From Eledone cirrhosa (taxonomy: Eukaryota): 64,000 nucleotides of DNA. Positions 1 through 64,000 of the stretch are shown here, piece after piece. The notes beneath the pieces are model-generated. The model worked only from the letters and a program-made list of their open reading frames with translations. It did no database searches and was not told the DNA's origin. The DNA lies in assembly GCA_964016885.1 (NCBI GenBank), contig OZ024749.1:53444001-53508000 (forward strand), given 5' to 3'. How positions within the stretch are numbered: the stretch's first letter is position 1; the number at the start of each line of letters is the position of its first letter. The translations under genes and the position numbers were made by a program.

Positions 1-883
1 TAAATGTTACAAAACAATTATTTTACATTTTATAATTCAAATTAAAAATAAGCTAAGCTAAATTTTATTTTGGTTTGGAACACTTTTGTGATAGCCATTC
101 AACTATAAAAAAATATGAACATCTTAAATAGCAACCTTTGCAGTGATCAGCTAATAAACGTAACACCACACAATAAGATTAATAAAGTCCACACAAACAA
201 AAACATAAGGTTTAGTAAATTATTCTGAGATATAATTATAAATTTCGCAAATACAACTATTATCAATAACTAATAAATATATATTATACAAATATATGGA
301 AATTTCACGGCAAGCAATTCTTCAAATGCAAGGTGTTTTCTCACACGTTGAAACAAAATAACCACAACAGAAATATAACAACATTAATATACTAAGAGAC
401 AGTAGAAAAAGCTAGTTTCAGTTTGAACATTTAAAAGAGCTTCTAAAAATATATTATAGCCATTATATTTTCCATATCTTTAAATATACCTTCCTAAACT
501 TTAATTATGTATGCATATTCATGCATAGAAGCTACATTAGGTAAAGGAAGTTACTTAAAAAAAAAAACAAAAAAAAACAAAAAAAAAAAACATAGAAACT
601 AAATTGGATTCTTTACAGAGTTATAAACTGCAAATCATTTGTTCTATGACTATTTAGATCCACAATATACAAATATTAATTTCTGCAGAGAATTTAATGC
701 TCCATGACCATTTCATGAAATTAAAATTGAGAAATGAGGGCGATTTAAAGAAAATACAAACAAAATGATATACACATATCTCTAGCTTAAAAACTGAATT
801 GTTATTGAAGAGTATGATTACTGAAGCCATGCCAAGTAATTTCACTTCAGAGCAGGTACAAATATCAAAGAGTTCACACATAC

Positions 884-993
884 CTCTTCTCTAGGAGCCT
901 CATGTTCATTATCACCTTCGATTTTTACTCTGACAACACCAGATTTATCAACAATATCTTGAATATTTCTGCCATTTTTACCAATAACTTTAG
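884..993 (-). CDS. FMR1: FMR1/FXR exon 10, KH2 domain start; gene continues past the window start
   Basis: [29 protein letters not shown]; CAG/GTATGT sites; 110 nt. Confidence 0.96.
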
Positions 994-2084
994 CTGAAAA
1001 TTGAAAAGCAAATAATACATTTGTTATCACAAGATATATTAAACACTCAGCTTTCTTACTATATTATACTATATTAAACACTCAGCTTTCTTACAAATTT
1101 GTAATTAATTTTTTTATAAATCTCATTCCCCCTACTTGCTTCTATTATCACAAAACAAATGTTACAATTATCTCTTAATACTACAAAATGCTCTTCTGAG
1201 ATTTCTTATCCCCATAACATGTAAAAAAAACTGCTGAAATCAAATGTAGTCTACAAGAAACTTCTTTATGACAATGGAGGCTATGTCAGCACCTCATCAC
1301 TGACTTGTGATATATTTCATAATTCATGGCATTTACCAATGGTCGATGCTTGTCCCAGTTTCTGTGGCATGAAGCGACAGAGTACAAGATAAAACCCTCG
1401 GCTATTCATCATCATCATTTTACGTCTGCTTTTCCCTCCTGGTACTTATTTTCAGCTGAGTATACTGAAGCAATGTGAAATCAAGTGTTTTGCTTAAGAA
1501 CACAATACACGGCTGTGTCCAGTAATTGAACCCCATCTTTACATACATATCCATAGCTAACTGGACTGAGTCATTCTTAGTTATTACAACTGACTGTATT
1601 TCAAAGCTTTTAACCCTTTTATTATATTTTTAATAAAAGACAGTTATGGAGTTGTCATATTGGTAGTAGTCCTGACTTTACTAACTCTAGCAGGTAACAA
1701 GTATATTTATATTTATTATTAACTGTTATATTTTAGTTTCAGAGAATATTACTACAAATATGATATCCTTAACATTAACTCTTTTACTGACATCATCATC
1801 GTTTAACGTCTATCTTCCATGCTAGCATGGGTTTAAACAGGAATTGTCTTACTTGAGGCAAGATTGGTCGGGTGACTATGTCTCGCTCATTTATTCTAAT
1901 GAAAGACACTGTCTATGATTTTCAGATAACTTTGTAAATAATAAAAAATTTGTGGAGTTTTGTTACAACTAACTTTCTCGTTATTTAGAACATAGCTTAA
2001 AGCTTCTCATATAAAATTATGTAGGAGAGGGTATAGTTGACTGAATTAACTCCTGTATATTTATTGAGACATATAAAGCAATTG

Positions 2085-2360
2085 ATATGGAACAATGAAC
2101 CCAGGCATTCGAGAACGAATGCTTCAGAAGGCTGCTACACACACTGTACGCAGAGTGCAAAACAAATAGCTTTTTCAAGCAGCAAGTTAATAAATATGCT
2201 GGAAGACAGGAACCACTCCTTGTGATGGTGAAAAGACAGAAGCTTGCCTGTTATGGTCATGTATCCTGCCATGACTCCTTGTCTAAAACCATCCTTCAGG
2301 GAACAGTCGAGGAAGGATAAAGAACCAGTGGTAAGGGTTGACTATGAAAGTGTCTAAAGT
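2085..2360 (+). mobile_element. Old RTE/BovB-like LINE 3' fragment
   Basis: QAFENECFRRLL and YGHVSCHDSLSKTILQGTVE remnants. Confidence 0.65.
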
Positions 2361-2677
2361 GGCACTCCAATAACTGGCTGCACCAGTTGTACATATACAG
2401 TGGCACCTCAATGACTGGCATCACCAGGTGTACATCTACAGTGGCACCACAACAACTGGCTGCACCAGTTGTACATCTACAATTGTACCACAACTACTAG
2501 CTACACCAGTTGTACGACTAGAGTGGCACCCCAATGATTGGCATCACAAGTTGTACATCTGGAGTGACACCCCAACAACTGACTGCACCAGTTGTACATC
2601 TGCAGTGGTACCAACCACAACTACTGGCTGCACCAGATGTACATCTAGAGTGGCACGCCAACAACTGGCTGCACCAA
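2357..2677. repeat. Minisatellite, about 39-45 bp unit (AACTGGCTGCACCAGTTGTACATCTACAGTGGCACC), about 8 copies
   Basis: Direct tandem repetition visible. Confidence 0.9.
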
Positions 2678-2776
2678 AGGCAGGAACATGATTAATTAAT
2701 TAATATAGCAACCACTAAGAAATGAATGTCATCACAATCAAGGGAAACATTATACAAGTCTTGTCACCCCACTGTT

Positions 2777-3208
2777 CATCATGATCGTTATTTTACGTCT
2801 GCTTTTCCCTGCTTGCAAGGGTTGGACGGGTCTTATTCAGCACAGCATCTCTCCACTTGTCACGGTCCTTGGTCATCTCCTCGGTGAGTATCAGCGATCT
2901 GAGGTCTGCTCTCACCACCTCCGCCCATGTTTTTCGTGGTCTACCTCTACTGCGTCTTCCTTCTACTGGGATTTCTTGGCACTTCTTTACCCAGCGGTCA
3001 TCCTCCATGCGCATCACAGTCTTCTCTCCTGCACACCACAACTTATCCCTCTTATACCCAGTTTCTTTCTCAACTCAGCTATGCTTGTTCGTTCACGCAC
3101 ATTGGCATTGCACATCCAATGGAGCATACTTGCTTCATTTCTCTCCAGCCGTCGCTTATCTTCTGCAGTTGCTGCCCATGTCTCATTACCATGCCCTTTC
3201 GTACGCAC
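2777..3208 (-). mobile_element. RTE LINE 3' fragment (subfamily A) with internal deletions; a shorter + strand copy lies at about 7715-7851
   Basis: Encodes WVKKCQEIPVEGRRSRGRPRKTW...TRPTLASREK, nearly the same as the 10622 copy. Confidence 0.93.
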
Positions 3209-3373
3209 CTAAGATGCATGGAAATATTTAAACTTAGAAGAAAAAAACCCATTCTACTTACAGCAGTTATTTTTTAACAGTAGCCTTAAAATAATGACTT
3301 TTCATTTTTGATGTAATTTAAAAGCTGCTGTTTGATATCTAGTGAAACTGTCTAAAGTTATGTGAAATCTTAC

Positions 3374-3452
3374 CAACTAGATCTCTTGGTACTTGAAAGG
3401 TTTCTTCAGCATATTCAAGCATGTTTCTAGCTTCTCGGACAGCATCTTCAGT
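3374..3452 (-). CDS. FMR1: FMR1/FXR exon 9 (TEDAVREARNMLEYAEETFQVPRDLV)
   Basis: TAG/GTAAGA sites; 79 nt; similar to FMR1 [24 protein letters not shown]. Confidence 0.94.
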
Positions 3453-3611
3453 CTAAAAGAAAATAAAAACAATATTTGATTTAATCCCTTTTTGTTGCTA
3501 TAGTTCTCACAAAAATACACCCTGGTTTCAATTTAATTCTAAAATAATGAGAGACTTCAATTGGGTTTTCTAAGCCAATAAACAAACAAATAAAAAGAAA
3601 AGTTTATTTAA

Positions 3612-3810
3612 CCCGTTTGTTGCCAACCCAGCTCTGGTTCAATGAAATAAAATCACCCATTTTTAAAGGTTTCCAACAATTTTACATAAGAACTTTATAT
3701 TAAGTTACTATCTTAGTAATGAAATAATTGATAATTTTAGTAAATCACTCAAAATTCTTCATTAACTAATTGAAATAGAGTATTTCATTAGAAATATGGT
3801 CATGAAAGGG
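3612..3810. mobile_element. piggyBac-type MITE (related copies at about 7300-7916, 15210-15391, 15452-15888, 23795)
   Basis: TTAA|CCC...GGG|TTAA termini; interior recurs several times in the window. Confidence 0.7.
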
Positions 3811-4441
3811 TTAAATATATAGAATGAGTTATTAGCCAAGATTCAGTTGGGATATAGAAGAATTCTGTACATTGGGTTTTCAATCTAACTTGATTACATA
3901 TAAAACAAGCATAACAAAAAGGGCTATAACAACATGAAATACAATTTAATGTCCATTTTATCACCCTAGCATTGGTTAAATGAGTTGTCCCATTGTAAGT
4001 CAGATCTGATGATCATGTCTTGCTCAAATAGAACTGTTTCTGGCTAGGTTTCTACAGCTGGATGCCATTCCTAATGCCAATCACATTTACAGTGTGGACA
4101 GTGCTTTTTATCGTGCCACCAAAATGATCAGTTTAATATGCACTAGGTGCTTTTTTGTCGTGACACTGACACAACTAACTCACAAGGTGAACCGAGTGCT
4201 CAACAGGACCACTCCACAGGGTGAACCGGGCGCCTTCTGTCATGCTACCAACACATTCATCTTACAGGGCAGACAGGGTGTTTTTTGAGGTATCTCCAAT
4301 GTGAACGCCTTACAGGGTGGACTAGGTTATTGAAAAAAAAACTAAATACTTCAGTGTGTTAGGTAGCACTCAATACAATGAGTAGTGTAAATTTAACATT
4401 AGAAAAAATGTAACTACTATCAAATAAAGGTGATCTCTTAC

Positions 4442-4609
4442 CTCACCATAAACTTTAAATGTGCAGGATTCTTCATCTAAATCAATTCCTGTAATACCTT
4501 GTACTTTTCTAGCTTGTTGAATATTACTACCATGAGTACCTATAGATAAGCCCATCAAATCTTCTCGAACAGAAAATTCTTCCATATAACCAGATCGAAT
4601 TTTAGCACT
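4442..4609 (-). CDS. FMR1: FMR1/FXR exon 8, KH1 domain
   Basis: [23 protein letters not shown] with GxxG loop; CAG/GTAAGA sites; 168 nt. Confidence 0.96.
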
Positions 4610-5142
4610 CTGAAACAAAAAAAAAAAACGATTAAATACTTAAGTTGTTTCATAAAATACTTTAAGGAAAATTAACAATATCAATATAATGCTCAAATGT
4701 ATACGAACGAGAGCTTTATTGGAGAAAAATGAGAAGACCAACATGAAATAAGTGAAATTTCACTTGATTGTGCAGTTGTGATATATAGTGTTTCTTGGGC
4801 ACTTTAAACCAGGCAGATCCCATCTCCTCTCCATATTGAAACAACCAATTTCTTCCAGAGAAGGAGGGGGAGGGGGTAAGAAAGAGATATATAGGATAAA
4901 ATCAACCCCAGTACTAGACTGGTATTTTATCGACCTTCAAAGGATGAAAGGCAAAATCAACCTTGGCAAGTTCTGAATTCAGAGCACAAAAGATTTGGAA
5001 CGAATATCACAAAGTATTCTATCAGACGTTCCGATGACTACCTAGTCGCACTACCTATGCTATAGGAAAAAGAAACCATGCTATAGGAAAAAGAAAAGAA
5101 AAAAAAAAGCTCTAAAAAATATTTTTTAAAAATTCAACTTAC

Positions 5143-5259
5143 CTGTAATTTTTTAACAGCTTCCTCTGTTCTTTGCTTTAATAAAACTTTCTGACGCAAG
5201 TTCCTTAGAAACATATCTCCCATCAACGAAGCTTTCTTTATCACAGAGAAATTTGTGGA
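5143..5259 (-). CDS. FMR1: FMR1/FXR exon 7 (STNFSVIKKASLMGDMFLRNLRQKVLLKQRTEEAVKKLQ)
   Basis: TAG/GTAAGT sites; 117 nt; DM..R.LR.K..L..R.EEA motif. Confidence 0.92.
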
Positions 5260-5342
5260 CTAAAATTAGATGAAAAGAAATTGATTTGAAATAGTTACAC
5301 ACAACACACAAGAGTGATAACAGTTAGAAAAGAGATACTAAC

Positions 5343-5436
5343 CACAACAACTAATGCATTATCATCTGAATTATATATAACAACTGCTGCACCACAGTGT
5401 TTCTTGAACTCTGCTAATGTACTTTCTTCTCTGCAA
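5343..5436 (-). CDS. FMR1: FMR1/FXR exon 6 (CREESTLAEFKKHCGAAVVIYNSDDNALVVV), KH0 region
   Basis: CAG/GTTAGT sites; 94 nt; frame consistent with flanking exons. Confidence 0.9.
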
Positions 5437-5604
5437 CTGAAGAGGAAATGAGAAATATTTTATTAATACACAAACTGAGTAATGTTTTGTTAATTAGTTC
5501 TGAAAATAACATTCTGAAAGAGAAAGAGAATATAAAAAATGGAAGATATAAAAGAATGACTGGCCACAGAATAAATAAATAAAAATATAAAATAAAACAC
5601 TCAC

Positions 5605-5670
5605 ACTTCTCTTAAATCAGATGGCACTTCAAGAATCGCTTTCCGAAAACTATCTTTTGAAATACAGGGA
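5605..5670 (-). CDS. FMR1: FMR1/FXR exon 5 (PCISKDSFRKAILEVPSDLRE)
   Basis: AG/GTGAGT sites; 66 nt, phase 2-2; similar to FMR1 [20 protein letters not shown]. Confidence 0.9.
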
Positions 5671-6614
5671 CTATATAAATAAAAAGAGTAAAAAGAATTA
5701 ATTATTGCACATCTTTTCAGTTTGGCAATTACAAATTTATTTAATTTGAAATACAGAGGAACTTCAATTTGTTATCAGGTACAAAAACCATTTAGTTGTC
5801 ATGAAATATCTTGCAGAAATTAAACAGTAAAAGATCACGGCAAGTATTTTATTGGAACTGTTTTTGGTAATTGAAATAATGTTATTTTTTTCTTAACTAG
5901 TGGTAAGATTTGAATCAATAATCTACATGCAAACAATTCTACTACTGCTTTTCTATGAAGCCCTGATGCACTCATGGTCCCGTAACTCCTGAGGAAGTCA
6001 TAGGGATGACATATTGACATACAGCATTTCTAGAGTATATATCAAACTCCTCTTTAAGTCTGATGACAGTAGAGTGAGAGAATGGAAGTAAGAAAAAGAT
6101 GTAGAAGAATCTATCCCAGTACTTGACAGGTACTTTTTTTTTTTAAATCTCGAATGGACGAAAGACTAAGCCATGATAGTAATACACAAACAAATACAAA
6201 AACCATAAATTTTACAATTAACTATCCTATCATGATTTAGCAGAAAATAATTCAAATGACTGAAGTAGAGTATTTTTAACAGTTGGACAGATCTTTGAAA
6301 AAACTTGCAAGATTAGAATAAAGACTAGTTAATATAAAGAATGATGTGTTCATGCACGGAGATGTTATAAAATAGTATGAAGACCCTTAAAAGATGGAAA
6401 AAGTTGCCATCAGCCACTATGAGAAATTGAGCCACATCTCCCAGATACTGGCTAGTAAAAAATCATCTTTTATGTGATGTAATCTTAGTTTTGTTTTATA
6501 TTTTTTTGAGAATGTCTTTGCTAATGCATTTCAAGCGGTGCAACATGTTAAGAATTAATGTAATACTTGGTAAAGAAAACCAACAATTTTCTGAATACAA
6601 GATATTATACTCAC

Positions 6615-6769
6615 TTTTCATTTAAAGGCCGAATCCTTTCCAAAGGAAGAATGTCTGTGTTTGAAGACTCAAAACCTGAATATTCAACTACAACAAAATC
6701 ACCTTTCAACATCTTGATTTTGGACGGCCACCAACCTATCATGTCATCAGCCGCTGATCTACTAAGTGC
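6615..6769 (-). CDS. FMR1: FMR1/FXR exon 4 (ALSRSAADDMIGWWPSKIKMLKGDFVVVEY...ERIRPLNE), Agenet/Tudor 2
   Basis: CAG/GTGAGT sites; 155 nt; WW..K..M.KG.F.V.EY motif. Confidence 0.93.
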
Positions 6770-7997
6770 CTGAAAGTACAAAGATGTCATCAAATAACAA
6801 CATATTTGCCACAACAGAATTCAAATATGTCTGTGGTGTATGTGTGTGAGCAAACCTGGTATACATTCAAAATATTTATGTATTATCACTATCATCATTT
6901 AACACATGATTTCCATGCTAGCAAGGGTTGGATGGATGGTCACAGACTAAGTCAACACTCAAACAGAGCTACTGACCTGTCAAACAGACTTGAGGCCCAC
7001 ACCTTGCACATATGATATCGCACTACTGAATGCAATCTATTGTGGCACCCTCGCAGATGGGCCAGGACCCTACATCTCATATATATTCCCGTAATCTGCC
7101 AAAGCATGTTGTACAACGTTCTACCGATACTCCACTGCCCTATTAAGTTTATTAATTATACATATATTTCATTTGCAGATAAACTAGCTAAAGGCGTTCC
7201 TATTGGAAATAACTGAAGTCCATTATTAGTTGACTTATATTTATCTTCGTGTGACTATTTAATAGTTTATGTGAACAAAAAAACAAAAAGATCTTATTAA
7301 CTCTTTTGATAACCAATCAGCTGAGACTGTGGTCCTATGATAGGCATGTATGGTCCCATAACTCTTGATGGAGGTGTATGGGTACCTTAGTGGCATATGG
7401 CATTAGTTTCCAGGGTATTTTGAGCCTGGCGGAGCCCACCCACCCCAGATTTCTTTCAGAGAAGGATAGAAAGGGATATAGAGGAAGAATTGACCCCAGT
7501 ACTTCACTGGTACTTTATCGACCTTAAAAGGGTGAACGACAAAGTTGACTGTGGCCGGAACTCAGAGGGCAGAGAGCTGGAACAAATACCGCAAAGCATT
7601 TTATCTGATGTTCTAAAGACTGCCATATTCACTGCCTATGTCTGATGATATAAAACTATTTATTTTGAAGTATTTATATATATATATATATCTTCCATTG
7701 TCATTTTATCTAAGAACCTGGACAGAGGTGGTGAGAGCTGACCTCAGATCACTGAAACCCACAGGAGATGACAAGGGACCATGACGAATGGAGAGATGCT
7801 GTGCTGAAGAGAACCTATCCAACCCTTGCAAGCAGGGAAAAGCGGATGTAATATGCACCAGCTTAATAGTGAAATCATAGGCAATGTCTTTTATAAGAAA
7901 TATGGAAATGAAAGGGTTAAACGACCGTTTAACATCCATTTTCCATGCTAGCAAGGGTTAGATGAGTTGTCCTATTGAGACAAGTATATAGAGGATA

Positions 7998-8333
7998 TCA
8001 TCATCATCATAATTTTAAGTCCACTTTTCCCTGCTTGCAAGGGTGGGACGGGAACTGATTCTGGCTTGTTTCTACAGCTGGATGCCCTTCCTAACACCAA
8101 CCTCATTTACAGTGAGTGCTGGGTGGTTTTTGCTGTGGCACCTACACGACCACTTTGCAGTGGAATGATAGGGACCCCAGTCCCTATCATCTCATTTCTA
8201 CAGCTGAGTAAACTGGAGCAATGTGAAATAAAGTGTCTTGCTCAAGGAAACAACACATCACCCAGTCTGAGAATTGAACTCACAACCTTTCGATTGCAAA
8301 GCCAATGCTCTAACCACTAAGCCATGTGCCTCC
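7998..8333 (-). mobile_element. Same tRNA-SINE/RTE-tail element
   Basis: Reverse-complement match to 35655-36028. Confidence 0.85.
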
Positions 8334-8868
8334 ATATTTGGTCTTAATTACCATCTTTTTAACATTAATGAACTTCATCTTAGTGATTTGGAAGCAAACA
8401 AAAGTGGTTTTGATGTTAAAAAAAAAAATAAAAAAAAATTAGATGCTAAGGGAGAAAATAATAGATAAATGTTTGTAATATATGCTTCAAATGTAAACCA
8501 TTTTTTTTTTACTCTTCTAAAATTTAATAAAAAGACATAATTGGTGGCCAGCACACTTGCGCAGCATTTGAGAGATGCACGGTAGAATTCCTTGCAGCTA
8601 TCTCTGTCGACCCTATGACTGTCTCCAGAGGTATGTTACCCAATTTTCTCAATTATTTATAGTGACTGGCTAATATAGGAGGTATTTTATGTACAAATGT
8701 ATATAAAACATTCAATACAGTTGAGCAGAGTTGTATGTATATATATACCCTGTAAGGCAGTCGTATTGGTGATAAGACAAAAAGCACCCAGTCCACCATG
8801 TAAGACGACCCTGTGGTAAACAGGTAAAACTCCAGAGTAACAAGACTCACTATTTAGCCATATTAAAT

Positions 8869-9418
8869 ATCATCGTCATCATCACCGTTTTACGTCCGTT
8901 CTTCCACGCTAGCATGGGTTAGACGGGTTGTCCTGTTGTGGGCTGTGTCCGGTCGGTTGACCTTGTCTTGCTCATACGGGAACTGATTCTGGCTTGATTT
9001 CTACAGCTGGATGCCCTTCCTAACACCAACCTCATTTAGAGTGATGGGTGCTTTTTTTCAGTGGAACCTACACGTCCACTTTACAGTGTGGGCTGGGTGC
9101 TTTTTTGCCGTGGCACCTCCACGACCACTTTGCAGTGGGAGGGTGTGGGGGCATATTGTCTATATGCTTCAGCTCGGCTTATACCCGTGGGGGGTTGGGT
9201 CTTCTGTATTACTGTGTGACGCCAGTAAGGTCGGCTTTTATTACCTCATCCCACGTCTTCTTGGGTCTCCCCACTCCGCGGTTTCCATCGACTTCTAGTG
9301 TTCTGCAGCTCTCATCCTTCATTCGCATCACATGTCCATACCAACGCAACCACCTCTCCTGCACACAGCATTTGATTCCTCTTATGCTCAGTCTCTCTCT
9401 CAATTCATTTATGCTTTG

Positions 9419-9419
<1 letters not shown>
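8869..9419 (-). mobile_element. RTE LINE 3' fragment (subfamily B), 5' end at (TA)n
   Basis: LRWYGHVMR..GRPKKTW; long 3'UTR and (CAT)n tail shared with the 45897, 57398 and 60324 copies. Confidence 0.92.
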
Positions 9420-9487
<68 letters not shown>

Positions 9488-9611
9488 GTAGGAGGTGAGT
9501 TTTATTGTAGAACAATAAAATTATGCATATATCGGATAAGTAGCACTCAACAGTTTATTGAACTGGAGTATATATAAGAAGAAATTAAAAGATAGTTAAA
9601 AAAGTTCCATA

Positions 9612-9682
9612 TATTTTATTATGCGCATTTCAAAAACAAATATCATCCTGGAACGATAGTTGCGTTCTCATCAGATAAAATA
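9612..9682 (-). ncRNA. Type I minimal hammerhead ribozyme (element A, left arm; sense to the FMR1-like pre-mRNA)
   Basis: Reverse complement of 9803-9873 with one change near the stem II loop; core intact. Confidence 0.85.
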
Positions 9683-9802
9683 GGGTTACATGATATGATG
9701 GCTAAAAAAACACTTGTGAACAAGAAAGTGTCTAGTCAACATATGTTGACTAGACACTTTCTTGTTCACAAGTGTTTTTTTAGGCATCATATCATGTTAC
9801 CT

Positions 9803-9873
9803 TATTTTATCTGATGAGAACGCAACTATCGTCCCAGGATGATATTTGTTTTTGAAATGCGCATAATAAAATA
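9803..9873 (+). ncRNA. Type I minimal hammerhead ribozyme (element A, right arm)
   Basis: TATTTTAT-CTGATGA-[about 16 bp stem II]-GAAA-TGCGCA-TA-ATAAAATA; 8 bp stem I; palindromic stem III ATGCGCAT. Confidence 0.85.
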
Positions 9874-10587
9874 TATGGAACTTTTTTAACCATCTTAATT
9901 TCTTCTTATATATATATATATATATGCATTCAAGGGCCAAGTCTCACTCCCATGCACCATAACACTTCATGCAATCTGCTCTTCACTCAGAGAGAAACCC
10001 TAACCCTATGTAACTATCAAAAAGGTAATAGTTCCCTGAACTTTTTTGTTTTTATTCCCACTGGTTCTTATTCTACCTTGGCTTGTGGAAAGTAGTGCCA
10101 AAATACTCAAATTAATCGACCATATCCAAAATGGCACCACTGAGAATGATAGAGGCCCATTCAGAAGGCAAAGATGCCAGAGAATACTATCTTAATCTTG
10201 GCTACATTGATTTTCATTCCAAAATGTGATTGCATACACACTAAGGTGTTCAACAGATGACATATTTTTTTACAACTATGTCAAGGTCATTGAAACTGAA
10301 GTAAATATAAACAGGCTGGAGCAAAAGTCATGCAACACCAAATAATCAACATTTACTTACAAAAATAACAAATATGAAGAATATTTGATGACAAAGTGTT
10401 ATTTTACTGGAGCACGACTTTTGCACCACCATGTATATCATTATCATCATTTTTAAGTCTGCCTTTTTCTTGGTTGCATGGGTTAGATGGAGACATTTTC
10501 AGGGAGGTTTTCTATGACTGTCAACCCAAACTTCTTAAAAAAACAGCCATGTTTGCACCTATATCTGCATACAATACATACATATAC

Positions 10588-10618
<31 letters not shown>

Positions 10619-10621
10619 AAG

Positions 10622-12006
10622 ATGATATATGAGATGCAGTTTGGTTTTGTGCCTGGGAAGAGTACAACAGATGCCCTCTTCTTGGTGAGACAAATGCAAG
10701 AGAGGTTCTTAGAGAAGAATAAGCCACTATACTTAGCCTTTGTTGACCTAGAGAAGGCCTTTGATAGGGTACCCCGATCTGTCATCTGGTGGTCCCTAAG
10801 GAAGCTAGGTGTTGAGGAATGGCTTGTGAGGACAGTGCAAACTTTGTACAGTGGTACTCTCAGTAAAGTCAGGGTAGGAATGGAGTTTAGTGAGGAATTC
10901 CAGATACAAGTAGGAGTACATCAGGGCTCGGTCCTCAGCCCGCTCCTGTTCATTATAGTCCTCCAAGCCATAACAGAGGAGTTTAAGACTGGCTGTCCAT
11001 GGGAACTTCTCTATGCTAACGATCTGGTTCTTATAGCAGAATCAGTAGAGGAGCTAGAGAATAAATTCTGGCTATGGAAACAGCAGTTGGAAGCAAGAGG
11101 ACTGAGAGTGAATCTAGCTAAGACAAAAGTGTTGATGAGTAGAAAAGAGGACAAAACCCTGATTCCGTCAAGGAAATGGCCATGTTCGATATGCAGAAAA
11201 GGAACTGGCATAAATTCTATAAAATGCACACAATGCAGATCCTGGGTACACAAGAGATGTAGCGGGATAGCAGGCAAACTTACAGGTAGGGAGAAATATG
11301 TATGCAGTAGATGTACAGGGAAATTAGACAGTAGAAGTCGCACTGATAGACACATTTTTCAAATGCAAGAGGGCGCTATAGAAGTGGTGGATAGCTTCCG
11401 GTACCTAGGAGATCAGATTAGCATGGGAGGAGGGTGTTCCGAGGCCATTGTATCTAGAATAAGGACGGGTTGGAAGAAGTTTAGGGAGCTGCTTCCTCTG
11501 TTGACGAAGAAGGGTTTCTCCCTGCGTACGAAAGGTCAGTTGTATGATGCCTGTGTGAGGAGCGCGATGCTGCATGGTAGTGAGACATGGGCAGCAACAG
11601 CAGAGGATATGCGACGGCTGGAGAGAAATGAGGCAAGCATGCTCCGTTGGATGTGCAGTGTAAATGTGCGTGAACGACCCAGCATAAATGTGTTGAGAGA
11701 GAAACTGTGTCTGAGAGGGATAGAATGTAGTGTACGGGAGAGGAGACTGAGGTGGTATGGACATGTGATGCGCATGGACGATGACCGATGGGTGAAGAAG
11801 TGCCAGGAAATGCCAGTTGAAGGAAGACGTGGTAGAGGTAGACCACGAAAAACATGGGCAGAGGTGGTGAGAACAGACCTCAGATCATTGAAGCTCACGG
11901 TGGAGATGACAAGGGACCGTGACGAGTGGAGAGATGCTGTGCTGAATAAGACCCGTCCCACCCTTGCAAGCAGGGAAAAGCGGACGTAAAATGATGATGA
12001 TGATGA
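10622..12006 (+). mobile_element. 5'-truncated RTE-clade LINE (subfamily A), RT with internal PHD finger
   Basis: QFGF, FVDLEKAFDRV, GVHQGSVLSPLLF, YAND (YADD mutated), FRYLG, RRLRWYGHVMR; (TGA)n tail; 5' end next to (TA)n. Confidence 0.95.
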
Positions 12007-12551
12007 AAGCTAGTCAAATAGAATTGATACAGCTTCAGCTGTTTCCTCACTCACTCAATGATAAAATTAGGATTTTAGAGTGCACACACGTTAATACACA
12101 CACTGCTGAAAACAAGAGACTGACATAGAATGCAAATGTATTCAAGAAACCTCTGAACATTTACTGTCTGAGATCCCAAACAAACCAATATTGTAGCAAA
12201 AAACATAAATGAGAGTAGCCTTGTCAAACTTTCTTATTTATCAGAAGCCAACCAGAGAAAGACGATGTATAGTGTAGCAGCAGTGATGACAGTGCCCCAG
12301 CATGGCCACAACACTTGAGTTAGAGAAAGCTTATAAAATAACAATTTTAGACAATTAAAATTTTCCTTTTTCTCTTTTTCTAAATATTGACTTAGGGAAT
12401 CTATTTCAATCCAAATATACTGTCAACTCTTGTAGTTAACCCTTGTTGCAGGCTTTCAGAATATAGCAACATATTCCAACATAGAATACAATAGTTACAT
12501 TATTTAATCATGCCTTTTTTTCACTTAATAACAAATTTATACAGAACTTAC

Positions 12552-12648
12552 CTCAACATTATCATCAACTTTGTAATCCAATTTTGGGGGCATTTCCTTT
12601 GGAGGTAACCGGACTTCAGAGAATTTAACTCTTTTCTCTGGCAATGTA
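12552..12648 (-). CDS. FMR1: FMR1/FXR exon 3 (TLPEKRVKFSEVRLPPKEMPPKLDYKVDDNVE)
   Basis: AG/GTAAGT sites; 97 nt; phase matches exon 2; VR(L/F)PP motif; follows a 15.1 kb intron. Confidence 0.9.
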
Positions 12649-15600
12649 CTAAAAAAAATAATAATAATAACAATAATAATGTTTTCTGATTTAGGTAGTG
12701 ACTGGTACTTTATTTTATTGAACCCCGTAAGGATGAAAGGCAAAGATAACCAGGACAGGATTTGAACTCAGAACGTTAGAATGTTGTAACTAAAAACCAC
12801 AAAGCAGTTTGGTCTGCTCTCTAGACACAAATTAATAATTACACTAAATTCACCATTACAGTTATAACTTAAACTTGACACCAGAAGATATTACTGTACA
12901 AACAAATGTTTTTATCAGGAGACTGATTGCCAAAAAACAATCATTCCTTCCAATAATATTCAGTTAAGCTCCTATTAATGTTCAATATTTGTCATTTATT
13001 GAATATTGATCCAGTAGAATTGCCTGACAAAATGCTTAACCATTAACATTAGCAAAACTGTCTTGAAAAGTACAAAACAGCAGTATGACTGCATTCATAA
13101 AAAATTAAAGTCTTTACTCCTAATTCTAATACTGCAAATTTTACAATGATTTTTCTACTATTAAAAGAAAAACATTTGAATTACCAAACCTATATTTTTG
13201 TTTAGATATTTTCTGCTAAATCATTACAGGATGTTATTATTTATAGATAAATAAAGAGGGTGTTTATTGTTGGCCTTTGGAATCTACTGGATTGTAATAT
13301 AGTCCTTTCAGCATTTCTGGATAACTAACCATTCTACATGTGTGCATGTGGAATTGCTTGAGTTATTTCACATTCCATTTTGAGGAGTATGTAATATGAT
13401 ATTTTACTGCCAAGATACCTAAATATTTCTATGTTCTTTCAAGGAGTATTATCTCAAGCGACAATTAGCTGTACAATTGCAATAAATTTTTCCAAAGACA
13501 TGTATATATATATATATTGGTCATAGCTAGGACAGCAGAGGAATCTAACAGCACCAAGGATTGAGTATCATCTCTTAAAGCAATCATGAGCCAAACAGAA
13601 AACTGAAATCCAATGTCAGAATCATGTGAACATTAATCAGTGGGGGTGGGGGAGAGAGAGCAGCAAGGCCCTATTTCTGGTTATCTAAGAACTATCTGTT
13701 ACAGCCTTGATATATTTACTGAGTGAAACAATCTAGAGTAAGAAGGATCTCTCAACCAGTTGTACTTCCTTTTCAAAATGATATATATATATATATAATG
13801 GGGATAGATTCTACATAGACAAACTAATAGTTAAAATAGTGAATTGACAGAATCAGAGAATAGGACAAAATGGTTTGCAGTATTTCTTCTGGCTGTCTGC
13901 ATTCATCATAATCGTTTTAATATCTGCTGCTAGCAAGGTTTGGATGGATCTACATAGACCAAGTCAGTACTGAAGTGGGGCTACTGATCTCTCAACCAGA
14001 CCAAGGATCTCCCTCTTGCTTATGTAGCTCAGATTTTGCTGAAGTCAACTTTGTATCTCATCCCTTTTGGGGTTGATAAAAATAAAGTACCAGTCTAGGG
14101 GGGTAAATTGATAGAGCGTTTAACAAGATGCCCTGTGGTGTTCCTTCCAAATTCTACCATGACCTACTTAAGTGGTAGACTCAACCAGTCACCTGGATTA
14201 ATGCAACTAACTGAATCATAGGCATGTCTTTAGTAGTCCACTCTGTTCCAAGTAATCTGGCCAAGGAATACTTGATACATTATCAGAAGTCATTACTGCT
14301 TGTATGGACTGTATATTCTTCTAGATAAACCACGCTTCGATAATTGGAATTTGTGATATATTTAGTGTAATTAGTTAATATGCCATCAGGCAGCTCAAAA
14401 GAAAGATAGTAATTGGTAAAACAATTATTCAGATGTTTACAGAGGATAAGATGGAGATAGTAGGATAATTCTTGATAGGAAAACTAACATTTTCCCAATC
14501 TATATTATCACTACAAAATCACATCATGACATCACTGTCACTGTGTTATTATGATCACCCATAACCTAGCTTCCTAGTACCACAAAGTGCCTAAATTATG
14601 ATACTTTACTGTTGAAAACAGTTTTAAAAAACTGCATTTTTTCTTCTTTTAGTTAAGTAAACTTAAAACAATCCATTTTGCTTGATTCTCTTTTACAATA
14701 AAGCTGGCAGTCTCCCTTCCTAGCTTTTCATGCAAGAGGGTACAAGAAAAGCATTTTTTACAAATTGCATCCTTCATACATGGTATTCAATTTTAATCAA
14801 CATCCTGTACCACATAAAACCATATTAGTAAGACATTCTTGAAAAGTACAAAACAGCACTGAAATGGCATCACATTAAAAACTAAAGTATTTATTTTACT
14901 GCAAAGTTTTACAGCTATCTATCCATAGTAAAAATACTATAAACATGAATTAATAAGCCCTGTTTTTAGATATTTTCTGCTAAATCATTACAATTAATAC
15001 TGTAAATTTTCATGACTTGTCCACTAGTAAAGATACTATAAACATTTGAATTAATAAACCTTATTTTAATCATGACAGGATGTTAAGTACTGCAAAAACT
15101 GATTTTTGTTTGCTTGTTTATTTTGTTTTTGTTAAAGATTTCATGTTTAACATTGAGACATCAATATTTTTCATAATTTGGTAGAACTTTTAACCAGACA
15201 AGAATTTGGCCCACTTTTGTTACCAATCTGGCCAAAACTGTCTCTGGTTCTATGAAACCCACACATTTTAAAGATTTCTAATTTATATCAAAATGTTCTT
15301 AGAAATGAAATATTTTTTTTATAAACCTATCAAAATTCTTCATTAATTAATTGAAACAGTGTATTTCATTAGAAATGTGGTCATGGAAGGGTTAATAAAA
15401 AGCTTAGGCATGTTTATCAATTCAATTTATCACTATTTCAGCTAACAGCCTACCTCTTTTGATACCAACCCACTCACCCACCAAAAATGACCCCTAGTTC
15501 TTATGAAATAAACTATCCATTTTAAAGGTTTCCTATATAAATTAGAATCTTTCAACAAAATTTCATATAAGAAATATTTATAAATATCACATCAATGATG

Positions 15601-17275
15601 GTTTCTGATTCAGGCACAAGACCAACCAACAATTTTGAGGTGAGGAGAAAGCTGATTAAATCAACACCAGTGCATTATTGGTACTTTATTTTACTGTCCC
15701 CATAAGGATGAAAAGCAAAGCTAACCTCAGTGGGATTTGAACTCAGAACGCAAAGGTCCGTAACTACATGCTGCAAAGCATGTTTCCAATGCACTACCAA
15801 TCCCCTTTAATAATTTTTGTAAATTCTTCTAAATTCTCTAATTAATTTAGGTACATCATATTGCATTAGAAATATGGTAATGAAAGGGTTGAAACTGAAA
15901 ACAACAACGATCCCCCTAAATAAAATTTTAAAAAGCCTTCGTGCCATTAAGTTTAGACAATCACAATATAATAAAAACAGTTATTTTTTTCACTGCATAT
16001 TTCAAATGATTGTTCCGAATGGGTTTAATTTTCAATTTTAAACATGGCCATGTGAAATCATACTATGACCAGAAGCCAGTCCCAGAAGCAGACTATGGAA
16101 ATTTATTTATTCCTGTGTTCCAACAGTTTCTTTTTTTTTTTTTAAATATGGATAACCTAATATCTTTCATTCACATGGATGAATAAAGATACATTTAAAA
16201 AATAATGTTTGTCTTGAATTTAATAAGCCAGGTCAATGTTTTCGACAGTATCAATGCACTAAAAGTACTTCAAATATATTTTATTTTATTCTAAGCACAC
16301 TTACAATTAACCGCATTTTGCTCCATTACAATACATTTGTTAATTATATTTAATCTAAACATTTCAGTTAAATTTCATCCAGTAGTAAGATGTGATACAC
16401 ATTCATTTAGTAACATTTCTTGATTGTAATAATTAATCCAGTGGCCATCTTAATCTGTACTATTCACTAAATGTTCAATAAAGAAAAATCACTAATCATT
16501 CTGATGTGCAGTTTAAAGATTTAAAATGGCATGCAAGGGACTAATATGTAAAAACAAAAATAAATAATTAAATTCTTTACAATCGAGTACTTTCATCATC
16601 ACTGTTTAATGTCCATTTTCCACGCTAGCATGGGGAGTTGTACCATTATGAGACAAGTCAGATCAGATGACCATGTCTTGCTCATACAGAACTGTTTTGG
16701 GCTTGAATTTTAAAGCATGGAGAACATTTCAAATATTTATTTCCAGTTGAAATGGATGGAAGTACTTTATAATAAACACTCAAGTTTATAAGTTTGGAGA
16801 AGTTGGTCTGAGAGAAACATTTTCACTCTCTCTCAGACAAAAGGTCAGTTTAGAAACATCCCTGACATCCTTCGTTCTCTCCACAAGATACAAACTTATA
16901 ATTTTTATGCCTAATCAGACCATCTCAAGTTTCCTGGGACTGTTTTATACGATAAATATTACACATGAAAGCTATCATTAAGTTACAAGGACAAATTATG
17001 AACATTGAAGCATCAATGCATATTCCAGACTGAATGTAAACATATGTATGCCTACTTAAACACACCACACACGCATCAATGAAGGTTTATTACATATTCT
17101 TCAGTTGTATATTTTTCCATACTGTGATAAGTGAGATAATTTTACAAAATTTGGATTGGGATAGATGCCTGGGCATGTATTTTCTACAGCAAATATATTA
17201 AATGTAGTCGTGTTCAATTTTTCAATTAGCAAAGCTAAATGGTCAACTATAAATTTAAAACAATAGTACAACCAA

Positions 17276-17610
17276 TGAAGGTGCGTGGTTTGGTGGTTAG
17301 AGCATTGAGCTCACAATCGTAAGGTTGTGAGTTTGAATCCAGGAATGGGTGGTGCATTGTGTTCTTGAGCAAAACACTTTTTTCACATTGCTCCAATTTA
17401 CTCAGCTGTAAAAATGAGTTGCAACGTCACTGGTACCAAGCTGTATCGGTCATTGCCTTTCCCTTGGACAACATTGGTGATGTGGAGTGGGGAGACTGGT
17501 ATGCATGGGCGACTGCTTGTCTTCCACAAACACACCTTGCCCAGGCTTGTGCCTCGGAGGGAAACTTTCTAGGTGCAAAACCTTGATCATTCATGAACAA
17601 AGGGGGTCCT
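17276..17610 (+). mobile_element. tRNA-derived SINE with the same head and core but a different 3' body
   Basis: A/B box-like head; TTCTTGAGCAAAACACTTT..CACATTGCTCCA core. Confidence 0.8.
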
Positions 17611-18496
17611 ATGACAATGACAATGAATTACAGCCACTAAGTTTAATTTTATGATTTTATAGAAGCATTATGACTTCAAAACCCATCAAGATCAATTTTA
17701 CCTTTTCTCCTTCCAGGATTGATATACTGCATGTATCTGATTTAGAATAATTACATCATATTCCACCAGGTAATAGGAGATGACTAAAAGAGTTGGTACC
17801 AAGAAGGGCATCAGTCTGTGAAACATTGCCTCAAAAAGGACCACCACATGATGGATATAAAAATATCTATTATAGAATCCATGAAGTTATCTCCAGAAAA
17901 AATAGCCTTAAAACAATTGTGTTATTGTGTTACACCATACTTCGCAGCATAGTTACGACCCTTTACGTTCTGATTTCAAATCCCGCCAAGACTGGCTTTG
18001 CCTTTCATCCTTACGGGGGTTGATAAAATAAACTACCAGTAATGGACTGGAGTCAATTTAATCGACTTCACCTCTCCCAAAATTGTTGGGCTTGTGCCTA
18101 AATCAGAAACCATTATTGTGTCGTTTGAAGTCTGATAAAGTACCAGTCATGTGGTGGTAGGCTAGAAGAAGTGTTAGTGTCAGACAGCATGTCTGGCAAT
18201 ATTTGTTCCAGCTCTTTGTAATCTGAGTTCAGTCACCATAGAAACGATTGGGTCTCCACACACTTATGCATAGTTAAACATGGATAGCCTTAGAGAAATC
18301 CAGATAATTAATGATGAAGATACATACATACATAAAACTGATAAATAAGCAAAAATCCAAATAATTAAAGCTAACTTTGCTTGGGGAGGTGGTGGGGAAG
18401 ATATACTAGCTGCTCCATGGATGCAAGAGTTTGGTTCAGTTGCAAGCACTCTGCCAGACTCCAAACAGGGGTTCTTCTCATTTCACAGTGCATTAA

Positions 18497-18703
18497 CCCT
18501 TTAGCATTCACATTACTCTATATATACTATTGTATTTTCATGGTAAAGGCTTTACCTTGCATAATTATCTCATATAATACCAAATCTATGAGATTTTGAA
18601 AGTATTTATTTTGAGAATACCTTAACATCAATTTGAGTGGCCAGTTACAGCCAGTTTCAACAGAAAGAGGTAGAGAATTCTGTCCGGTTTGAACATTAAA
18701 GTG
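18497..18703. mobile_element. Second piggyBac-type MITE family
   Basis: TTAA|CCCTTTAGCATTCA ... TGAACATTAAAGTG|TTAA. Confidence 0.65.
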
Positions 18704-21700
18704 TTAAAAAAAACCTTTACATGCCGAAAAGCATCCTAGTCCACACTGTAAAGTGGCTGTGTAGGTGTCACAGCACAAAGTACACACTGTAAAGTGGTTG
18801 GCATTAGGAAGGGCATCCAGCCATAGAAACCAAGCCAGAATCAGTTCTGTATGAGCAGGACATGGTCATCTGATCTGGCGTATCTCACAACAGGACAACT
18901 CATCTAACCCATGCTAGTGTGGAATAATGGACGTTAAATGTTAATAATGATTTGCACTAAACCTACAGGACAATTCTCCCTCTGTTTCTCTATGAGTGGA
19001 CTCAGGATCCAACCTAAACTCCACACTTAAACTCTTAACACACAGCCTGTTCCTCTGAAAAACAAAGTTCATCTCTGCTGTCCAGCCTACATTCTGCTCA
19101 AATTTCATACTGAAAAGCATTGTCTGAGAGTGTGTATATATATATATATATATTCCAATATTCCACTTGGATATCTGCAACAACAACTTCCGGTTACTCG
19201 TGTTCAAAATCTCCACCACCACACACCCCGTTACACATGCATCCTTTACTGCTCCCTTCAATCAGGTTTCTTCCTACATTTTCACACATTTTCAAGTTAT
19301 CTCGGGTGACTACAGCAATCAGCAATCTTTCAGCTTCTCACACAGGCAGAAATCAAATTTTTGTAAGGTTTATACAGATTGACGCCCTTCCTATAACCAA
19401 CCACTTCATAGCATGGTTGGGTTTATCGTGTAGGTCACCAACACTAGGGAGGCTGTCATGTCCTCTCAGCCCTTTGTTTGTCCCATACATATTATGCAGT
19501 TGACCACCTTTGGCCTCTGCTGCATATTAAGTCAGCTGATTGGTCAATGCTATGCTATCTACCCCTGGCTGCATATATGACAAACAATCCTCTTAGGCAA
19601 GGCCCTCTATACACCACACACTACCAAAACTTGTAAGCCCTAAATGGTATATAGTTGTGCTCCAACAGTTCAGATAAAGACTAAAACACTGATTCACTAC
19701 TAGAAACTGGACGGCTTTTACAATCACAACTCCTATGAGACCATCAGCCAAAACATGAAGAATGCTTCCATACATTGCATATCCTCCAATCTTTCTTACA
19801 TCTCAAACTACATCCAATCATTTTGGTTCTTTGCCAAAAGGATATTTACCATCTTTGCTTCCACTGCTCTAAATGAGGGATTCTCTAAGCATTACCCTTG
19901 CATTTGCTGTCCCTCACCAGGTAAACACCAACTGCCAAACCAACAAAACTAAGATACTGTTCCTTCCAATCTACCAGGTAAACACCTGAAATGTAAGAAC
20001 ACTTCAGGTTCCTTCAAACCAATAAAGCCAAGACACAGCATGCAAGGATGGAGACATTTATTCATAGCCACACTCTCCAGCATTTTGAATCTTCTCTCTC
20101 TCTTTTTAATGACCACAAATATGGCTTCTGTAAAACCAGGTCTGTTGGAGACTTCGTCTCCTGTGTCCTCCAGCATTGATAACTGAAAACAATGTTGTGG
20201 CACATGAGAATACAAATGCATTCAACCGTATCTGGCAAGTGAATCTCTGGCTAAACACCCTCCCCATGGTCTCCATTCATCTGACATCTCTTGAATTAGA
20301 GGCATTCTATCAAACTGCCTTATTAAAACAGCTCTCCCTGACTAAGACTAGGAATTCTGGTACAACCAACTACTAGGTTATGTCTCCACATTCTTCCTTA
20401 TATATCAATGACTTATTTGCCATAACCTCCAATAAAGCCCACTCTTAGGCAGAAGTGACCACCCTTCACTCTTCTTTAACCTTTCACACCTAAGCTAGAC
20501 ACCTTCTGTCAAACTAGCACCAACCTCATGAAGATTGATGCTAAAAACTTTTTCCAATGGATTACCAATCTTTCCTTCAACAGCACAAAACAGAATCCCC
20601 TCACATAATTGTTTCTACTTTTGGCACAAGGCCAGCAATTATCTCAGTGTATTACTGGTACTTTATTTTATCGACCCGGTAAGGATGAAAGGCAAAGTTA
20701 ACCTCGGCGGGATTTGAACTCGGATCATAAAGGGCCGTAACTCTATGCTGCAAAGCATAGCGTATGAAGAAAATACACCCCTGAATAACATGCAACTAGA
20801 ACCCTCAAGATTGCTATAAATGCTACACCTCATCTTCACTGAGTATTTTCCCTGGCCTTTTTCTTCAGGGCCAGAAAATACATCAAACCCTAACAGCAAC
20901 TAACCCTCTACAAAATTCAAGTGAGACCCACAATTAAGTATGCTCCCACTACATGTACAGGCATCCTAGACCACATCCCAGAAGAAACTACCCAACTGAT
21001 TTACAGCAACCCCTGGGAATGGGTAACAAAAAAATTTAAAGCCTCCAAACTATAAAATATACAAATTCAATAGATCTAAGGGACCTGTAGTGTTCATGAC
21101 TCTCATATGGGTTCACAGCACAAGCTCAAGAAAACACATTCACTTACACCAACTGTGTACCACAATCTTCTTATATAATAGTTACTGGTTTGATTCATAT
21201 TTGGTAACTTCAAACATTCTTTGTTCTTTTGCCCTTAAATATATTTTACTGACAAAGAACTGTCTGTATTTTACAAGACAATGTTTCCACTTATGAGTAG
21301 CCACCAATATATATGGAGAGTAGGCCAGAACACTTTGGAGAAGAGCAATATCATCATCATCATTTCATGTCCATTCTTCCTGCTGGCAAGGGCTGGATGG
21401 CTGGCCACAGACCAAATTGATAATCAAGCAAGGCTATTGACCACAGAAACAAACTGGGGCCACCCACACCTTGCTTACACACAGTCTGACACTACTGAGC
21501 ATTCAGATGGTTCAGGAGTCTGCATCGTGCTTACAATTATTCCCACACTCTACCAAATGCATTTTATTGTGGCACCAACACTAGGGAGGCTACCATGACT
21601 TTGACACAGTTGAAGAGTCAACCCAACCTTTTGTTTGGCAAGTGTACTAAATAAATCTTTTCTAATAGTATATCTAAAATCCCGAATTTTGTACTAAATG

Positions 21701-24700
21701 GACAAGCCATCAGTGGACTGAAAACTACTACACTCGTTACAGAGATTCCAAAAGTTGATTTAATTGACTTTACCCTTCCCTCCAAAAATTGTTGGCCTTG
21801 TGCCTAAATCAGAAAACATTATTAAAGCTCTCTTCCATGATTCTTACACCAGCTTTTAGTGTTTCATATTCAGTAATTTATTAAATATAGAAACAAGAAA
21901 AAAAAAAAATCATTCTTATTCTTTCAGTCACTTTCAAATTTGCTTTTTGCTTTGTTTAGGAATGCATAATGTATTTTATAAAGCAATTAAAATAAATCTA
22001 ACTAAGCACTTTTTCCACATTCATCACAATACTAAAGGAAAGTCCCTGTATGTATTATACACAAGGTATTTTTTCTACAATTTTATTGCCCAGTATGGAC
22101 TCATAACTCCTGAAAGTCGTAGGGGCACTGCATTGACATACAGCATATCTAGGGTATTTTTTAAAACCTGGTGGAGCCCATCTCCTTTCCGGGTCTAAAT
22201 ACAGCAGATTCCTTCTGGAGAAGGATAGAAAATGATAGAGAATGGAAGTGAGAAAGAGATATAGAGGAAGAATCAACCCCAGTACTTGACTGGTACTTTA
22301 TCAACTTCAAATGGATGAGGACAAAGTTGACTTCTGTGTGATTTGAACTCAGAGAGCCGAAATGAATACTGCAAAGCATTCTATCTGACGCTCTAACGAC
22401 ACTGCCAATTCACCACCTTATATTATAAACAAATAATACAGTAATTACACACACTTTAATGTGTTTTTGTATCATAGAACAGAACATTAAATAATGATAA
22501 ACCACAAGAAGTAGTAGTATCAATAGGGTTATACTAGAGAATTCCAACAATCAACTTTCCAGAAATTCAATATTTAATAATTATAGATAGGAATTGATCA
22601 ACAAATTATCTTACCGACTCCGTAAGGATGAAAGGCAAAGCTAACCCCCACAGAATTAGAACTCAGAAAGTAAATAGCTATAACTATGCTGCAGACCATG
22701 TTGTCCAACACTACTGATTCTGCCAATTCATCACTCTCCTTAACTCCAGTAATCTTCATTTTTATCCTTAAGATAACATTTTGAAGAAAACCTGAACATT
22801 TCCAGGAACACTCTTGTTTCTCTCCTCAGTGTCAGCCCTCATATTACAAACACCCAAACCCCAGACATGTCCTCTACACCTTAACATACACTGTATTACT
22901 CTTTGCATAAACTCTACAGACTGTTACAATTCTATTTATCTACTCTCTCACAGGTGAGGGGCCTATTGGCGTGTTGGACTTGTTCCCCAACTGGGTTGTA
23001 TGTTGTGTTCTTGAGCAAAACACTTCATGTCACATTACCCCAGTATACTCAGCTGCTGAAAATGAATAGCATGAATAGCTGATGGTTTAACCTTGCAATG
23101 GATTGGTGTCCTGCCCAGGAGGGAGTTTTGTACTATCAGTTGCTTAAGACCACAGAAACCAAGATAAGCATCGGCCTGGGAAGCCTCCAGGCTTGAGACA
23201 GGCTTTAGACTCTCACAGAAACATATTCCTAAAATAGTGTCTCAACAAGTCTTCATCCTATGACAAGAATGGGTTTTTACAAACTGCAGTGTCGGGTTAA
23301 ATCCCGTGTTTTTCAGGATACCAGCATCACGTTTTTTTTGTTTATGCATAGTAGAGTGAAAGCATAATAGCTGTGAGGTTAACATATTGATCTAATTATA
23401 TGATGATCAATTTATCTTGGAAAAGATAAATTACTATATGCCTTCATCTGCCTGACTGACAAACAGATTTCAACCCTATTTCTATTTTGTGATTAATCAC
23501 AGAAATGTTATTTTCACCTATAATTATAAATGTTCAGTAATATGAAAGTGTCCTAAAATACAAAAGGTCACCCTATCAATGTTATACATCAAGGATAAGT
23601 GGGTCTGAAAACCTCTCCTCATTACTGCAAAACATCAGCCAGAGAAGTCCAGGCTGACCCTCCTCTGCATCTAACCAATCCAACAGAGCCAGCAAGGACT
23701 ATTTCCTTCCTTGTGAATAAATATAAAAGAAAACCCAACATGTAAATATAAAACATTCACATTTTACAGTTGAAAGCACCTCCCAGTTTCTTTTAACCTT
23801 TTTAATACAACCCACCCCAAAAACACCTCTGGTTCTATGAAACAAAACCACACATTATATTAAAACATTCGGACACAATCTTACATGAGAACCTTTTTTT
23901 AAATTCTGTTACAAATACTATCTTAATAATGAAATAATGATTTGAGTAATTGTACCCCCCTCACCTCAACTGCAATTTATGTTGGCTCTCTCCGTGTTTT
24001 GGTCCAAGTCAAGATGTTATGGTTTTTGTTTAGCTTCAACCTACATCCACTTCAATCTCAGTCTCATACTTCTTATCACTTAACATATTTGCTAAAAAAC
24101 ATCTTTTCTGCTATCATTATTCAAGTTACTATGTAATTCTCTACAGCAACTACTGTATTTTCATAGCATCAACCCCAAATTTTGAGATGGGGAAGAAGGG
24201 GAAGATATAAAAACAGGGTCTCAGTAAATTTGTTTTGTTAGGGTCTTAGTGTTATATCCTGTTGATCATTTATATTCTGTATTTTTTCTTTTACCAAATA
24301 ACTTTTTTAACAGCTCGATTTTACATTTGTCATTCTCCAGTACTTCCCCTCAGATTCATGGTTGTTTGGGGAGAGAGAAAATACTGATAAAAATTGGTAT
24401 ATCACACAAAGATAACTAAAAGTCAGCTGGTTCTTCAACTAACGCCTACCAATAATGATATGAATTTTAGTAATTACATAAAAATCAGTCATTTTAGGCT
24501 TGCTTTTCATGCCAGATTGAATTGGATATGCTACCGTGGCCCGAGTCAGAGTTATTAACCCTCCTGCGAGATCCCATTTTTGTAAGGATTTCAATGACTG
24601 GATGCTCTTAAGAATGGTTTCTGCTTTAGGCACAAGGCTGACAATTTTGGGGGGAGGAGAAAGTTGATTAAATCAACTACCAGTGTGTTACTGGTACTTA

Positions 24701-26941
24701 TTTTATGAACTACCATAAGGATGAAAGTCAAAGCTAAGCTCAGCAAGATTAAGAATGCCAACAACTTTACTGACTACACTGGATGTTTATTTTATCATGG
24801 CACCAGCAATAGGTTACCTCCTTGACATGACTAAATGGGCTCTCACTGGACCCTACGTTACCACTGTTCAATTCAGGACCAGTTTACAGAGTGTACCAAC
24901 AAATAAGTAGCTATCTTTGAATAACCCAATCCACCTCAACAGTCATACATCCTCAGAAATATATGGATATGAAACTGAAACGGTGATACAATTCTCGGAA
25001 ACGAAAACTGAAACCAATGAAAATGACTCAACAGTTCATGCAACCTACTAGAATAAAAACGACCTAAGTCTTTATAAAATCCTACTATATTTTCTTTAAT
25101 GGACACATTGGATATTGTAGTTATAGAAAACACAAAACCTGTGAAACAAACCGAGATCAGATGGTCATGGCGTGACTGTCTTTTACCATAGGTTTGGCCT
25201 AGGGCTAAATAAACTACACGAAAACTAATTTAAAAGCTACAGAATGTTGAATGCTAATAAAGATTTCCAAATTTGGCTTAAATCTACCCTCCCTCCTCTG
25301 TAGTAACAAGTTTCCTATCTATGCTCACTGATGCTACTAAATAAATACTAAATAATAAAAAAAAAAAAATTTTGACCAACCAAGGCATAGAATTGTGGTT
25401 AGATTTCTTGGATTTTCTCTTCAAAATCTAGAGATATTTTAATAGTTAAGTGGCATATGAGACTGTTTATGAAAGAGTGATGCTAGAGCTGTGAAATTTT
25501 GCATGCATTACTTTCAACTCTTCTTTTTAATAACCTGCATTGTTTCTTTCCAGGGACTATGTTGAAAAATAAACCTCAAGTGGTCATTCCATGAGTATCT
25601 TTGTCAGCCGACCCTCGGTATCTGCCAGTGAAGTATTTATCTCATATATATATATATTATTTAGAACCGATTTCTATTCCTTAAATATGAAAATAACTAC
25701 ATAGGGACTCCTAACGTTCGATGGTGAGAGTACCTACATAGCCCATAGTACAACTTTCTAAATCTAAAATACTAAGATGCCCATGTGTCTATATAAATGA
25801 CTAGTATAATTTGCAATATTTGTCTATCAATATGCTTGTCAGTCAGAATAACTTGTGTGCGCGCCAACAATATCTATTTATCGACATTATATACATTCTG
25901 AGTTCAAATCCCGCCGAGGTTAACTCTGCCTTTCATCCTTACGGAGTCGATAAAATAAAGTATCAGTAACGGACTGAGTAATTGCTGGCCTTGTGCCAAA
26001 AGTAGAAACAATTATATATATATATATACACACACCAATACTTTCATCTACATCAGTCTTGTATATCTGCCTCTCCCCATTGGCCTCCCAACTGTGTTAG
26101 TCACGGTGAAAGTGTGTATAAATATATATATATATAGTACACTTTGGTGATAAAGTTAAAAGGGATAAAATTATTTCGGTAGAATTTACGTTAAATATAA
26201 AACGAAGTGCAGACGAGTTGACAACTAAATAAAAGTCTAATAAAACAAGAGAAATTGAACATTTTATAATACACCTGTTTATATAACAGAGTGGGATGAT
26301 AAAAATACCAACTGAAGAACAGAGAAAAAAATGATTATTTATGTGTTGAAGAATAATTAAACCTTAAGGTACGGTGAGGTAATTTACTTATAAATTAGAT
26401 GTCCATAATAATAATAAACTCAATGGTGGTGCTTTTTACGCGGTCGTTCCATCGGTTACGGATAACAGCCAAATTTCCTTTAAAGCACGCCCTACTGTCT
26501 TAAAGAGGAGACACCGCATAATTTTAGTTCTAAATACCGCCGAAAAAACAGAGATGGTCACGATCGGAAAGTCTTCGATCATAAATCTAGTCAATCAAGG
26601 CTGAACCGGGGCCAAACAGTAACTTTTAAACAACTCAGCCTAAACTTAAAACCACGATTATATTTTGGCTATAATTTTTACTGCTTTTGAAAATTTAAAC
26701 AATTAGACTTGGTATGAAAAAATTCGATTGATAAATTTGTCATCATGACCTCTAAGTAGAAGATAAAAATTACTAATTCTCTAATTCAAATATTTAAAAA
26801 CTCATTTCGAAACCTGACGAACAACAATTTAGAATGGTTAGCCTTAAAGTATTAACAAGAAACAAACTAGATAAAGTAATAAGTAGAAACTTGATAGAAT
26901 ACGCATCGTAATCAACAATAGTCAACATTATACACACACAC

Positions 26942-26985
<44 letters not shown>

Positions 26986-27740
26986 AAAAAAAGTCTAATC
27001 CATTAACATTTAGGTTTTTTGATGAGTTGAAACTTGTCGACGGTTGTTCGGCTGATTTTGGCTATCATCTAGCACCACACACACACTGAAATTTAGCAAA
27101 CTACGCAACTGTAACTATTCAAGAAGTACACAGTAAAAATGGCTAAATGAAAAAAAAAAAAAACTTCAAAAGATTCTTCAACGGTGAAGTAAAACTATGA
27201 TGGCCTACTACTTGGTGATTAAAACATAAGTGAAGATAACCACAGAGAAAGAAATTAACGCTGCTGACTTTTACAGGTAAAATGTGAGAGAGAGAGAGAG
27301 AAGCAGTAATATATAAGATGACTGTTGTATATTAGTTTATTCTACGTTGTTCTTTAACAGAGAAAATCTCCAAATATATCGCGTGGTTATAAAATGTAGG
27401 ATCAAGTTACTGGAGTTTATTCGGTCTCACAACTCACATCACTCATCAAAACTAACTCCAACATGAAAACTCACAAGAAAAAACAACAAAAAAAAAATGT
27501 TCTATTGCTAGCAATTTGTTTTTGTCAAAACAAAACAAAAGCCCCTTTAAAAAAAAAAAAATTCAACATTTAAAGTATTTATTTGATAAATAAATAGAAC
27601 ACAAGTACTTATTAGATTTCACGCAAATAAAGACAAATATGAAGAGGATTAGTGTTAAAATGACGATATACTACTAATTCTTCGTATGTATTTCTAGATA
27701 TGAAATCGCGTCTAATAAAAGAGTAAAATGAGAAACTTAC

Positions 27741-27793
27741 CTGTCTTCAAACGTAACAGTAACCTCATCATCGTGAATATTCTTGATAAAAGC
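27741..27793 (-). CDS. FMR1: FMR1/FXR exon 2 (AFIKNIHDDEVTVTFED), Agenet/Tudor 1
   Basis: AG acceptor and GTAAGT donor; 53 nt; similar to FMR1 AFVKDVHEDSITVAFEN. Confidence 0.93.
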
Positions 27794-28375
27794 CTAAATA
27801 AAAGAAAATTTCGTTGGATTATACGCGTTGTGTTCTTTTAAGAATGGAGATTAGTAAATTTCTAATAGCATGTTCTGAAAAGAAATTGTTACCAAAATGT
27901 AGTAGATTTTCAGGAAATCAACTTTGTAAATACAAAATTGACTCAAGTGTAAATATATGATTAATTGCCGAGAAAGTAAAAGGTATTTGGGATTCCATTT
28001 CCTCACAATTAGAGCCATTGTGAATAGAAGTTAATTTACAATATAGCAAAAGACATGCGTCCAGCAATCTATAATGTATTATTTGATAGATATTTACAAA
28101 GAAAATCTAAGTACTGATAATATATATTAAACGTTAATTGAAATAACCTAAAAAAGCAACGATAATTAAAAAGAAACTACAGATTTACGAGAATTATTTT
28201 AAAGCGACCAACATTTTTACTACTACACAAGAACTTTTGATGCACGCGGATGTTGCCTAAAAGAAAATCATGGTATCGTGAGTGTTTTTATCATTGGTTT
28301 CAATGTTAAAATACTTTACAATAAATTATATATCTTAACATAAAGAAAATGAAAATAATGACAGATGCAACAAAC

Positions 28376-28426
28376 CTTTAAAAAGGCCCCGTTATTCCAG
28401 CATACTTCCACCGCAAGGTCCTCCAT
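28376..28426 (-). CDS. FMR1: FMR1/FXR-family protein, coding exon 1 (MEDLAVEVCWNNGAFLK)
   Basis: ATG at 28426; 51 nt then a GT donor; resembles human FMR1 N-terminus MEELVVEVRGSNGAFYK. Confidence 0.93.
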
Positions 28427-28730
28427 CTTTGTTTGATGATGCTTTCTGGGAAATATTTTGCGTATAACTTGTGTATAAATCCGGAAAAAAAAATCTTTTC
28501 CAAAAATGATAAAAACCACAATATTCAAATTACCCTGTATATTTTTCTGTTACTATCAATTACCTAAAATTATATAATTTAGTTTAAAAAATATATATAT
28601 ATATATATTGCTTGGTGACAATTCTCGTTCCAACGGATTGAAGCGTGACTATAGCAATATGGCAGCGTTTGTGTAGGCTGACTCAAGTATTACGGAGAGG
28701 AGTTAACTCTAATATTACGACATCTTCAAA
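28427..28730. promoter_or_regulatory. Bidirectional promoter / 5'UTR region shared by FMR1-like and WDR44
   Basis: 304 bp between divergent ATGs; local CpG enrichment; YY1-like CAATATGGCAGC at 28655-28666. Confidence 0.75.
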
Positions 28731-28798
28731 ATGTCGTCTGATAGTGAGTTGGACGAGTTTTATGATGCTGAAGATCATTCTCCGGAATTGAATAATGT
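28731..28798 (+). CDS. WDR44: WDR44 exon 1 (MSSDSELDEFYDAEDHSPELNN) with FFAT-like motif
   Basis: AAAATG start context; GTAAGT donor at 28799; similar to human WDR44 N-terminus MASESDTEEFYDAPED. Confidence 0.9.
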
Positions 28799-29450
28799 GT
28801 AAGTTTATTAATGATTTTTATTTATTTATTTATTGTAAATACCTTCTTCGAAATATTGTTGACCAAAAAGAAACAAAAGGAAACTATTCAACACTGAAAG
28901 AATAATTTTGTAGAAATGACGAAATATGTTTTCTGTTTTGAATACAATGAATCAACGATACTAGGTTTAAGTCTTCCAAAAGTATTATATAGATGTGTGT
29001 GTTTGTATATATATGGCTATAATTATCTAAATGATGACGAAGAAGAAACATTCTATGATTTATTTAATGTTGCTATTTGAGGCAACGCCCTCTCTTACAA
29101 TCTCTCAACCAGAAAAAATATTAAATACTAAGAAATTTCCTTTCATTAACATCAATAACAAATACCTTTAGAGAAACATTGCTACACTTTGATTTCACTT
29201 ATAACATTTAATGTCCTTTGGTCATACACTCACGTCCTTTTTTTTTTTTTTTTTAAAGAGATATAAAATATGTCGACATCTAAAGGATATATTTTAGCTA
29301 TGATTTCTTTTGTTTATAATTGTGTAATTAGTTTATATTCATGATTTAATCTCAGTGTAAATAAAAGTAAGCGACATAAAACATATAACGTAATTGAATT
29401 AAATTTACTGCATTAGTCAACTGTTTTTTTAATCTCACACGCACACACAC

Positions 29451-29491
<41 letters not shown>

Positions 29492-30479
29492 ATAGACAAT
29501 TATTTGTTCTATTTCAAATGATCGACTATATTTGCAAGTATTTTACGCTTATATATATATATATATGTGCGTGTGTTTGGGGAGGGTATTGTTTTGGCGT
29601 ACTGACCTGTATATCTACTATTATGATTTGTCATTGAATGCAGTTGTTCACAGGCCCAAACATAAAACCTACTAGATCACCTTTATCATCATATACCACA
29701 TTAGATCTAGCCTGTGTTGACTGTCAACTACACCAGTTTAATTATAACGGTTCTCATAGTAGATCTCTCAAATCGAAACTAAACCGTATATAGAGCCATG
29801 TACAATATATATATATATAATTGCTTCTATATTTGGCACAAGGTCAGCAATTTAAAGGGCTCCAGTGCGTTACTGGTACGTTATTTCATCGACATCATAA
29901 GGATGAAAGACAAAGCTAACCACGGCTGGATTTGAACTCAGAACATAAAGAGCTGTAACTATATGCCGCAATGCATGTTGTCCCATCCATGTTCTGCCGA
30001 TTGTGCCTATCCAATACCTTGATATAATTAGAGAACTAGCATCATTGTCATCATATTAGAATTAGAAAAAATCATAGATAATATCCTTATAACCTTAATT
30101 GGCTCTGTGACCAAATCAAAAACTCAATAGCTTTTGATTTCATTTCGATTATAGAAACTAAGGAGCCCTCCTGATATTTTCCATTTTGTAGATTAAACTT
30201 TGTTTTGTGTTTAAGTTTACCATGCTGGTCATGTTTCCCACCATGATGAACCTGCAGAGGAAACTGTTTCTCTGGTCACCAGATGCAAAGCACTGAATAG
30301 GATGTCGAAACATAACCATCAGGACTCCGTTGGCAAGGGGCACAGGCCTCATAGGATGTGATCTTCTTGCTATGATGAGAGATCAGGAAGTCTGCCACAA
30401 GAACTCTGTGCATGCTTCATCTTTGGTGGAGGGAAAACTCAAGAAGAGATGATGATGCTCCTTATATGGATACTTACAT

Positions 30480-31400
30480 AATTGTACTGAATTTAAGTAA
30501 AGGAACAACATCGCCAAACTGAGAATGCTGTTTACAACAGCTAAAGGAGGTGGTCACCAATTCAGAGACATTTACCACCACTACACTGCTGTTACAAGAA
30601 AAATTTTCAGAAAATCAAAGGATACCTTCATACATGACATGGCTAGCAAGTTCTCTGGCTTCCAAAATTACAACTGATATCGAGGGTCTGTATTAACTTT
30701 GCAACATCCTCTTGTCTGACACTTTTCTAACCAGATGGTTCAATAAAACTAAACACTCTTTTTTTTGTTTACTGTCTTCCCTACAACACAAGTGAGAAGA
30801 TTGTACTAGTCTTAATGGTGTCCTTTTTGCTGTTATATCACTATACTTCAGTTCTTGTTCCAATAATCAACCCAATACGGGAATCTTTCTTTCTCTCTAC
30901 TGGGATTTACCCCCTTCTATTGAAACATACAATTTCTCTACTGTGACAACTACTGCTCTGTCATATTCACTATCACCATCTCATTGTTTATAAGACAGTC
31001 ATAAACAACCAGTTTCTGTTAACCCTTTGAGTCTCTGACCTTCATCTAACCAGCAATCCAGCTTCTATAGAGCCATATCTAACACAAATGTTCTTCTCCT
31101 GTGTTGCACACCAATAGTCCCTTACCATTGATAACTTTGGTAAAAGCAGTATTGTTGCTTTTGATATCAACAAAGCCTTCAACTGTGTTTAACATGAAAA
31201 CTTATGTTTCCTGTCAGATCATTCAATTGCAGCATGTCAATGGCACTTTTTTGACTCCCAATCTATCAACTTCTGTGTAGCCTAATGTCTTCCTCTCTCT
31301 TCTATCTGTACGTAATGATAGATTTGTTAATTTTAACCATTTGTCGTCCTCTGCAGATAATACCAATCTTTATACCCTCTTAAGTTTTTATACACATACA
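30480..31400 (+). mobile_element. Highly decayed LINE RT remnant (similar remnants at about 20280-20590 + and 59760-59990 -)
   Basis: Remnant motifs AFDINKAF and SADNTNL; many stops. Confidence 0.45.
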
Positions 31401-31744
31401 TTAATTACATGCAATCTAGATGATTCATACATACACAATTCCATGAATATGGGTCATCATCATTTAATGTCCATTTTTCATGTTTGCATGGGTGTTGAAA
31501 ACATTATCCAATAGAGAACCACAGCTTCATCTTGTTGAACAGAATGAAACCTCAACTGTTACACATTTCAAAGAAATTCATGCAACAAACCCTACACTGT
31601 CCCTGTGACTAAACTAAATCCTCAAATTTGCTACAAATGCTAAACCTTACCGCTTCTCATTTCATATACTCACCTTACATAATAACATTGCTAAATCTGC
31701 ATTACAAAGATTATACCTTTATAACGAGAGCCAGAAAATGCTTA

Positions 31745-31951
31745 CCATATACACTCAAATATAAGCTATGGAACGTGACCAAAAAGATCGATGATAGAAG
31801 CTCGGCTTATATTTGGGGTCGATATTTTGATGATTTTCACCAACTTCAAATTCTACGTAAATAGGGTTTGAATTTTTGCCCATTTTTTTTTCAGACATAA
31901 AATAGTGGGGTCAGCTTAAATTCATATTGACTTATATTCAAGTAAATACGG
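31745..31951. mobile_element. Tc1/mariner-superfamily MITE; second copy in opposite orientation at about 39927-40129
   Basis: TA|CCATATACACTCAAATATAAG ... CTTATATTCAAGTAAATACGG|TA; internal sequence shared by both copies. Confidence 0.8.
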
Positions 31952-33628
31952 TAATTCTTGATATGTTACTTTCTATAAATCCTCAACATTACATCCCCTT
32001 TCCACACTAGCATGGGTTTGATAGGTTGTCATGGTCCAAAGCCAGGCAGGTCAGAGTGACCAGTTTTGTTTGTTACTTTGCTATTTTGGCATGGCTTTTA
32101 CAGCTGGATACCTTTCCTAACACCAACCACTTTACAAGGTGTGCTAGGTGCATTTTTCATGACACCAGCACTTCTGTTTTACAGACTAGACTGGGGGCAT
32201 TTTGTTATGGTACCAACACTAATACATTAGTGTATTGGGTGCATTTTATTGTGGCAATAGCACTAGAGAGGTCATATGTAAGACTCTTATTAAAACTCTT
32301 CTTACTTAGCACCATACTACTGCCACTATAGATCACATACAGGGTTTTCTTCTTTCAGTTCTTCTATTATTACTAAACTCTATACACAGAACTACAAACC
32401 TTTGGAATTTTTTCCCTGTTCATATTTTCCCTACATATTGAGGTGAAACTGGTGTATAGTATTTATATAGTGGGAGTGAGATTAAACTATGGCTTAAATA
32501 GACTAAGATCTTTGGTTTAGATGGTTCCTGAAATATATTTTGAGAAAGTTGTACAGATAAACCTTATATATCTTGGAAAGGTAGTATAGGTAAACTTTCT
32601 ACATTTTAAAACGACTGAAATAACTTCGACTGAACTAACTTCTTTGGTGATGATTAAGTGAAATTTACCATGCCATTTATTTTTCTGAGAATTAATTTCT
32701 GAAAGACATCACTTTTTATAATCTTTCATTTGTTCAAAGCAAACAGTAGGGATCAAGAAGAGTATATTGAGTGTGAAAAATCAGTTCCATTGCTGTGGGC
32801 CTTATACAGATTTATCTGAAAAAAACCACTACTATAGATATATGCTTTTCTAAAATTGAACTTCTAGTTGATGTGTTTAAATTTAGTTCACTTCAGTGTG
32901 AGTGCAAGTGTTTCTTTTATGCATGTTCATGCATGTTGTGTGTGTGTGTGTGCATGCATGTGTGTACATGTAGGCACATATTTAATTTGAAAAATAAAAG
33001 CGCATTGTTGGTGGGCATTGCTGACTCTGTCACACACACTACTACTAAAGAATATTTACATGTATCAGCATGCACATTCCTTTGTCTGTATCTTGTTAAT
33101 TAATTGATAATTTGGTATCTATTATAAGATAAACTAGTGTAGTAGTGCCATTAATAATTGTTTCTACTTTTGGCACAAGGCCAGCAATTACTCAGTGCAT
33201 TACTGGTACTTTATTTTATCGACCCTGTAAGGATGAAAGGCAAAGTTAACCTCGATAGCAGTGCCATTAATAATGATGGCAATAGCATTCAGTCCAGGAT
33301 TAGTATACCTTATATACCAGGATTATTAGATATATGAACACTCATACAAACTGGGAAATTTGTATTGTTTATGTTGAATATTGACATGTGGAAATGAGTC
33401 AAGATACAAATGATATTTTAATAATATATTTCTAGGATATAATTACATAAATGATCAGCATGCTAGTATGACGCCGGATTAAATGTATGAGTAACTTTGG
33501 AGAAATAACTGTTTACAGGAACAAGTATAGGGGTTAGAACCCAGGACCTTGTGATGGGAAAGTGAACTTATTGTAGCAACACCACTAAGATGTATTGTGT
33601 TTAAATTTCAAAGAGTCACAGATGAGTA

Positions 33629-33672
<44 letters not shown>

Positions 33673-33900
33673 TATATATGCACAGATACAGACAGAGATA
33701 GAGAGATGAACTTGGTGTATTTTTAGGGTTGGTGAGTTGATATCCCGCCAAGGTTAACTTTGCCTTTCATCCTTACGGGGACGATAAAATAAAGTACCAG
33801 TAATGTACTGGGATAATTGCTGGCCTTGTGCTAAAAATAGAAACAATTATTATGGTTGATGAGACCTGTATCATTTTGCCAAATGATCCACTGCTAATTA

Positions 33901-34622
33901 TCTATATATATAAAACTGAGGATGTCTGTCTGTGAGTTTGAATCCCTAAAACTCGAGAACCACCCAAACTTTACACATGTAATAATTATGTTTCAGGAAG
34001 TGTTCTGAGCAAAAAAATTTTCAAATTTTCAATGTCCTTTCAATGCATTAGGCGATTTAGCGATCTTTCTCTATAATTCTTAGACTTTACATGTGTATTA
34101 CTTGTTTCAGGGAGGGTTATGCACATAAAAAAATTCAACTTTTTGATCTCCTAGGGCCCGCATTAGGTGAAAAACTGTGTTTTTAAAGCTTTTTAGGGGT
34201 GTTTTGAGGCGTTACGTCGGACCGATTTCCTTGAAATTGTAACTATGTATTAGTAAGTCTCTTCTTCATACCGTGAGCAAAGAAAATCCAACTTTTTTAT
34301 GGCCTAGGGCCCGCATTAGGTGAATAACTTCATTTTTTTCAGCTTTTTAGGGCTTTTTGGAGGCCGATTTTCCTCGAAATTTCAAGGCATATTATGCACA
34401 TAAAAAAAATTCATTTTCTTGATCCCCTAGGGCCTGCATTAGGTGAAAACCTGTATTTTTCCTGCTTCATCGAGGAAAATCTTAAAGATTATCCAGCCAT
34501 CAGAGTATTCAATTTATTTTCTTTGCATATTGTCCAGGCATGCAGTTTTTCCATGATTAGGCCTGTTGGCGGCCCGCCTTCCAAAATACCTTATCCCGTG
34601 CAACGCCGGGTACCACTGCTAG
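33901..34622 (+). mobile_element. Non-autonomous Helitron
   Basis: A|TCTATATATATAAAA 5' end; CTAG|T 3' end; subterminal hairpin CCCG-TGCAACGC-CGGG at 34595-34610; no TSD; internal repeats of CTAGGGCCYGCATTAGGTGAA. Confidence 0.88.
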
Positions 34623-35448
34623 TCTCTTCTATAATTCTTTACCTACTACTTTTATATTAGTGTACTTCTACCATCTAAAATGATGAGTTTTATTAAATAT
34701 AGAGAATAATCCATTTATTTTAAAATAATGAATCAGACAATTGATAAATATTTTACCTAAAGACTTTGAACTTTGTATTTAATTGTAAAATATTACACTT
34801 TCATATCGGCCAAACTACTGGGACCAATAATTTGCAAATGGGATTGTGAATGTCACTCTGAAAATATCTCACAACACAATTGATAATTGAACCATCAAAA
34901 TTGACAGATTTTTTATTCCTAACAAGGGGCAAAAATTTAATTAAAAATGATAATATATTTACAAAAATATTCCAATATTATTTTCAAATCATTGAAAGAT
35001 TGTTTCCTATTTTACTAACTTGTATAATACTTGTGTCAACGTTCACCCAGGTTGAGTTGAGGCTGTTCCAAATAGTGCTACATCCACTGCATTACAAACA
35101 GAAACTGCCCATGCACAGCAATCACAGATGCCCAATGCAGATATTGTTAGCCAGTCATGATTCCAATGGAGGACACCATAAATGCAAGGACCAGATATTC
35201 AACAGAATAAGACCAGAAAGAAGAGGAGGCTCAGAGAAGAACAGATAGTCATTGTGAAGGTCACAGTGTGTGTAACAAAAGAGCTTTGACAATAACCAAT
35301 AATAATAAAACTGAAGTGAAAATGAAATAGTGCATATGTTTTTATTGGCAATATGACCATCCCCAAATATTACAATCTATTTCAAATCACTGTTTCACAT
35401 AACAAATCTTGCAAAACAAATTCATAAATGTATACATATATATATATG

Positions 35449-35597
35449 TAGAAGTTATATTTAATTTGTTGGGATACAACAAGCAAATATTTTTATAACT
35501 GATATAAAGCACTCAACAAATTTTTGGAGTAAAAATACAATATATTAACAAATGGAAACTATGGTTATATAAATATAGTTTCCATTTGTTAATATAT

Positions 35598-35600
<3 letters not shown>
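35449..35600. mobile_element. Fold-back element D: 26 bp arms (35537-35562 / 35575-35600) plus tail, within (TA)n
   Basis: Perfect inverted repeat; tail AGCACTCAAC...GGAGT shared with elements A and B. Confidence 0.7.
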
Positions 35601-35628
<28 letters not shown>

Positions 35629-35654
35629 GACTCGCCCATAGTTTATTGACGTAT

Positions 35655-36028
35655 GGAGGCACATGGCTTAGTGGTTATGCTTGCAATCGAAAGGTTGTGA
35701 GTTCAATTCTCAGACCGAGTGATGTTGTCCTTGAGCAAGACACTTTATTTCACATTGCTCCAGTTTACTCAGCTGTAGAAATGAGATGATAGGACTGGGG
35801 TCCCTATCATTCCACTGCAAAGTGGTTGTGGAGGTGCCACGGCAAAAAAGCACCCAACCCACACTGTAAAGTGGACGTGTAGGTGCCATGGAAAAAAAGC
35901 ACCCACCACTCACTGTAAATGAGGTTGGTGTTAGGAAGGGCATCCAGCTGTAGAAATCAAGCCAGAATCGGTTCCTGTCCCACCCTTGCAAACAGGGAAA
36001 AGCGGACGTAAAATGATGATGATGATGA
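35655..36028 (+). mobile_element. tRNA-derived SINE with RTE-derived 3' tail
   Basis: A box TGGCTTAGTGG, B box GAGTTCAATTC, central CCTTGAGCAAGACACTTT, 3' end matching RTE subfamily A (GGGAAAAGCGGACGTAAAATGATGATG). Confidence 0.85.
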
Positions 36029-38136
36029 GAGTTCAACAATCTTTTCTGTTCAATTCTTTATGGTTATGTCTTAAATGGCACTTTAAGAACTGTCCAACCC
36101 ATGCAAGTGTGAAAAATAGATATTAAATCATCATCATTGTCGTTTTTACATGATATTAAAATTGTTTGTTTTATAACTTTTATTAAAATGCTTCGTATTA
36201 TAGCAGTTTATTGAAACAAAGTAAATTTTACTTGATTGGATGTTCATGGCTGGATTATCTTTGTGTTATTTTCTATTATAAGATTGTTTTATATAAACGT
36301 CACTTTCCTTGTAGCAGAGAATATACACAAATTAAAGTTTTTCCGCGATTTCCATTTTGGTTTTTCATTTTACTTTTAATATGTTAGGAAATTAAGACAC
36401 AATTCAAAGATTTACATGTAGTTATTATTCCAGACATTCTTTTATCACAAGTGCTATGAAAATTTCCAATTTTACAATGTTATCTATCAGTATTTGAATC
36501 TTGCTTAAAGCAGTATGAAGCTAAAATCTTGCTCCAACCCAATCTCATTTTCATTCTTTGGTTTATTCATGTTTTCGTTGTTTGCTAGGATAATGTAATA
36601 AACACCTACATCATCCTGCCATTCACTTTCTCTTGTTGAACTGCCTCCTACTTCCACATTATCTCTTTAGCGTGACGGCAAACAAAAACACTGAACTCAT
36701 TATTTGTGGATAGTTTTTTTCCTCTCATTTATCTCTTTTATTCACTGGCATCTCTTAGTATTGTCCTCAATGAGGACAAATATTTCTCAATCAATTCTAA
36801 ACACTACAGAATCTTCCCAGCACCAAATATTGTCAAAATCTCTTTTCTCTGTATTTCTTATTAGAAAAATCTCACTAATATAGACATTCTGTTTTAGCTT
36901 CCCTGTCGCATCATTTTTTTTTTTTTTTTTTCTAGTTTTTTTTTGTCCATTATTTATAAGCTTATCTCTTATAAATTTATCAACTCCAATATATAACCAC
37001 CATGTTAGCTGTTGATTATCTTAGTCTCTGGTCAATGTCCTATTATCCTCTGTATTTGTTATTATTAGAGACGTCTCTGTCAACATAGCATGTGTTATTG
37101 TTGTGTTGAAACAAATCTTCAGTTATTTTTCAGCATTCATACCTACTTTCTAATTGTTTCTTCTCACTAACTTTCTTTTTTTTTTTTCATTTTTTTTTTT
37201 CATTTTTTTTTTCATTTTTTTTTTTTTCTTTTCAATTTTCTTTTATTTTACAATTTACAAGAATTTTTATAATAATGGTATGGTGAAAGTGGTTGTTGTT
37301 CAGTATGCAAGCTGATATCTGTTAGGAAATTGTGCATAAGAAAGCAGTGTTTAAAGCGTAAAGGTTTGGATGTGAAGTATTTACCTTCCCCAAAAATTGT
37401 TGGCCTTGTGCCTATAGTATAAACTATTATCTATTTACTTTCCTATTGAGATTACCTAGGTCTTCATTTTAGAGTTATTACCTATTCAACGGGGCTTATA
37501 CATTTGATATCTAAGTTGAGGGAGAAGTTTTAATCATAATATGCTCATGGCACTTGTGTTGCCATAGTAACCTGTAATACTAGTAACAAATGAGAAAGTT
37601 GGTTGGATTATGATCTTTGATGTTATTAATAGTAATGGAAAGGGTTGGATTTATGCTGTGAGTAAAAATTAAAATTTTTGTTTATAAAGTGTTTAATGTC
37701 AGCAAGAGTGAGAAATGTTGGTTTCACACATTACCTGCATTGTTTTAAGGCTAAAGACATGAACACCTAAAAATAAACAAAATAATTGTTTATTTTTCTA
37801 TATGTTGACAAGCAGAGAATTGGCAGTCATTAGAACATTGGATAGAATGCTTTGTGGCATTCATTCTGGCTCGCTGCTCTCTTAGTCCAAATCCTGCCAA
37901 GGTCAACTTTGCTTTTCATCATTCGAGGTCAATAAAAAAAATTACCAGTCTAGTACTAGGGTCGATTCTTCCTCTCTCTTACTTTCTATACTTCTGGAAA
38001 AAAATGTGCTGTGTTCAGACATGGAGAGGGATGGGCTCTGTTAAGCTTTAAAATGCCCAAGAAATGCTGTAATCCATTATGGTGCACCTACAACTCCATC
38101 AATTTTAATACTTTATTTTTTGGTTTCAATTTTCAG

Positions 38137-38170
38137 AATGCTTGAGTCAGTTGATGTACAAAAACAAGAT
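38137..38170 (+). CDS. WDR44: WDR44 putative micro-exon 2 (MLESVDVQKQD)
   Basis: Polypyrimidine tract + CAG acceptor, GTAAGT donor; 34 nt fits phase 2->0; no homology support. Confidence 0.7.
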
Positions 38171-39113
38171 GTAAGTATCTTTTGAAAATATTTGATGTGT
38201 GAAAAACTATATTTCATTTTGAGTACTACTGTCACAATATTCTAAATGAGACATCTGAGCAACATCAATACTAATTTAACGATAGTGCATTAATATATTT
38301 TGAAAATTTTTTTTGTGGGGAAGGGTTGATCTGGCCAAAACATTTGATAAAGTTTGATAGATGACAGTGGTCACACTGTTGATATTTCACCATGACTACC
38401 ATTATTTTTCCAAACTCAAGAAAGCATTTAAGTATGTTTGAAAGCAGAGGCAACAAGAGAGGAGTTCCAGCTAGATCTTGTCAACAAAATCTCCATATGA
38501 TTTAAGTACACAATAAGTTTCCAATATCCATAGTTATGTATCATAGAACCAGGGGCAGTTTCAGGTTGTTTGGTATAAAAACAGTTAAAATAAACAGTTT
38601 TGTATCATAGAACCAACTAGAAGCAGTTTCAACCAGTTTGGTATCAAAATGATTCAAATCAAAGAAGATTACTGCTTGAAAACATTTCAGCAACACATCT
38701 AACCTAACTCAATTAATTGAGCAGGAACTGGAATGTATTCCTGCTAGTGATACAGGCATTTATGTCTTTCTAAACTATTGTATTTGTCATCATGCTGCTA
38801 CTACTATTGTCATTATTTTGATTAATTATAAATTATATTAACATTTATCAAGATAAATGTTATAAATTGTCTTAATGTGCATTGTTTTTGTTGTTGTTTT
38901 TTTGTCTTATATCATAATTTATAATGGATATATTTTTTTTTTTTTTCCCCATATTTTTATTTTTTTATTTTTCATTTTCATTTGTTTTTTTATATTTTGG
39001 GGGGGTTTTTTTCACATAAAACATTTATTTGTATTGTATTTGTTATGTTCAGGTCTATTTTTAAAGATTGTATTTATTTATTTTTTTTAATTATTTTTTT
39101 TTTTTGCTATTAG

Positions 39114-39181
39114 GGAACACCTACAACTGAGGTTGAAAGCTCATCACAGATATTACCGGCAGAAAGTTCCACTTTTGAGAG
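39114..39181 (+). CDS. WDR44: WDR44 putative exon 3 (GTPTTEVESSSQILPAESSTFE)
   Basis: Long T tract + TAG acceptor, AG|GTTCGT donor; phase 0->2 fits both neighbours. Confidence 0.65.
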
Positions 39182-40311
39182 GTTCGTTAACTTCACATAT
39201 TTTAGATGAATTTTATAATGGTTCTCTATTATTTTTTTTTTATTTTTTTTTTAAAATGATTTCTACTTTAGGCGCAAGGCTAGTAATTTTAAGAGAAATA
39301 AGTCGAATACACTGGACCTATTATGTAATTGGTACTTTATTTTATAGACCTTGAAAAGATGAAAGGCAAAGTTGACCTAGACAGTATTTGAACTCTGAAT
39401 GTAGAGAGCCAGAACAAACACCACAAAGCATTTTATCCAATGACCTATCAATTCTGTACAGTATATCTAAGATTAATTAATCTATGTTAATGTGAGAACT
39501 ACAAAGCATGGATGAACTGAGGGAGAAACTAGGTATAAGAGGTATCAGAAGTAGTGTGTAGGAGAGGAAATTGTGTTGGTATGGACATGTGATGTGCATG
39601 GATGGTGATCACTGGGTGAAGGAAGCCACAGTAGAGGAAGACCAAGGGGAAACCTGATAGAAGTGGTGAGAGCTGATCTCAGATTGCTAAAGCTCATGGA
39701 GGAGATGTAAAAGGAATATGACAAGTGGAGAGATGCTGTACTGAGAAGGACCCATCCAACCCATGCAAGCATGGAACAATGAGCATATGATGATTTTGAG
39801 CTGTATCTTATATTGGTTTCAATGTTAAACATTCACTTGATTAAGTGAACTATCTACACATCATAGTGGCTGAGTATTCCACAGACACTCATTCTATATA
39901 ATGAAAATTATAGTGTCAGTGCTCAGGTGCATATACTCGAATATAAGCTGACCTCCCCCCTTCCTATTTTATGTCTAAGAAACGGGCAAAACTTCAAACC
40001 CTATTTATAAGCTGAGGCAGCTAATCAACACATTGTTTAGATGGTGTATATAAGCCCCACCACCACCACCACTTCATTCTACCATTGATTTTTGGGGGTC
40101 ACATATTCCTTATATTTGAGCATGTACGGTAATTCTAAACATACTGTAAGAGTGGTTGACATTAGGAAGGGCAACCAGCCATAGCAAACGAAATGAAAAC
40201 AAACCAAAATTAGATGTGGTCACGCCTGACCGTCAGGCCTCATAATATGACAGCTCGTCTAACCCCATATCAAGCATGGCATGGAAAATAGATGTTAAAC
40301 AGCAAGTAAAT

Positions 40312-40495
40312 AATTGTTTCTACTTTTTGGCACAAGGCCAGCAATTATCCAGTGCATTACTGGTACTTTATTTTATCGACCCCGTAAGGATGAAAGGCAA
40401 AGTTAACCTCGGCGGGATTTGAACTCAGAATGGCAAAGACCGTAACTCTATGCGTCAAAGCATGGCGTCCGACCCTCTACCGATACTGCCAATCC
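40312..40495 (-). mobile_element. Representative of the most abundant SINE family (more than 15 copies, e.g. about 4910, 7490, 12690, 15600, 17950, 20600, 22270, 25895, 29820, 33155, 33745, 37820, 39260, 53480, 54490)
   Basis: tRNA B box GAGTTCAAATCC followed by GCCTTTCATCCTTACGGGGTCGATAAAATAAAGTACCAG (MetaSINE-like core, from memory). Confidence 0.85.
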
Positions 40496-40771
40496 TAATA
40501 GTAAGTTTTTGTGTTGTATTGAAATAGCAGACCACTGTTTACACAAGTTAAAAGATATTTTAGCTGAAGTAATGAAAATTTATTTCAAATATTATAGGTA
40601 AATCTGTAGTAGAAAGTATATCATATTTATATCCTGTTTGGTGTTTGTTCATTTGTTTTTATCTTGTTACTAGTAAGATGACTCACTGAAACATTTACTA
40701 TAAAAACCAGGAAGAAACATTGTGTGTGTGTTTTATTTACATGTTTTCTTTTTTGTAAGTTTGTGTACGTA

Positions 40772-40804
<33 letters not shown>

Positions 40805-41069
40805 AACTAATATATTCATTGAACTGTGTCGTTTGCTTTGTTATTTCTGTTTGCCTTTTGCATATATATATATATATGCACACACATATATTGGTTGTTG
40901 TTTAGCTGCTGGTTGACCCTAATTGCACAGATCTATGATCAAAACAGTTAGCAAACACAACACAGTACATTGCTGAATAAATAACATATATATATATATG
41001 AAAGACGACAGCTGTATAAAGTGCAGGGCGATCCAAATTGACGGAAGTTACGGAGTAGGCAGACCCAGC

Positions 41070-41545
41070 GACCTTACACCTCTCCAAGACAATGTCACTG
41101 GACCGAGATCTTTGGCGTGACGCAGTAATACAGAAAACCCGCCTTGCCTAAGTACAAAGCGAAACCTACAGTCAGTAGGCACCTCTTAACCAAATATACA
41201 CCCCCATACCACTACCCCCACCCCACATCCACCCCCATCAACACCACCCCTTTCTCTGTAAAGTTATGTTGGTACCACAACATCCAGTCCTAAATAAATG
41301 AGGTCGTGTAGGTGTCACAACAAAAAAATACATAGTCCACGCTGTAATGTGGCCGTGTAGGTAACACGGTAAAAACCTCCCAGTCCACACTGTAAATGTG
41401 GTTGGTGTTAGGAAGGGCATCCAGCCGTAGAAAACCTGCCAGACAGTCCTATACGAGCAAGACAACCAATCTTGCCTCACGTGGGACAATTCCCGTCTAA
41501 ACCCATGCTAGTGTAGAAGATAGACGTTAAACGATGATGATGATA
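41070..41545 (+). mobile_element. RTE LINE 3' fragment (subfamily C)
   Basis: Reverse-complement match to 49981-50390; (GAT)n tail. Confidence 0.9.
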
Positions 41546-43110
41546 TATATATTATTTATTCTTTATCCTTTATCATTAATATTAATATAAAAAAATAATA
41601 ATGTATAATTATTTCAAATCTTTTTACCCACATGTTTTTAGAGGAGGGCTTCAAATTTCTTTAGGGCCTCCACAGGTGAAAGTCTTGCCTTGGTGTTATG
41701 GTGAATTTACATTATCAAACCACTTCAGCTTTTCACTATTGATACAAGACATGCATAGTCCACTCTTCACACTGTTTGTTTTTCCTTTAACATCCTCGTT
41801 AATTCAATGTTCTATATATGGAATGCGAATCGTCTTTCTATAACATTTCATTTCAAAGGCCATGATCATTTCCTCACTTCTGGCATCTAACATTGATGAT
41901 TCACACCCACAAAGTGTAGTTGAAATTATAATTGCTCTTTAAAAAGGAAGTTTTGTTATTCTAAATTTTTTTGTTTTTCCAAACATCTGCTCTAGCTGCT
42001 GAACATTTTACTTCTTTCATTTCATATATTTACTTATTGTTCTTCACAGTTGTGTTGTGTGGTTGTTATGTTGTATTTTGTGTTATGTTATGTTGTATTG
42101 TGTTGTGTGGTTGTTATGTTGTGTATTGTTGTGTTGCATTGTGTTAATCGACTTTCCTCTCCCCAAAAATTGTTGACCTTGTGCCTAAATTAGGTGTTTT
42201 ATTTGCTGATTCTGTTGAATAATTACAGAGAAAGTGTCTAACCTGGGAAAGGATTTAAGTCAAAACATTAAAGCCTACATGTGAAAACACAAAATACTAG
42301 TTCATAATGGAGCTAATACTATCTCGGTGCAATTTGTCAAGTAGCATTCATGACTCTGTAGAAAGAAGATAGGTTTGAGATCAATAATGTTTACTCAGCT
42401 TAAGCAACAGGTACACAAAGATAGGTGTGAACTTGCAAGTCTATACATGTATCAAATGTTAAAATTAATTAGCAGCAATAACATTCATGAAACAAATTTT
42501 ACAAACTGATTATATCTTCACTCGAAACTGTTGAAAATTTCTCAATCTCAATAAAACATTTTATCAAGTTGTTAGGTATGTTGGCAACAAAAAGTTCACC
42601 TTGCTGTATGTGAAAATATCTTTCTAAAATGGCCAAGAAGTTTGATGTTATTCAGGGAAAAGACAAGCTCTGAATGTAGAGTTGAGTTGAATACAATATT
42701 TTCGATGGGATGTGAAGTTTTAAACTTGCATGAAAAGTGCAATGCATGTAACTAGAAAGACACGTCATCAGCATCATCATCATTACCATCATTGTTATTA
42801 ACATTCACTTTCTTTGCTAACAAGAGTTTGACGGGTCATCATAGACCAAGTCAGTATTTAATCAGTCACTGATCTCTCAGATGAGCCTAGGACCCACATT
42901 TCACTTACAAGGTGCACCAAGTGCATTTTATCATGGCACCAGCACTAGGGAGGTTGTCATATATTTGGCACAAACTGCTGGGTCCTATCTACCCTTTGTT
43001 TGGTAAGTTTCCTATCATCAACCATTTTACAGAGTGCACTGCGTGCATTTTATCATGTTACCTACATTAAATAGGGTGTTGTGGCCCTACACAACTTAAG
43101 GGTTCTCTCA

Positions 43111-43148
<38 letters not shown>

Positions 43149-43258
43149 TTTTTAGCATGTTTTCTACAATTGGATGCCCTTGCTAATGCCAACCACTTTA
43201 CAACATATATGGGGAGTATTTTATCATGACACTAACTCTACCACATAGGGTGGACTAG

Positions 43259-43295
<37 letters not shown>

Positions 43296-45896
43296 CCCCA
43301 TCATGGTACAGCACTACCACTTTACAGAATGGGCTTGGTGTATTTTATCATGGCACTAGAACTATCCCATTACAACACTAGGGCCCTCGTTGTCTACCCT
43401 CAGGCTGGGGAGAAAGTAGTGATGCTGAGAAATGTATTTGGTACATATATACCAGTCCATTCTGTAAATGTGGTCGGCATTAAGAAAGGCATCCAACCGT
43501 AGAAACCAAACCAGAAACAGTTCTGTATGAGGAAGACATGGTCACCTGATCTGATTCGTCTCACAATGTCTGTCTAACCCACGCTATCATGGAAAATGGA
43601 CGTTAAACAGTTATGATGATGATACCACTGCATCCACAAAGAAATTAACGTGATGATGCAAGAAAATAGACCAACAGTAATTCAACTTGTACTTGGTGCT
43701 AATTCTTTTTAGAGTACTTCTATACCACATACCTTACACTACTTAAACCAACTCCCCCACCAAAAAAAAGAAAAGAAATGGAAAAGAACCCATATATAGA
43801 TATGTTGAACACATCATAGCAAAATGTGTTGAAATTACAAGGCATTATGATAACATCCTAGTTAAACCTTTTATAAATGATAAATTACTCACACCTACAT
43901 ATACCGCCAATCTAATTAGGACAATTATTTGATTGTCATTACATTTAATACAACTACCATGTAGAAGACAATTCCTTCACATTCCTCACACCACCTACTC
44001 ATAGTTATGTCTCTCTCTAAATATATGTATATAATATATATATATACATACATACACGCACGCACGTCAGAACATCACTCTCTCTCCACACACGTCAAAG
44101 GAACGAGCCAGATTTCACTTTTTCATTCGTTTGTTTGTGATTTGTATTACATTCATTTTGCTTTAATGAATGAATGGAATGGTTATTGTTAAAAGCAATT
44201 GTTGTTAGAACTTTGATGTCTTTGATTCTGTCAGCCAAACTCCATCTAGTAAGGCCTTATAAAGGGCACAACACTAAAACTGTACTAGTACATCTATAGC
44301 ATTGTGCCTCCCAACATTAACCCTTTTGATACTGTTTGTTTTAAAGTATCTATATCTATCTAAAAATCCCCCTTAGTAAGAAACTTTAAGTTACATTTCA
44401 AACAGTTTAATAATGAGATGCCTCATAAAAGTTGCACAAGTGCCAGCCTTTAACCTGTGCAAACATGGAAGAATGGGCATAGAAGCAATGACTTCCTGAC
44501 TCTAGATATATCTTAAGCATCAAACAAAGATTTCTAATCTAATCCAGGGGCTTTTCACTCCTGTTGGAGGAACACCTCCATTTTCTGTTTGGTTGTAGTC
44601 ATACCTTCAGGGGTGTAGCCATATTCACCATGTTTGCAAATTGTGGGTTGGTGAGGCTATTTCACTCAAAGTTGGGGTGCATGGCCATTGAAATTGAGTT
44701 CAACAGCTCTTGTTTTTTGTGCTGCTGAGGTTTCACATACCCTCCTCACCAGACCAGGGTCTAATTGCCGACTCCTCGACTATCAAGTGTGTTGTACTGG
44801 GTTACATGGTACCAGTAGTAAGTAGAAACCTGACCTGACTTACAAAGATTTAGTATTGAATAAGTTAATTCTTGTCCCATCGAAACAGAGACATGTATAC
44901 ATTGTGTCTACTAAGAAACTAAGACTTTAACTGGGTCAGCTTAAAAGATTACCAGTAATATGTTTTACATAATAACTATATTTCCATTCAATAAATCCAA
45001 GTGACTGCTCTGTGAAGACTGGTAATGGCAAATGACAGGACTTTAACTCTTAAATGTATTGTTATAAAAAATGTGTGTGTGTGTGAGAGAGTCTGGCAGA
45101 ATGTTGGTTGACAGTCTGCCAAACTACATCCAGGCAATGCAACCCCCACATCACTAACACAAGAGAAGTAACACCACAAGAGCATGAGGATAGAGAAAAA
45201 GCCCTCAATGCCCATATGGTGATGTGGACAAATATAATGCAGCCCAACAAAAGGACTGCCAACAACTTCCAGGCCTGGAACAATGACGTGCCAGCGTTGT
45301 ATGGGCTTCGAAAAGACCATAAAACGAGCAGTGACCCTGTCACGAGACCACCAACACGGCCAGTCTGTGGAGCTAACATTGCTAGTAACTACAGACTGTC
45401 CTACTTCCTCTCCCTGATCATACGCCCCATCATTGAAATGTCCCCAGATGTATGTGACAGCACGGAGGACCTCCTCAGCAGAATCGGCGAGGATAACCAA
45501 TCTAGGGACCGAACAAACTGCATAATGGGTAGTATGGATGTTGTGTCCCTGTATCCATCTATTGATGTGGATTTTGCTGTGGAGAAATGCGTAGAAATGA
45601 TCAGTGAGAGCAATGTTGAGTTGAGTTGCGTGGGATTGATACCTGTGAGCTGGGACTCCTACTTAAACTTACCTATAGTAATAATTATCTAGACGCATAT
45701 GACCTTAGCAACCTGTGCCCTACAAGACCAGCAAGAGGCAGACCACCTACCATTACCTCAATGGCCAAGAAAACCTACACAGATGGATGGAACGGGTGGA
45801 CCAGAGCCATACGGACCTCTGAAAACCACAATGAACTAAAGAAAATGATTACACATGCGGTGGGGGCCAGCATAAAATTAACCCTTAAGGAACATA

Positions 45897-47812
45897 TCAT
45901 CATCATCACCGTTTTACGTCCGTTCTTCCACGCTAGCATGGGTTAGACGGGTTGTCCTGTTGTGTGCAGTGTCTGGTCGGCTGACCATGCCTTGCTCATA
46001 CAGGAACTGATCTGGCTTGATTTCTACAGCTGGATGCCCTTCCTAACACCAACCTCATTTACAGTGAGTGCTGGGAGCTTTTTCGTGGCGCCTACACGTC
46101 CACTTTACAGTGTGGGCTGGGTGCTTTTTTTTGCCGTGGCACCTCCACGATCACCTTGCGGTGGGGGCATATTGATTATATGCTTCAACATGTACCCATG
46201 GGAGGTCGGGTACTCTGTATTACTGCGTGACGCCAGAAGTCACGGTCGTGTGTCATTGTCTTTGAGAGGTGTAATTGGGTAAGGTCGGCTTTTATCACCT
46301 CATCCCAGGTCATCTTGGGTCTCCCCACCCCGCGGTTTCCATCAACTTCTAGTGCTCTGCACCTTTTTATGCAGCTCTCATCCTTCATACACATCACATG
46401 TCCATACCAGCGCAACCGCCTCTCCTGCACACAGCATTTGATTCCTCTTATGCTCAGTCTCTCTCTCAATTCATTTATGCTTTGTTGTTCACGTATATTA
46501 CTGTTACACATCCATCGGAGCATGCAGGCTTCGTTTCTCTCTAATCTACATAAGTCTTCCACCTTCAGCGCCCAGGTCTCACTACCATGCAACATCGCTG
46601 TTCAGATACACGTATCATACAGTCTGCCTTTCATTCTGAGGGAGAAGCCTTTTGCAGCTAGCAGTGGTAGTAGTTCTCTAAACTTCTTCCATCCCGTTCT
46701 TACCCTAGTTATTGTACTTTCTGAACACCCACCTCCGTTGCTAATTCGGTCACCTAGGTAGCAGAAGCTGTCTACTGTTTCTACAGGGCCCTCCCAGAGA
46801 TTGGTGGTACTTGTTTCCTGTGGCTGTTTGCTGCTTGCTGTCCCAGCACAGCTGCTACATGTGAAGCCTACATTCTTAATTAAGCTTCCTGAGATCCCGC
46901 TACATCTCTTGTGTACCCATTGTTTGCATTTGGGGCAGAGAATGGAGTTCCTACCTACACCTTTCCTACATACTGAGCAAGGCCATTTCTCTGAGGGGTT
47001 CTGTTTTCTCGTTTACTTACAAGGACCTTAGTCTTTGTCATGTTGACTTTGAGACCCTTTCTCTCTAGTCCCTGCTTCCAGGTTTGGAATTTATTCTCTA
47101 GTTCTATCATAGATTCAGCTATGAGTGCGAGGTCATCAGCATACAGGAGTTCCCATGGGCATCCGGTCTTAAATTCCTCCGTTATTGCCTGCAGGACTAT
47201 GATGAACAGGAGAGGGCTAAGAACAGCCCTGGTGGACCCCAACCTGTACCCTAAATTCCTCGCTATACTCATTGCTAATCCTAACTTTGCTGACTGCTCC
47301 CCTATACATGGCTTGTACCGCTTTCACAAGCCATTCATCTACTCCTAGTTTTCTAAGAGCCCACCAGATTACAGCACGTGGAACTCTGTCAAAGGCTTTC
47401 TCAAGGTCGACAAATGCCAAGTAGAGTGGCTTACTTTTAGCTAGGTACTTTTCCTGTAATTGCCTCACAAGGAAGAGGGCATCAGTGGTGCCTCTTCCTG
47501 GTACAAACCCAAATTGCATCTCGTCTATATTCACCCGGTCCCTAATCAGCTGTGCTATAACTCTTTGTTACTTTCATGACCTGGTCCATCAACTTTATAC
47601 CTCTATAGTTTCCTCTATCTAGTGCATCGCTTTTGCCTTTGTAGCAGTTGACAATGATGCTACTGCACCAATCTTTTGGTATGGCCCCTTCTAGTATTGT
47701 GTGGTTATAGTGTGACCTACAGACCCAGATGCCTTCAGCATCTCGGCAGCTATACCCGATGGACCGGTTGCCTTCCCCATCTTCATATCTCTGATTGCCT
47801 TACTTACTACGC
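45897..47812 (-). mobile_element. RTE LINE (subfamily B), frameshifted, nested in the Penelope RT
   Basis: GKATGPSG, QFGF, YADD, PHD cysteines, RRLRWYGH; Penelope RT sequence resumes on both sides. Confidence 0.95.
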
Positions 47813-49279
47813 TGTTCAAATTTAATGGAAAAACATATGCCCAAGAGGAGGGAGCAGCCATTAGTGTTAGCATTGCAGGCGACATAGCTAACTTATTCAT
47901 GGTATGGTGGGACAGTAGACTTAAACTTAAACAACAATTAGAAGACCCCCTTAACCCTGATAATGTACTCCCGCTAAGTTGATGATATAAACATCGTAGT
48001 TAAAACACCCCCACTAGAGAACAGTCAGGAATTAGAGAAAAACACAATGGAAAGCATCCAGCAAATAGCTAACTCCATCCACCAGAGTATTAGAGTTACT
48101 ATAGACTACCCAAGCAAACACCCCAACCATTGATTACCTGTACTAGACACAGAGCTCTGGTTAGATACCACTAACAAAAAACAAATCCTCCATTCCCATT
48201 ATGCCAAACCCATGACTTCCAAATATCTGATCCACCGAAACTCAGCTGTTTCGGACCATACCAAAATCAACATACTGATTGCGGATTTGGTACGGGTGAT
48301 GAGAAATGTGTCCCGCATGTGCAACCCCGAAGAACTAGAGAGACACATACAACACTTCATCCACCGTATGCAGTTCTCTGGTTACAATCAGAGAGATAAA
48401 ATCAGAGTGTATAGAGGAGCCAGAACCAAATGGTAAATAATGACACAAATGGGACCTGCCCCTTGTATAGGAGCAAATTTTAGAATAGAAAGAACTAGGA
48501 ATAAGGCTAATAGAATAAACTCATGGTATGATAGCAATAAATACCAGTGTAATGTTCATCGATACAACCCCTAGAGGTGAATTAGCTTAGAAATTTAGAA
48601 GGGCCCTAGATAAACTCAATATTAAGATAGTAGAAAGACCAGGTACCTCCATAAAAACACTTATTAGCAAGATATACCCTTTTCAAAGACCCCCCCCCCC
48701 CTGTATAGATAAGAAATGCATAACCTGTAAATTAAGCCCCCATATTAACTGTAAAACTAGAAATGTAGTATATAGCATAAGATGTACTGAAGGACAATGT
48801 AGAGATAAAAATATAGTGTACATAGGTGAGACAGCTCGTAGTGGAGGGGAACGGATAAATGAACACTGGCGAGACCTTCAAGATAGTAAAGAATCATCTG
48901 TACTCTACCAACATGCTAAAATAGAACATAAGGGTAAATTAGAGAACAGAAATAAAAATAGAATCTACACACAGAAAAGACGCAATGTTTAGACAAATCA
49001 CAGAGGCAATAAACATAAAAGAATTACAACCAAAATTAAATAGAAAACATGAGTGGAACAGCAACATCACAACTTACAATTGAGGACAAAATGAAAACAC
49101 ACACGCACATAGAACAAACAACCAACCAGTAACATGTAAATAAACAAATAAACGAATATAAACACACACAGACACCCGGATGTGGCGCATGCGCAGACTG
49201 AGCACACAACACACACACAGAAACAAGATGGTGTAGGACAGAACAAAAGAGAGGCACAAAAACAAAGAAAAGACTCCCC

Positions 49280-49325
49280 AGTCACTGAAGAGGTCACAGA
49301 ATGTGTGACAAAAGAACTTTAATAT
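49280..49325 (+). ncRNA. Degenerate hammerhead-like motif in the Penelope 3' end (related copies at about 35249 +, 57312-57346 -, 58425-58470 +)
   Basis: GTCA-CTGAAGAG-GTCAC..GTGAC-AAAAG; other copies keep GAAA but read TTGAGGAG; no single copy intact. Confidence 0.5.
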
Positions 49326-49521
49326 ATAAACAACCATCTGGTTGTGGAACCAACCAACCAACCGGAAATTTATAAATTTATTATAATAAATTGAAGTGAA
49401 AGCAACTGGTGTGTGTGTGTTTCGTATTGGCAACATGACCCTCCCAAAGTATAACAATATATATATATATTTATATTAATTCAAAATATTAACAAAAATA
49501 GACAATTCTTGTGATCAAGTA

Positions 49522-49588
49522 TATTTTATTATACATATTTCAGAGCTACTGAGCTAACTTCAACAGTACGTCCTCATCAGATAAAATA
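49522..49588 (-). ncRNA. Type I minimal hammerhead ribozyme (element B, left arm)
   Basis: TATTTTAT-CTGATGA-GGACGTACTG...CAGTAGCTCT-GAAA-TATGTA-TA-ATAAAATA. Confidence 0.78.
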
Positions 49589-49671
49589 AGATGATGCATG
49601 ACATACCCTGTCATAGTAGATGGTTATGAATCTTAACCATCTACTATGTCAGGGTATATCATGCATCATCT

Positions 49672-49738
49672 TATTTTATCTGGTGAGGACGTACTGTTGA
49701 AGTTAGCTTAGTAGCTCTGAAATATGTATAATAAAATA
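49672..49738 (+). ncRNA. Core-mutated hammerhead copy (element B, right arm)
   Basis: Same layout, but the core reads CTGGTGA instead of CTGATGA. Confidence 0.65.
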
Positions 49739-49937
49739 TACTTGATCACAAGAATTGTCTATTTTTGTTAATATTTTGAATTAATATTAATAACTCCGGA
49801 AAACCATTCCAGTTGAGTGCTTCCAATCTATTGTAAAACTCATTCTTTGATTTATTCATTGAACCTTGTTTAACCTTTAAATATATATATATATATATAT
49901 ATATAGATATATATATATATGTGTGTGTGCATGTGTA

Positions 49938-49980
<43 letters not shown>

Positions 49981-49981
<1 letters not shown>

Positions 49982-51730
49982 ATCATCATCGTTTAACGTC
50001 CATCTTCCACGCTAGCATGGGTTTGGATGGGAATTTTCCCACTTGAGGCAAGATTGGTTGTCTTGCTCGTATAGGACTGTCTGGCGGGTTTTCTACGGCT
50101 GGATGCCTTTCCTAACACCAACCACGTTTACAGTGTGGACTGGAAGGTATTTACTGGGTTACCTACATGGCCACATTACAGCGTGGACTGTGTTTTTTTT
50201 TTTTTTTGTCGTGACACCTACACGACCTCATTTATTTAGGACTGGATGTTGTGGTACCAACATAACTTTACATTGAAAGGGGCGGTGTAGTAGGTTTTAC
50301 TTTGTATTTAGGTAAGGCGGGTCTTCTCTATTACTGAGTGCCGCCAAAGATCTCGGTCCAGTGACATTGTCTTGGAGAGGTGTAAGTGTGTGAGGTCGGA
50401 GTTTATCAGGTCGTCCCACGTTTTTCTGGGTCTACCTACTCCGTGGCTACCGTCTATTTTGATCGCCCTGCACTTTTTTATACAGCTGTCATCTTTCATG
50501 CACATCACGTGACCATACCAACGTAGTCTTCTCTCGAGTAAACAGCATCTGATTCCTCTTATTCCTAATTTCTCACTTAGTTCATTTATGCTTTGCCGTT
50601 CACGTATATTACTATTACACATCCAACGGAGCATGCAAGTTTCGTTCCTCTCCAGTCTGCGTAGATCCTCTGCACACAATGCCCAAGTCTCATTGCCATG
50701 TAACATTGCTGTTCGTATGCAGGCATCATACAGCCTGCCTTTCATTTTTAGAGAGAAACCTTTAGTGGCCAATAGTGGTGTAAGCTCTCTGAACTTTTTC
50801 CATCCCGTTCTGACTCTAGCTACTGTACTTTCAGAGCACCCTCCACCACTGCTGATTTTGTCACCCAGGTAATGGAAGGTGTCCACTATTTCTATAGAAC
50901 CATCTGTGCAATGGAATGAGCTAGTATTCTGTGGGAACTTGCTGCTACTTATTGCACCTGAGCACCGGCCACATATAAAATCTATATTCTTCGTTAGCTT
51001 ACCTGTGATCCCACTACATCTTTTATGCACCCATACTTTGCATTTGGGACATAAAATGGAGTTTCTGCCTACTCCTTTCCTACACACTGAGCATGGCCAT
51101 TTCCCAGATGGGACCAGTGCCCTATTTTCTTTCCTACATACTAGAACTTTAGTCTTAGGCAGGTTAATTTTCAGGCCTTTTGATAGGCCATGCTTCCATG
51201 TTTGGAATTTCTTCTCTAGTTCAGCCATTGATTCAGCTATAAGCGTTAGATCATCAGCGTATAGGAGTTCCCATGGGCAGCCGGTCTTGAACTCCTCTGG
51301 TATAGCCTGAAGGGCAATAATAAATAGTAGGGGGCTAAGGACGGAGCCTTGATGAACACCAACTTTTACGCTAAACTCTTCACTATATTCGTTGTTAATT
51401 CTAACCTTGCTGACTGTTTCTTTATACATGGCTTGTATAGCTCTCACAAGCCATTCATCAACACCTAGTTTTCTGAGAGCCCACCAGATAATGGGGGCAT
51501 GGGACTCTGTCAAAGGCTTTCTCCAAGTCAACAAAAGCTAAGTATAGGGGTTTACTTTTAGCTAGGTACTTCTCCTGTAGTTGTCGTACAATGAAAAGAG
51601 CATCTGTGGTACTTTTACCTGACACAAACCCGAACTGCATTTCATCCAGATCAATTCGCTCTCTGATTAGTTGCGCTATTACTTTTTCTGTGACCTTCAT
51701 GACCTGGTCAATTAATTTAATGCCTCTATA
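49981..51730 (-). mobile_element. RTE LINE (subfamily C), 5'-truncated, flanked by TA repeats
   Basis: ORFs 51458-51733 and 50308-51534 form a frameshifted RT (YRGIKL, YADD, PHD, FHYLG). Confidence 0.95.
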
Positions 51731-51943
51731 CATATATATATAATGTGTGTTATATACATAAATTTGATCTAAGAGATATCAAATGTAGTCTGCAAGAGAA
51801 AAGACTGAGCTGGTATAGACAGACCAGGTCACCTGGATGAAGGTGACTATGTTGTAAGACCAGAAACACCCAGTGATTCCAGGGTACCACACTGATGTCA
51901 CAAAATTTTGTATTGTCTATTTTTTTACTTTTTATGGTTTCAG

Positions 51944-52025
51944 AAAAAACTGTGAAACGAATGAATTGGGTAAAATGTTGGAAGAACTTCATAGAAAAAA
52001 GCAACTTGAAGATAATGACCGAGTG
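51944..52025 (+). CDS. WDR44: WDR44 putative exon 4 (KNCETNELGKMLEELHRKKQLEDNDRV)
   Basis: TTTCAG acceptor, GTATGT donor; phase 2->0. Confidence 0.75.
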
Positions 52026-52564
52026 GTATGTTTGTCTTTAACACTTGTGAACAACTTTATCATTTCCACTTTTTTTCAGAAATATTTTTACCTTTTAAGA
52101 ACTTCTATTAATTTGACAATGGGTTAACACAACAACTCCAGTTAGCAGAGAAATCTGAGTATGGAGTTATGGTGAGTCACATATATTCTAGCCATTACAA
52201 AAAGCAAAATGAATGCTTCACCTTTGAAAAAGAGATGACTCGAGAAGATCTTCTATTCACCTTGTGTTTATATCTAAATAGTACAAGTTTATTATCATCA
52301 TAATCATTTAATGTCCCCGCTTTCCCTGTTAGCAAGGGTTGGACACGTCTACATTGACCAATTTAATACTGAAGTGAGGCTACTGACCTTTCAGATGGGA
52401 TAAGGGTACATATATACTATTTTCTGTTTGTCAATTATATTACACTGGACTTTCTATATGTTAATAATCAACAGTCTTGTTATTTACAAATATTTAAATG
52501 AAAACAAAACCTGCAAAGAAAATTTTGTCATTATGAAATTGTTTTCTTTTCTATTTATTTTTAG

Positions 52565-53176
52565 GAAGCAGAAAAGAAGGTACTAGAAAATCGGAAGAGA
52601 CGGCGTAAAGTTGAATTGTTGAGGCAAGCTTTGTCTGAAGATAAATCACCTCTAAAGAATGACAGTGAAGATTTATTTAAAGAATTAGATGCTCCCAGCA
52701 ATGTTGATAAAGCTGAAGCATTAATATTTCCTTCTGATTTTGATATTAACAATATACAGTTGGCTTCTAATTCTGGTGGCAATGATATAATTTCCAAAAA
52801 TGGTTGTCCTCTTAGTCTTTCATCTCCTCTGTTGGAGCAGTCTACTTCTTCTTCTCTTGTTCAGACCACAACCAGTCACCCTTTCACGGACATCAGTATG
52901 ACCGTCGCTGTCCCTGTTCCTGAAAATTTTCCAAGTACTGGTGTTCTGCAAGATGCGTATTACCCTGCTTCTACAGATATGTGTCTAAAAAATAATATAG
53001 TCAGTTTAGTACCAAAAGACAATGAACCAGATATCATCCAAAGTGCTAAACCCCGTAATTTAACTCCTCCTAACACAATGGACTCCAAGAATCAGAATGT
53101 GTTGTCTTCTACTCAGAATCCACCTGTTGCTCCTCCAAGACGTAAACGAAGACCAAAAAATCTATCGACAAGTCAT
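52565..53176 (+). CDS. WDR44: WDR44 exon 5, 204 aa low-complexity/proline-rich region
   Basis: Open 612 nt between TAG and GTAAGT; EPDIIQSAK, PRNLTP and PPVAPPRRKRR resemble WDR44 EPDIVAST, PRHLTP and PAPPPRKRK. Confidence 0.85.
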
Positions 53177-53811
53177 GTAAGTATTAGCTTTTTTGTTCTG
53201 TTGAACTTATAATAATTAACTCTTTCTTGTTGGCTGTAGCAACAATGTGTGTTGCAATTGAATAAACTATATACTTTTCCTACTAAATTCTCCTAATGTC
53301 TGATATGGTATGGTTTGATCCCGTAACTCCAGGTGGAGTCATAGAACGCTGTATTGACACAGCATTTCTTGGGTATTTTATTCCTGGCAGAACCCATCCC
53401 TCTCCAGGTCTGAAAACAACAAGATTTCTTCCAGAGAAAGATAGAGAGTAAGAGAGAGGAAGTGAAAAAGAGATATAGAGGAAGAATCGATCCCATTACT
53501 AGACTGATACTATCAACCTCAGATGGATAAAAAGCAAAGTTGACTTCAACAGGATTTGAACCGAGAGAGCAGAAAGCTGGATCAAAAACTGCAAAGCTTT
53601 CTATCTGATGTTCTAATAACTCTGTCAAATAAAATAATAAGCTTCCACTTGAAAGTGACTGAAATATGAAGAGTTAAATAAGAATGAATCTGTCTTGTTT
53701 AATCTATTTTGTAGGTAAGATTTGCAAATATAGAACTATTCTTAATTAATCATTGTATTCTAATATTCAGTAATTTACCTAAAAAAACTTCTCTATATTT
53801 TTACTTTGCAG

Positions 53812-53949
53812 GAAAATCTATCCATGTATTGCGTTTCTGCTACAGAGTTACTAACACCAGTATCTACAGTGGAATGTTTAACCAAAGAACTTCAGCATTC
53901 TCTTGACTTACAAAGTGCCTTAGAAGGAAGTAGAATAATCAATGCAGAG
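53812..53949 (+). CDS. WDR44: WDR44 exon 6 (ENLSMYCVSATELLTPVSTVECLTKELQHSLDLQSALEGSRIINAE)
   Basis: TGCAG acceptor, GTCAGT donor; 138 nt, phase 0-0. Confidence 0.8.
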
Positions 53950-54655
53950 GTCAGTGTTATTCCAGCTTTCAGACATTTTTTCTCAGTTGAAATTGTTTGG
54001 CAACTTTTCTATGGTTGGATGCCCTTCCTTATCACTAACCACTTTACAGAGTGTACTGGGTATGTTTATCATGTGGATCACCAACACTCAGGAGATTGTC
54101 ATGCATCCTCCTGACTATTTTTTGGGCAAGCTTTCTATGGCTGGATGCCCTTTTCTGACCACTTTACGGCATGTATTGAGTGCATTTATCATATAGATCA
54201 CCAATACTAGGTTGTTAGTGATCTGAGTTGTCTTAAATTCATTCTAGTCTATTGACTGAAGAATGCTTTCATGTATTTGATTATATTTTACCATTAAAAC
54301 TACAAATAAATCTTCAGAATATTATTGTTCTTGCTGCACTTGGTGCCTATGTATAAAGCTGTAACTCCATCATAGTGACATACAGTGTTTCTTGGGCAGT
54401 TTTTTTTTTTATATCTAGCAAAGCTCATCCCCCTCCAGGTTTAAACAGGAGATTTCTTCCGGAAAATGAGAAAGAGTGATAGATAAGAATCGACCCTAAT
54501 ACTGGACAAATATTTTTTTTTATCGACCTTGAAAGAGTGAAAAGTAAAATTGACCTTGACTGGATTTGAACTCGGTGAAGAGAGCTGGTTTGACTACTGC
54601 TAAGCATTCTATCTGTTGTTCTAACAACTCTGTCTATTCCCTGCCTCGCCTGCCT

Positions 54656-55277
54656 CTAAAATTGTCAAGAAGGCTGAGGGTGTCTTGGCATCACTCAGCA
54701 AGACCTCTGTCAGTCGCTTTCCAGCTATCTATTTAAAGCTGTATATAGCTATGGTGTGGCCACACTTAGAATTTGCATCACCAGTCTGGAACCCCTATCT
54801 TGCTCAGAACATTGACCTCCTGGAAACTTCAGAGATGTGCAACCAAGCAAATACTTTCCATCAGGCATCTACCATACTCTGAACGCCTTGCTTCCCTGGG
54901 CATAGATACATTGATGATCCAACGTCTCGCAACTGACTTGGTAAACACCCACAAAATTATTAACCATCTTGCCAACAACAACCCTGAGCACCTTTTTGAA
55001 TTTCATGCGTCTAACACACATGGTGGGCATGCCCACAAAGTCAGAAAACAGCACAGCTCCCATGACTTTCGGAAACATTTTTTCATGCTCAGAGTTGCTG
55101 AAGCATGGAACAAACTATCTGCATCAGTTGTCTCGGAAATTAACAAATGATGAAGGTAGTTTGTTCCATGCTTCAGAAACTCTGAGCGTGGAAAAATGTT
55201 TTGAATGTAATGGGAGCTGTGCTATTTCTTGACTTTGTAGGTATGTCCTCATGTGTTAGACACATGAAATTAAAAAT
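54656..55277. mobile_element. CR1-type LINE 3' fragment (+, 54656-55131) abutting an inverted diverged piece (about 55145-55277)
   Basis: LYIAMVWPHLEFASPVWNPY, QRCATK, RKHFFMLRVAEAWNKL are typical CR1 ORF2 C-terminal motifs. Confidence 0.88.
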
Positions 55278-55321
55278 ACGATATTGATAATTAATGATTT
55301 CTAATTTTAATACAAGGCCAC

Positions 55322-55364
<43 letters not shown>

Positions 55365-55507
55365 TGGGAGGGCAGTTACTTGACTGGTACTATATCAACT
55401 TCAAAAGGATGAAAGACTAAACAGCTTTGCATTCCTTATTGATAATTTATATATATATATATATATATCTTTCAATATATATATATACTGTATATATATA
55501 TATATAT

Positions 55508-55699
55508 ATAGGAACCAGTAAGACCCCGACAGCTGAGCTCAAGCCGTTTCGACGGCTAATTTCATCCAGAATTAGCCGTCGAAACGGCTTGAGCTCAGCT
55601 GTCGGGGTCTTACTGGTTCCTATTACCCACTCTACTACCTCAAGTATTGAGTACTTTGGTGCGTTATGGTCCACCTGGTTCCTTACCACATTTCCTTCG

Positions 55700-55700
<1 letters not shown>
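55508..55700. mobile_element. Fold-back element C: perfect 54 bp arms (55508-55561 / 55570-55623) with 3' part of a hammerhead, tail, within (TA)n
   Basis: GACGGCTAATT-loop-AATTAGCCGTC-GAAAC-GGCT...AGCT-GTC; tail contains TTGAGTACT; flanked by (TA)n. Confidence 0.8.
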
Positions 55701-55740
<40 letters not shown>

Positions 55741-55787
55741 TATATAATTTATACCTATTTATATTTTTTCCCATCTACTGTTGACAG

Positions 55788-55991
55788 GAAGCTGAAACTG
55801 GTGCTGTGAACTCAGATCAAGATTCTGTATCTCCTATCATGGAACAGAATGCCTTATCTTCTTTAGAAAATGATGGCGTTTTACTAAGGCAAAAGTCCTT
55901 ACAAGATTTTCCAAAAAGCAACAGCCTTCCCAGTGAATACACCCAAATGTTAAGACCACGTTCAAATTCTGGTCGTTCCCTGACAGATCAG
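55788..55991 (+). CDS. WDR44: WDR44 exon 7 ending RPRSNSGRSLTDQ (start of Rab11-binding region)
   Basis: Matches human WDR44 RPRSNSGRELTDE; CAG/GT sites; 204 nt. Confidence 0.93.
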
Positions 55992-56094
55992 GTTTATTTT
56001 TTTTTATATTTATTTGGTGCTTTTAAAAATTGTATTTAAAAAAAATTTATGTAATGGTTTCTTTTACATTTTTCTGTTACCATTGTTAACCATT

Positions 56095-56521
56095 TCATTA
56101 CTAGACCTCGTTACTATATCTCATTACTAGACCTCGTTACTATACCTTGTTACTAGACCTCATTACTATACTTCATTACTATACTTCATTACTAGGCCTC
56201 GTTACTATATCTTGTTACTAGACCTCGTTACTATACCTTGTTACTATATCTTGTTACTAGACCTTGTTACTATACCTCGTTACCATACCTCGTTACCATA
56301 CCTCATTACCATACCTCGTTACTATACCTCGTTACTATACCTCGTTACTATACCTCGTTACTATACCTCGTTACTATACCTCGTTACTATACCTCGTTAC
56401 TAGACCTTATTACCATACCTTGTTACTAGACCTTATTACCATACCTCGTTACTATACCTTGTTACTATACCTCGTTACTAGACCTCGTTACTAGACCTCG
56501 TTACTAGACCTCGTTACTATA
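56095..56521. repeat. 13 bp tandem repeat (CCTCGTTACTATA), about 33 copies
   Basis: Direct tandem repetition; accounts for the three overlapping ORFs here. Confidence 0.97.
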
Positions 56522-56656
56522 TTTCTACATGTTCCTTACTTTGGGAGTCTTATGAAAGACACTATGATTTTCAATTAATTTTGAAAATAAATAATTTGGA
56601 GTGATTTCTCATTATCTTTGGAGCATAACTTAAAGGTTGTTACAAAAAATTAATTA

Positions 56657-56851
56657 CGAGGGTGAGCTGGAAAGTTCATAGGCTGACAAAGATACTCATG
56701 GAATGTCTGAACGAGGTTTATTTTTCAACATAGTCTCTGGAAAGAAACAATGCAGTTATTAATAAGAAGAGTTGAAATTAATGCATGCGAGATTTCACAG
56801 CTCTAGCATTGTCCTTCATAGTCAGCCTATGAACTTCTGAGCTGACCCTCG
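56657..56851. mobile_element. Tc1/mariner-type MITE
   Basis: 31 bp TIRs CGAGGGTGAGCTGGAAAGTTCATAGGCTGAC / GTCAGCCTATGAACTTCTGAGCTGACCCTCG; TA on both sides. Confidence 0.9.
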
Positions 56852-57397
56852 TATTATGGAAGGTTTTTAGATAAATATAAACATTTATCCTCACTTCATT
56901 ACCATATTTCTGCATGTTTCTGACCAGGGGAGTGGGCCATCACACAGTGAGGGAGCATATGTCAAGTTGTGGATGGTGGCCTTTGAGCATGTGAGTGATG
57001 ACCTGGTATTATATTGTCAAGTGTTCCCAGCTTTACTTGGTGATGGTATGGGTCCTGAAATAAAATACAAGCTTTTATTACAACACAGAATAAAAAGGAA
57101 GTGAATAAGGAACAAAGGGAAGCATTGCACGCACAAACATACTCACGCACACACACACACACACACACACCGAGGCACTCAGATACAGAAACACAGACAC
57201 TCATGCACAGACAGATACACACACACACACGCACACAGACACTCGCATATACTCACTCACTCACTCACTCACTCACTCACTCACAAACTCATACACTGGC
57301 TAGTTTGTCAGTTCTTTCATCACACATTCTGTGACCTCCTCAATGATTATTTGTTGTCTTCTGTCTCTTCTTTCTACTCTTAATCTGTTACTCCATC

Positions 57398-58370
57398 TTC
57401 ATCATCATCATCACCGTTTTACGTCCGTTCTTCCACGCTAGCATGGGTTAGACGGGTTGGCCTGTTGTGGGCAGTGTCTGGTCGGCTGACCATGCCTTGC
57501 TCATACAGGAACTGATTTGGCTTGATTTCTACAGCTGGATGCCCTTCCTAACACCAACCTCATTTACAGTGAGTGGGCGTGGGGGCATATTGTCTATATG
57601 CTTCAGCTTGTACCCATGGGAGGTCGGGTACTCTGTATTACTGCGTGACGCCAGAGGTCACGGTTGTGTGTCATTGCCTTTGAGAGGTGTAATTGGGTAA
57701 GGTCGGCTTTTATCACCTCATCCCAGGTCATCTTGGGTCTCCCCACTCCGCGGTTTCCATCGACTTCTATTGCCCTGCACCTTTTTATGCAGCTGTCATC
57801 CTTCATACGCATCACATGTCCATACCAGCGCAACCGCCTCTCCTGCACACAGCATTTGATTCCTCTTATGCTCATCATACAGTCTGCCTTTCATTCTGAG
57901 GGAGAAGCCTTTTGCAGCTAGCAGTGGTAGTAGTTCCCTAAACTTCTTCCATCCCGTTCTTACCCTAGTTATTGTACTTTCTGAACACCCACCTCCGCTG
58001 CTAATTCGGTCACCTAGGTAGCAGAAGCTGTCTACTGTTTCTACAGAGCCCTCCCAGAGATTGGTGGTACTTGTTTCCTGTGGCTGTTTGCTGCTTGCTG
58101 TCCCAGCACAGCTGCAGCATGTGAAGCCTACATTCTTAATTAAGCTTCCTGAGATCCCACTACATCTCTTGTGTACCCATTGTTTGCATTTGGGGCAGAG
58201 AATGGAGTTCCTACCTAAACCTTTCCTACATACTGAGCAAGGCCATTTCCCTGAGGGGATCTGGGTTCTGTTTTCTCGTCTACTTACAAGGACCTTAGTC
58301 TTTGTCATGTTGACTTTGAGACCCTTTCTTTCTAGTCCCTGCTTCCAAGTTTGGAATTTATTCTCTAGTT
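57398..58370 (-). mobile_element. RTE LINE (subfamily B), truncated, with an internal deletion
   Basis: Highly similar to the 45897 copy; PHD and FCYLG retained. Confidence 0.93.
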
Positions 58371-58643
58371 CTTTTTTTTTTTGTGATATCAGAAAGAGGA
58401 GGAGGCACAGAAGAAAACAAATAATCATTGAGGAGGTCACCGAATGTGTGATGAAAGACCTAACTGATAACTAGTAATAATCATATAGTGTGTATGTTTT
58501 TTTATTGGCAATACTGGCAACATCACCATCCCCAATCCAAATATAACAATATTATTACTTGAGCTGATTGCCAAGTTCATTGTTTCTCATATTTTTTTTT
58601 TGTCAGAAATAATTTTATATTTCCATATATTGATATATTACAG

Positions 58644-58780
58644 GAAATTTTGGAATCCGTCTATATTACAAATCTTGATACAGGACAAAAGGTCCCTTTA
58701 AGTGTAGCTGAAGATGAATTACCACGTTGTATAAACCCATTGGATTTACATATTATTCAAAGGACACATGAATACTTGGG
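58644..58780 (+). CDS. WDR44: WDR44 exon 8 (EILESVYITNLDTGQKVPLSVAEDELPRCINPLDLHIIQRTHEYL)
   Basis: Matches WDR44 EILASVMIKNLDTGEEIPLSLAEEKLPTGINPLTLHIMRRTKEY; not present in the ORF track. Confidence 0.95.
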
Positions 58781-58988
58781 GTATATATTAATTTTTCTTC
58801 AATATTAATTTAATATTTTTGTTTCATTTACAATTTTTCTTTTCTGTTATAAAAACCGACATTGTTATAATCAATCAACGCCTTTACCTCTACACCTATA
58901 TCTGCTTTAGTTTTTTGGGGGTTTTTTTCAGATTAAGACTTTATATAACTGAAATGCTTTTCCTTTTTTCTTTCTTCGTCGCTTTTAG

Positions 58989-59087
58989 TGAAGGTGATGA
59001 CCATAAAACAGAAGGATCAGAAGAAGATGAATGTAAATCAGAAAGTAGTCGAAGTTTATCCGACCAACATGGGACCAAGAGCAAGGC
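58989..59087 (+). CDS. WDR44: WDR44 exon 9 (EGDDHKTEGSEEDECKSESSRSLSDQHGTKSK)
   Basis: TAG/GTGAGT sites; 99 nt, phase 2-2. Confidence 0.85.
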
Positions 59088-59547
59088 GTGAGTGTACTAT
59101 ATTAACTAATAGAGTATTAACAAGTTACCATAAAAAAAAAACTATTGGCTCTTTTGATACCAACCTGTTGAGAGGAGAAACTCAAATATCTGTGGCCTGT
59201 TTACATGGCCAGTGGAAGGGTATTAGGTGTAAAAGCCAAACATATTATCTTCAATTCTGTGTCCTCACCCAGGTTTGTTTTCATGGGGGCAGTAAATTCT
59301 AGTGAAGTTAAGCAATCTCTGAATATAAAAGTTATTTCTTTTCTTTAAAAAGTTATTAGTCCTTGCCCTTTCGCTCCTTTTCCTATCATTTATAGTCTTT
59401 TACAATACTACTTTATTTTTCTTTGATTGATTTGTATCTTTTGAATATTTCATATTGATTATATATATCTTACATAAATTGTGTTTATATGTACAAAATG
59501 GAATATGTCTCTTAGAAATGAAGGCCATTTTTGAAATTGTTTTACAG

Positions 59548-59618
59548 CACAAAAATCAAGAAGTTCCTTGGAAAAACCATGAACCGAGTGAAATCAGTGG
59601 CAGATCAAAGTAAAAAAG
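59548..59618 (+). CDS. WDR44: WDR44 exon 10 (TKIKKFLGKTMNRVKSVADQ); alternative donor would end it at 59609
   Basis: KKFLGK and VKSV motifs as in WDR44; CAG acceptor; two in-phase GT donors. Confidence 0.85.
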
Positions 59619-60323
59619 GTATCAAATTATCCCTTTTTTATTGATTTGTCCTAATTTACTTCCAGATTTAACAGTTCCTACAGGTACATTGATTAAATAT
59701 TTTGTAAAATTGTAGGGAACTCAAACACAGAAATAGCTGTTATGATGATCATAGCAAGGAATCAGGTTAAAGAAAACCCCTTGAATCGAAGAGCAGTCAG
59801 AGATGAAGAGAGAGCAAGAGAGAGATTGAAAGGAATTAAATGTATAGCGTATGGTAGGAGAGAGAGAAAAGAGGGAATGTAAGGGAGAGAGTGTATAATG
59901 TTGACATGAAGAAGTAAGAAAGGGATAATGTCCATTAAGTGTAAATTTGACATCGTCAACTTCTACTCATTGTAAGAAGCTCATCGATAAGCATTACTAT
60001 TTGTCTTGAAACACATTACCATAGTACCAGGTTACTTACCTAGATGTTATATGGTATAGAAGGAACTCTCTTCTCTTTAACTCTTAACATTCAGCAATAA
60101 TTTAGTAGAAAATATTTAAAAACAGATTTGTTAATACAAATTTTTCCAGTATCATTATTAGTGGATAAATTGTTGTAAAAATTTGCAATTAGAAATCAAT
60201 ATTTTGAATAATGACATAATGAGTATTTAAAGAAATTTGATATCATTTGAGATGTAAATATCCCAGAAACTACAAAGTCTAAAACGAGACAGAACAGGTT
60301 TAATGTTGAGCAACATAAGATTT

Positions 60324-63300
60324 CATCATCACCGTTTTACGTCCGTTCTTCCACGCTAACATGGATTAAATGGGTTGTCCTGTAGTGGGCAGTACCCAGT
60401 CGGCTGACCATGCCTTGCTCATACGGGAACTGATTCTGCTTGATTTCTACAGATGGATGCCCTTCCTAACACCAACCTCATTTACAGTGAGTGCTGGGTG
60501 CTTTTTACTGTGGCGCCGACACGTCCACTTTACAGTGTGGGCTGGGTGCTTTTTTGCAGTGGGAGGGTGTGGGGGCATATTGTCTATATGCTTCAGCTTC
60601 GGCTTGTAGGGGGGGTCGGGTCTTCTGTATTACTGAGTGACGCCAGAGGTCACGGTCATGTGTCATCGCCTTTGAGAGGTGTACTTGGGTAAGGTCGGCT
60701 TTTATCACCTCATCCCAGGTCTTCTTGGGTCTCCCCACTCCGCGGTTTCCATCGACTTCTAGTGCTCTGCACCTTTTTATGCAGCTGTCACCCTTCATAC
60801 GCATCACATGTCCATACCAGTGCAGCTGCCTCTCCTGCACACAGCATTTGATTCCTCTTATGCTCAGTCACTCTCTCAATTCATTTATGCTTTGCCGTTC
60901 GCGTATATTACTATTACACATCTATCAGAGCATGCAGGCTTCGTTTCTTTCTAATCTACGCAAGTCTTCCACAGACAGCGCCCAGGTCTCACTACCATGT
61001 AACATTGCTGTTTGTTTACACGCATCATACAGTCTGTCTTTCATTATGAGGGAAAAGCCTTTAGCTCCCTGAACATCTTCCATCCCGTTCTTACCCTAGT
61101 TATAGTACTTTCCGAACACCCACCTCCGCTGCTAATTCGGTCACCTAGGTAGCAGAAGGTGTATACTGTTTTTACAGAGCCCTCCCAGAGTTTGGTGGTA
61201 CTTGTTTCCTGTGGCTGTTTGCTGCTTGCTGTCCCAGCACAGCTGCTACATGTGAAGCCTACATTCTTAGTTAAGCTTCCTGAGATCCTGCTATATCTCT
61301 TGTGTACCCATTGTTTGCATTTGGGGCAGAGAATGGAGTTCCTACCTACACCTTTCCTACATACTGAGCAAGGCCATTTCCCTGAGGGCATCTGGGTTCT
61401 GTTTGCTTGTCTACTTACAAGGACCTTAGTCTTTGTCATGTTGACTTTGAGACCCTTTCTTTCTAGTCCCTGCTTCCAATAAGTCCCTGCACAGCTATAA
61501 GTGCGAGGTCATCTGCATACATGAGTTCCCATGGGCATCCGGTCTTAAACTCCTCCGTTATTGCCTGCAGAACTATGATGAACAGGAGAGGGCTAAGAAC
61601 AGAGCCTTGGTGGACACCAACCTGTACGCTAAATTCCTATCTATAGTCATTGCTAATTTGCTGACTGCTCCCCTATACATGGCTTGTACAGCTTTCACAA
61701 GCTATTCATCTACTCCTAGTTTTCTAAGAGCCCACCAGATTATAGCATGTGGAACTCTGTCAAAGGCTTTCTCGAAATCGACAAATGCCAGATAGAGTGG
61801 CTTACTTTTAGCTAGGTACTTTTCCTGTAACTACCTCACAAGGAAGAGGGCATCAGTGGTGCCTCTTCCTGGCACAAACCCAAATTGCATCTCATCTAGT
61901 TTCACCCAGTCCCTAATCAAATGTGCTATAACTCTTTCTGTTACTTTCATGACCTGGGGAAATTATTCGGAGGAATACCAAGTCAGCGGAAAGTCGTTTC
62001 TGGGAATTGTTAGATCATGCGCAAATGGGTGACAGGATGCCAAGCTCCTATTTGCGACATCTGCGGGAGTTGAGTGACTCCCAGGGGATGGACACCCCAT
62101 TCCTCAAACAACTATTTTTCTCTCGTTTACCGCCAAGTGCGCAAAGGGTCTTGGTCAATAATTTGGAGAGGGAATCGTTAGATCGACTTGCCGCATCCGC
62201 GGATAGAATACTAGAGGTGGACTCTAACAGCAGTCGGCATAATCCTTGTGTGGCTTCTTCTTCTGTCCCCCCACGCAATTCTTCTGTGGCCGACAGCAAA
62301 CTGTTGGAGATGATCGAAGTGCTTACCAAAAAAGTGCAACATAGAGAGCCTTCTCAACGTTTAAGGTACCGTTCACCTCCGTCTGCTATTCCTCGAAACC
62401 GCTACGAGTACCGTTCGCCACCGTCTTCTGTTCCTCGCCAACACTACACTTCAGGCAGCAGTAATTCTTTGATTTGTTGGTATCATGTTAACTTTGGCAG
62501 TCGGGCGCCTTGTAGCTATAGGAGTTCGGAAAACGCCAATCAGAGCCACTAGGGGCGGCTAGTGAACTCTGGGAAACTCGACCAAACCGTCATCTTTTTG
62601 TGTACGATCTGCAGTCAAAAAAATTTTTTATTGTCGACACTGGCGCATCACTAAGTATTTGGCCAGTCAGTTATCTTAAAAAAAACCCATCTGAATCAAA
62701 TATCAATTTACGAGCAATCAACAACACAGCCATTCGAACGTACGGGCAAATTTCGCTTCCTCTTCGGTTTAAAAATTTGTGTCGTGAATTGAAGTGGAAG
62801 TTTACTATCGCCGACTTGCCATACGCCATTTTGGGAGCGGATTTCCTCCACCATTTTTCCTTATCGATTGACATCCGCAGACAACGACTTTTTGATGCTA
62901 ATACAGGCCTATCGTTCGAGGGTACAAAGCCGGAGATCGCCACAGTAAGCCCTGCTTTTTTCTTGGCTGAAGTGGGCAACCAGTATCACAGTTTGTTTTA
63001 CGATTTTTATTAAAAATCTGGTTGGAGGTGATTGTAGTGACCTACATTCCGCGGGCTCACATACATTCTCTGTGCGTGATTTGGCTCAGCTCAGCCAATC
63101 AGCGCCAGTAGAGGAGGATGTATCCCTACGCGTCCTGAGGGAGAAATTACCCGCGAAGATTTGAAGAATCTCTCTCTCTCGTACCAGGGACTTCGAACCA
63201 GCAACACGTATATGTGACGGTGAGATTTTGCACCTTAACCTGCCGACTTTCTGGCGCAATGATACATTCCCTTTTATAACCTCATTTTTATGTGTAACTT

Positions 63301-63683
63301 CAACCATACAAGTTAACCAACATTATTTGTGCTACAACAAAAATAAACATATATTTCATCTCTAATTTCTGCTGTTGAAATCATTATTATGTTACTCGTG
63401 TCTCAATAACATTTAATTTACCATGCTGCTTATTTGGCGACCGGCTCTTGGTCAGTTCACTCACGAGTAAGTTTGTTAACCTTATTATATCTGTATCGAA
63501 TTTAATTAGTGGTTGGCCTGCAGTGGCGTTTACCAAAGTAAATAACCCTGTGACCAATTCCCTAAACCTCTATAGTTTCCTCTATCTAGTGCATCACCTT
63601 TACCTTTGTAGCAGTTGACAATGATGCTGCTGCACTAATCCTTTGGTATGACACCTTCTGGTATTACCTGGTTAACAATACGT
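60324..63683 (-). mobile_element. RTE LINE (subfamily B) in two parts, 60324-61956 and about 63567-63683, split by LTR-retrotransposon sequence
   Basis: Both parts are collinear with the 45897 copy, with about 13-15 bp missing at the break. Confidence 0.9.
61958..63336 (+). mobile_element. Ty3/Gypsy fragment: partial gag, aspartic protease, PPT-like tract and LTR (63033-63336)
   Basis: GDRMPSSYLRHLREL, LFFSRLP, CWYHVNFG (gag); FIVDTGAS and ILGADFL (protease); TGTAG...CTACA LTR termini; no RT or integrase. Confidence 0.88.
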
Positions 63684-63862
63684 TATTCTTCAAAATTTGT
63701 CAACATTATAAACACTAACTCAATATATATTTTAATGTGACAAGCTTGGGAACAAGCCAATGATCTCATTTTTTAAAACACCCTGTATTTCTAATTAATG
63801 ACACTCTCTTATGATTTTGAAAATAATAAAAAAATGTTTAAACTGTATTTCTTATTTTTCAG

Positions 63863-63924
63863 TTCTTCAAGGTGATGAGGCAGGTATTGAAGAGGAATAC
63901 TCTATAGATGGCAAGATATACAAG
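63863..63924 (+). CDS. WDR44: WDR44 exon 11 (LQGDEAGIEEEYSIDGKIYK); gene continues past the window end
   Basis: TTTCAG acceptor, AAG|GTTGTT donor; phase 1->0 fits exon 10. Confidence 0.72.
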
Positions 63925-64000
63925 GTTGTTTTCCTTTTTATTTCATTTAGTTTAAACTTTACTTCTATTTATTTAATTAATTTTGTGTATATACACATTT

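Follow-up and report, generated by a model that had tools for sequence, protein, structure and literature searches.

Location and structure of the palindrome

The window, meaning the whole 64-kb stretch of Eledone cirrhosa DNA analysed here, contains a palindrome within an intron of the FMR1 gene. FMR1 occupies the minus strand, with matches to the Pfam domains Tudor_FRX1, Agenet, KH_9 and KH_1 in exon order; since the exons were scanned one at a time, most of these do not reach the curated cut-offs. The Agenet exon also matches the solved FMR1, FXR1 and FXR2 chains (E-values 1e-10 to 3e-7), and together with the exon order this bears out the intronic location put forward in a preliminary description of this DNA. 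The intron boundaries, read from the sequence, are a GT at 12551 and an AG at 6770, and the insert lies mid-intron, with the donor ~2.6 kb and the acceptor ~2.7 kb away. The features are as follows:

6770..12551, minus strand: host FMR1 intron of 5,782 nt in phase 0, flanked by the Tudor-1 and Agenet-2 exons (ends read from sequence)
9420..9485, no strand: (TA)n target, left part
9488..9568, minus strand: optional 81-nt "tail", +175 to +255, on the left arm only
9542..9548, minus strand: GAGTGCT motif at +195, 21 nt past the short end
9569..9742, minus strand: left arm, pseudo-LTR (pLTR) +1 to +174 of a Hydra-like Penelope element, in FMR1-transcript sense
9612..9682, minus strand: type I hammerhead with CUGAUGA at 9674-9668, GAAA at 9631-9628, AUGCGCAU at 9628-9621 and a predicted cut after 9620
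9740..9745, no strand: CATATG hexamer at the junction, native to the pLTR 5' edge, the putative source of micro-homology for the join
9743..9916, plus strand: right arm, pLTR +1 to +174, tail-less, its final bases blending into (TA)n
9803..9873, plus strand: type I hammerhead with CUGAUGA at 9811-9817, GAAA at 9854-9857, AUGCGCAU at 9857-9864 and a predicted cut after 9865
9909..9926, no strand: (TA)n target, right part

The two arms (9569-9742 and 9743-9916) meet at 9742/9743 with 0 nt between them, in agreement with the ~170 bp spacer-less mirror described from the letters. Their ungapped identity is 92%, and a gapped alignment over 174 columns contains 5 substitutions and one 2-nt gap; with two other copies as reference, all five substitutions, a small number, were assigned to the left arm. 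The 81-nt tail on this arm makes the unit asymmetric. For the palindrome as a whole the predicted folding energy is -276.6 kcal/mol (z -37.8), a value equalled by none of 100 shuffles. The outer flanks are (TA)n on both sides, and for this reason a target-site duplication is unreadable.

Several other mobile elements lie in the window. Pieces of RTE-type LINEs with a PHD finger were found in FMR1 introns in both orientations (10487-11989 on the plus strand, 9212-9418 on the minus strand, and 2775-3194), and the regions 2775-3194 and 11572-12007 make up a 436-nt inverted pair (85%) spanning several exons. Broken pieces of another Penelope-like element at 45087-45946 and 48134-48992 (plus strand), with reverse transcriptase (RT) fragments and a GIY-YIG endonuclease (EN), are split by an RTE-type LINE; this EN is Neptune-like in its Cx4CxxC linker and two core cysteines. 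At 61953-63013 (plus strand) an LTR-type retroelement is represented by gag-like and protease-like frames, and locus L037 has a near-identical piece. Exon-like frames of a second host gene are located at 52565-53212 and 58792-59091 (plus strand).

Hammerhead motifs and predicted activity

Both arms contain the CUGANGA and GAAA boxes, an NUH triplet (AUA), stem I, stem II and a palindromic stem III, so that the full hammerhead layout claimed for each arm is present, with predicted cuts after 9865 (plus) and 9620 (minus). On the plus strand stem I (9803-9810/9866-9873) has 8 bp, every pair being A-U, and the stem II region (9818-9853) measures 36 nt; the minus-strand hammerhead is a mirror of this copy. 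The description of these motifs as "intact" holds for the layout only, as pair 10.1-11.1 is a G-U wobble on both arms and not the canonical G-C. Among 60 aligned copies selected by similarity, 49 have U and 11 have C at position 11.1, and the core boxes are almost invariant. A strict core test was passed by 41 of 62 family matches, and the retention of core letters on both arms is therefore what is expected of a young family. The hammerhead search that had been suggested gave no hammerhead when the whole window was scanned with Rfam at the gathering score. Its single match was tRNA-like, just at that score, at 8263-8326 (minus strand) in the same intron as the palindrome, and probably marks the head of a tRNA-derived SINE.

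On its own, an arm is predicted to fold no more stably than its shuffles (z 0.09, -1.29 and 0.06). Stem I is predicted to form with a probability of ~0.5 and the monomer stem III with 0.002, while the stem III octamer pairs with itself at a predicted -10.5 kcal/mol, from which it follows that a dimer would be needed. The locus has one sense ribozyme copy per strand and no tandem partner. An FMR1-sense transcript contains the antisense arm upstream of the sense ribozyme; in this read-through RNA the ribozyme has a predicted mean pairing of 0.998, the probability of hammerhead stem I is 0, the longest unbroken stack of the hairpin comprises 93 pairs, and no hammerhead helix is predicted.

These predictions support a long pre-mRNA hairpin that would mask the ribozyme, as had been proposed, and the ribozymes are likely locked within it and silent. 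The accompanying statement that either strand yields a sense ribozyme preceded by its antisense is correct for read-through RNA and would not apply to an RNA starting within the pLTR near the centre. Likewise, masking is predicted, but the term "self-silenced" overstates the contribution of the hairpin: silence is predicted whether or not the mirror arm is present, given the missing dimer partner, the unstable monomer stem III and the weakness of hammerheads of Penelope-like elements (PLEs). The ribozyme itself is predicted to be weak irrespective of the mirror, in view of its stem III, the lack of a tandem partner and the G-U at 10.1-11.1. According to the accessible parts of the sources, metazoan PLE hammerheads cleave weakly, dimers included (PMC4209133, PMC6765202), and one of them requires the protein of its element (PMC11167929). 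With purified viroid hammerheads AUA was the slowest among four triplets (PMC1636495).

A second spacer-less palindrome is present in the window at 49468-49792. It belongs to a different family, with ~162-bp arms, TA-rich flanks and a hammerhead in each arm, the plus arm carrying a CUGGUGA change. The 8-bp stem I is the same. By eye, this 49.5-kb family also has G-U at 10.1-11.1, and the pair is possibly tolerated.

The parent element

A 22-mer seed from the 3' part of the pLTR has 10,057 exact matches genome-wide (control 0) and a 16-mer from the hammerhead 4,939 (control 2). With the arm as query, the 3.0-Gb genome returned 1,203 candidates, of which 40 were scored, the top copies being 96-99% identical. 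Copies end at either of two points, ~+174 or ~+255. In longer copies ~1 kb of 3' UTR precedes the arm, and upstream of this lie reading frames for RT and a GIY-YIG-type EN in the same sense. Thus at L031 1,001 nt separate the end of the EN ORF from the arm, and at L031, L033 and L037 the pLTR is at the 3' end of a same-sense ORF for RT plus GIY-YIG. At L039 the tail runs on into an ORF leader with an in-frame ATG 76 nt downstream of it. Because the RT and EN frames lie upstream of the arm and the tail leads into the ORF start at L039, the arm is taken as a pseudo-LTR and the extra 81 nt as the Penelope "tail".

The RT contains RWI and DKT motifs at L033 and DKT at L039; at L039 and L031 a CxCx5C linker is followed by CxxC and CxH in the EN, and CCHH is absent. 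The EN core between VY and Y(I/V)G has at most one Cys, and the flanks of family copies reveal a preference for (TA)n. RWI-type, DKT, CxCx5C, CxxC, CxH and no CCHH are the defining features of the Hydra clade in the available text of PMC8557442. The parent is an EN+ Penelope-like element by the features tested and probably represents a new Hydra family, the Hydra assignment being made from these motifs and a by-eye likeness to the alignment of the same source. A first reading as Neptune was dropped on the motif test. The Penelope-type minimal type I hammerhead recognised earlier in each arm agrees with this element context as well as with its layout. Pfam scans of three parent ORF pieces gave no family in any of them, a homolog search with the parent EN piece among longer proteins found none, and the literature search found no paper on this pLTR family or the FMR1-intron locus.

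Recurrence of the head-to-head layout

A query across the centre of the palindrome gave a both-strand match at 36 of 40 scored places, the window included (by eye). A head-to-head pattern with both hammerhead 5' halves had 205 matches (control 0), at least one place being counted twice, and lopsided head-to-head junctions yielded 166 and 115 further matches. For the 22-mer seed the first 100 listed places included 23 neighbours within 5 kb, of which 20 were head-to-head, 3 direct and 0 tail-to-tail. The head-to-head pair is thus a common insertion mode of this Penelope family, with ~200 such pairs in the genome, and this frequency, together with published Penelope cases (PMC3846280 and PMC8557442, as far as consulted), removes the grounds for seeing in the palindrome a special or FMR1-relevant design.

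Thirty-one palindromes were aligned, 5 from the arm search, 13 from the across-centre query and 13 from the double-ribozyme pattern; L041, L043, L060 and L063 were left out as duplicates. A long arm is joined to a short one in 28 of the 31, the remainder being short/short (2) and interrupted (1), with no long/long pair. At best 1 in 2 for each pair, 28 of the 30 readable pairs would arise by chance with a probability of ~4e-7 (calculated by hand, two loci probably being duplicates). L069 and L070 have a common junction and probably represent one duplication. Elsewhere junctions differ between loci, which indicates separate insertion events, and a MITE or fold-back element moving as a unit was rejected as there is no fixed centre and the junctions vary. 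Arm homogenisation was sought over the 31 pairs and no clear signal was seen, 11 private alleles being shared by both arms and 59 confined to one arm.

The 5' ends were inspected by eye at 30 loci chosen regardless of 5' end: 11 extend upstream, 8 are near +1 and 11 lie inside the pLTR. As 8 of the 30 stop within a few bases of it, +1 is a 5'-end hot spot, and by analogy with the internal promoter of the Penelope pLTR it is probably the RNA start. At L029:1655 (G000:C27) a pLTR of the FMR1-intron family and an inverted one of the 49.5-kb family meet head to head at CAT|ATG, which suggests common machinery or insertion into an older copy.

A model for the insertion

In all likelihood the palindrome consists of two head-to-head pseudo-LTR copies of this abundant Penelope-like element, placed in a (TA)n tract of the FMR1 intron, likely by one insertion event, and likely functionless. 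The element protein would cut both strands of the TA tract, and each cut end would serve as primer for copying uncleaved element RNA into DNA, starting at +255 (the tail end) in one case and at +174 (the pLTR end) in the other. Both cDNA copies would terminate close to +1, the probable 5' end of the RNA, and be joined through the self-complementary, native CATATG. That the template RNA was uncut follows from both arms reading through the cleavage site; the two-strand priming step we infer from genome anatomy.

Published observations, as available to us in part, are consistent with this scheme. Head-to-head junction palindromes with the tail on one inverted pLTR are on record for Penelope (PMC3846280, PMC8557442). 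The Poseidon protein acts in vitro on AT-rich DNA, both strands of which are cut and extended; it has two RT start sites on the RNA that bound the tail, is a predicted dimer and uses mainly uncut RNA as substrate (PMC11167929). The phrase "twin priming" did not turn up in the Penelope-centred papers listed by the search, older subscription papers not being searchable. A GAGTGCT-like motif lies 24 nt past the long end at L039, and a twin-hairpin start signal at 21 and 24 nt past the two ends was considered and rejected, the predicted folds disagreeing on one hairpin.

A doubtful though possible alternative is that the mirror arose from one cDNA or antisense RNA that folded back at CATATG and copied itself. 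Such self-priming on an antisense template has been proposed for the same type of junction in Adineta Penelope elements (PMC3846280, in the part consulted). The junction in the window, like those of L042 and L052, folds cleanly at the native hexamer, and the arms of a pair have a common subfamily and some private changes (the 11 shared alleles, against 59 in one arm). Against it, many junctions have either arm 5'-shortened or extra letters between the arms, and a simple fold-back by itself provides no reason for the second arm to end at the other fixed site, as it does in 28 of 31 palindromes. We prefer two-strand priming, for which the long/short rule predicts coordinated use of the two RT start sites by the two cut strands. 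The pairs as a population bear on how Penelope elements form inverted ends and a one-sided tail.

Fossils of ribozyme cleavage were sought among the junctions, +124 being the 5' end of the cut product. Among 100 listed of the 166 lopsided junctions, at least 11 fall exactly at +124, whereas the positions +123 to +116 together account for 5 (by eye). A matched control gave 82 matches at +124 and 50 at +121; of the matches sampled, 14 of 30 at +124 and 15 of 30 at +121 proved to be truncations, 2 of the 14 retaining core letters. The resulting estimate is ~33 copies at +124 and ~25 at +121, less than 1% of the family and confounded by micro-homology, and no strong peak at +124 was confirmed against the matched control. 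Inverted-arm truncation points are concentrated at +115 to +103 (66 among 100 listed), with a peak at +111/+110 (by eye). The peak coincides with the 3' foot of hammerhead stem II and may be due to RT pausing or to micro-homology.

Predicted consequences for FMR1

The FMR1 pre-mRNA would fold a ~170-bp hairpin burying the ribozyme. This hairpin may undergo A-to-I editing, as other intronic inverted repeats do, and would be removed with the intron. A hairpin of such length is a plausible ADAR substrate. Of the candidates in the gene it is the tightest, yet the FMR1 span contains 20 other inverted repeat pairs of at least 60 nt (75-92% identity). Access of Dicer to a nuclear intron is doubtful, and neither Dicer processing nor any FMR1-specific role finds support. 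Cephalopod intronic editing tends to coincide with repeats (PMC9068888, in its accessible part). There was no sign of selection, and from position and abundance the insert is likely functionless at FMR1.

A regulated ribozyme switch in FMR1, in which editing or a pLTR promoter unmasks the hammerhead and leads to a cut in the pre-mRNA or to small RNAs, is a very unlikely reading of the insert. Core letters retained on both arms, the capacity of the Penelope pLTR internal promoter to drive downstream exons (PMC2377424, consulted in part) and the coincidence of cephalopod editing with repeats speak in its favour. However, the retained core is no more than the age of the family predicts, a tandem partner is missing, the monomer stem III and the fold of the isolated arm are poor, metazoan PLE hammerheads are weak cutters or protein-dependent, AUA is a slow triplet, the insert is remote from both splice sites, and 20 other inverted pairs share the gene. 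The broader proposal, that the hundreds of 170-bp intronic hairpins of the family are ADAR-edited and that in FMR1 editing or the pLTR promoter unmasks the hammerhead, with pre-mRNA cutting or altered splicing as the outcome, is also very unlikely; if true, a neural gene would hold a ribozyme switch that is transposon-born and controlled by editing. The locus itself is of little weight, being one of ~200 similar pairs, mid-intron and of a published layout.

Chimeric reads can give rise to palindromes, and an assembly or library fold-back artefact is almost certainly not the explanation here, for the arms differ (5 positions, a gap and the 81-nt tail) where a chimera would mirror exactly, their outer ends coincide with the two natural ends of the pLTR family, and the layout recurs at ~200 places with differing junctions. 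The palindrome centre is spanned by none of the pieces listed from the contigs of three runs of one sample, a further contig set and three RAD-seq runs, data in which other family copies dominate.

Comparison with known systems

The closest known elements are those of the Hydra clade (Craig et al. 2021, PMC8557442), including Hydra-1_Obim, with which the parent element shares, according to the parts consulted, RW(K/I), DKT, the CxCx5C linker without CCHH, the CxxC and CxH of the EN, a pLTR hammerhead and the (TA)n target. It is a different family from the published set: two short pLTR seeds and one linker seed are absent from the supplement text, the hammerhead of Hydra-1_Obim has a short stem II, unlike the long one here, and the distance from the ATG to the pLTR end at L033 is ~3.6 kb as against "generally <3 kb".

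Adineta Pen2a_Av, as described in the accessible text of PMC3846280 and PMC8557442, has a head-to-head junction palindrome, a tail at one end and a 5'-truncated inverted copy; the FMR1-intron unit differs in being ORF-less, with two pLTRs only, and in its tail of 81 nt as compared with 30-40. The minimal hammerheads of PLEs (Cervera and De la Pena 2014, PMC4209133, seen in part) are likewise of type I with a palindromic stem III, a long stem II and a predicted need for a dimer, and pairs on opposite strands 100-700 bp apart are reported there; peculiar to the present family are G10.1-U11.1 (49/60), the 36-nt stem II region, the 8-bp all A-U stem I and AUA. Poseidon PAc of Anolis (Frangieh et al. 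2024, PMC11167929) also has an AT-rich target, both strands of which are cut and extended, and its two tail-bounding RT start sites correspond to the two 3' ends found here; it belongs to a different clade, and head-to-head products are not described in the accessible part of that paper.

Non-LTR retrozymes (bioRxiv 10.64898/2026.07.22.740005, available in part) are also non-coding, PLE-derived and equipped with a type I hammerhead. They are defined by direct tandem units, whereas the window has two inverted copies only and no tandem array, and the retrozyme affiliation considered in the preliminary description was rejected on this ground. By the features tested, an EN+ Penelope-like element gave rise to the FMR1-intron insert, which is an inverted-pLTR insertion without an ORF.

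Follow-up and report, generated by a model that had tools for sequence, protein, structure and literature searches.

Four fold-back elements in (TA)n repeats of an octopus genome: probable stumps of Penelope-like elements with a shared bulged tail hairpin

The window, i.e., the whole stretch of 64,000 bases analyzed here, contains four fold-back elements, A to D. They are very likely insertion stumps of 5'-truncated Penelope-like elements (PLEs), and the Hydra clade is their probable source. All four tails carry a bulged hairpin, which we also met behind the hammerhead of a coral-type family outside the window. On balance we favor a combined explanation, Hydra-type PLE stumps whose start sites of reverse transcription were set by hairpins.

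The whole window has six local palindromes. One is a TA/TG run (49895-49978), and another, at 55073-55201, is imperfect and lies inside a LINE-like fragment. The other four are the elements, listed here with their flanking repeats:

9420-9485, unstranded: (TA)33 adjoining the tail of A
9487-9914, minus strand: element A, with a tail, direct arm 9570-9742 (sense on the minus strand) and inverted arm 9743-9914
9907-9925, unstranded: (TA)n where A's inverted arm has its short end
35449-35600, minus strand: element B, with tail 35449-35536, direct arm 35537-35568 and inverted arm 35569-35600
35602-35628, unstranded: (TA)n adjoining the short end of B, with a shorter run (35437-35446) on the tail side
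49468-49880, plus strand: element C, with inverted arm 49468-49626, direct arm 49627-49792 and tail 49793-49880
49881-49978, unstranded: tract rich in (TA)n that adjoins the tail of C, whose short end meets a short run (49458-49469)
55508-55700, plus strand: element D, with inverted arm 55508-55561, an 8-nt center, direct arm 55570-55623 and tail 55624-55700
55701-55730, unstranded: (TA)15 adjoining the tail of D, with another run (55491-55510) at the short end

A previous reading of the letters without database searches (the sequence-only reading) had described four elements with a tail and a fold-back, and this was borne out: they are head-to-head palindromes with a one-sided tail and (TA)n at both ends. 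In 4/4 elements an inverted, 5'-truncated copy is joined head to head, and a tail of about 77-90 nt is present on one arm only. The arms are identical at 166/173 (A), 30/32 (B), 154/159 (C) and 54/54 (D) positions. The tips are not all perfect: A has no spacer, the center of B is imperfect, and C and D have spacers of 7 and 8 nt. The proposed association with TA repeats holds; (TA)n adjoins 8/8 ends, the outer arm end of B being 1 base off the run, whereas only 0.56% of the window positions are situated at most 3 nt outside a run of at least four TA units. Because the flanks of the four elements lie inside (TA)n, target-site duplications are unreadable there.

Palindromes are a familiar artefact of long reads. 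An assembly error from chimeric fold-back reads would agree with the identical arms of D, and no aligned piece spans the stretch of C. Yet the arms of A, B and C are mismatched at 3-6% of sites, their ends lie at different points defined by motifs, and the same layout is found in unrelated metagenome contigs with TSD-like repeats. An artefact is thus scarcely credible.

Do the four elements constitute a single family, as had been claimed? Pairwise alignments of A-B, A-C and B-C each scored above 300/300 shuffles. In contrast, when D was aligned with A, B and C, 244, 144 and 75 of 300 shuffles scored as high, i.e., D is not alignable to any of them beyond chance. The best reading is that the four stumps are independent insertions from at least two PLE families.

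Hammerhead motifs are located in A, C and D:

9611-9682, minus strand: type I motif in the direct arm of A, with an 8-bp stem I, canonical core and short palindromic stem III
9803-9874, plus strand: second copy, in the inverted arm of A (descriptor match)
49522-49588, minus strand: type I motif with canonical core in the inverted arm of C (descriptor match)
49672-49738, plus strand: motif in the direct arm of C, its core with a private change at 49683 (A in other copies)
55570-55609, plus strand: 3' half of a hammerhead in D, comprising the 3' side of stem II, GAAA, a 6-bp stem III and the GTC triplet (by eye)

A hammerhead descriptor run over the window matched both arms of A and C and nothing else, i.e., 4 matches compared to 0.13 per shuffle (30 shuffles). 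The full descriptor requires the 5' core, therefore the half motif of D is outside its reach; the tip of D was placed in or at stem II. No descriptor match was obtained in B because B is truncated 3' of the hammerhead. Rfam searched over the window up to E 5 returned 40 matches, most of them to miRNA models in palindromes and TA runs and none to a hammerhead; local Rfam scans of A and C equally had no hammerhead match. The hammerheads of A and C are predicted, by motif match, to be of type I and near the 3' end. The claim of a common stem I and core is correct for the 9.5-kb and 49.5-kb elements (A and C), yet does not extend to the 35.4-kb element. The earlier assignment to ribozyme-bearing, Penelope pLTR-type ends in TA repeats is supported. 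Since B is devoid of a hammerhead, the motif appears dispensable for the fold-back structure and is best viewed as a passenger of the 3' end.

The tails share another feature. The 9-mer TTGAGTRCT occurs 6 times in the window compared to 1.47 expected, a count reached in 0/100 shuffles. As had been reported, it is present in all four tails (9542, 35508, 49813, 55647), although in C it starts at 49813, not at 49812; the two remaining sites are 4365 and 38219. What the sequence-only reading had missed is that the 9-mer constitutes the 3' side of a bulged hairpin, RCTC-stem-TT-GAGY-RCT:

9542-9569, minus strand: bulged tail hairpin of A
35508-35530, minus strand: bulged tail hairpin of B, the best window match of a model built from coral-type tails only (E 0.084)
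49793-49821, plus strand: bulged tail hairpin of C, with one mismatch in the upper stem
55629-55655, plus strand: bulged tail hairpin of D

A hairpin descriptor, itself derived from these four, matched precisely the four tails in the window and nothing in 100 shuffles; the extra 9-mers at 4365 and 38219 did not match. Folding of the single hairpins is weak (z -0.9 to -2.2). Pairs in the four hairpins were counted by an anchored script, as MAFFT misaligned them. The covariance model from coral-type tails produced 21 window matches, among them B in first place and D at E 8.1; A and C were missed. In 18 distinct hairpins 50/54 upper-stem cells are paired; the shuffled mean is 41.8 and 0/5000 shuffles were as high. 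Lower-stem letters are nearly invariant in the coral set, and were also imposed by the search pattern, hence pairing of the lower stem is without covariation support in this set. Papers, as distinct from repeat libraries, were searched for the hairpin and for two-strand priming, and no description of the hairpin was found.

The hairpin was examined outside the window using a metagenome search with a hammerhead-only pattern, which yielded 120 matches, of which 72 pass a structure filter. Among the passing matches of adequate length, 22/63 have the hairpin 42-51 nt downstream of the hammerhead; among non-passing matches it is 1/47, and that one is a family member. In this way a coral-type family was reached in which the hammerhead is followed by the same hairpin; it includes a full-length Hydra-clade element, L034. 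L034 is organized as pLTR-ORF-pLTR. Its ORF of 713 aa has the Hydra-clade protein motifs RWK and DKT and a CxCX5C linker, and no CCHH. With the window elements it has the hammerhead stem I/core and the hairpin in common; Rfam scores its hammerhead at 16.8 bits, short of the gathering score (34). A second hairpin is positioned 17 nt ahead of the ATG of L034, and at the unit junction of the coral-type Hydra element the two copies are 60 nt apart; the basis of the double hairpin is this one locus and a by-eye reading of two consensi.

The insertion ends of the coral-type copies are related to these hairpins. Of 36 distinct tail-less copies, 24 end 0-8 nt before hairpin 1 and 12 elsewhere, and all alignable tailed copies (10/10) end 3-7 nt before hairpin 2. 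An upstream inverted piece is present in 17/69 copies. Of 14 inverted copies inspected, 8 have a clear shared 3' end, all with one short and one tailed arm (two of these tails are damaged), and either arm, upstream or downstream, can bear the tail. The copies L060 and L052 lie between TSD-like direct repeats (13 and 16 nt, respectively). Hydra-type ORF remnants lie upstream in 23/40 copies with enough flank. The copies of this family form a series of truncations of a coding element. The counts are not independent, because the copies make up a single family group in which some loci are probably duplicates. No Hydra relatives were found in viral contigs; in prokaryote genomes there was one contig, a tail-less 3' end (L120).

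Element C belongs to a highly repeated family (2,161 contigs of one run match 287 of its bases), in keeping with the very high copy number that had been anticipated. In 4/4 runs, other sequence continues upstream of the tip of C in reads and contigs, up to 180 nt in one contig. Neither a coding partner nor a second hairpin was seen for the octopus families in these data, in which 49869-49898 was skipped. C is a 5'-truncated copy of a longer element. Molecule-end pile-ups at 49779 and 49782 in a RAD run were not counted; they coincide with TTAA and may be restriction ends. Opposite-strand joints at C, most of which start at its own tip (49627-49630), were not counted as further fold-backs.

The sequence-only reading had proposed a dedicated, non-autonomous retrozyme-like system, i.e., short elements with a circular RNA stage mobilized in trans. 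The hammerheads in A and C and the very high repeat depth would be compatible with this, as would the absence of an ORF in or adjoining the four elements; moreover, PLE pLTRs are the reported source of animal retrozymes (10.64898/2026.07.22.740005). However, tandem monomers, the defining feature, are absent: the window has no head-to-tail array with hammerheads. The two hammerheads of A, and likewise those of C, face opposite ways, arm lengths range from 32 to 173 nt, sequence runs on upstream of the tip of C, and the related coral-type family consists of truncated coding elements. We consider this proposal improbable. Far less probable still are fold-back or MITE-like DNA transposons with the arms as terminal inverted repeats and a preference for TA targets. 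Long inverted repeats in TA invite such an interpretation, and for Octopus vulgaris both MITE and unclassified TIR families have been recorded. Yet the tail is one-sided and outside the inverted repeat, hammerhead motifs are present, the elements have neither fixed length nor shared termini, sequence extends past the tip of C, and the same end structure occurs on the RT-encoding L034. The DNA-transposon reading is already largely refuted.

Which PLE clade gave rise to the stumps? Insertion into (TA)n at 8/8 ends fits Hydra, yet is not diagnostic because it is shared with Naiad and Neptune. In the six published new Hydra consensi the hairpin is, by eye, clear in 3/6 and looser in 2; it is doubled at the 5' end of Hydra-1_Ajap, and no such double was seen in Hydra-1_Obim. 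By eye, the 3' ends of Hydra-1_Obim and of octopus Naiads match none of the four elements. The Naiad clade was rejected as source: A and C have complete hammerhead cores, and no by-eye match to three octopus Naiad ends was seen. Among the matches listed for Naiad and Chlamys passages no such hairpin end occurs; the comparison by clade extended to Hydra, Naiad and Chlamys sequences. No Hydra-type ORF is present in the window (best domain E 0.97). A broken RT-GIY-YIG element (about 45070-49457) adjoins C and was rejected as its parent as it belongs to another clade: its three relatives score E 0.03-0.95 against the Hydra profile, and it has its own hammerhead-like 3' end in four copies. C lies beyond one copy in the same orientation, B about 70 nt beyond another in opposite orientation; the remaining two copies have no fold-back.

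How may such stumps originate? A PLE protein has been reported to nick and extend both target strands, with two internal RNA start sites delimiting the tail (PMC11167929). Judging from the PLE literature, a transcript would span the 3' end of one unit and the 5' leader of the next, and would be bound by the RT-GIY-YIG protein. At the junction it would present the two bulged hairpins read in the coral-type Hydra element, ahead of which, by a few nucleotides, coral-type insertions have their short end (hairpin 1) or their tail end (hairpin 2). Both strands of a TA-rich target would be nicked and each nick would prime a cDNA, starting at a UA-rich spot immediately 5' of one hairpin; because each nick would prime at its own hairpin, the hairpins would set both start sites and the tail would be the stretch between them. 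Two cDNAs that stop early would be joined head to head, creating a palindrome with a short and a tailed arm. Thus, the best reading is that two hairpins fix two start sites, one per nicked target strand. That the hairpins are start-site signals at all we regard as evenly balanced. More tentative is the notion that an identical hairpin pair, from corals to octopus, serves as rulers for a dimeric, telomerase-related RT and explains tail and inversion together; the second hairpin of the pair is known from the coral-type locus and by-eye consensi. In its boldest form the enzyme would stutter on the UA-rich start site and help to build the flanking (TA)n, a rather improbable extension prompted by one locus: A is inserted in an RTE-type LINE fragment which lacks about 75 bp at the insertion site, and three intact copies of this LINE have only TATAT near the junction and no microsatellite.

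Hairpin-primed inversion, as suggested earlier, survives as one of two candidate mechanisms, although two-strand priming explains the differing ends better. In self-priming, one cDNA (or an antisense template) would double back on itself and be copied, and the tail would be left over once an endonuclease had resolved the molecule. The hairpin would in that case be recognized, as DNA or RNA, for cleavage or by a binding protein, or would act as a signal in the 5' leader, rather than as a ruler of start sites. All four elements have arms of nearly the same length, an observation that fold-back copying fits at least as well as two-strand priming does. Both arms of C come from one source, because both share a G at 49714, where about 99% of the aligned depth in run X1 has C. 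Self-priming was proposed for junction palindromes (PMC3846280), and the tail was ascribed to endonuclease resolution (PMC8557442). On the other hand, by eye the upstream sequence of other copies has no natural inverted repeat at the tip of C, and the direct arm of C is 7 nt longer than the inverted one. Self-priming alone does not account for a tail on either arm and two fixed ends, each before a hairpin, and in PMC11167929 RT start sites were mapped at both ends of the tail. We consider it unlikely, though a more serious contender than retrozymes.

The PLE layout is known, and only one PLE has been reconstituted in vitro so far. A hairpin common to octopus and coral-type elements, and doubled by the insertion ends in the latter, permits a cheap and precise test, the subject of which is an RNA signal of the retroelements closest to telomerase. 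Further, a descriptor of 25-30 nt is a marker for ORF-less stumps, which repeat pipelines tend to file as unknown, MITE or fold-back. Should the hairpin have no role in initiation, the finding is an ordinary one, an octopus genome in which PLE stumps are abundant.

Inverted head, tail and TA bias are described features of PLEs (PMC3846280, PMC8557442). The sequence-only reading held that the system was possibly not catalogued in this lineage; the fold-back layout is on record in both papers, and for the hairpin we found no paper. Animal non-LTR retrozymes (PMC7229834; 10.64898/2026.07.22.740005) are likewise short, non-coding and PLE-related and possess type I hammerheads, yet they are head-to-tail tandem units with hammerheads, whereas the four elements are single head-to-head stumps of variable length. 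In Anolis Poseidon PAc (Frangieh et al., 2024, PMC11167929) two ends also delimit a tail, the target is AT-rich, and an upstream hammerhead is dispensable for insertion; it differs in clade, its start sites are in an AC-rich stem-loop in the ORF, and the passages of that paper drawn on here report no repeated hairpin. Penelope with inverted pLTR (Arkhipova et al., 2013, PMC3846280) has the head-to-head inverted repeat, AT-rich targets, a junction palindrome and an optional tail on one arm only; here we have two stumps only, and the tails are longer. Closest is the Hydra clade (Craig et al., 2021, PMC8557442). Its tails are 30-40 nt as opposed to about 77-90 nt here, no ORF is attached here, and the hairpin is unmentioned in the passages of that paper used. 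It shares with the four elements the (TA)n bias, 5' truncation, an inverted 5' copy, occurrence in octopus and a hammerhead near the 3' end, often with a T before GAAA. By eye, most of the six new consensi in print, and L034 as well, show a tail hairpin of this kind.

A scan of the whole window yields six local palindromes, and four of them are elements of one layout: an inverted arm stands head to head with a direct arm, a one-sided tail follows and (TA)n borders both ends. The layout claimed in the sequence-only reading is thereby upheld. The elements, read as 5'-truncated stumps of Penelope-like elements (PLEs), are

Palindromic elements with a one-sided tail
9487-9914: element A, palindromic with one-sided tail, arm identity 166/173
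35449-35600: element B, palindromic with one-sided tail, arm identity 30/32
49468-49880: element C, palindromic with one-sided tail, arm identity 154/159
55508-55700: element D, palindromic with one-sided tail, arm identity 54/54

All four tails carry the 9-mer TTGAGTRCT, which occurs six times in the window against 1.47 expected. The claim of one family of four holds for A, B and C, which are mutually related by alignment, and fails for D, which has only layout and motif in common with them. The proposed retrozyme-like system is not supported: retrozymes are tandem units (PMC7229834; 10.64898/2026.07.22.740005), and the window has none. An imperfect palindrome at 55000-55270 (59-nt arms, 11-nt spacer) has no tail hairpin; its translation looks like what we take to be a CR1/L2-type LINE end.

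A type I hammerhead descriptor matches four times in the window, once in each arm of A and of C, at a background of 0.13 matches per shuffle. Stem I has 8 bp and stem III is short and palindromic; these motifs are putative ribozymes of the dimer-type form reported in metazoan repeats (PMC4209133). Window-wide and local scans with Rfam gave no hammerhead match for A or C. Core position 49683 is A in other copies of C's family, hence the G in the direct arm of C is private to that arm. B is cut too short to possess a hammerhead; D, by eye, begins within it and retains the 3' half alone. The 8-nt centre of D (55562-55569) is like the antisense of the hammerhead core plus one extra base, which suggests that the junction was formed inside ribozyme stem II.

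The 9-mer forms the 3' side of a bulged hairpin, in which RCTC leads into an upper stem that is followed by a TT bulge, GAGY and RCT. The hairpin is predicted in all four tails, with a larger bulge in C, each fold being weak on its own. A hairpin descriptor matches exactly these four tails and nothing in 100 shuffles; it was derived from the same tails and therefore demonstrates specificity only. The inverted arm ends 6 nt before the hairpin in B and 5 nt in D; in A and C an AT-rich spacer merges into the TA run and the arm ends 0-7 nt before the hairpin. The distance from hairpin start to outer TA run is 83 bases in B, 88 in C, 72 in D and, by eye, about 82 in A. At 4365-4385 (minus strand) the 9-mer is present with ACTC upstream, lacking upper stem and arms, possibly a decayed tail.

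Metagenome contigs were scanned with a pattern built from the A/C hammerhead alone, resulting in at least 120 matches in 119 loci. Among the matches listed, 72 of 120 passed a stem filter, 9 of them too short; the hairpin is located 42-51 nt downstream in 22 of the 63 long-enough passing copies and in one of 47 long-enough non-passing matches, itself a family member. The hairpin-bearing copies are one family group, labelled coral-type because its protein match is named Acropora digitifera (94% identity). A covariance model from these tails alone gave a weak result in the window, with B best (E 0.084), D at E 8.1, and A and C missed. Locus L034 is a complete pLTR-ORF-pLTR element (pLTR, PLE terminal repeat) whose 713-aa ORF has the RWK and DKT motifs given for the Hydra clade of PLEs (PMC8557442); 3,045 database proteins are related to it at E 1e-20 or better. 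Hydra-type ORF remnants are found in 23 of 40 listed copies with at least 600 bases upstream, and among the matches listed 5' ends lie between 2 and more than 1,100 nt upstream of the hammerhead. By these remnants and spread-out ends the family is a series of truncated copies of a coding element. A Hydra-type 3' end with hammerhead on a contig filed as bacterial MAG (L120:2501-3090) is probable animal contamination. At L052:93-368 a coral-type head-to-head insertion is flanked by a 16-nt direct repeat and has a local 49-nt duplication at its junction.

Coral-type insertions end at two fixed points, both immediately 5' of a hairpin, and a palindrome has one end of either kind. In L034 a second hairpin comes after the tail at the 5' junction; it stands 60 nt from hairpin 1, which lies behind the hammerhead, and 17 nt ahead of the ATG. 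Among the matches listed, 24 of 36 distinct tail-less copies end 0-8 nt before hairpin 1 and 12 elsewhere; of 22 tailed copies, all 10 alignable to the L034 junction end 3-7 nt before hairpin 2. An inverted piece lies upstream in 17 of 69 listed copies, and 14 were inspected after removal of three duplicates. A clear 3' end is common to both arms in eight, each with one short and one tailed arm (two tails are damaged, and L025 and L032 seem to be a single locus); in the remaining six, inverted pieces are short or partial only.

We propose that each nick would prime one cDNA at a UA-rich spot 5' of one hairpin, and that the two cDNAs would stop early and be joined head to head. In an Anolis PLE both strands are nicked and extended, two internal start sites delimit the tail, and insertion does not need hammerhead cleavage (PMC11167929). 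Its chief competitor is fold-back copying in which an endonuclease resolves the product; this alternative, or a single source RNA, is favoured by near-equal arm lengths and by a rare variant common to both arms of C. In the hairpins themselves, upper-stem pairing over 18 distinct sequences amounts to 50 of 54 cells versus 41.8 shuffled, and 19 coral-type rows contain one pair with changes on both sides, the control ignoring relatedness in both cases. By eye, the consensi in the supplement of PMC8557442 show the hairpin at the 3' end of Hydra-2_Amil and Hydra-2_Ajap, whereas Hydra-1_Ajap has two copies at its 5' end, spaced 61 nt apart. The resemblance is looser in Hydra-1_Crog and Hydra-1_Amil, and Hydra-1_Obim shows no such hairpin.

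Four of 23 listed sequencing runs were mapped on 49612-49898, the last 30 bases skipped as repeat; 2,161, 8 and 78 contigs and 2,503 reads were placed. Summed word depth in one run reached 10^5 versus 6.6 in the locus-specific first bin, which is not a copy number. C's family is clearly abundant, as the predicted high repetition had it. Ahead of 49627-49629, loose ends in each of the four runs continue into different sequence that is similar among them (up to 180 nt, one contig); thus the tip of C, its head-to-head centre, is a truncation point. One contig passes straight into TA at the short end.

The surroundings are rich in other repeats:

Neighbouring features
about 45070-49457: broken C-terminal-EN PLE, non-Hydra clade, CX4CX2C linker and CCHH-type GIY-YIG by eye
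49280-49325, 35247-35292, 57305-57350 (minus strand), 58423-58470: decayed minimal hammerhead-like motif at 3' ends of the non-Hydra PLE, four copies
10625-11989, 46185-47570, 50308-51700, 57600-58470, 60500-61900: RTE-type LINE copies, PHD-like finger inside the RT ORF
61953-63013: LTR retrotransposon fragment, Gag-like frame then retroviral-type aspartyl protease match
4918-54575: SINE-like short repeat family D7, at least 13 copies
2353-2676 (41-bp period), 56098-56521 (13-bp period): minisatellites
52565-53212 (no Pfam match), 58949-59091: likely host exons

The non-Hydra PLE is interrupted by an RTE-type LINE (about 45896-47700), stops and frameshifts; in the top 5 of 64 matches its protein relatives are from Octopus vulgaris (62-77% identity), which makes the host octopus-like. 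C occupies the TA run at the end of this PLE, B lies near a further copy of the PLE's 3' end, and so two of the four 3' ends are closely followed by fold-backs; we read this as shared targeting, not linkage. A is embedded in an RTE-type LINE fragment lacking about 75 bp (flanks 9301-9419 and 9926-9960). Since three intact LINE copies have only TATAT and no microsatellite at this site, (TA)n at A may postdate or result from insertion. A-D are probably intronic or close to a gene.

Searches of an open-access library turned up no paper that describes the hairpin or reports that it is doubled. For O. vulgaris 31 recently active Penelope-like families are reported, without clade or structure in the text available (PMC13282606). 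Inverted heads, junction palindromes and an optional tail are described for PLEs (PMC3846280, PMC8969392), and the TA bias of Hydra elements is in print (PMC8557442). A-D are further instances of this known PLE insertion type: the layout is ordinary, but the hairpin offers a specific candidate for an RNA signal in the unsettled mechanism by which PLEs make their tail and inverted head.
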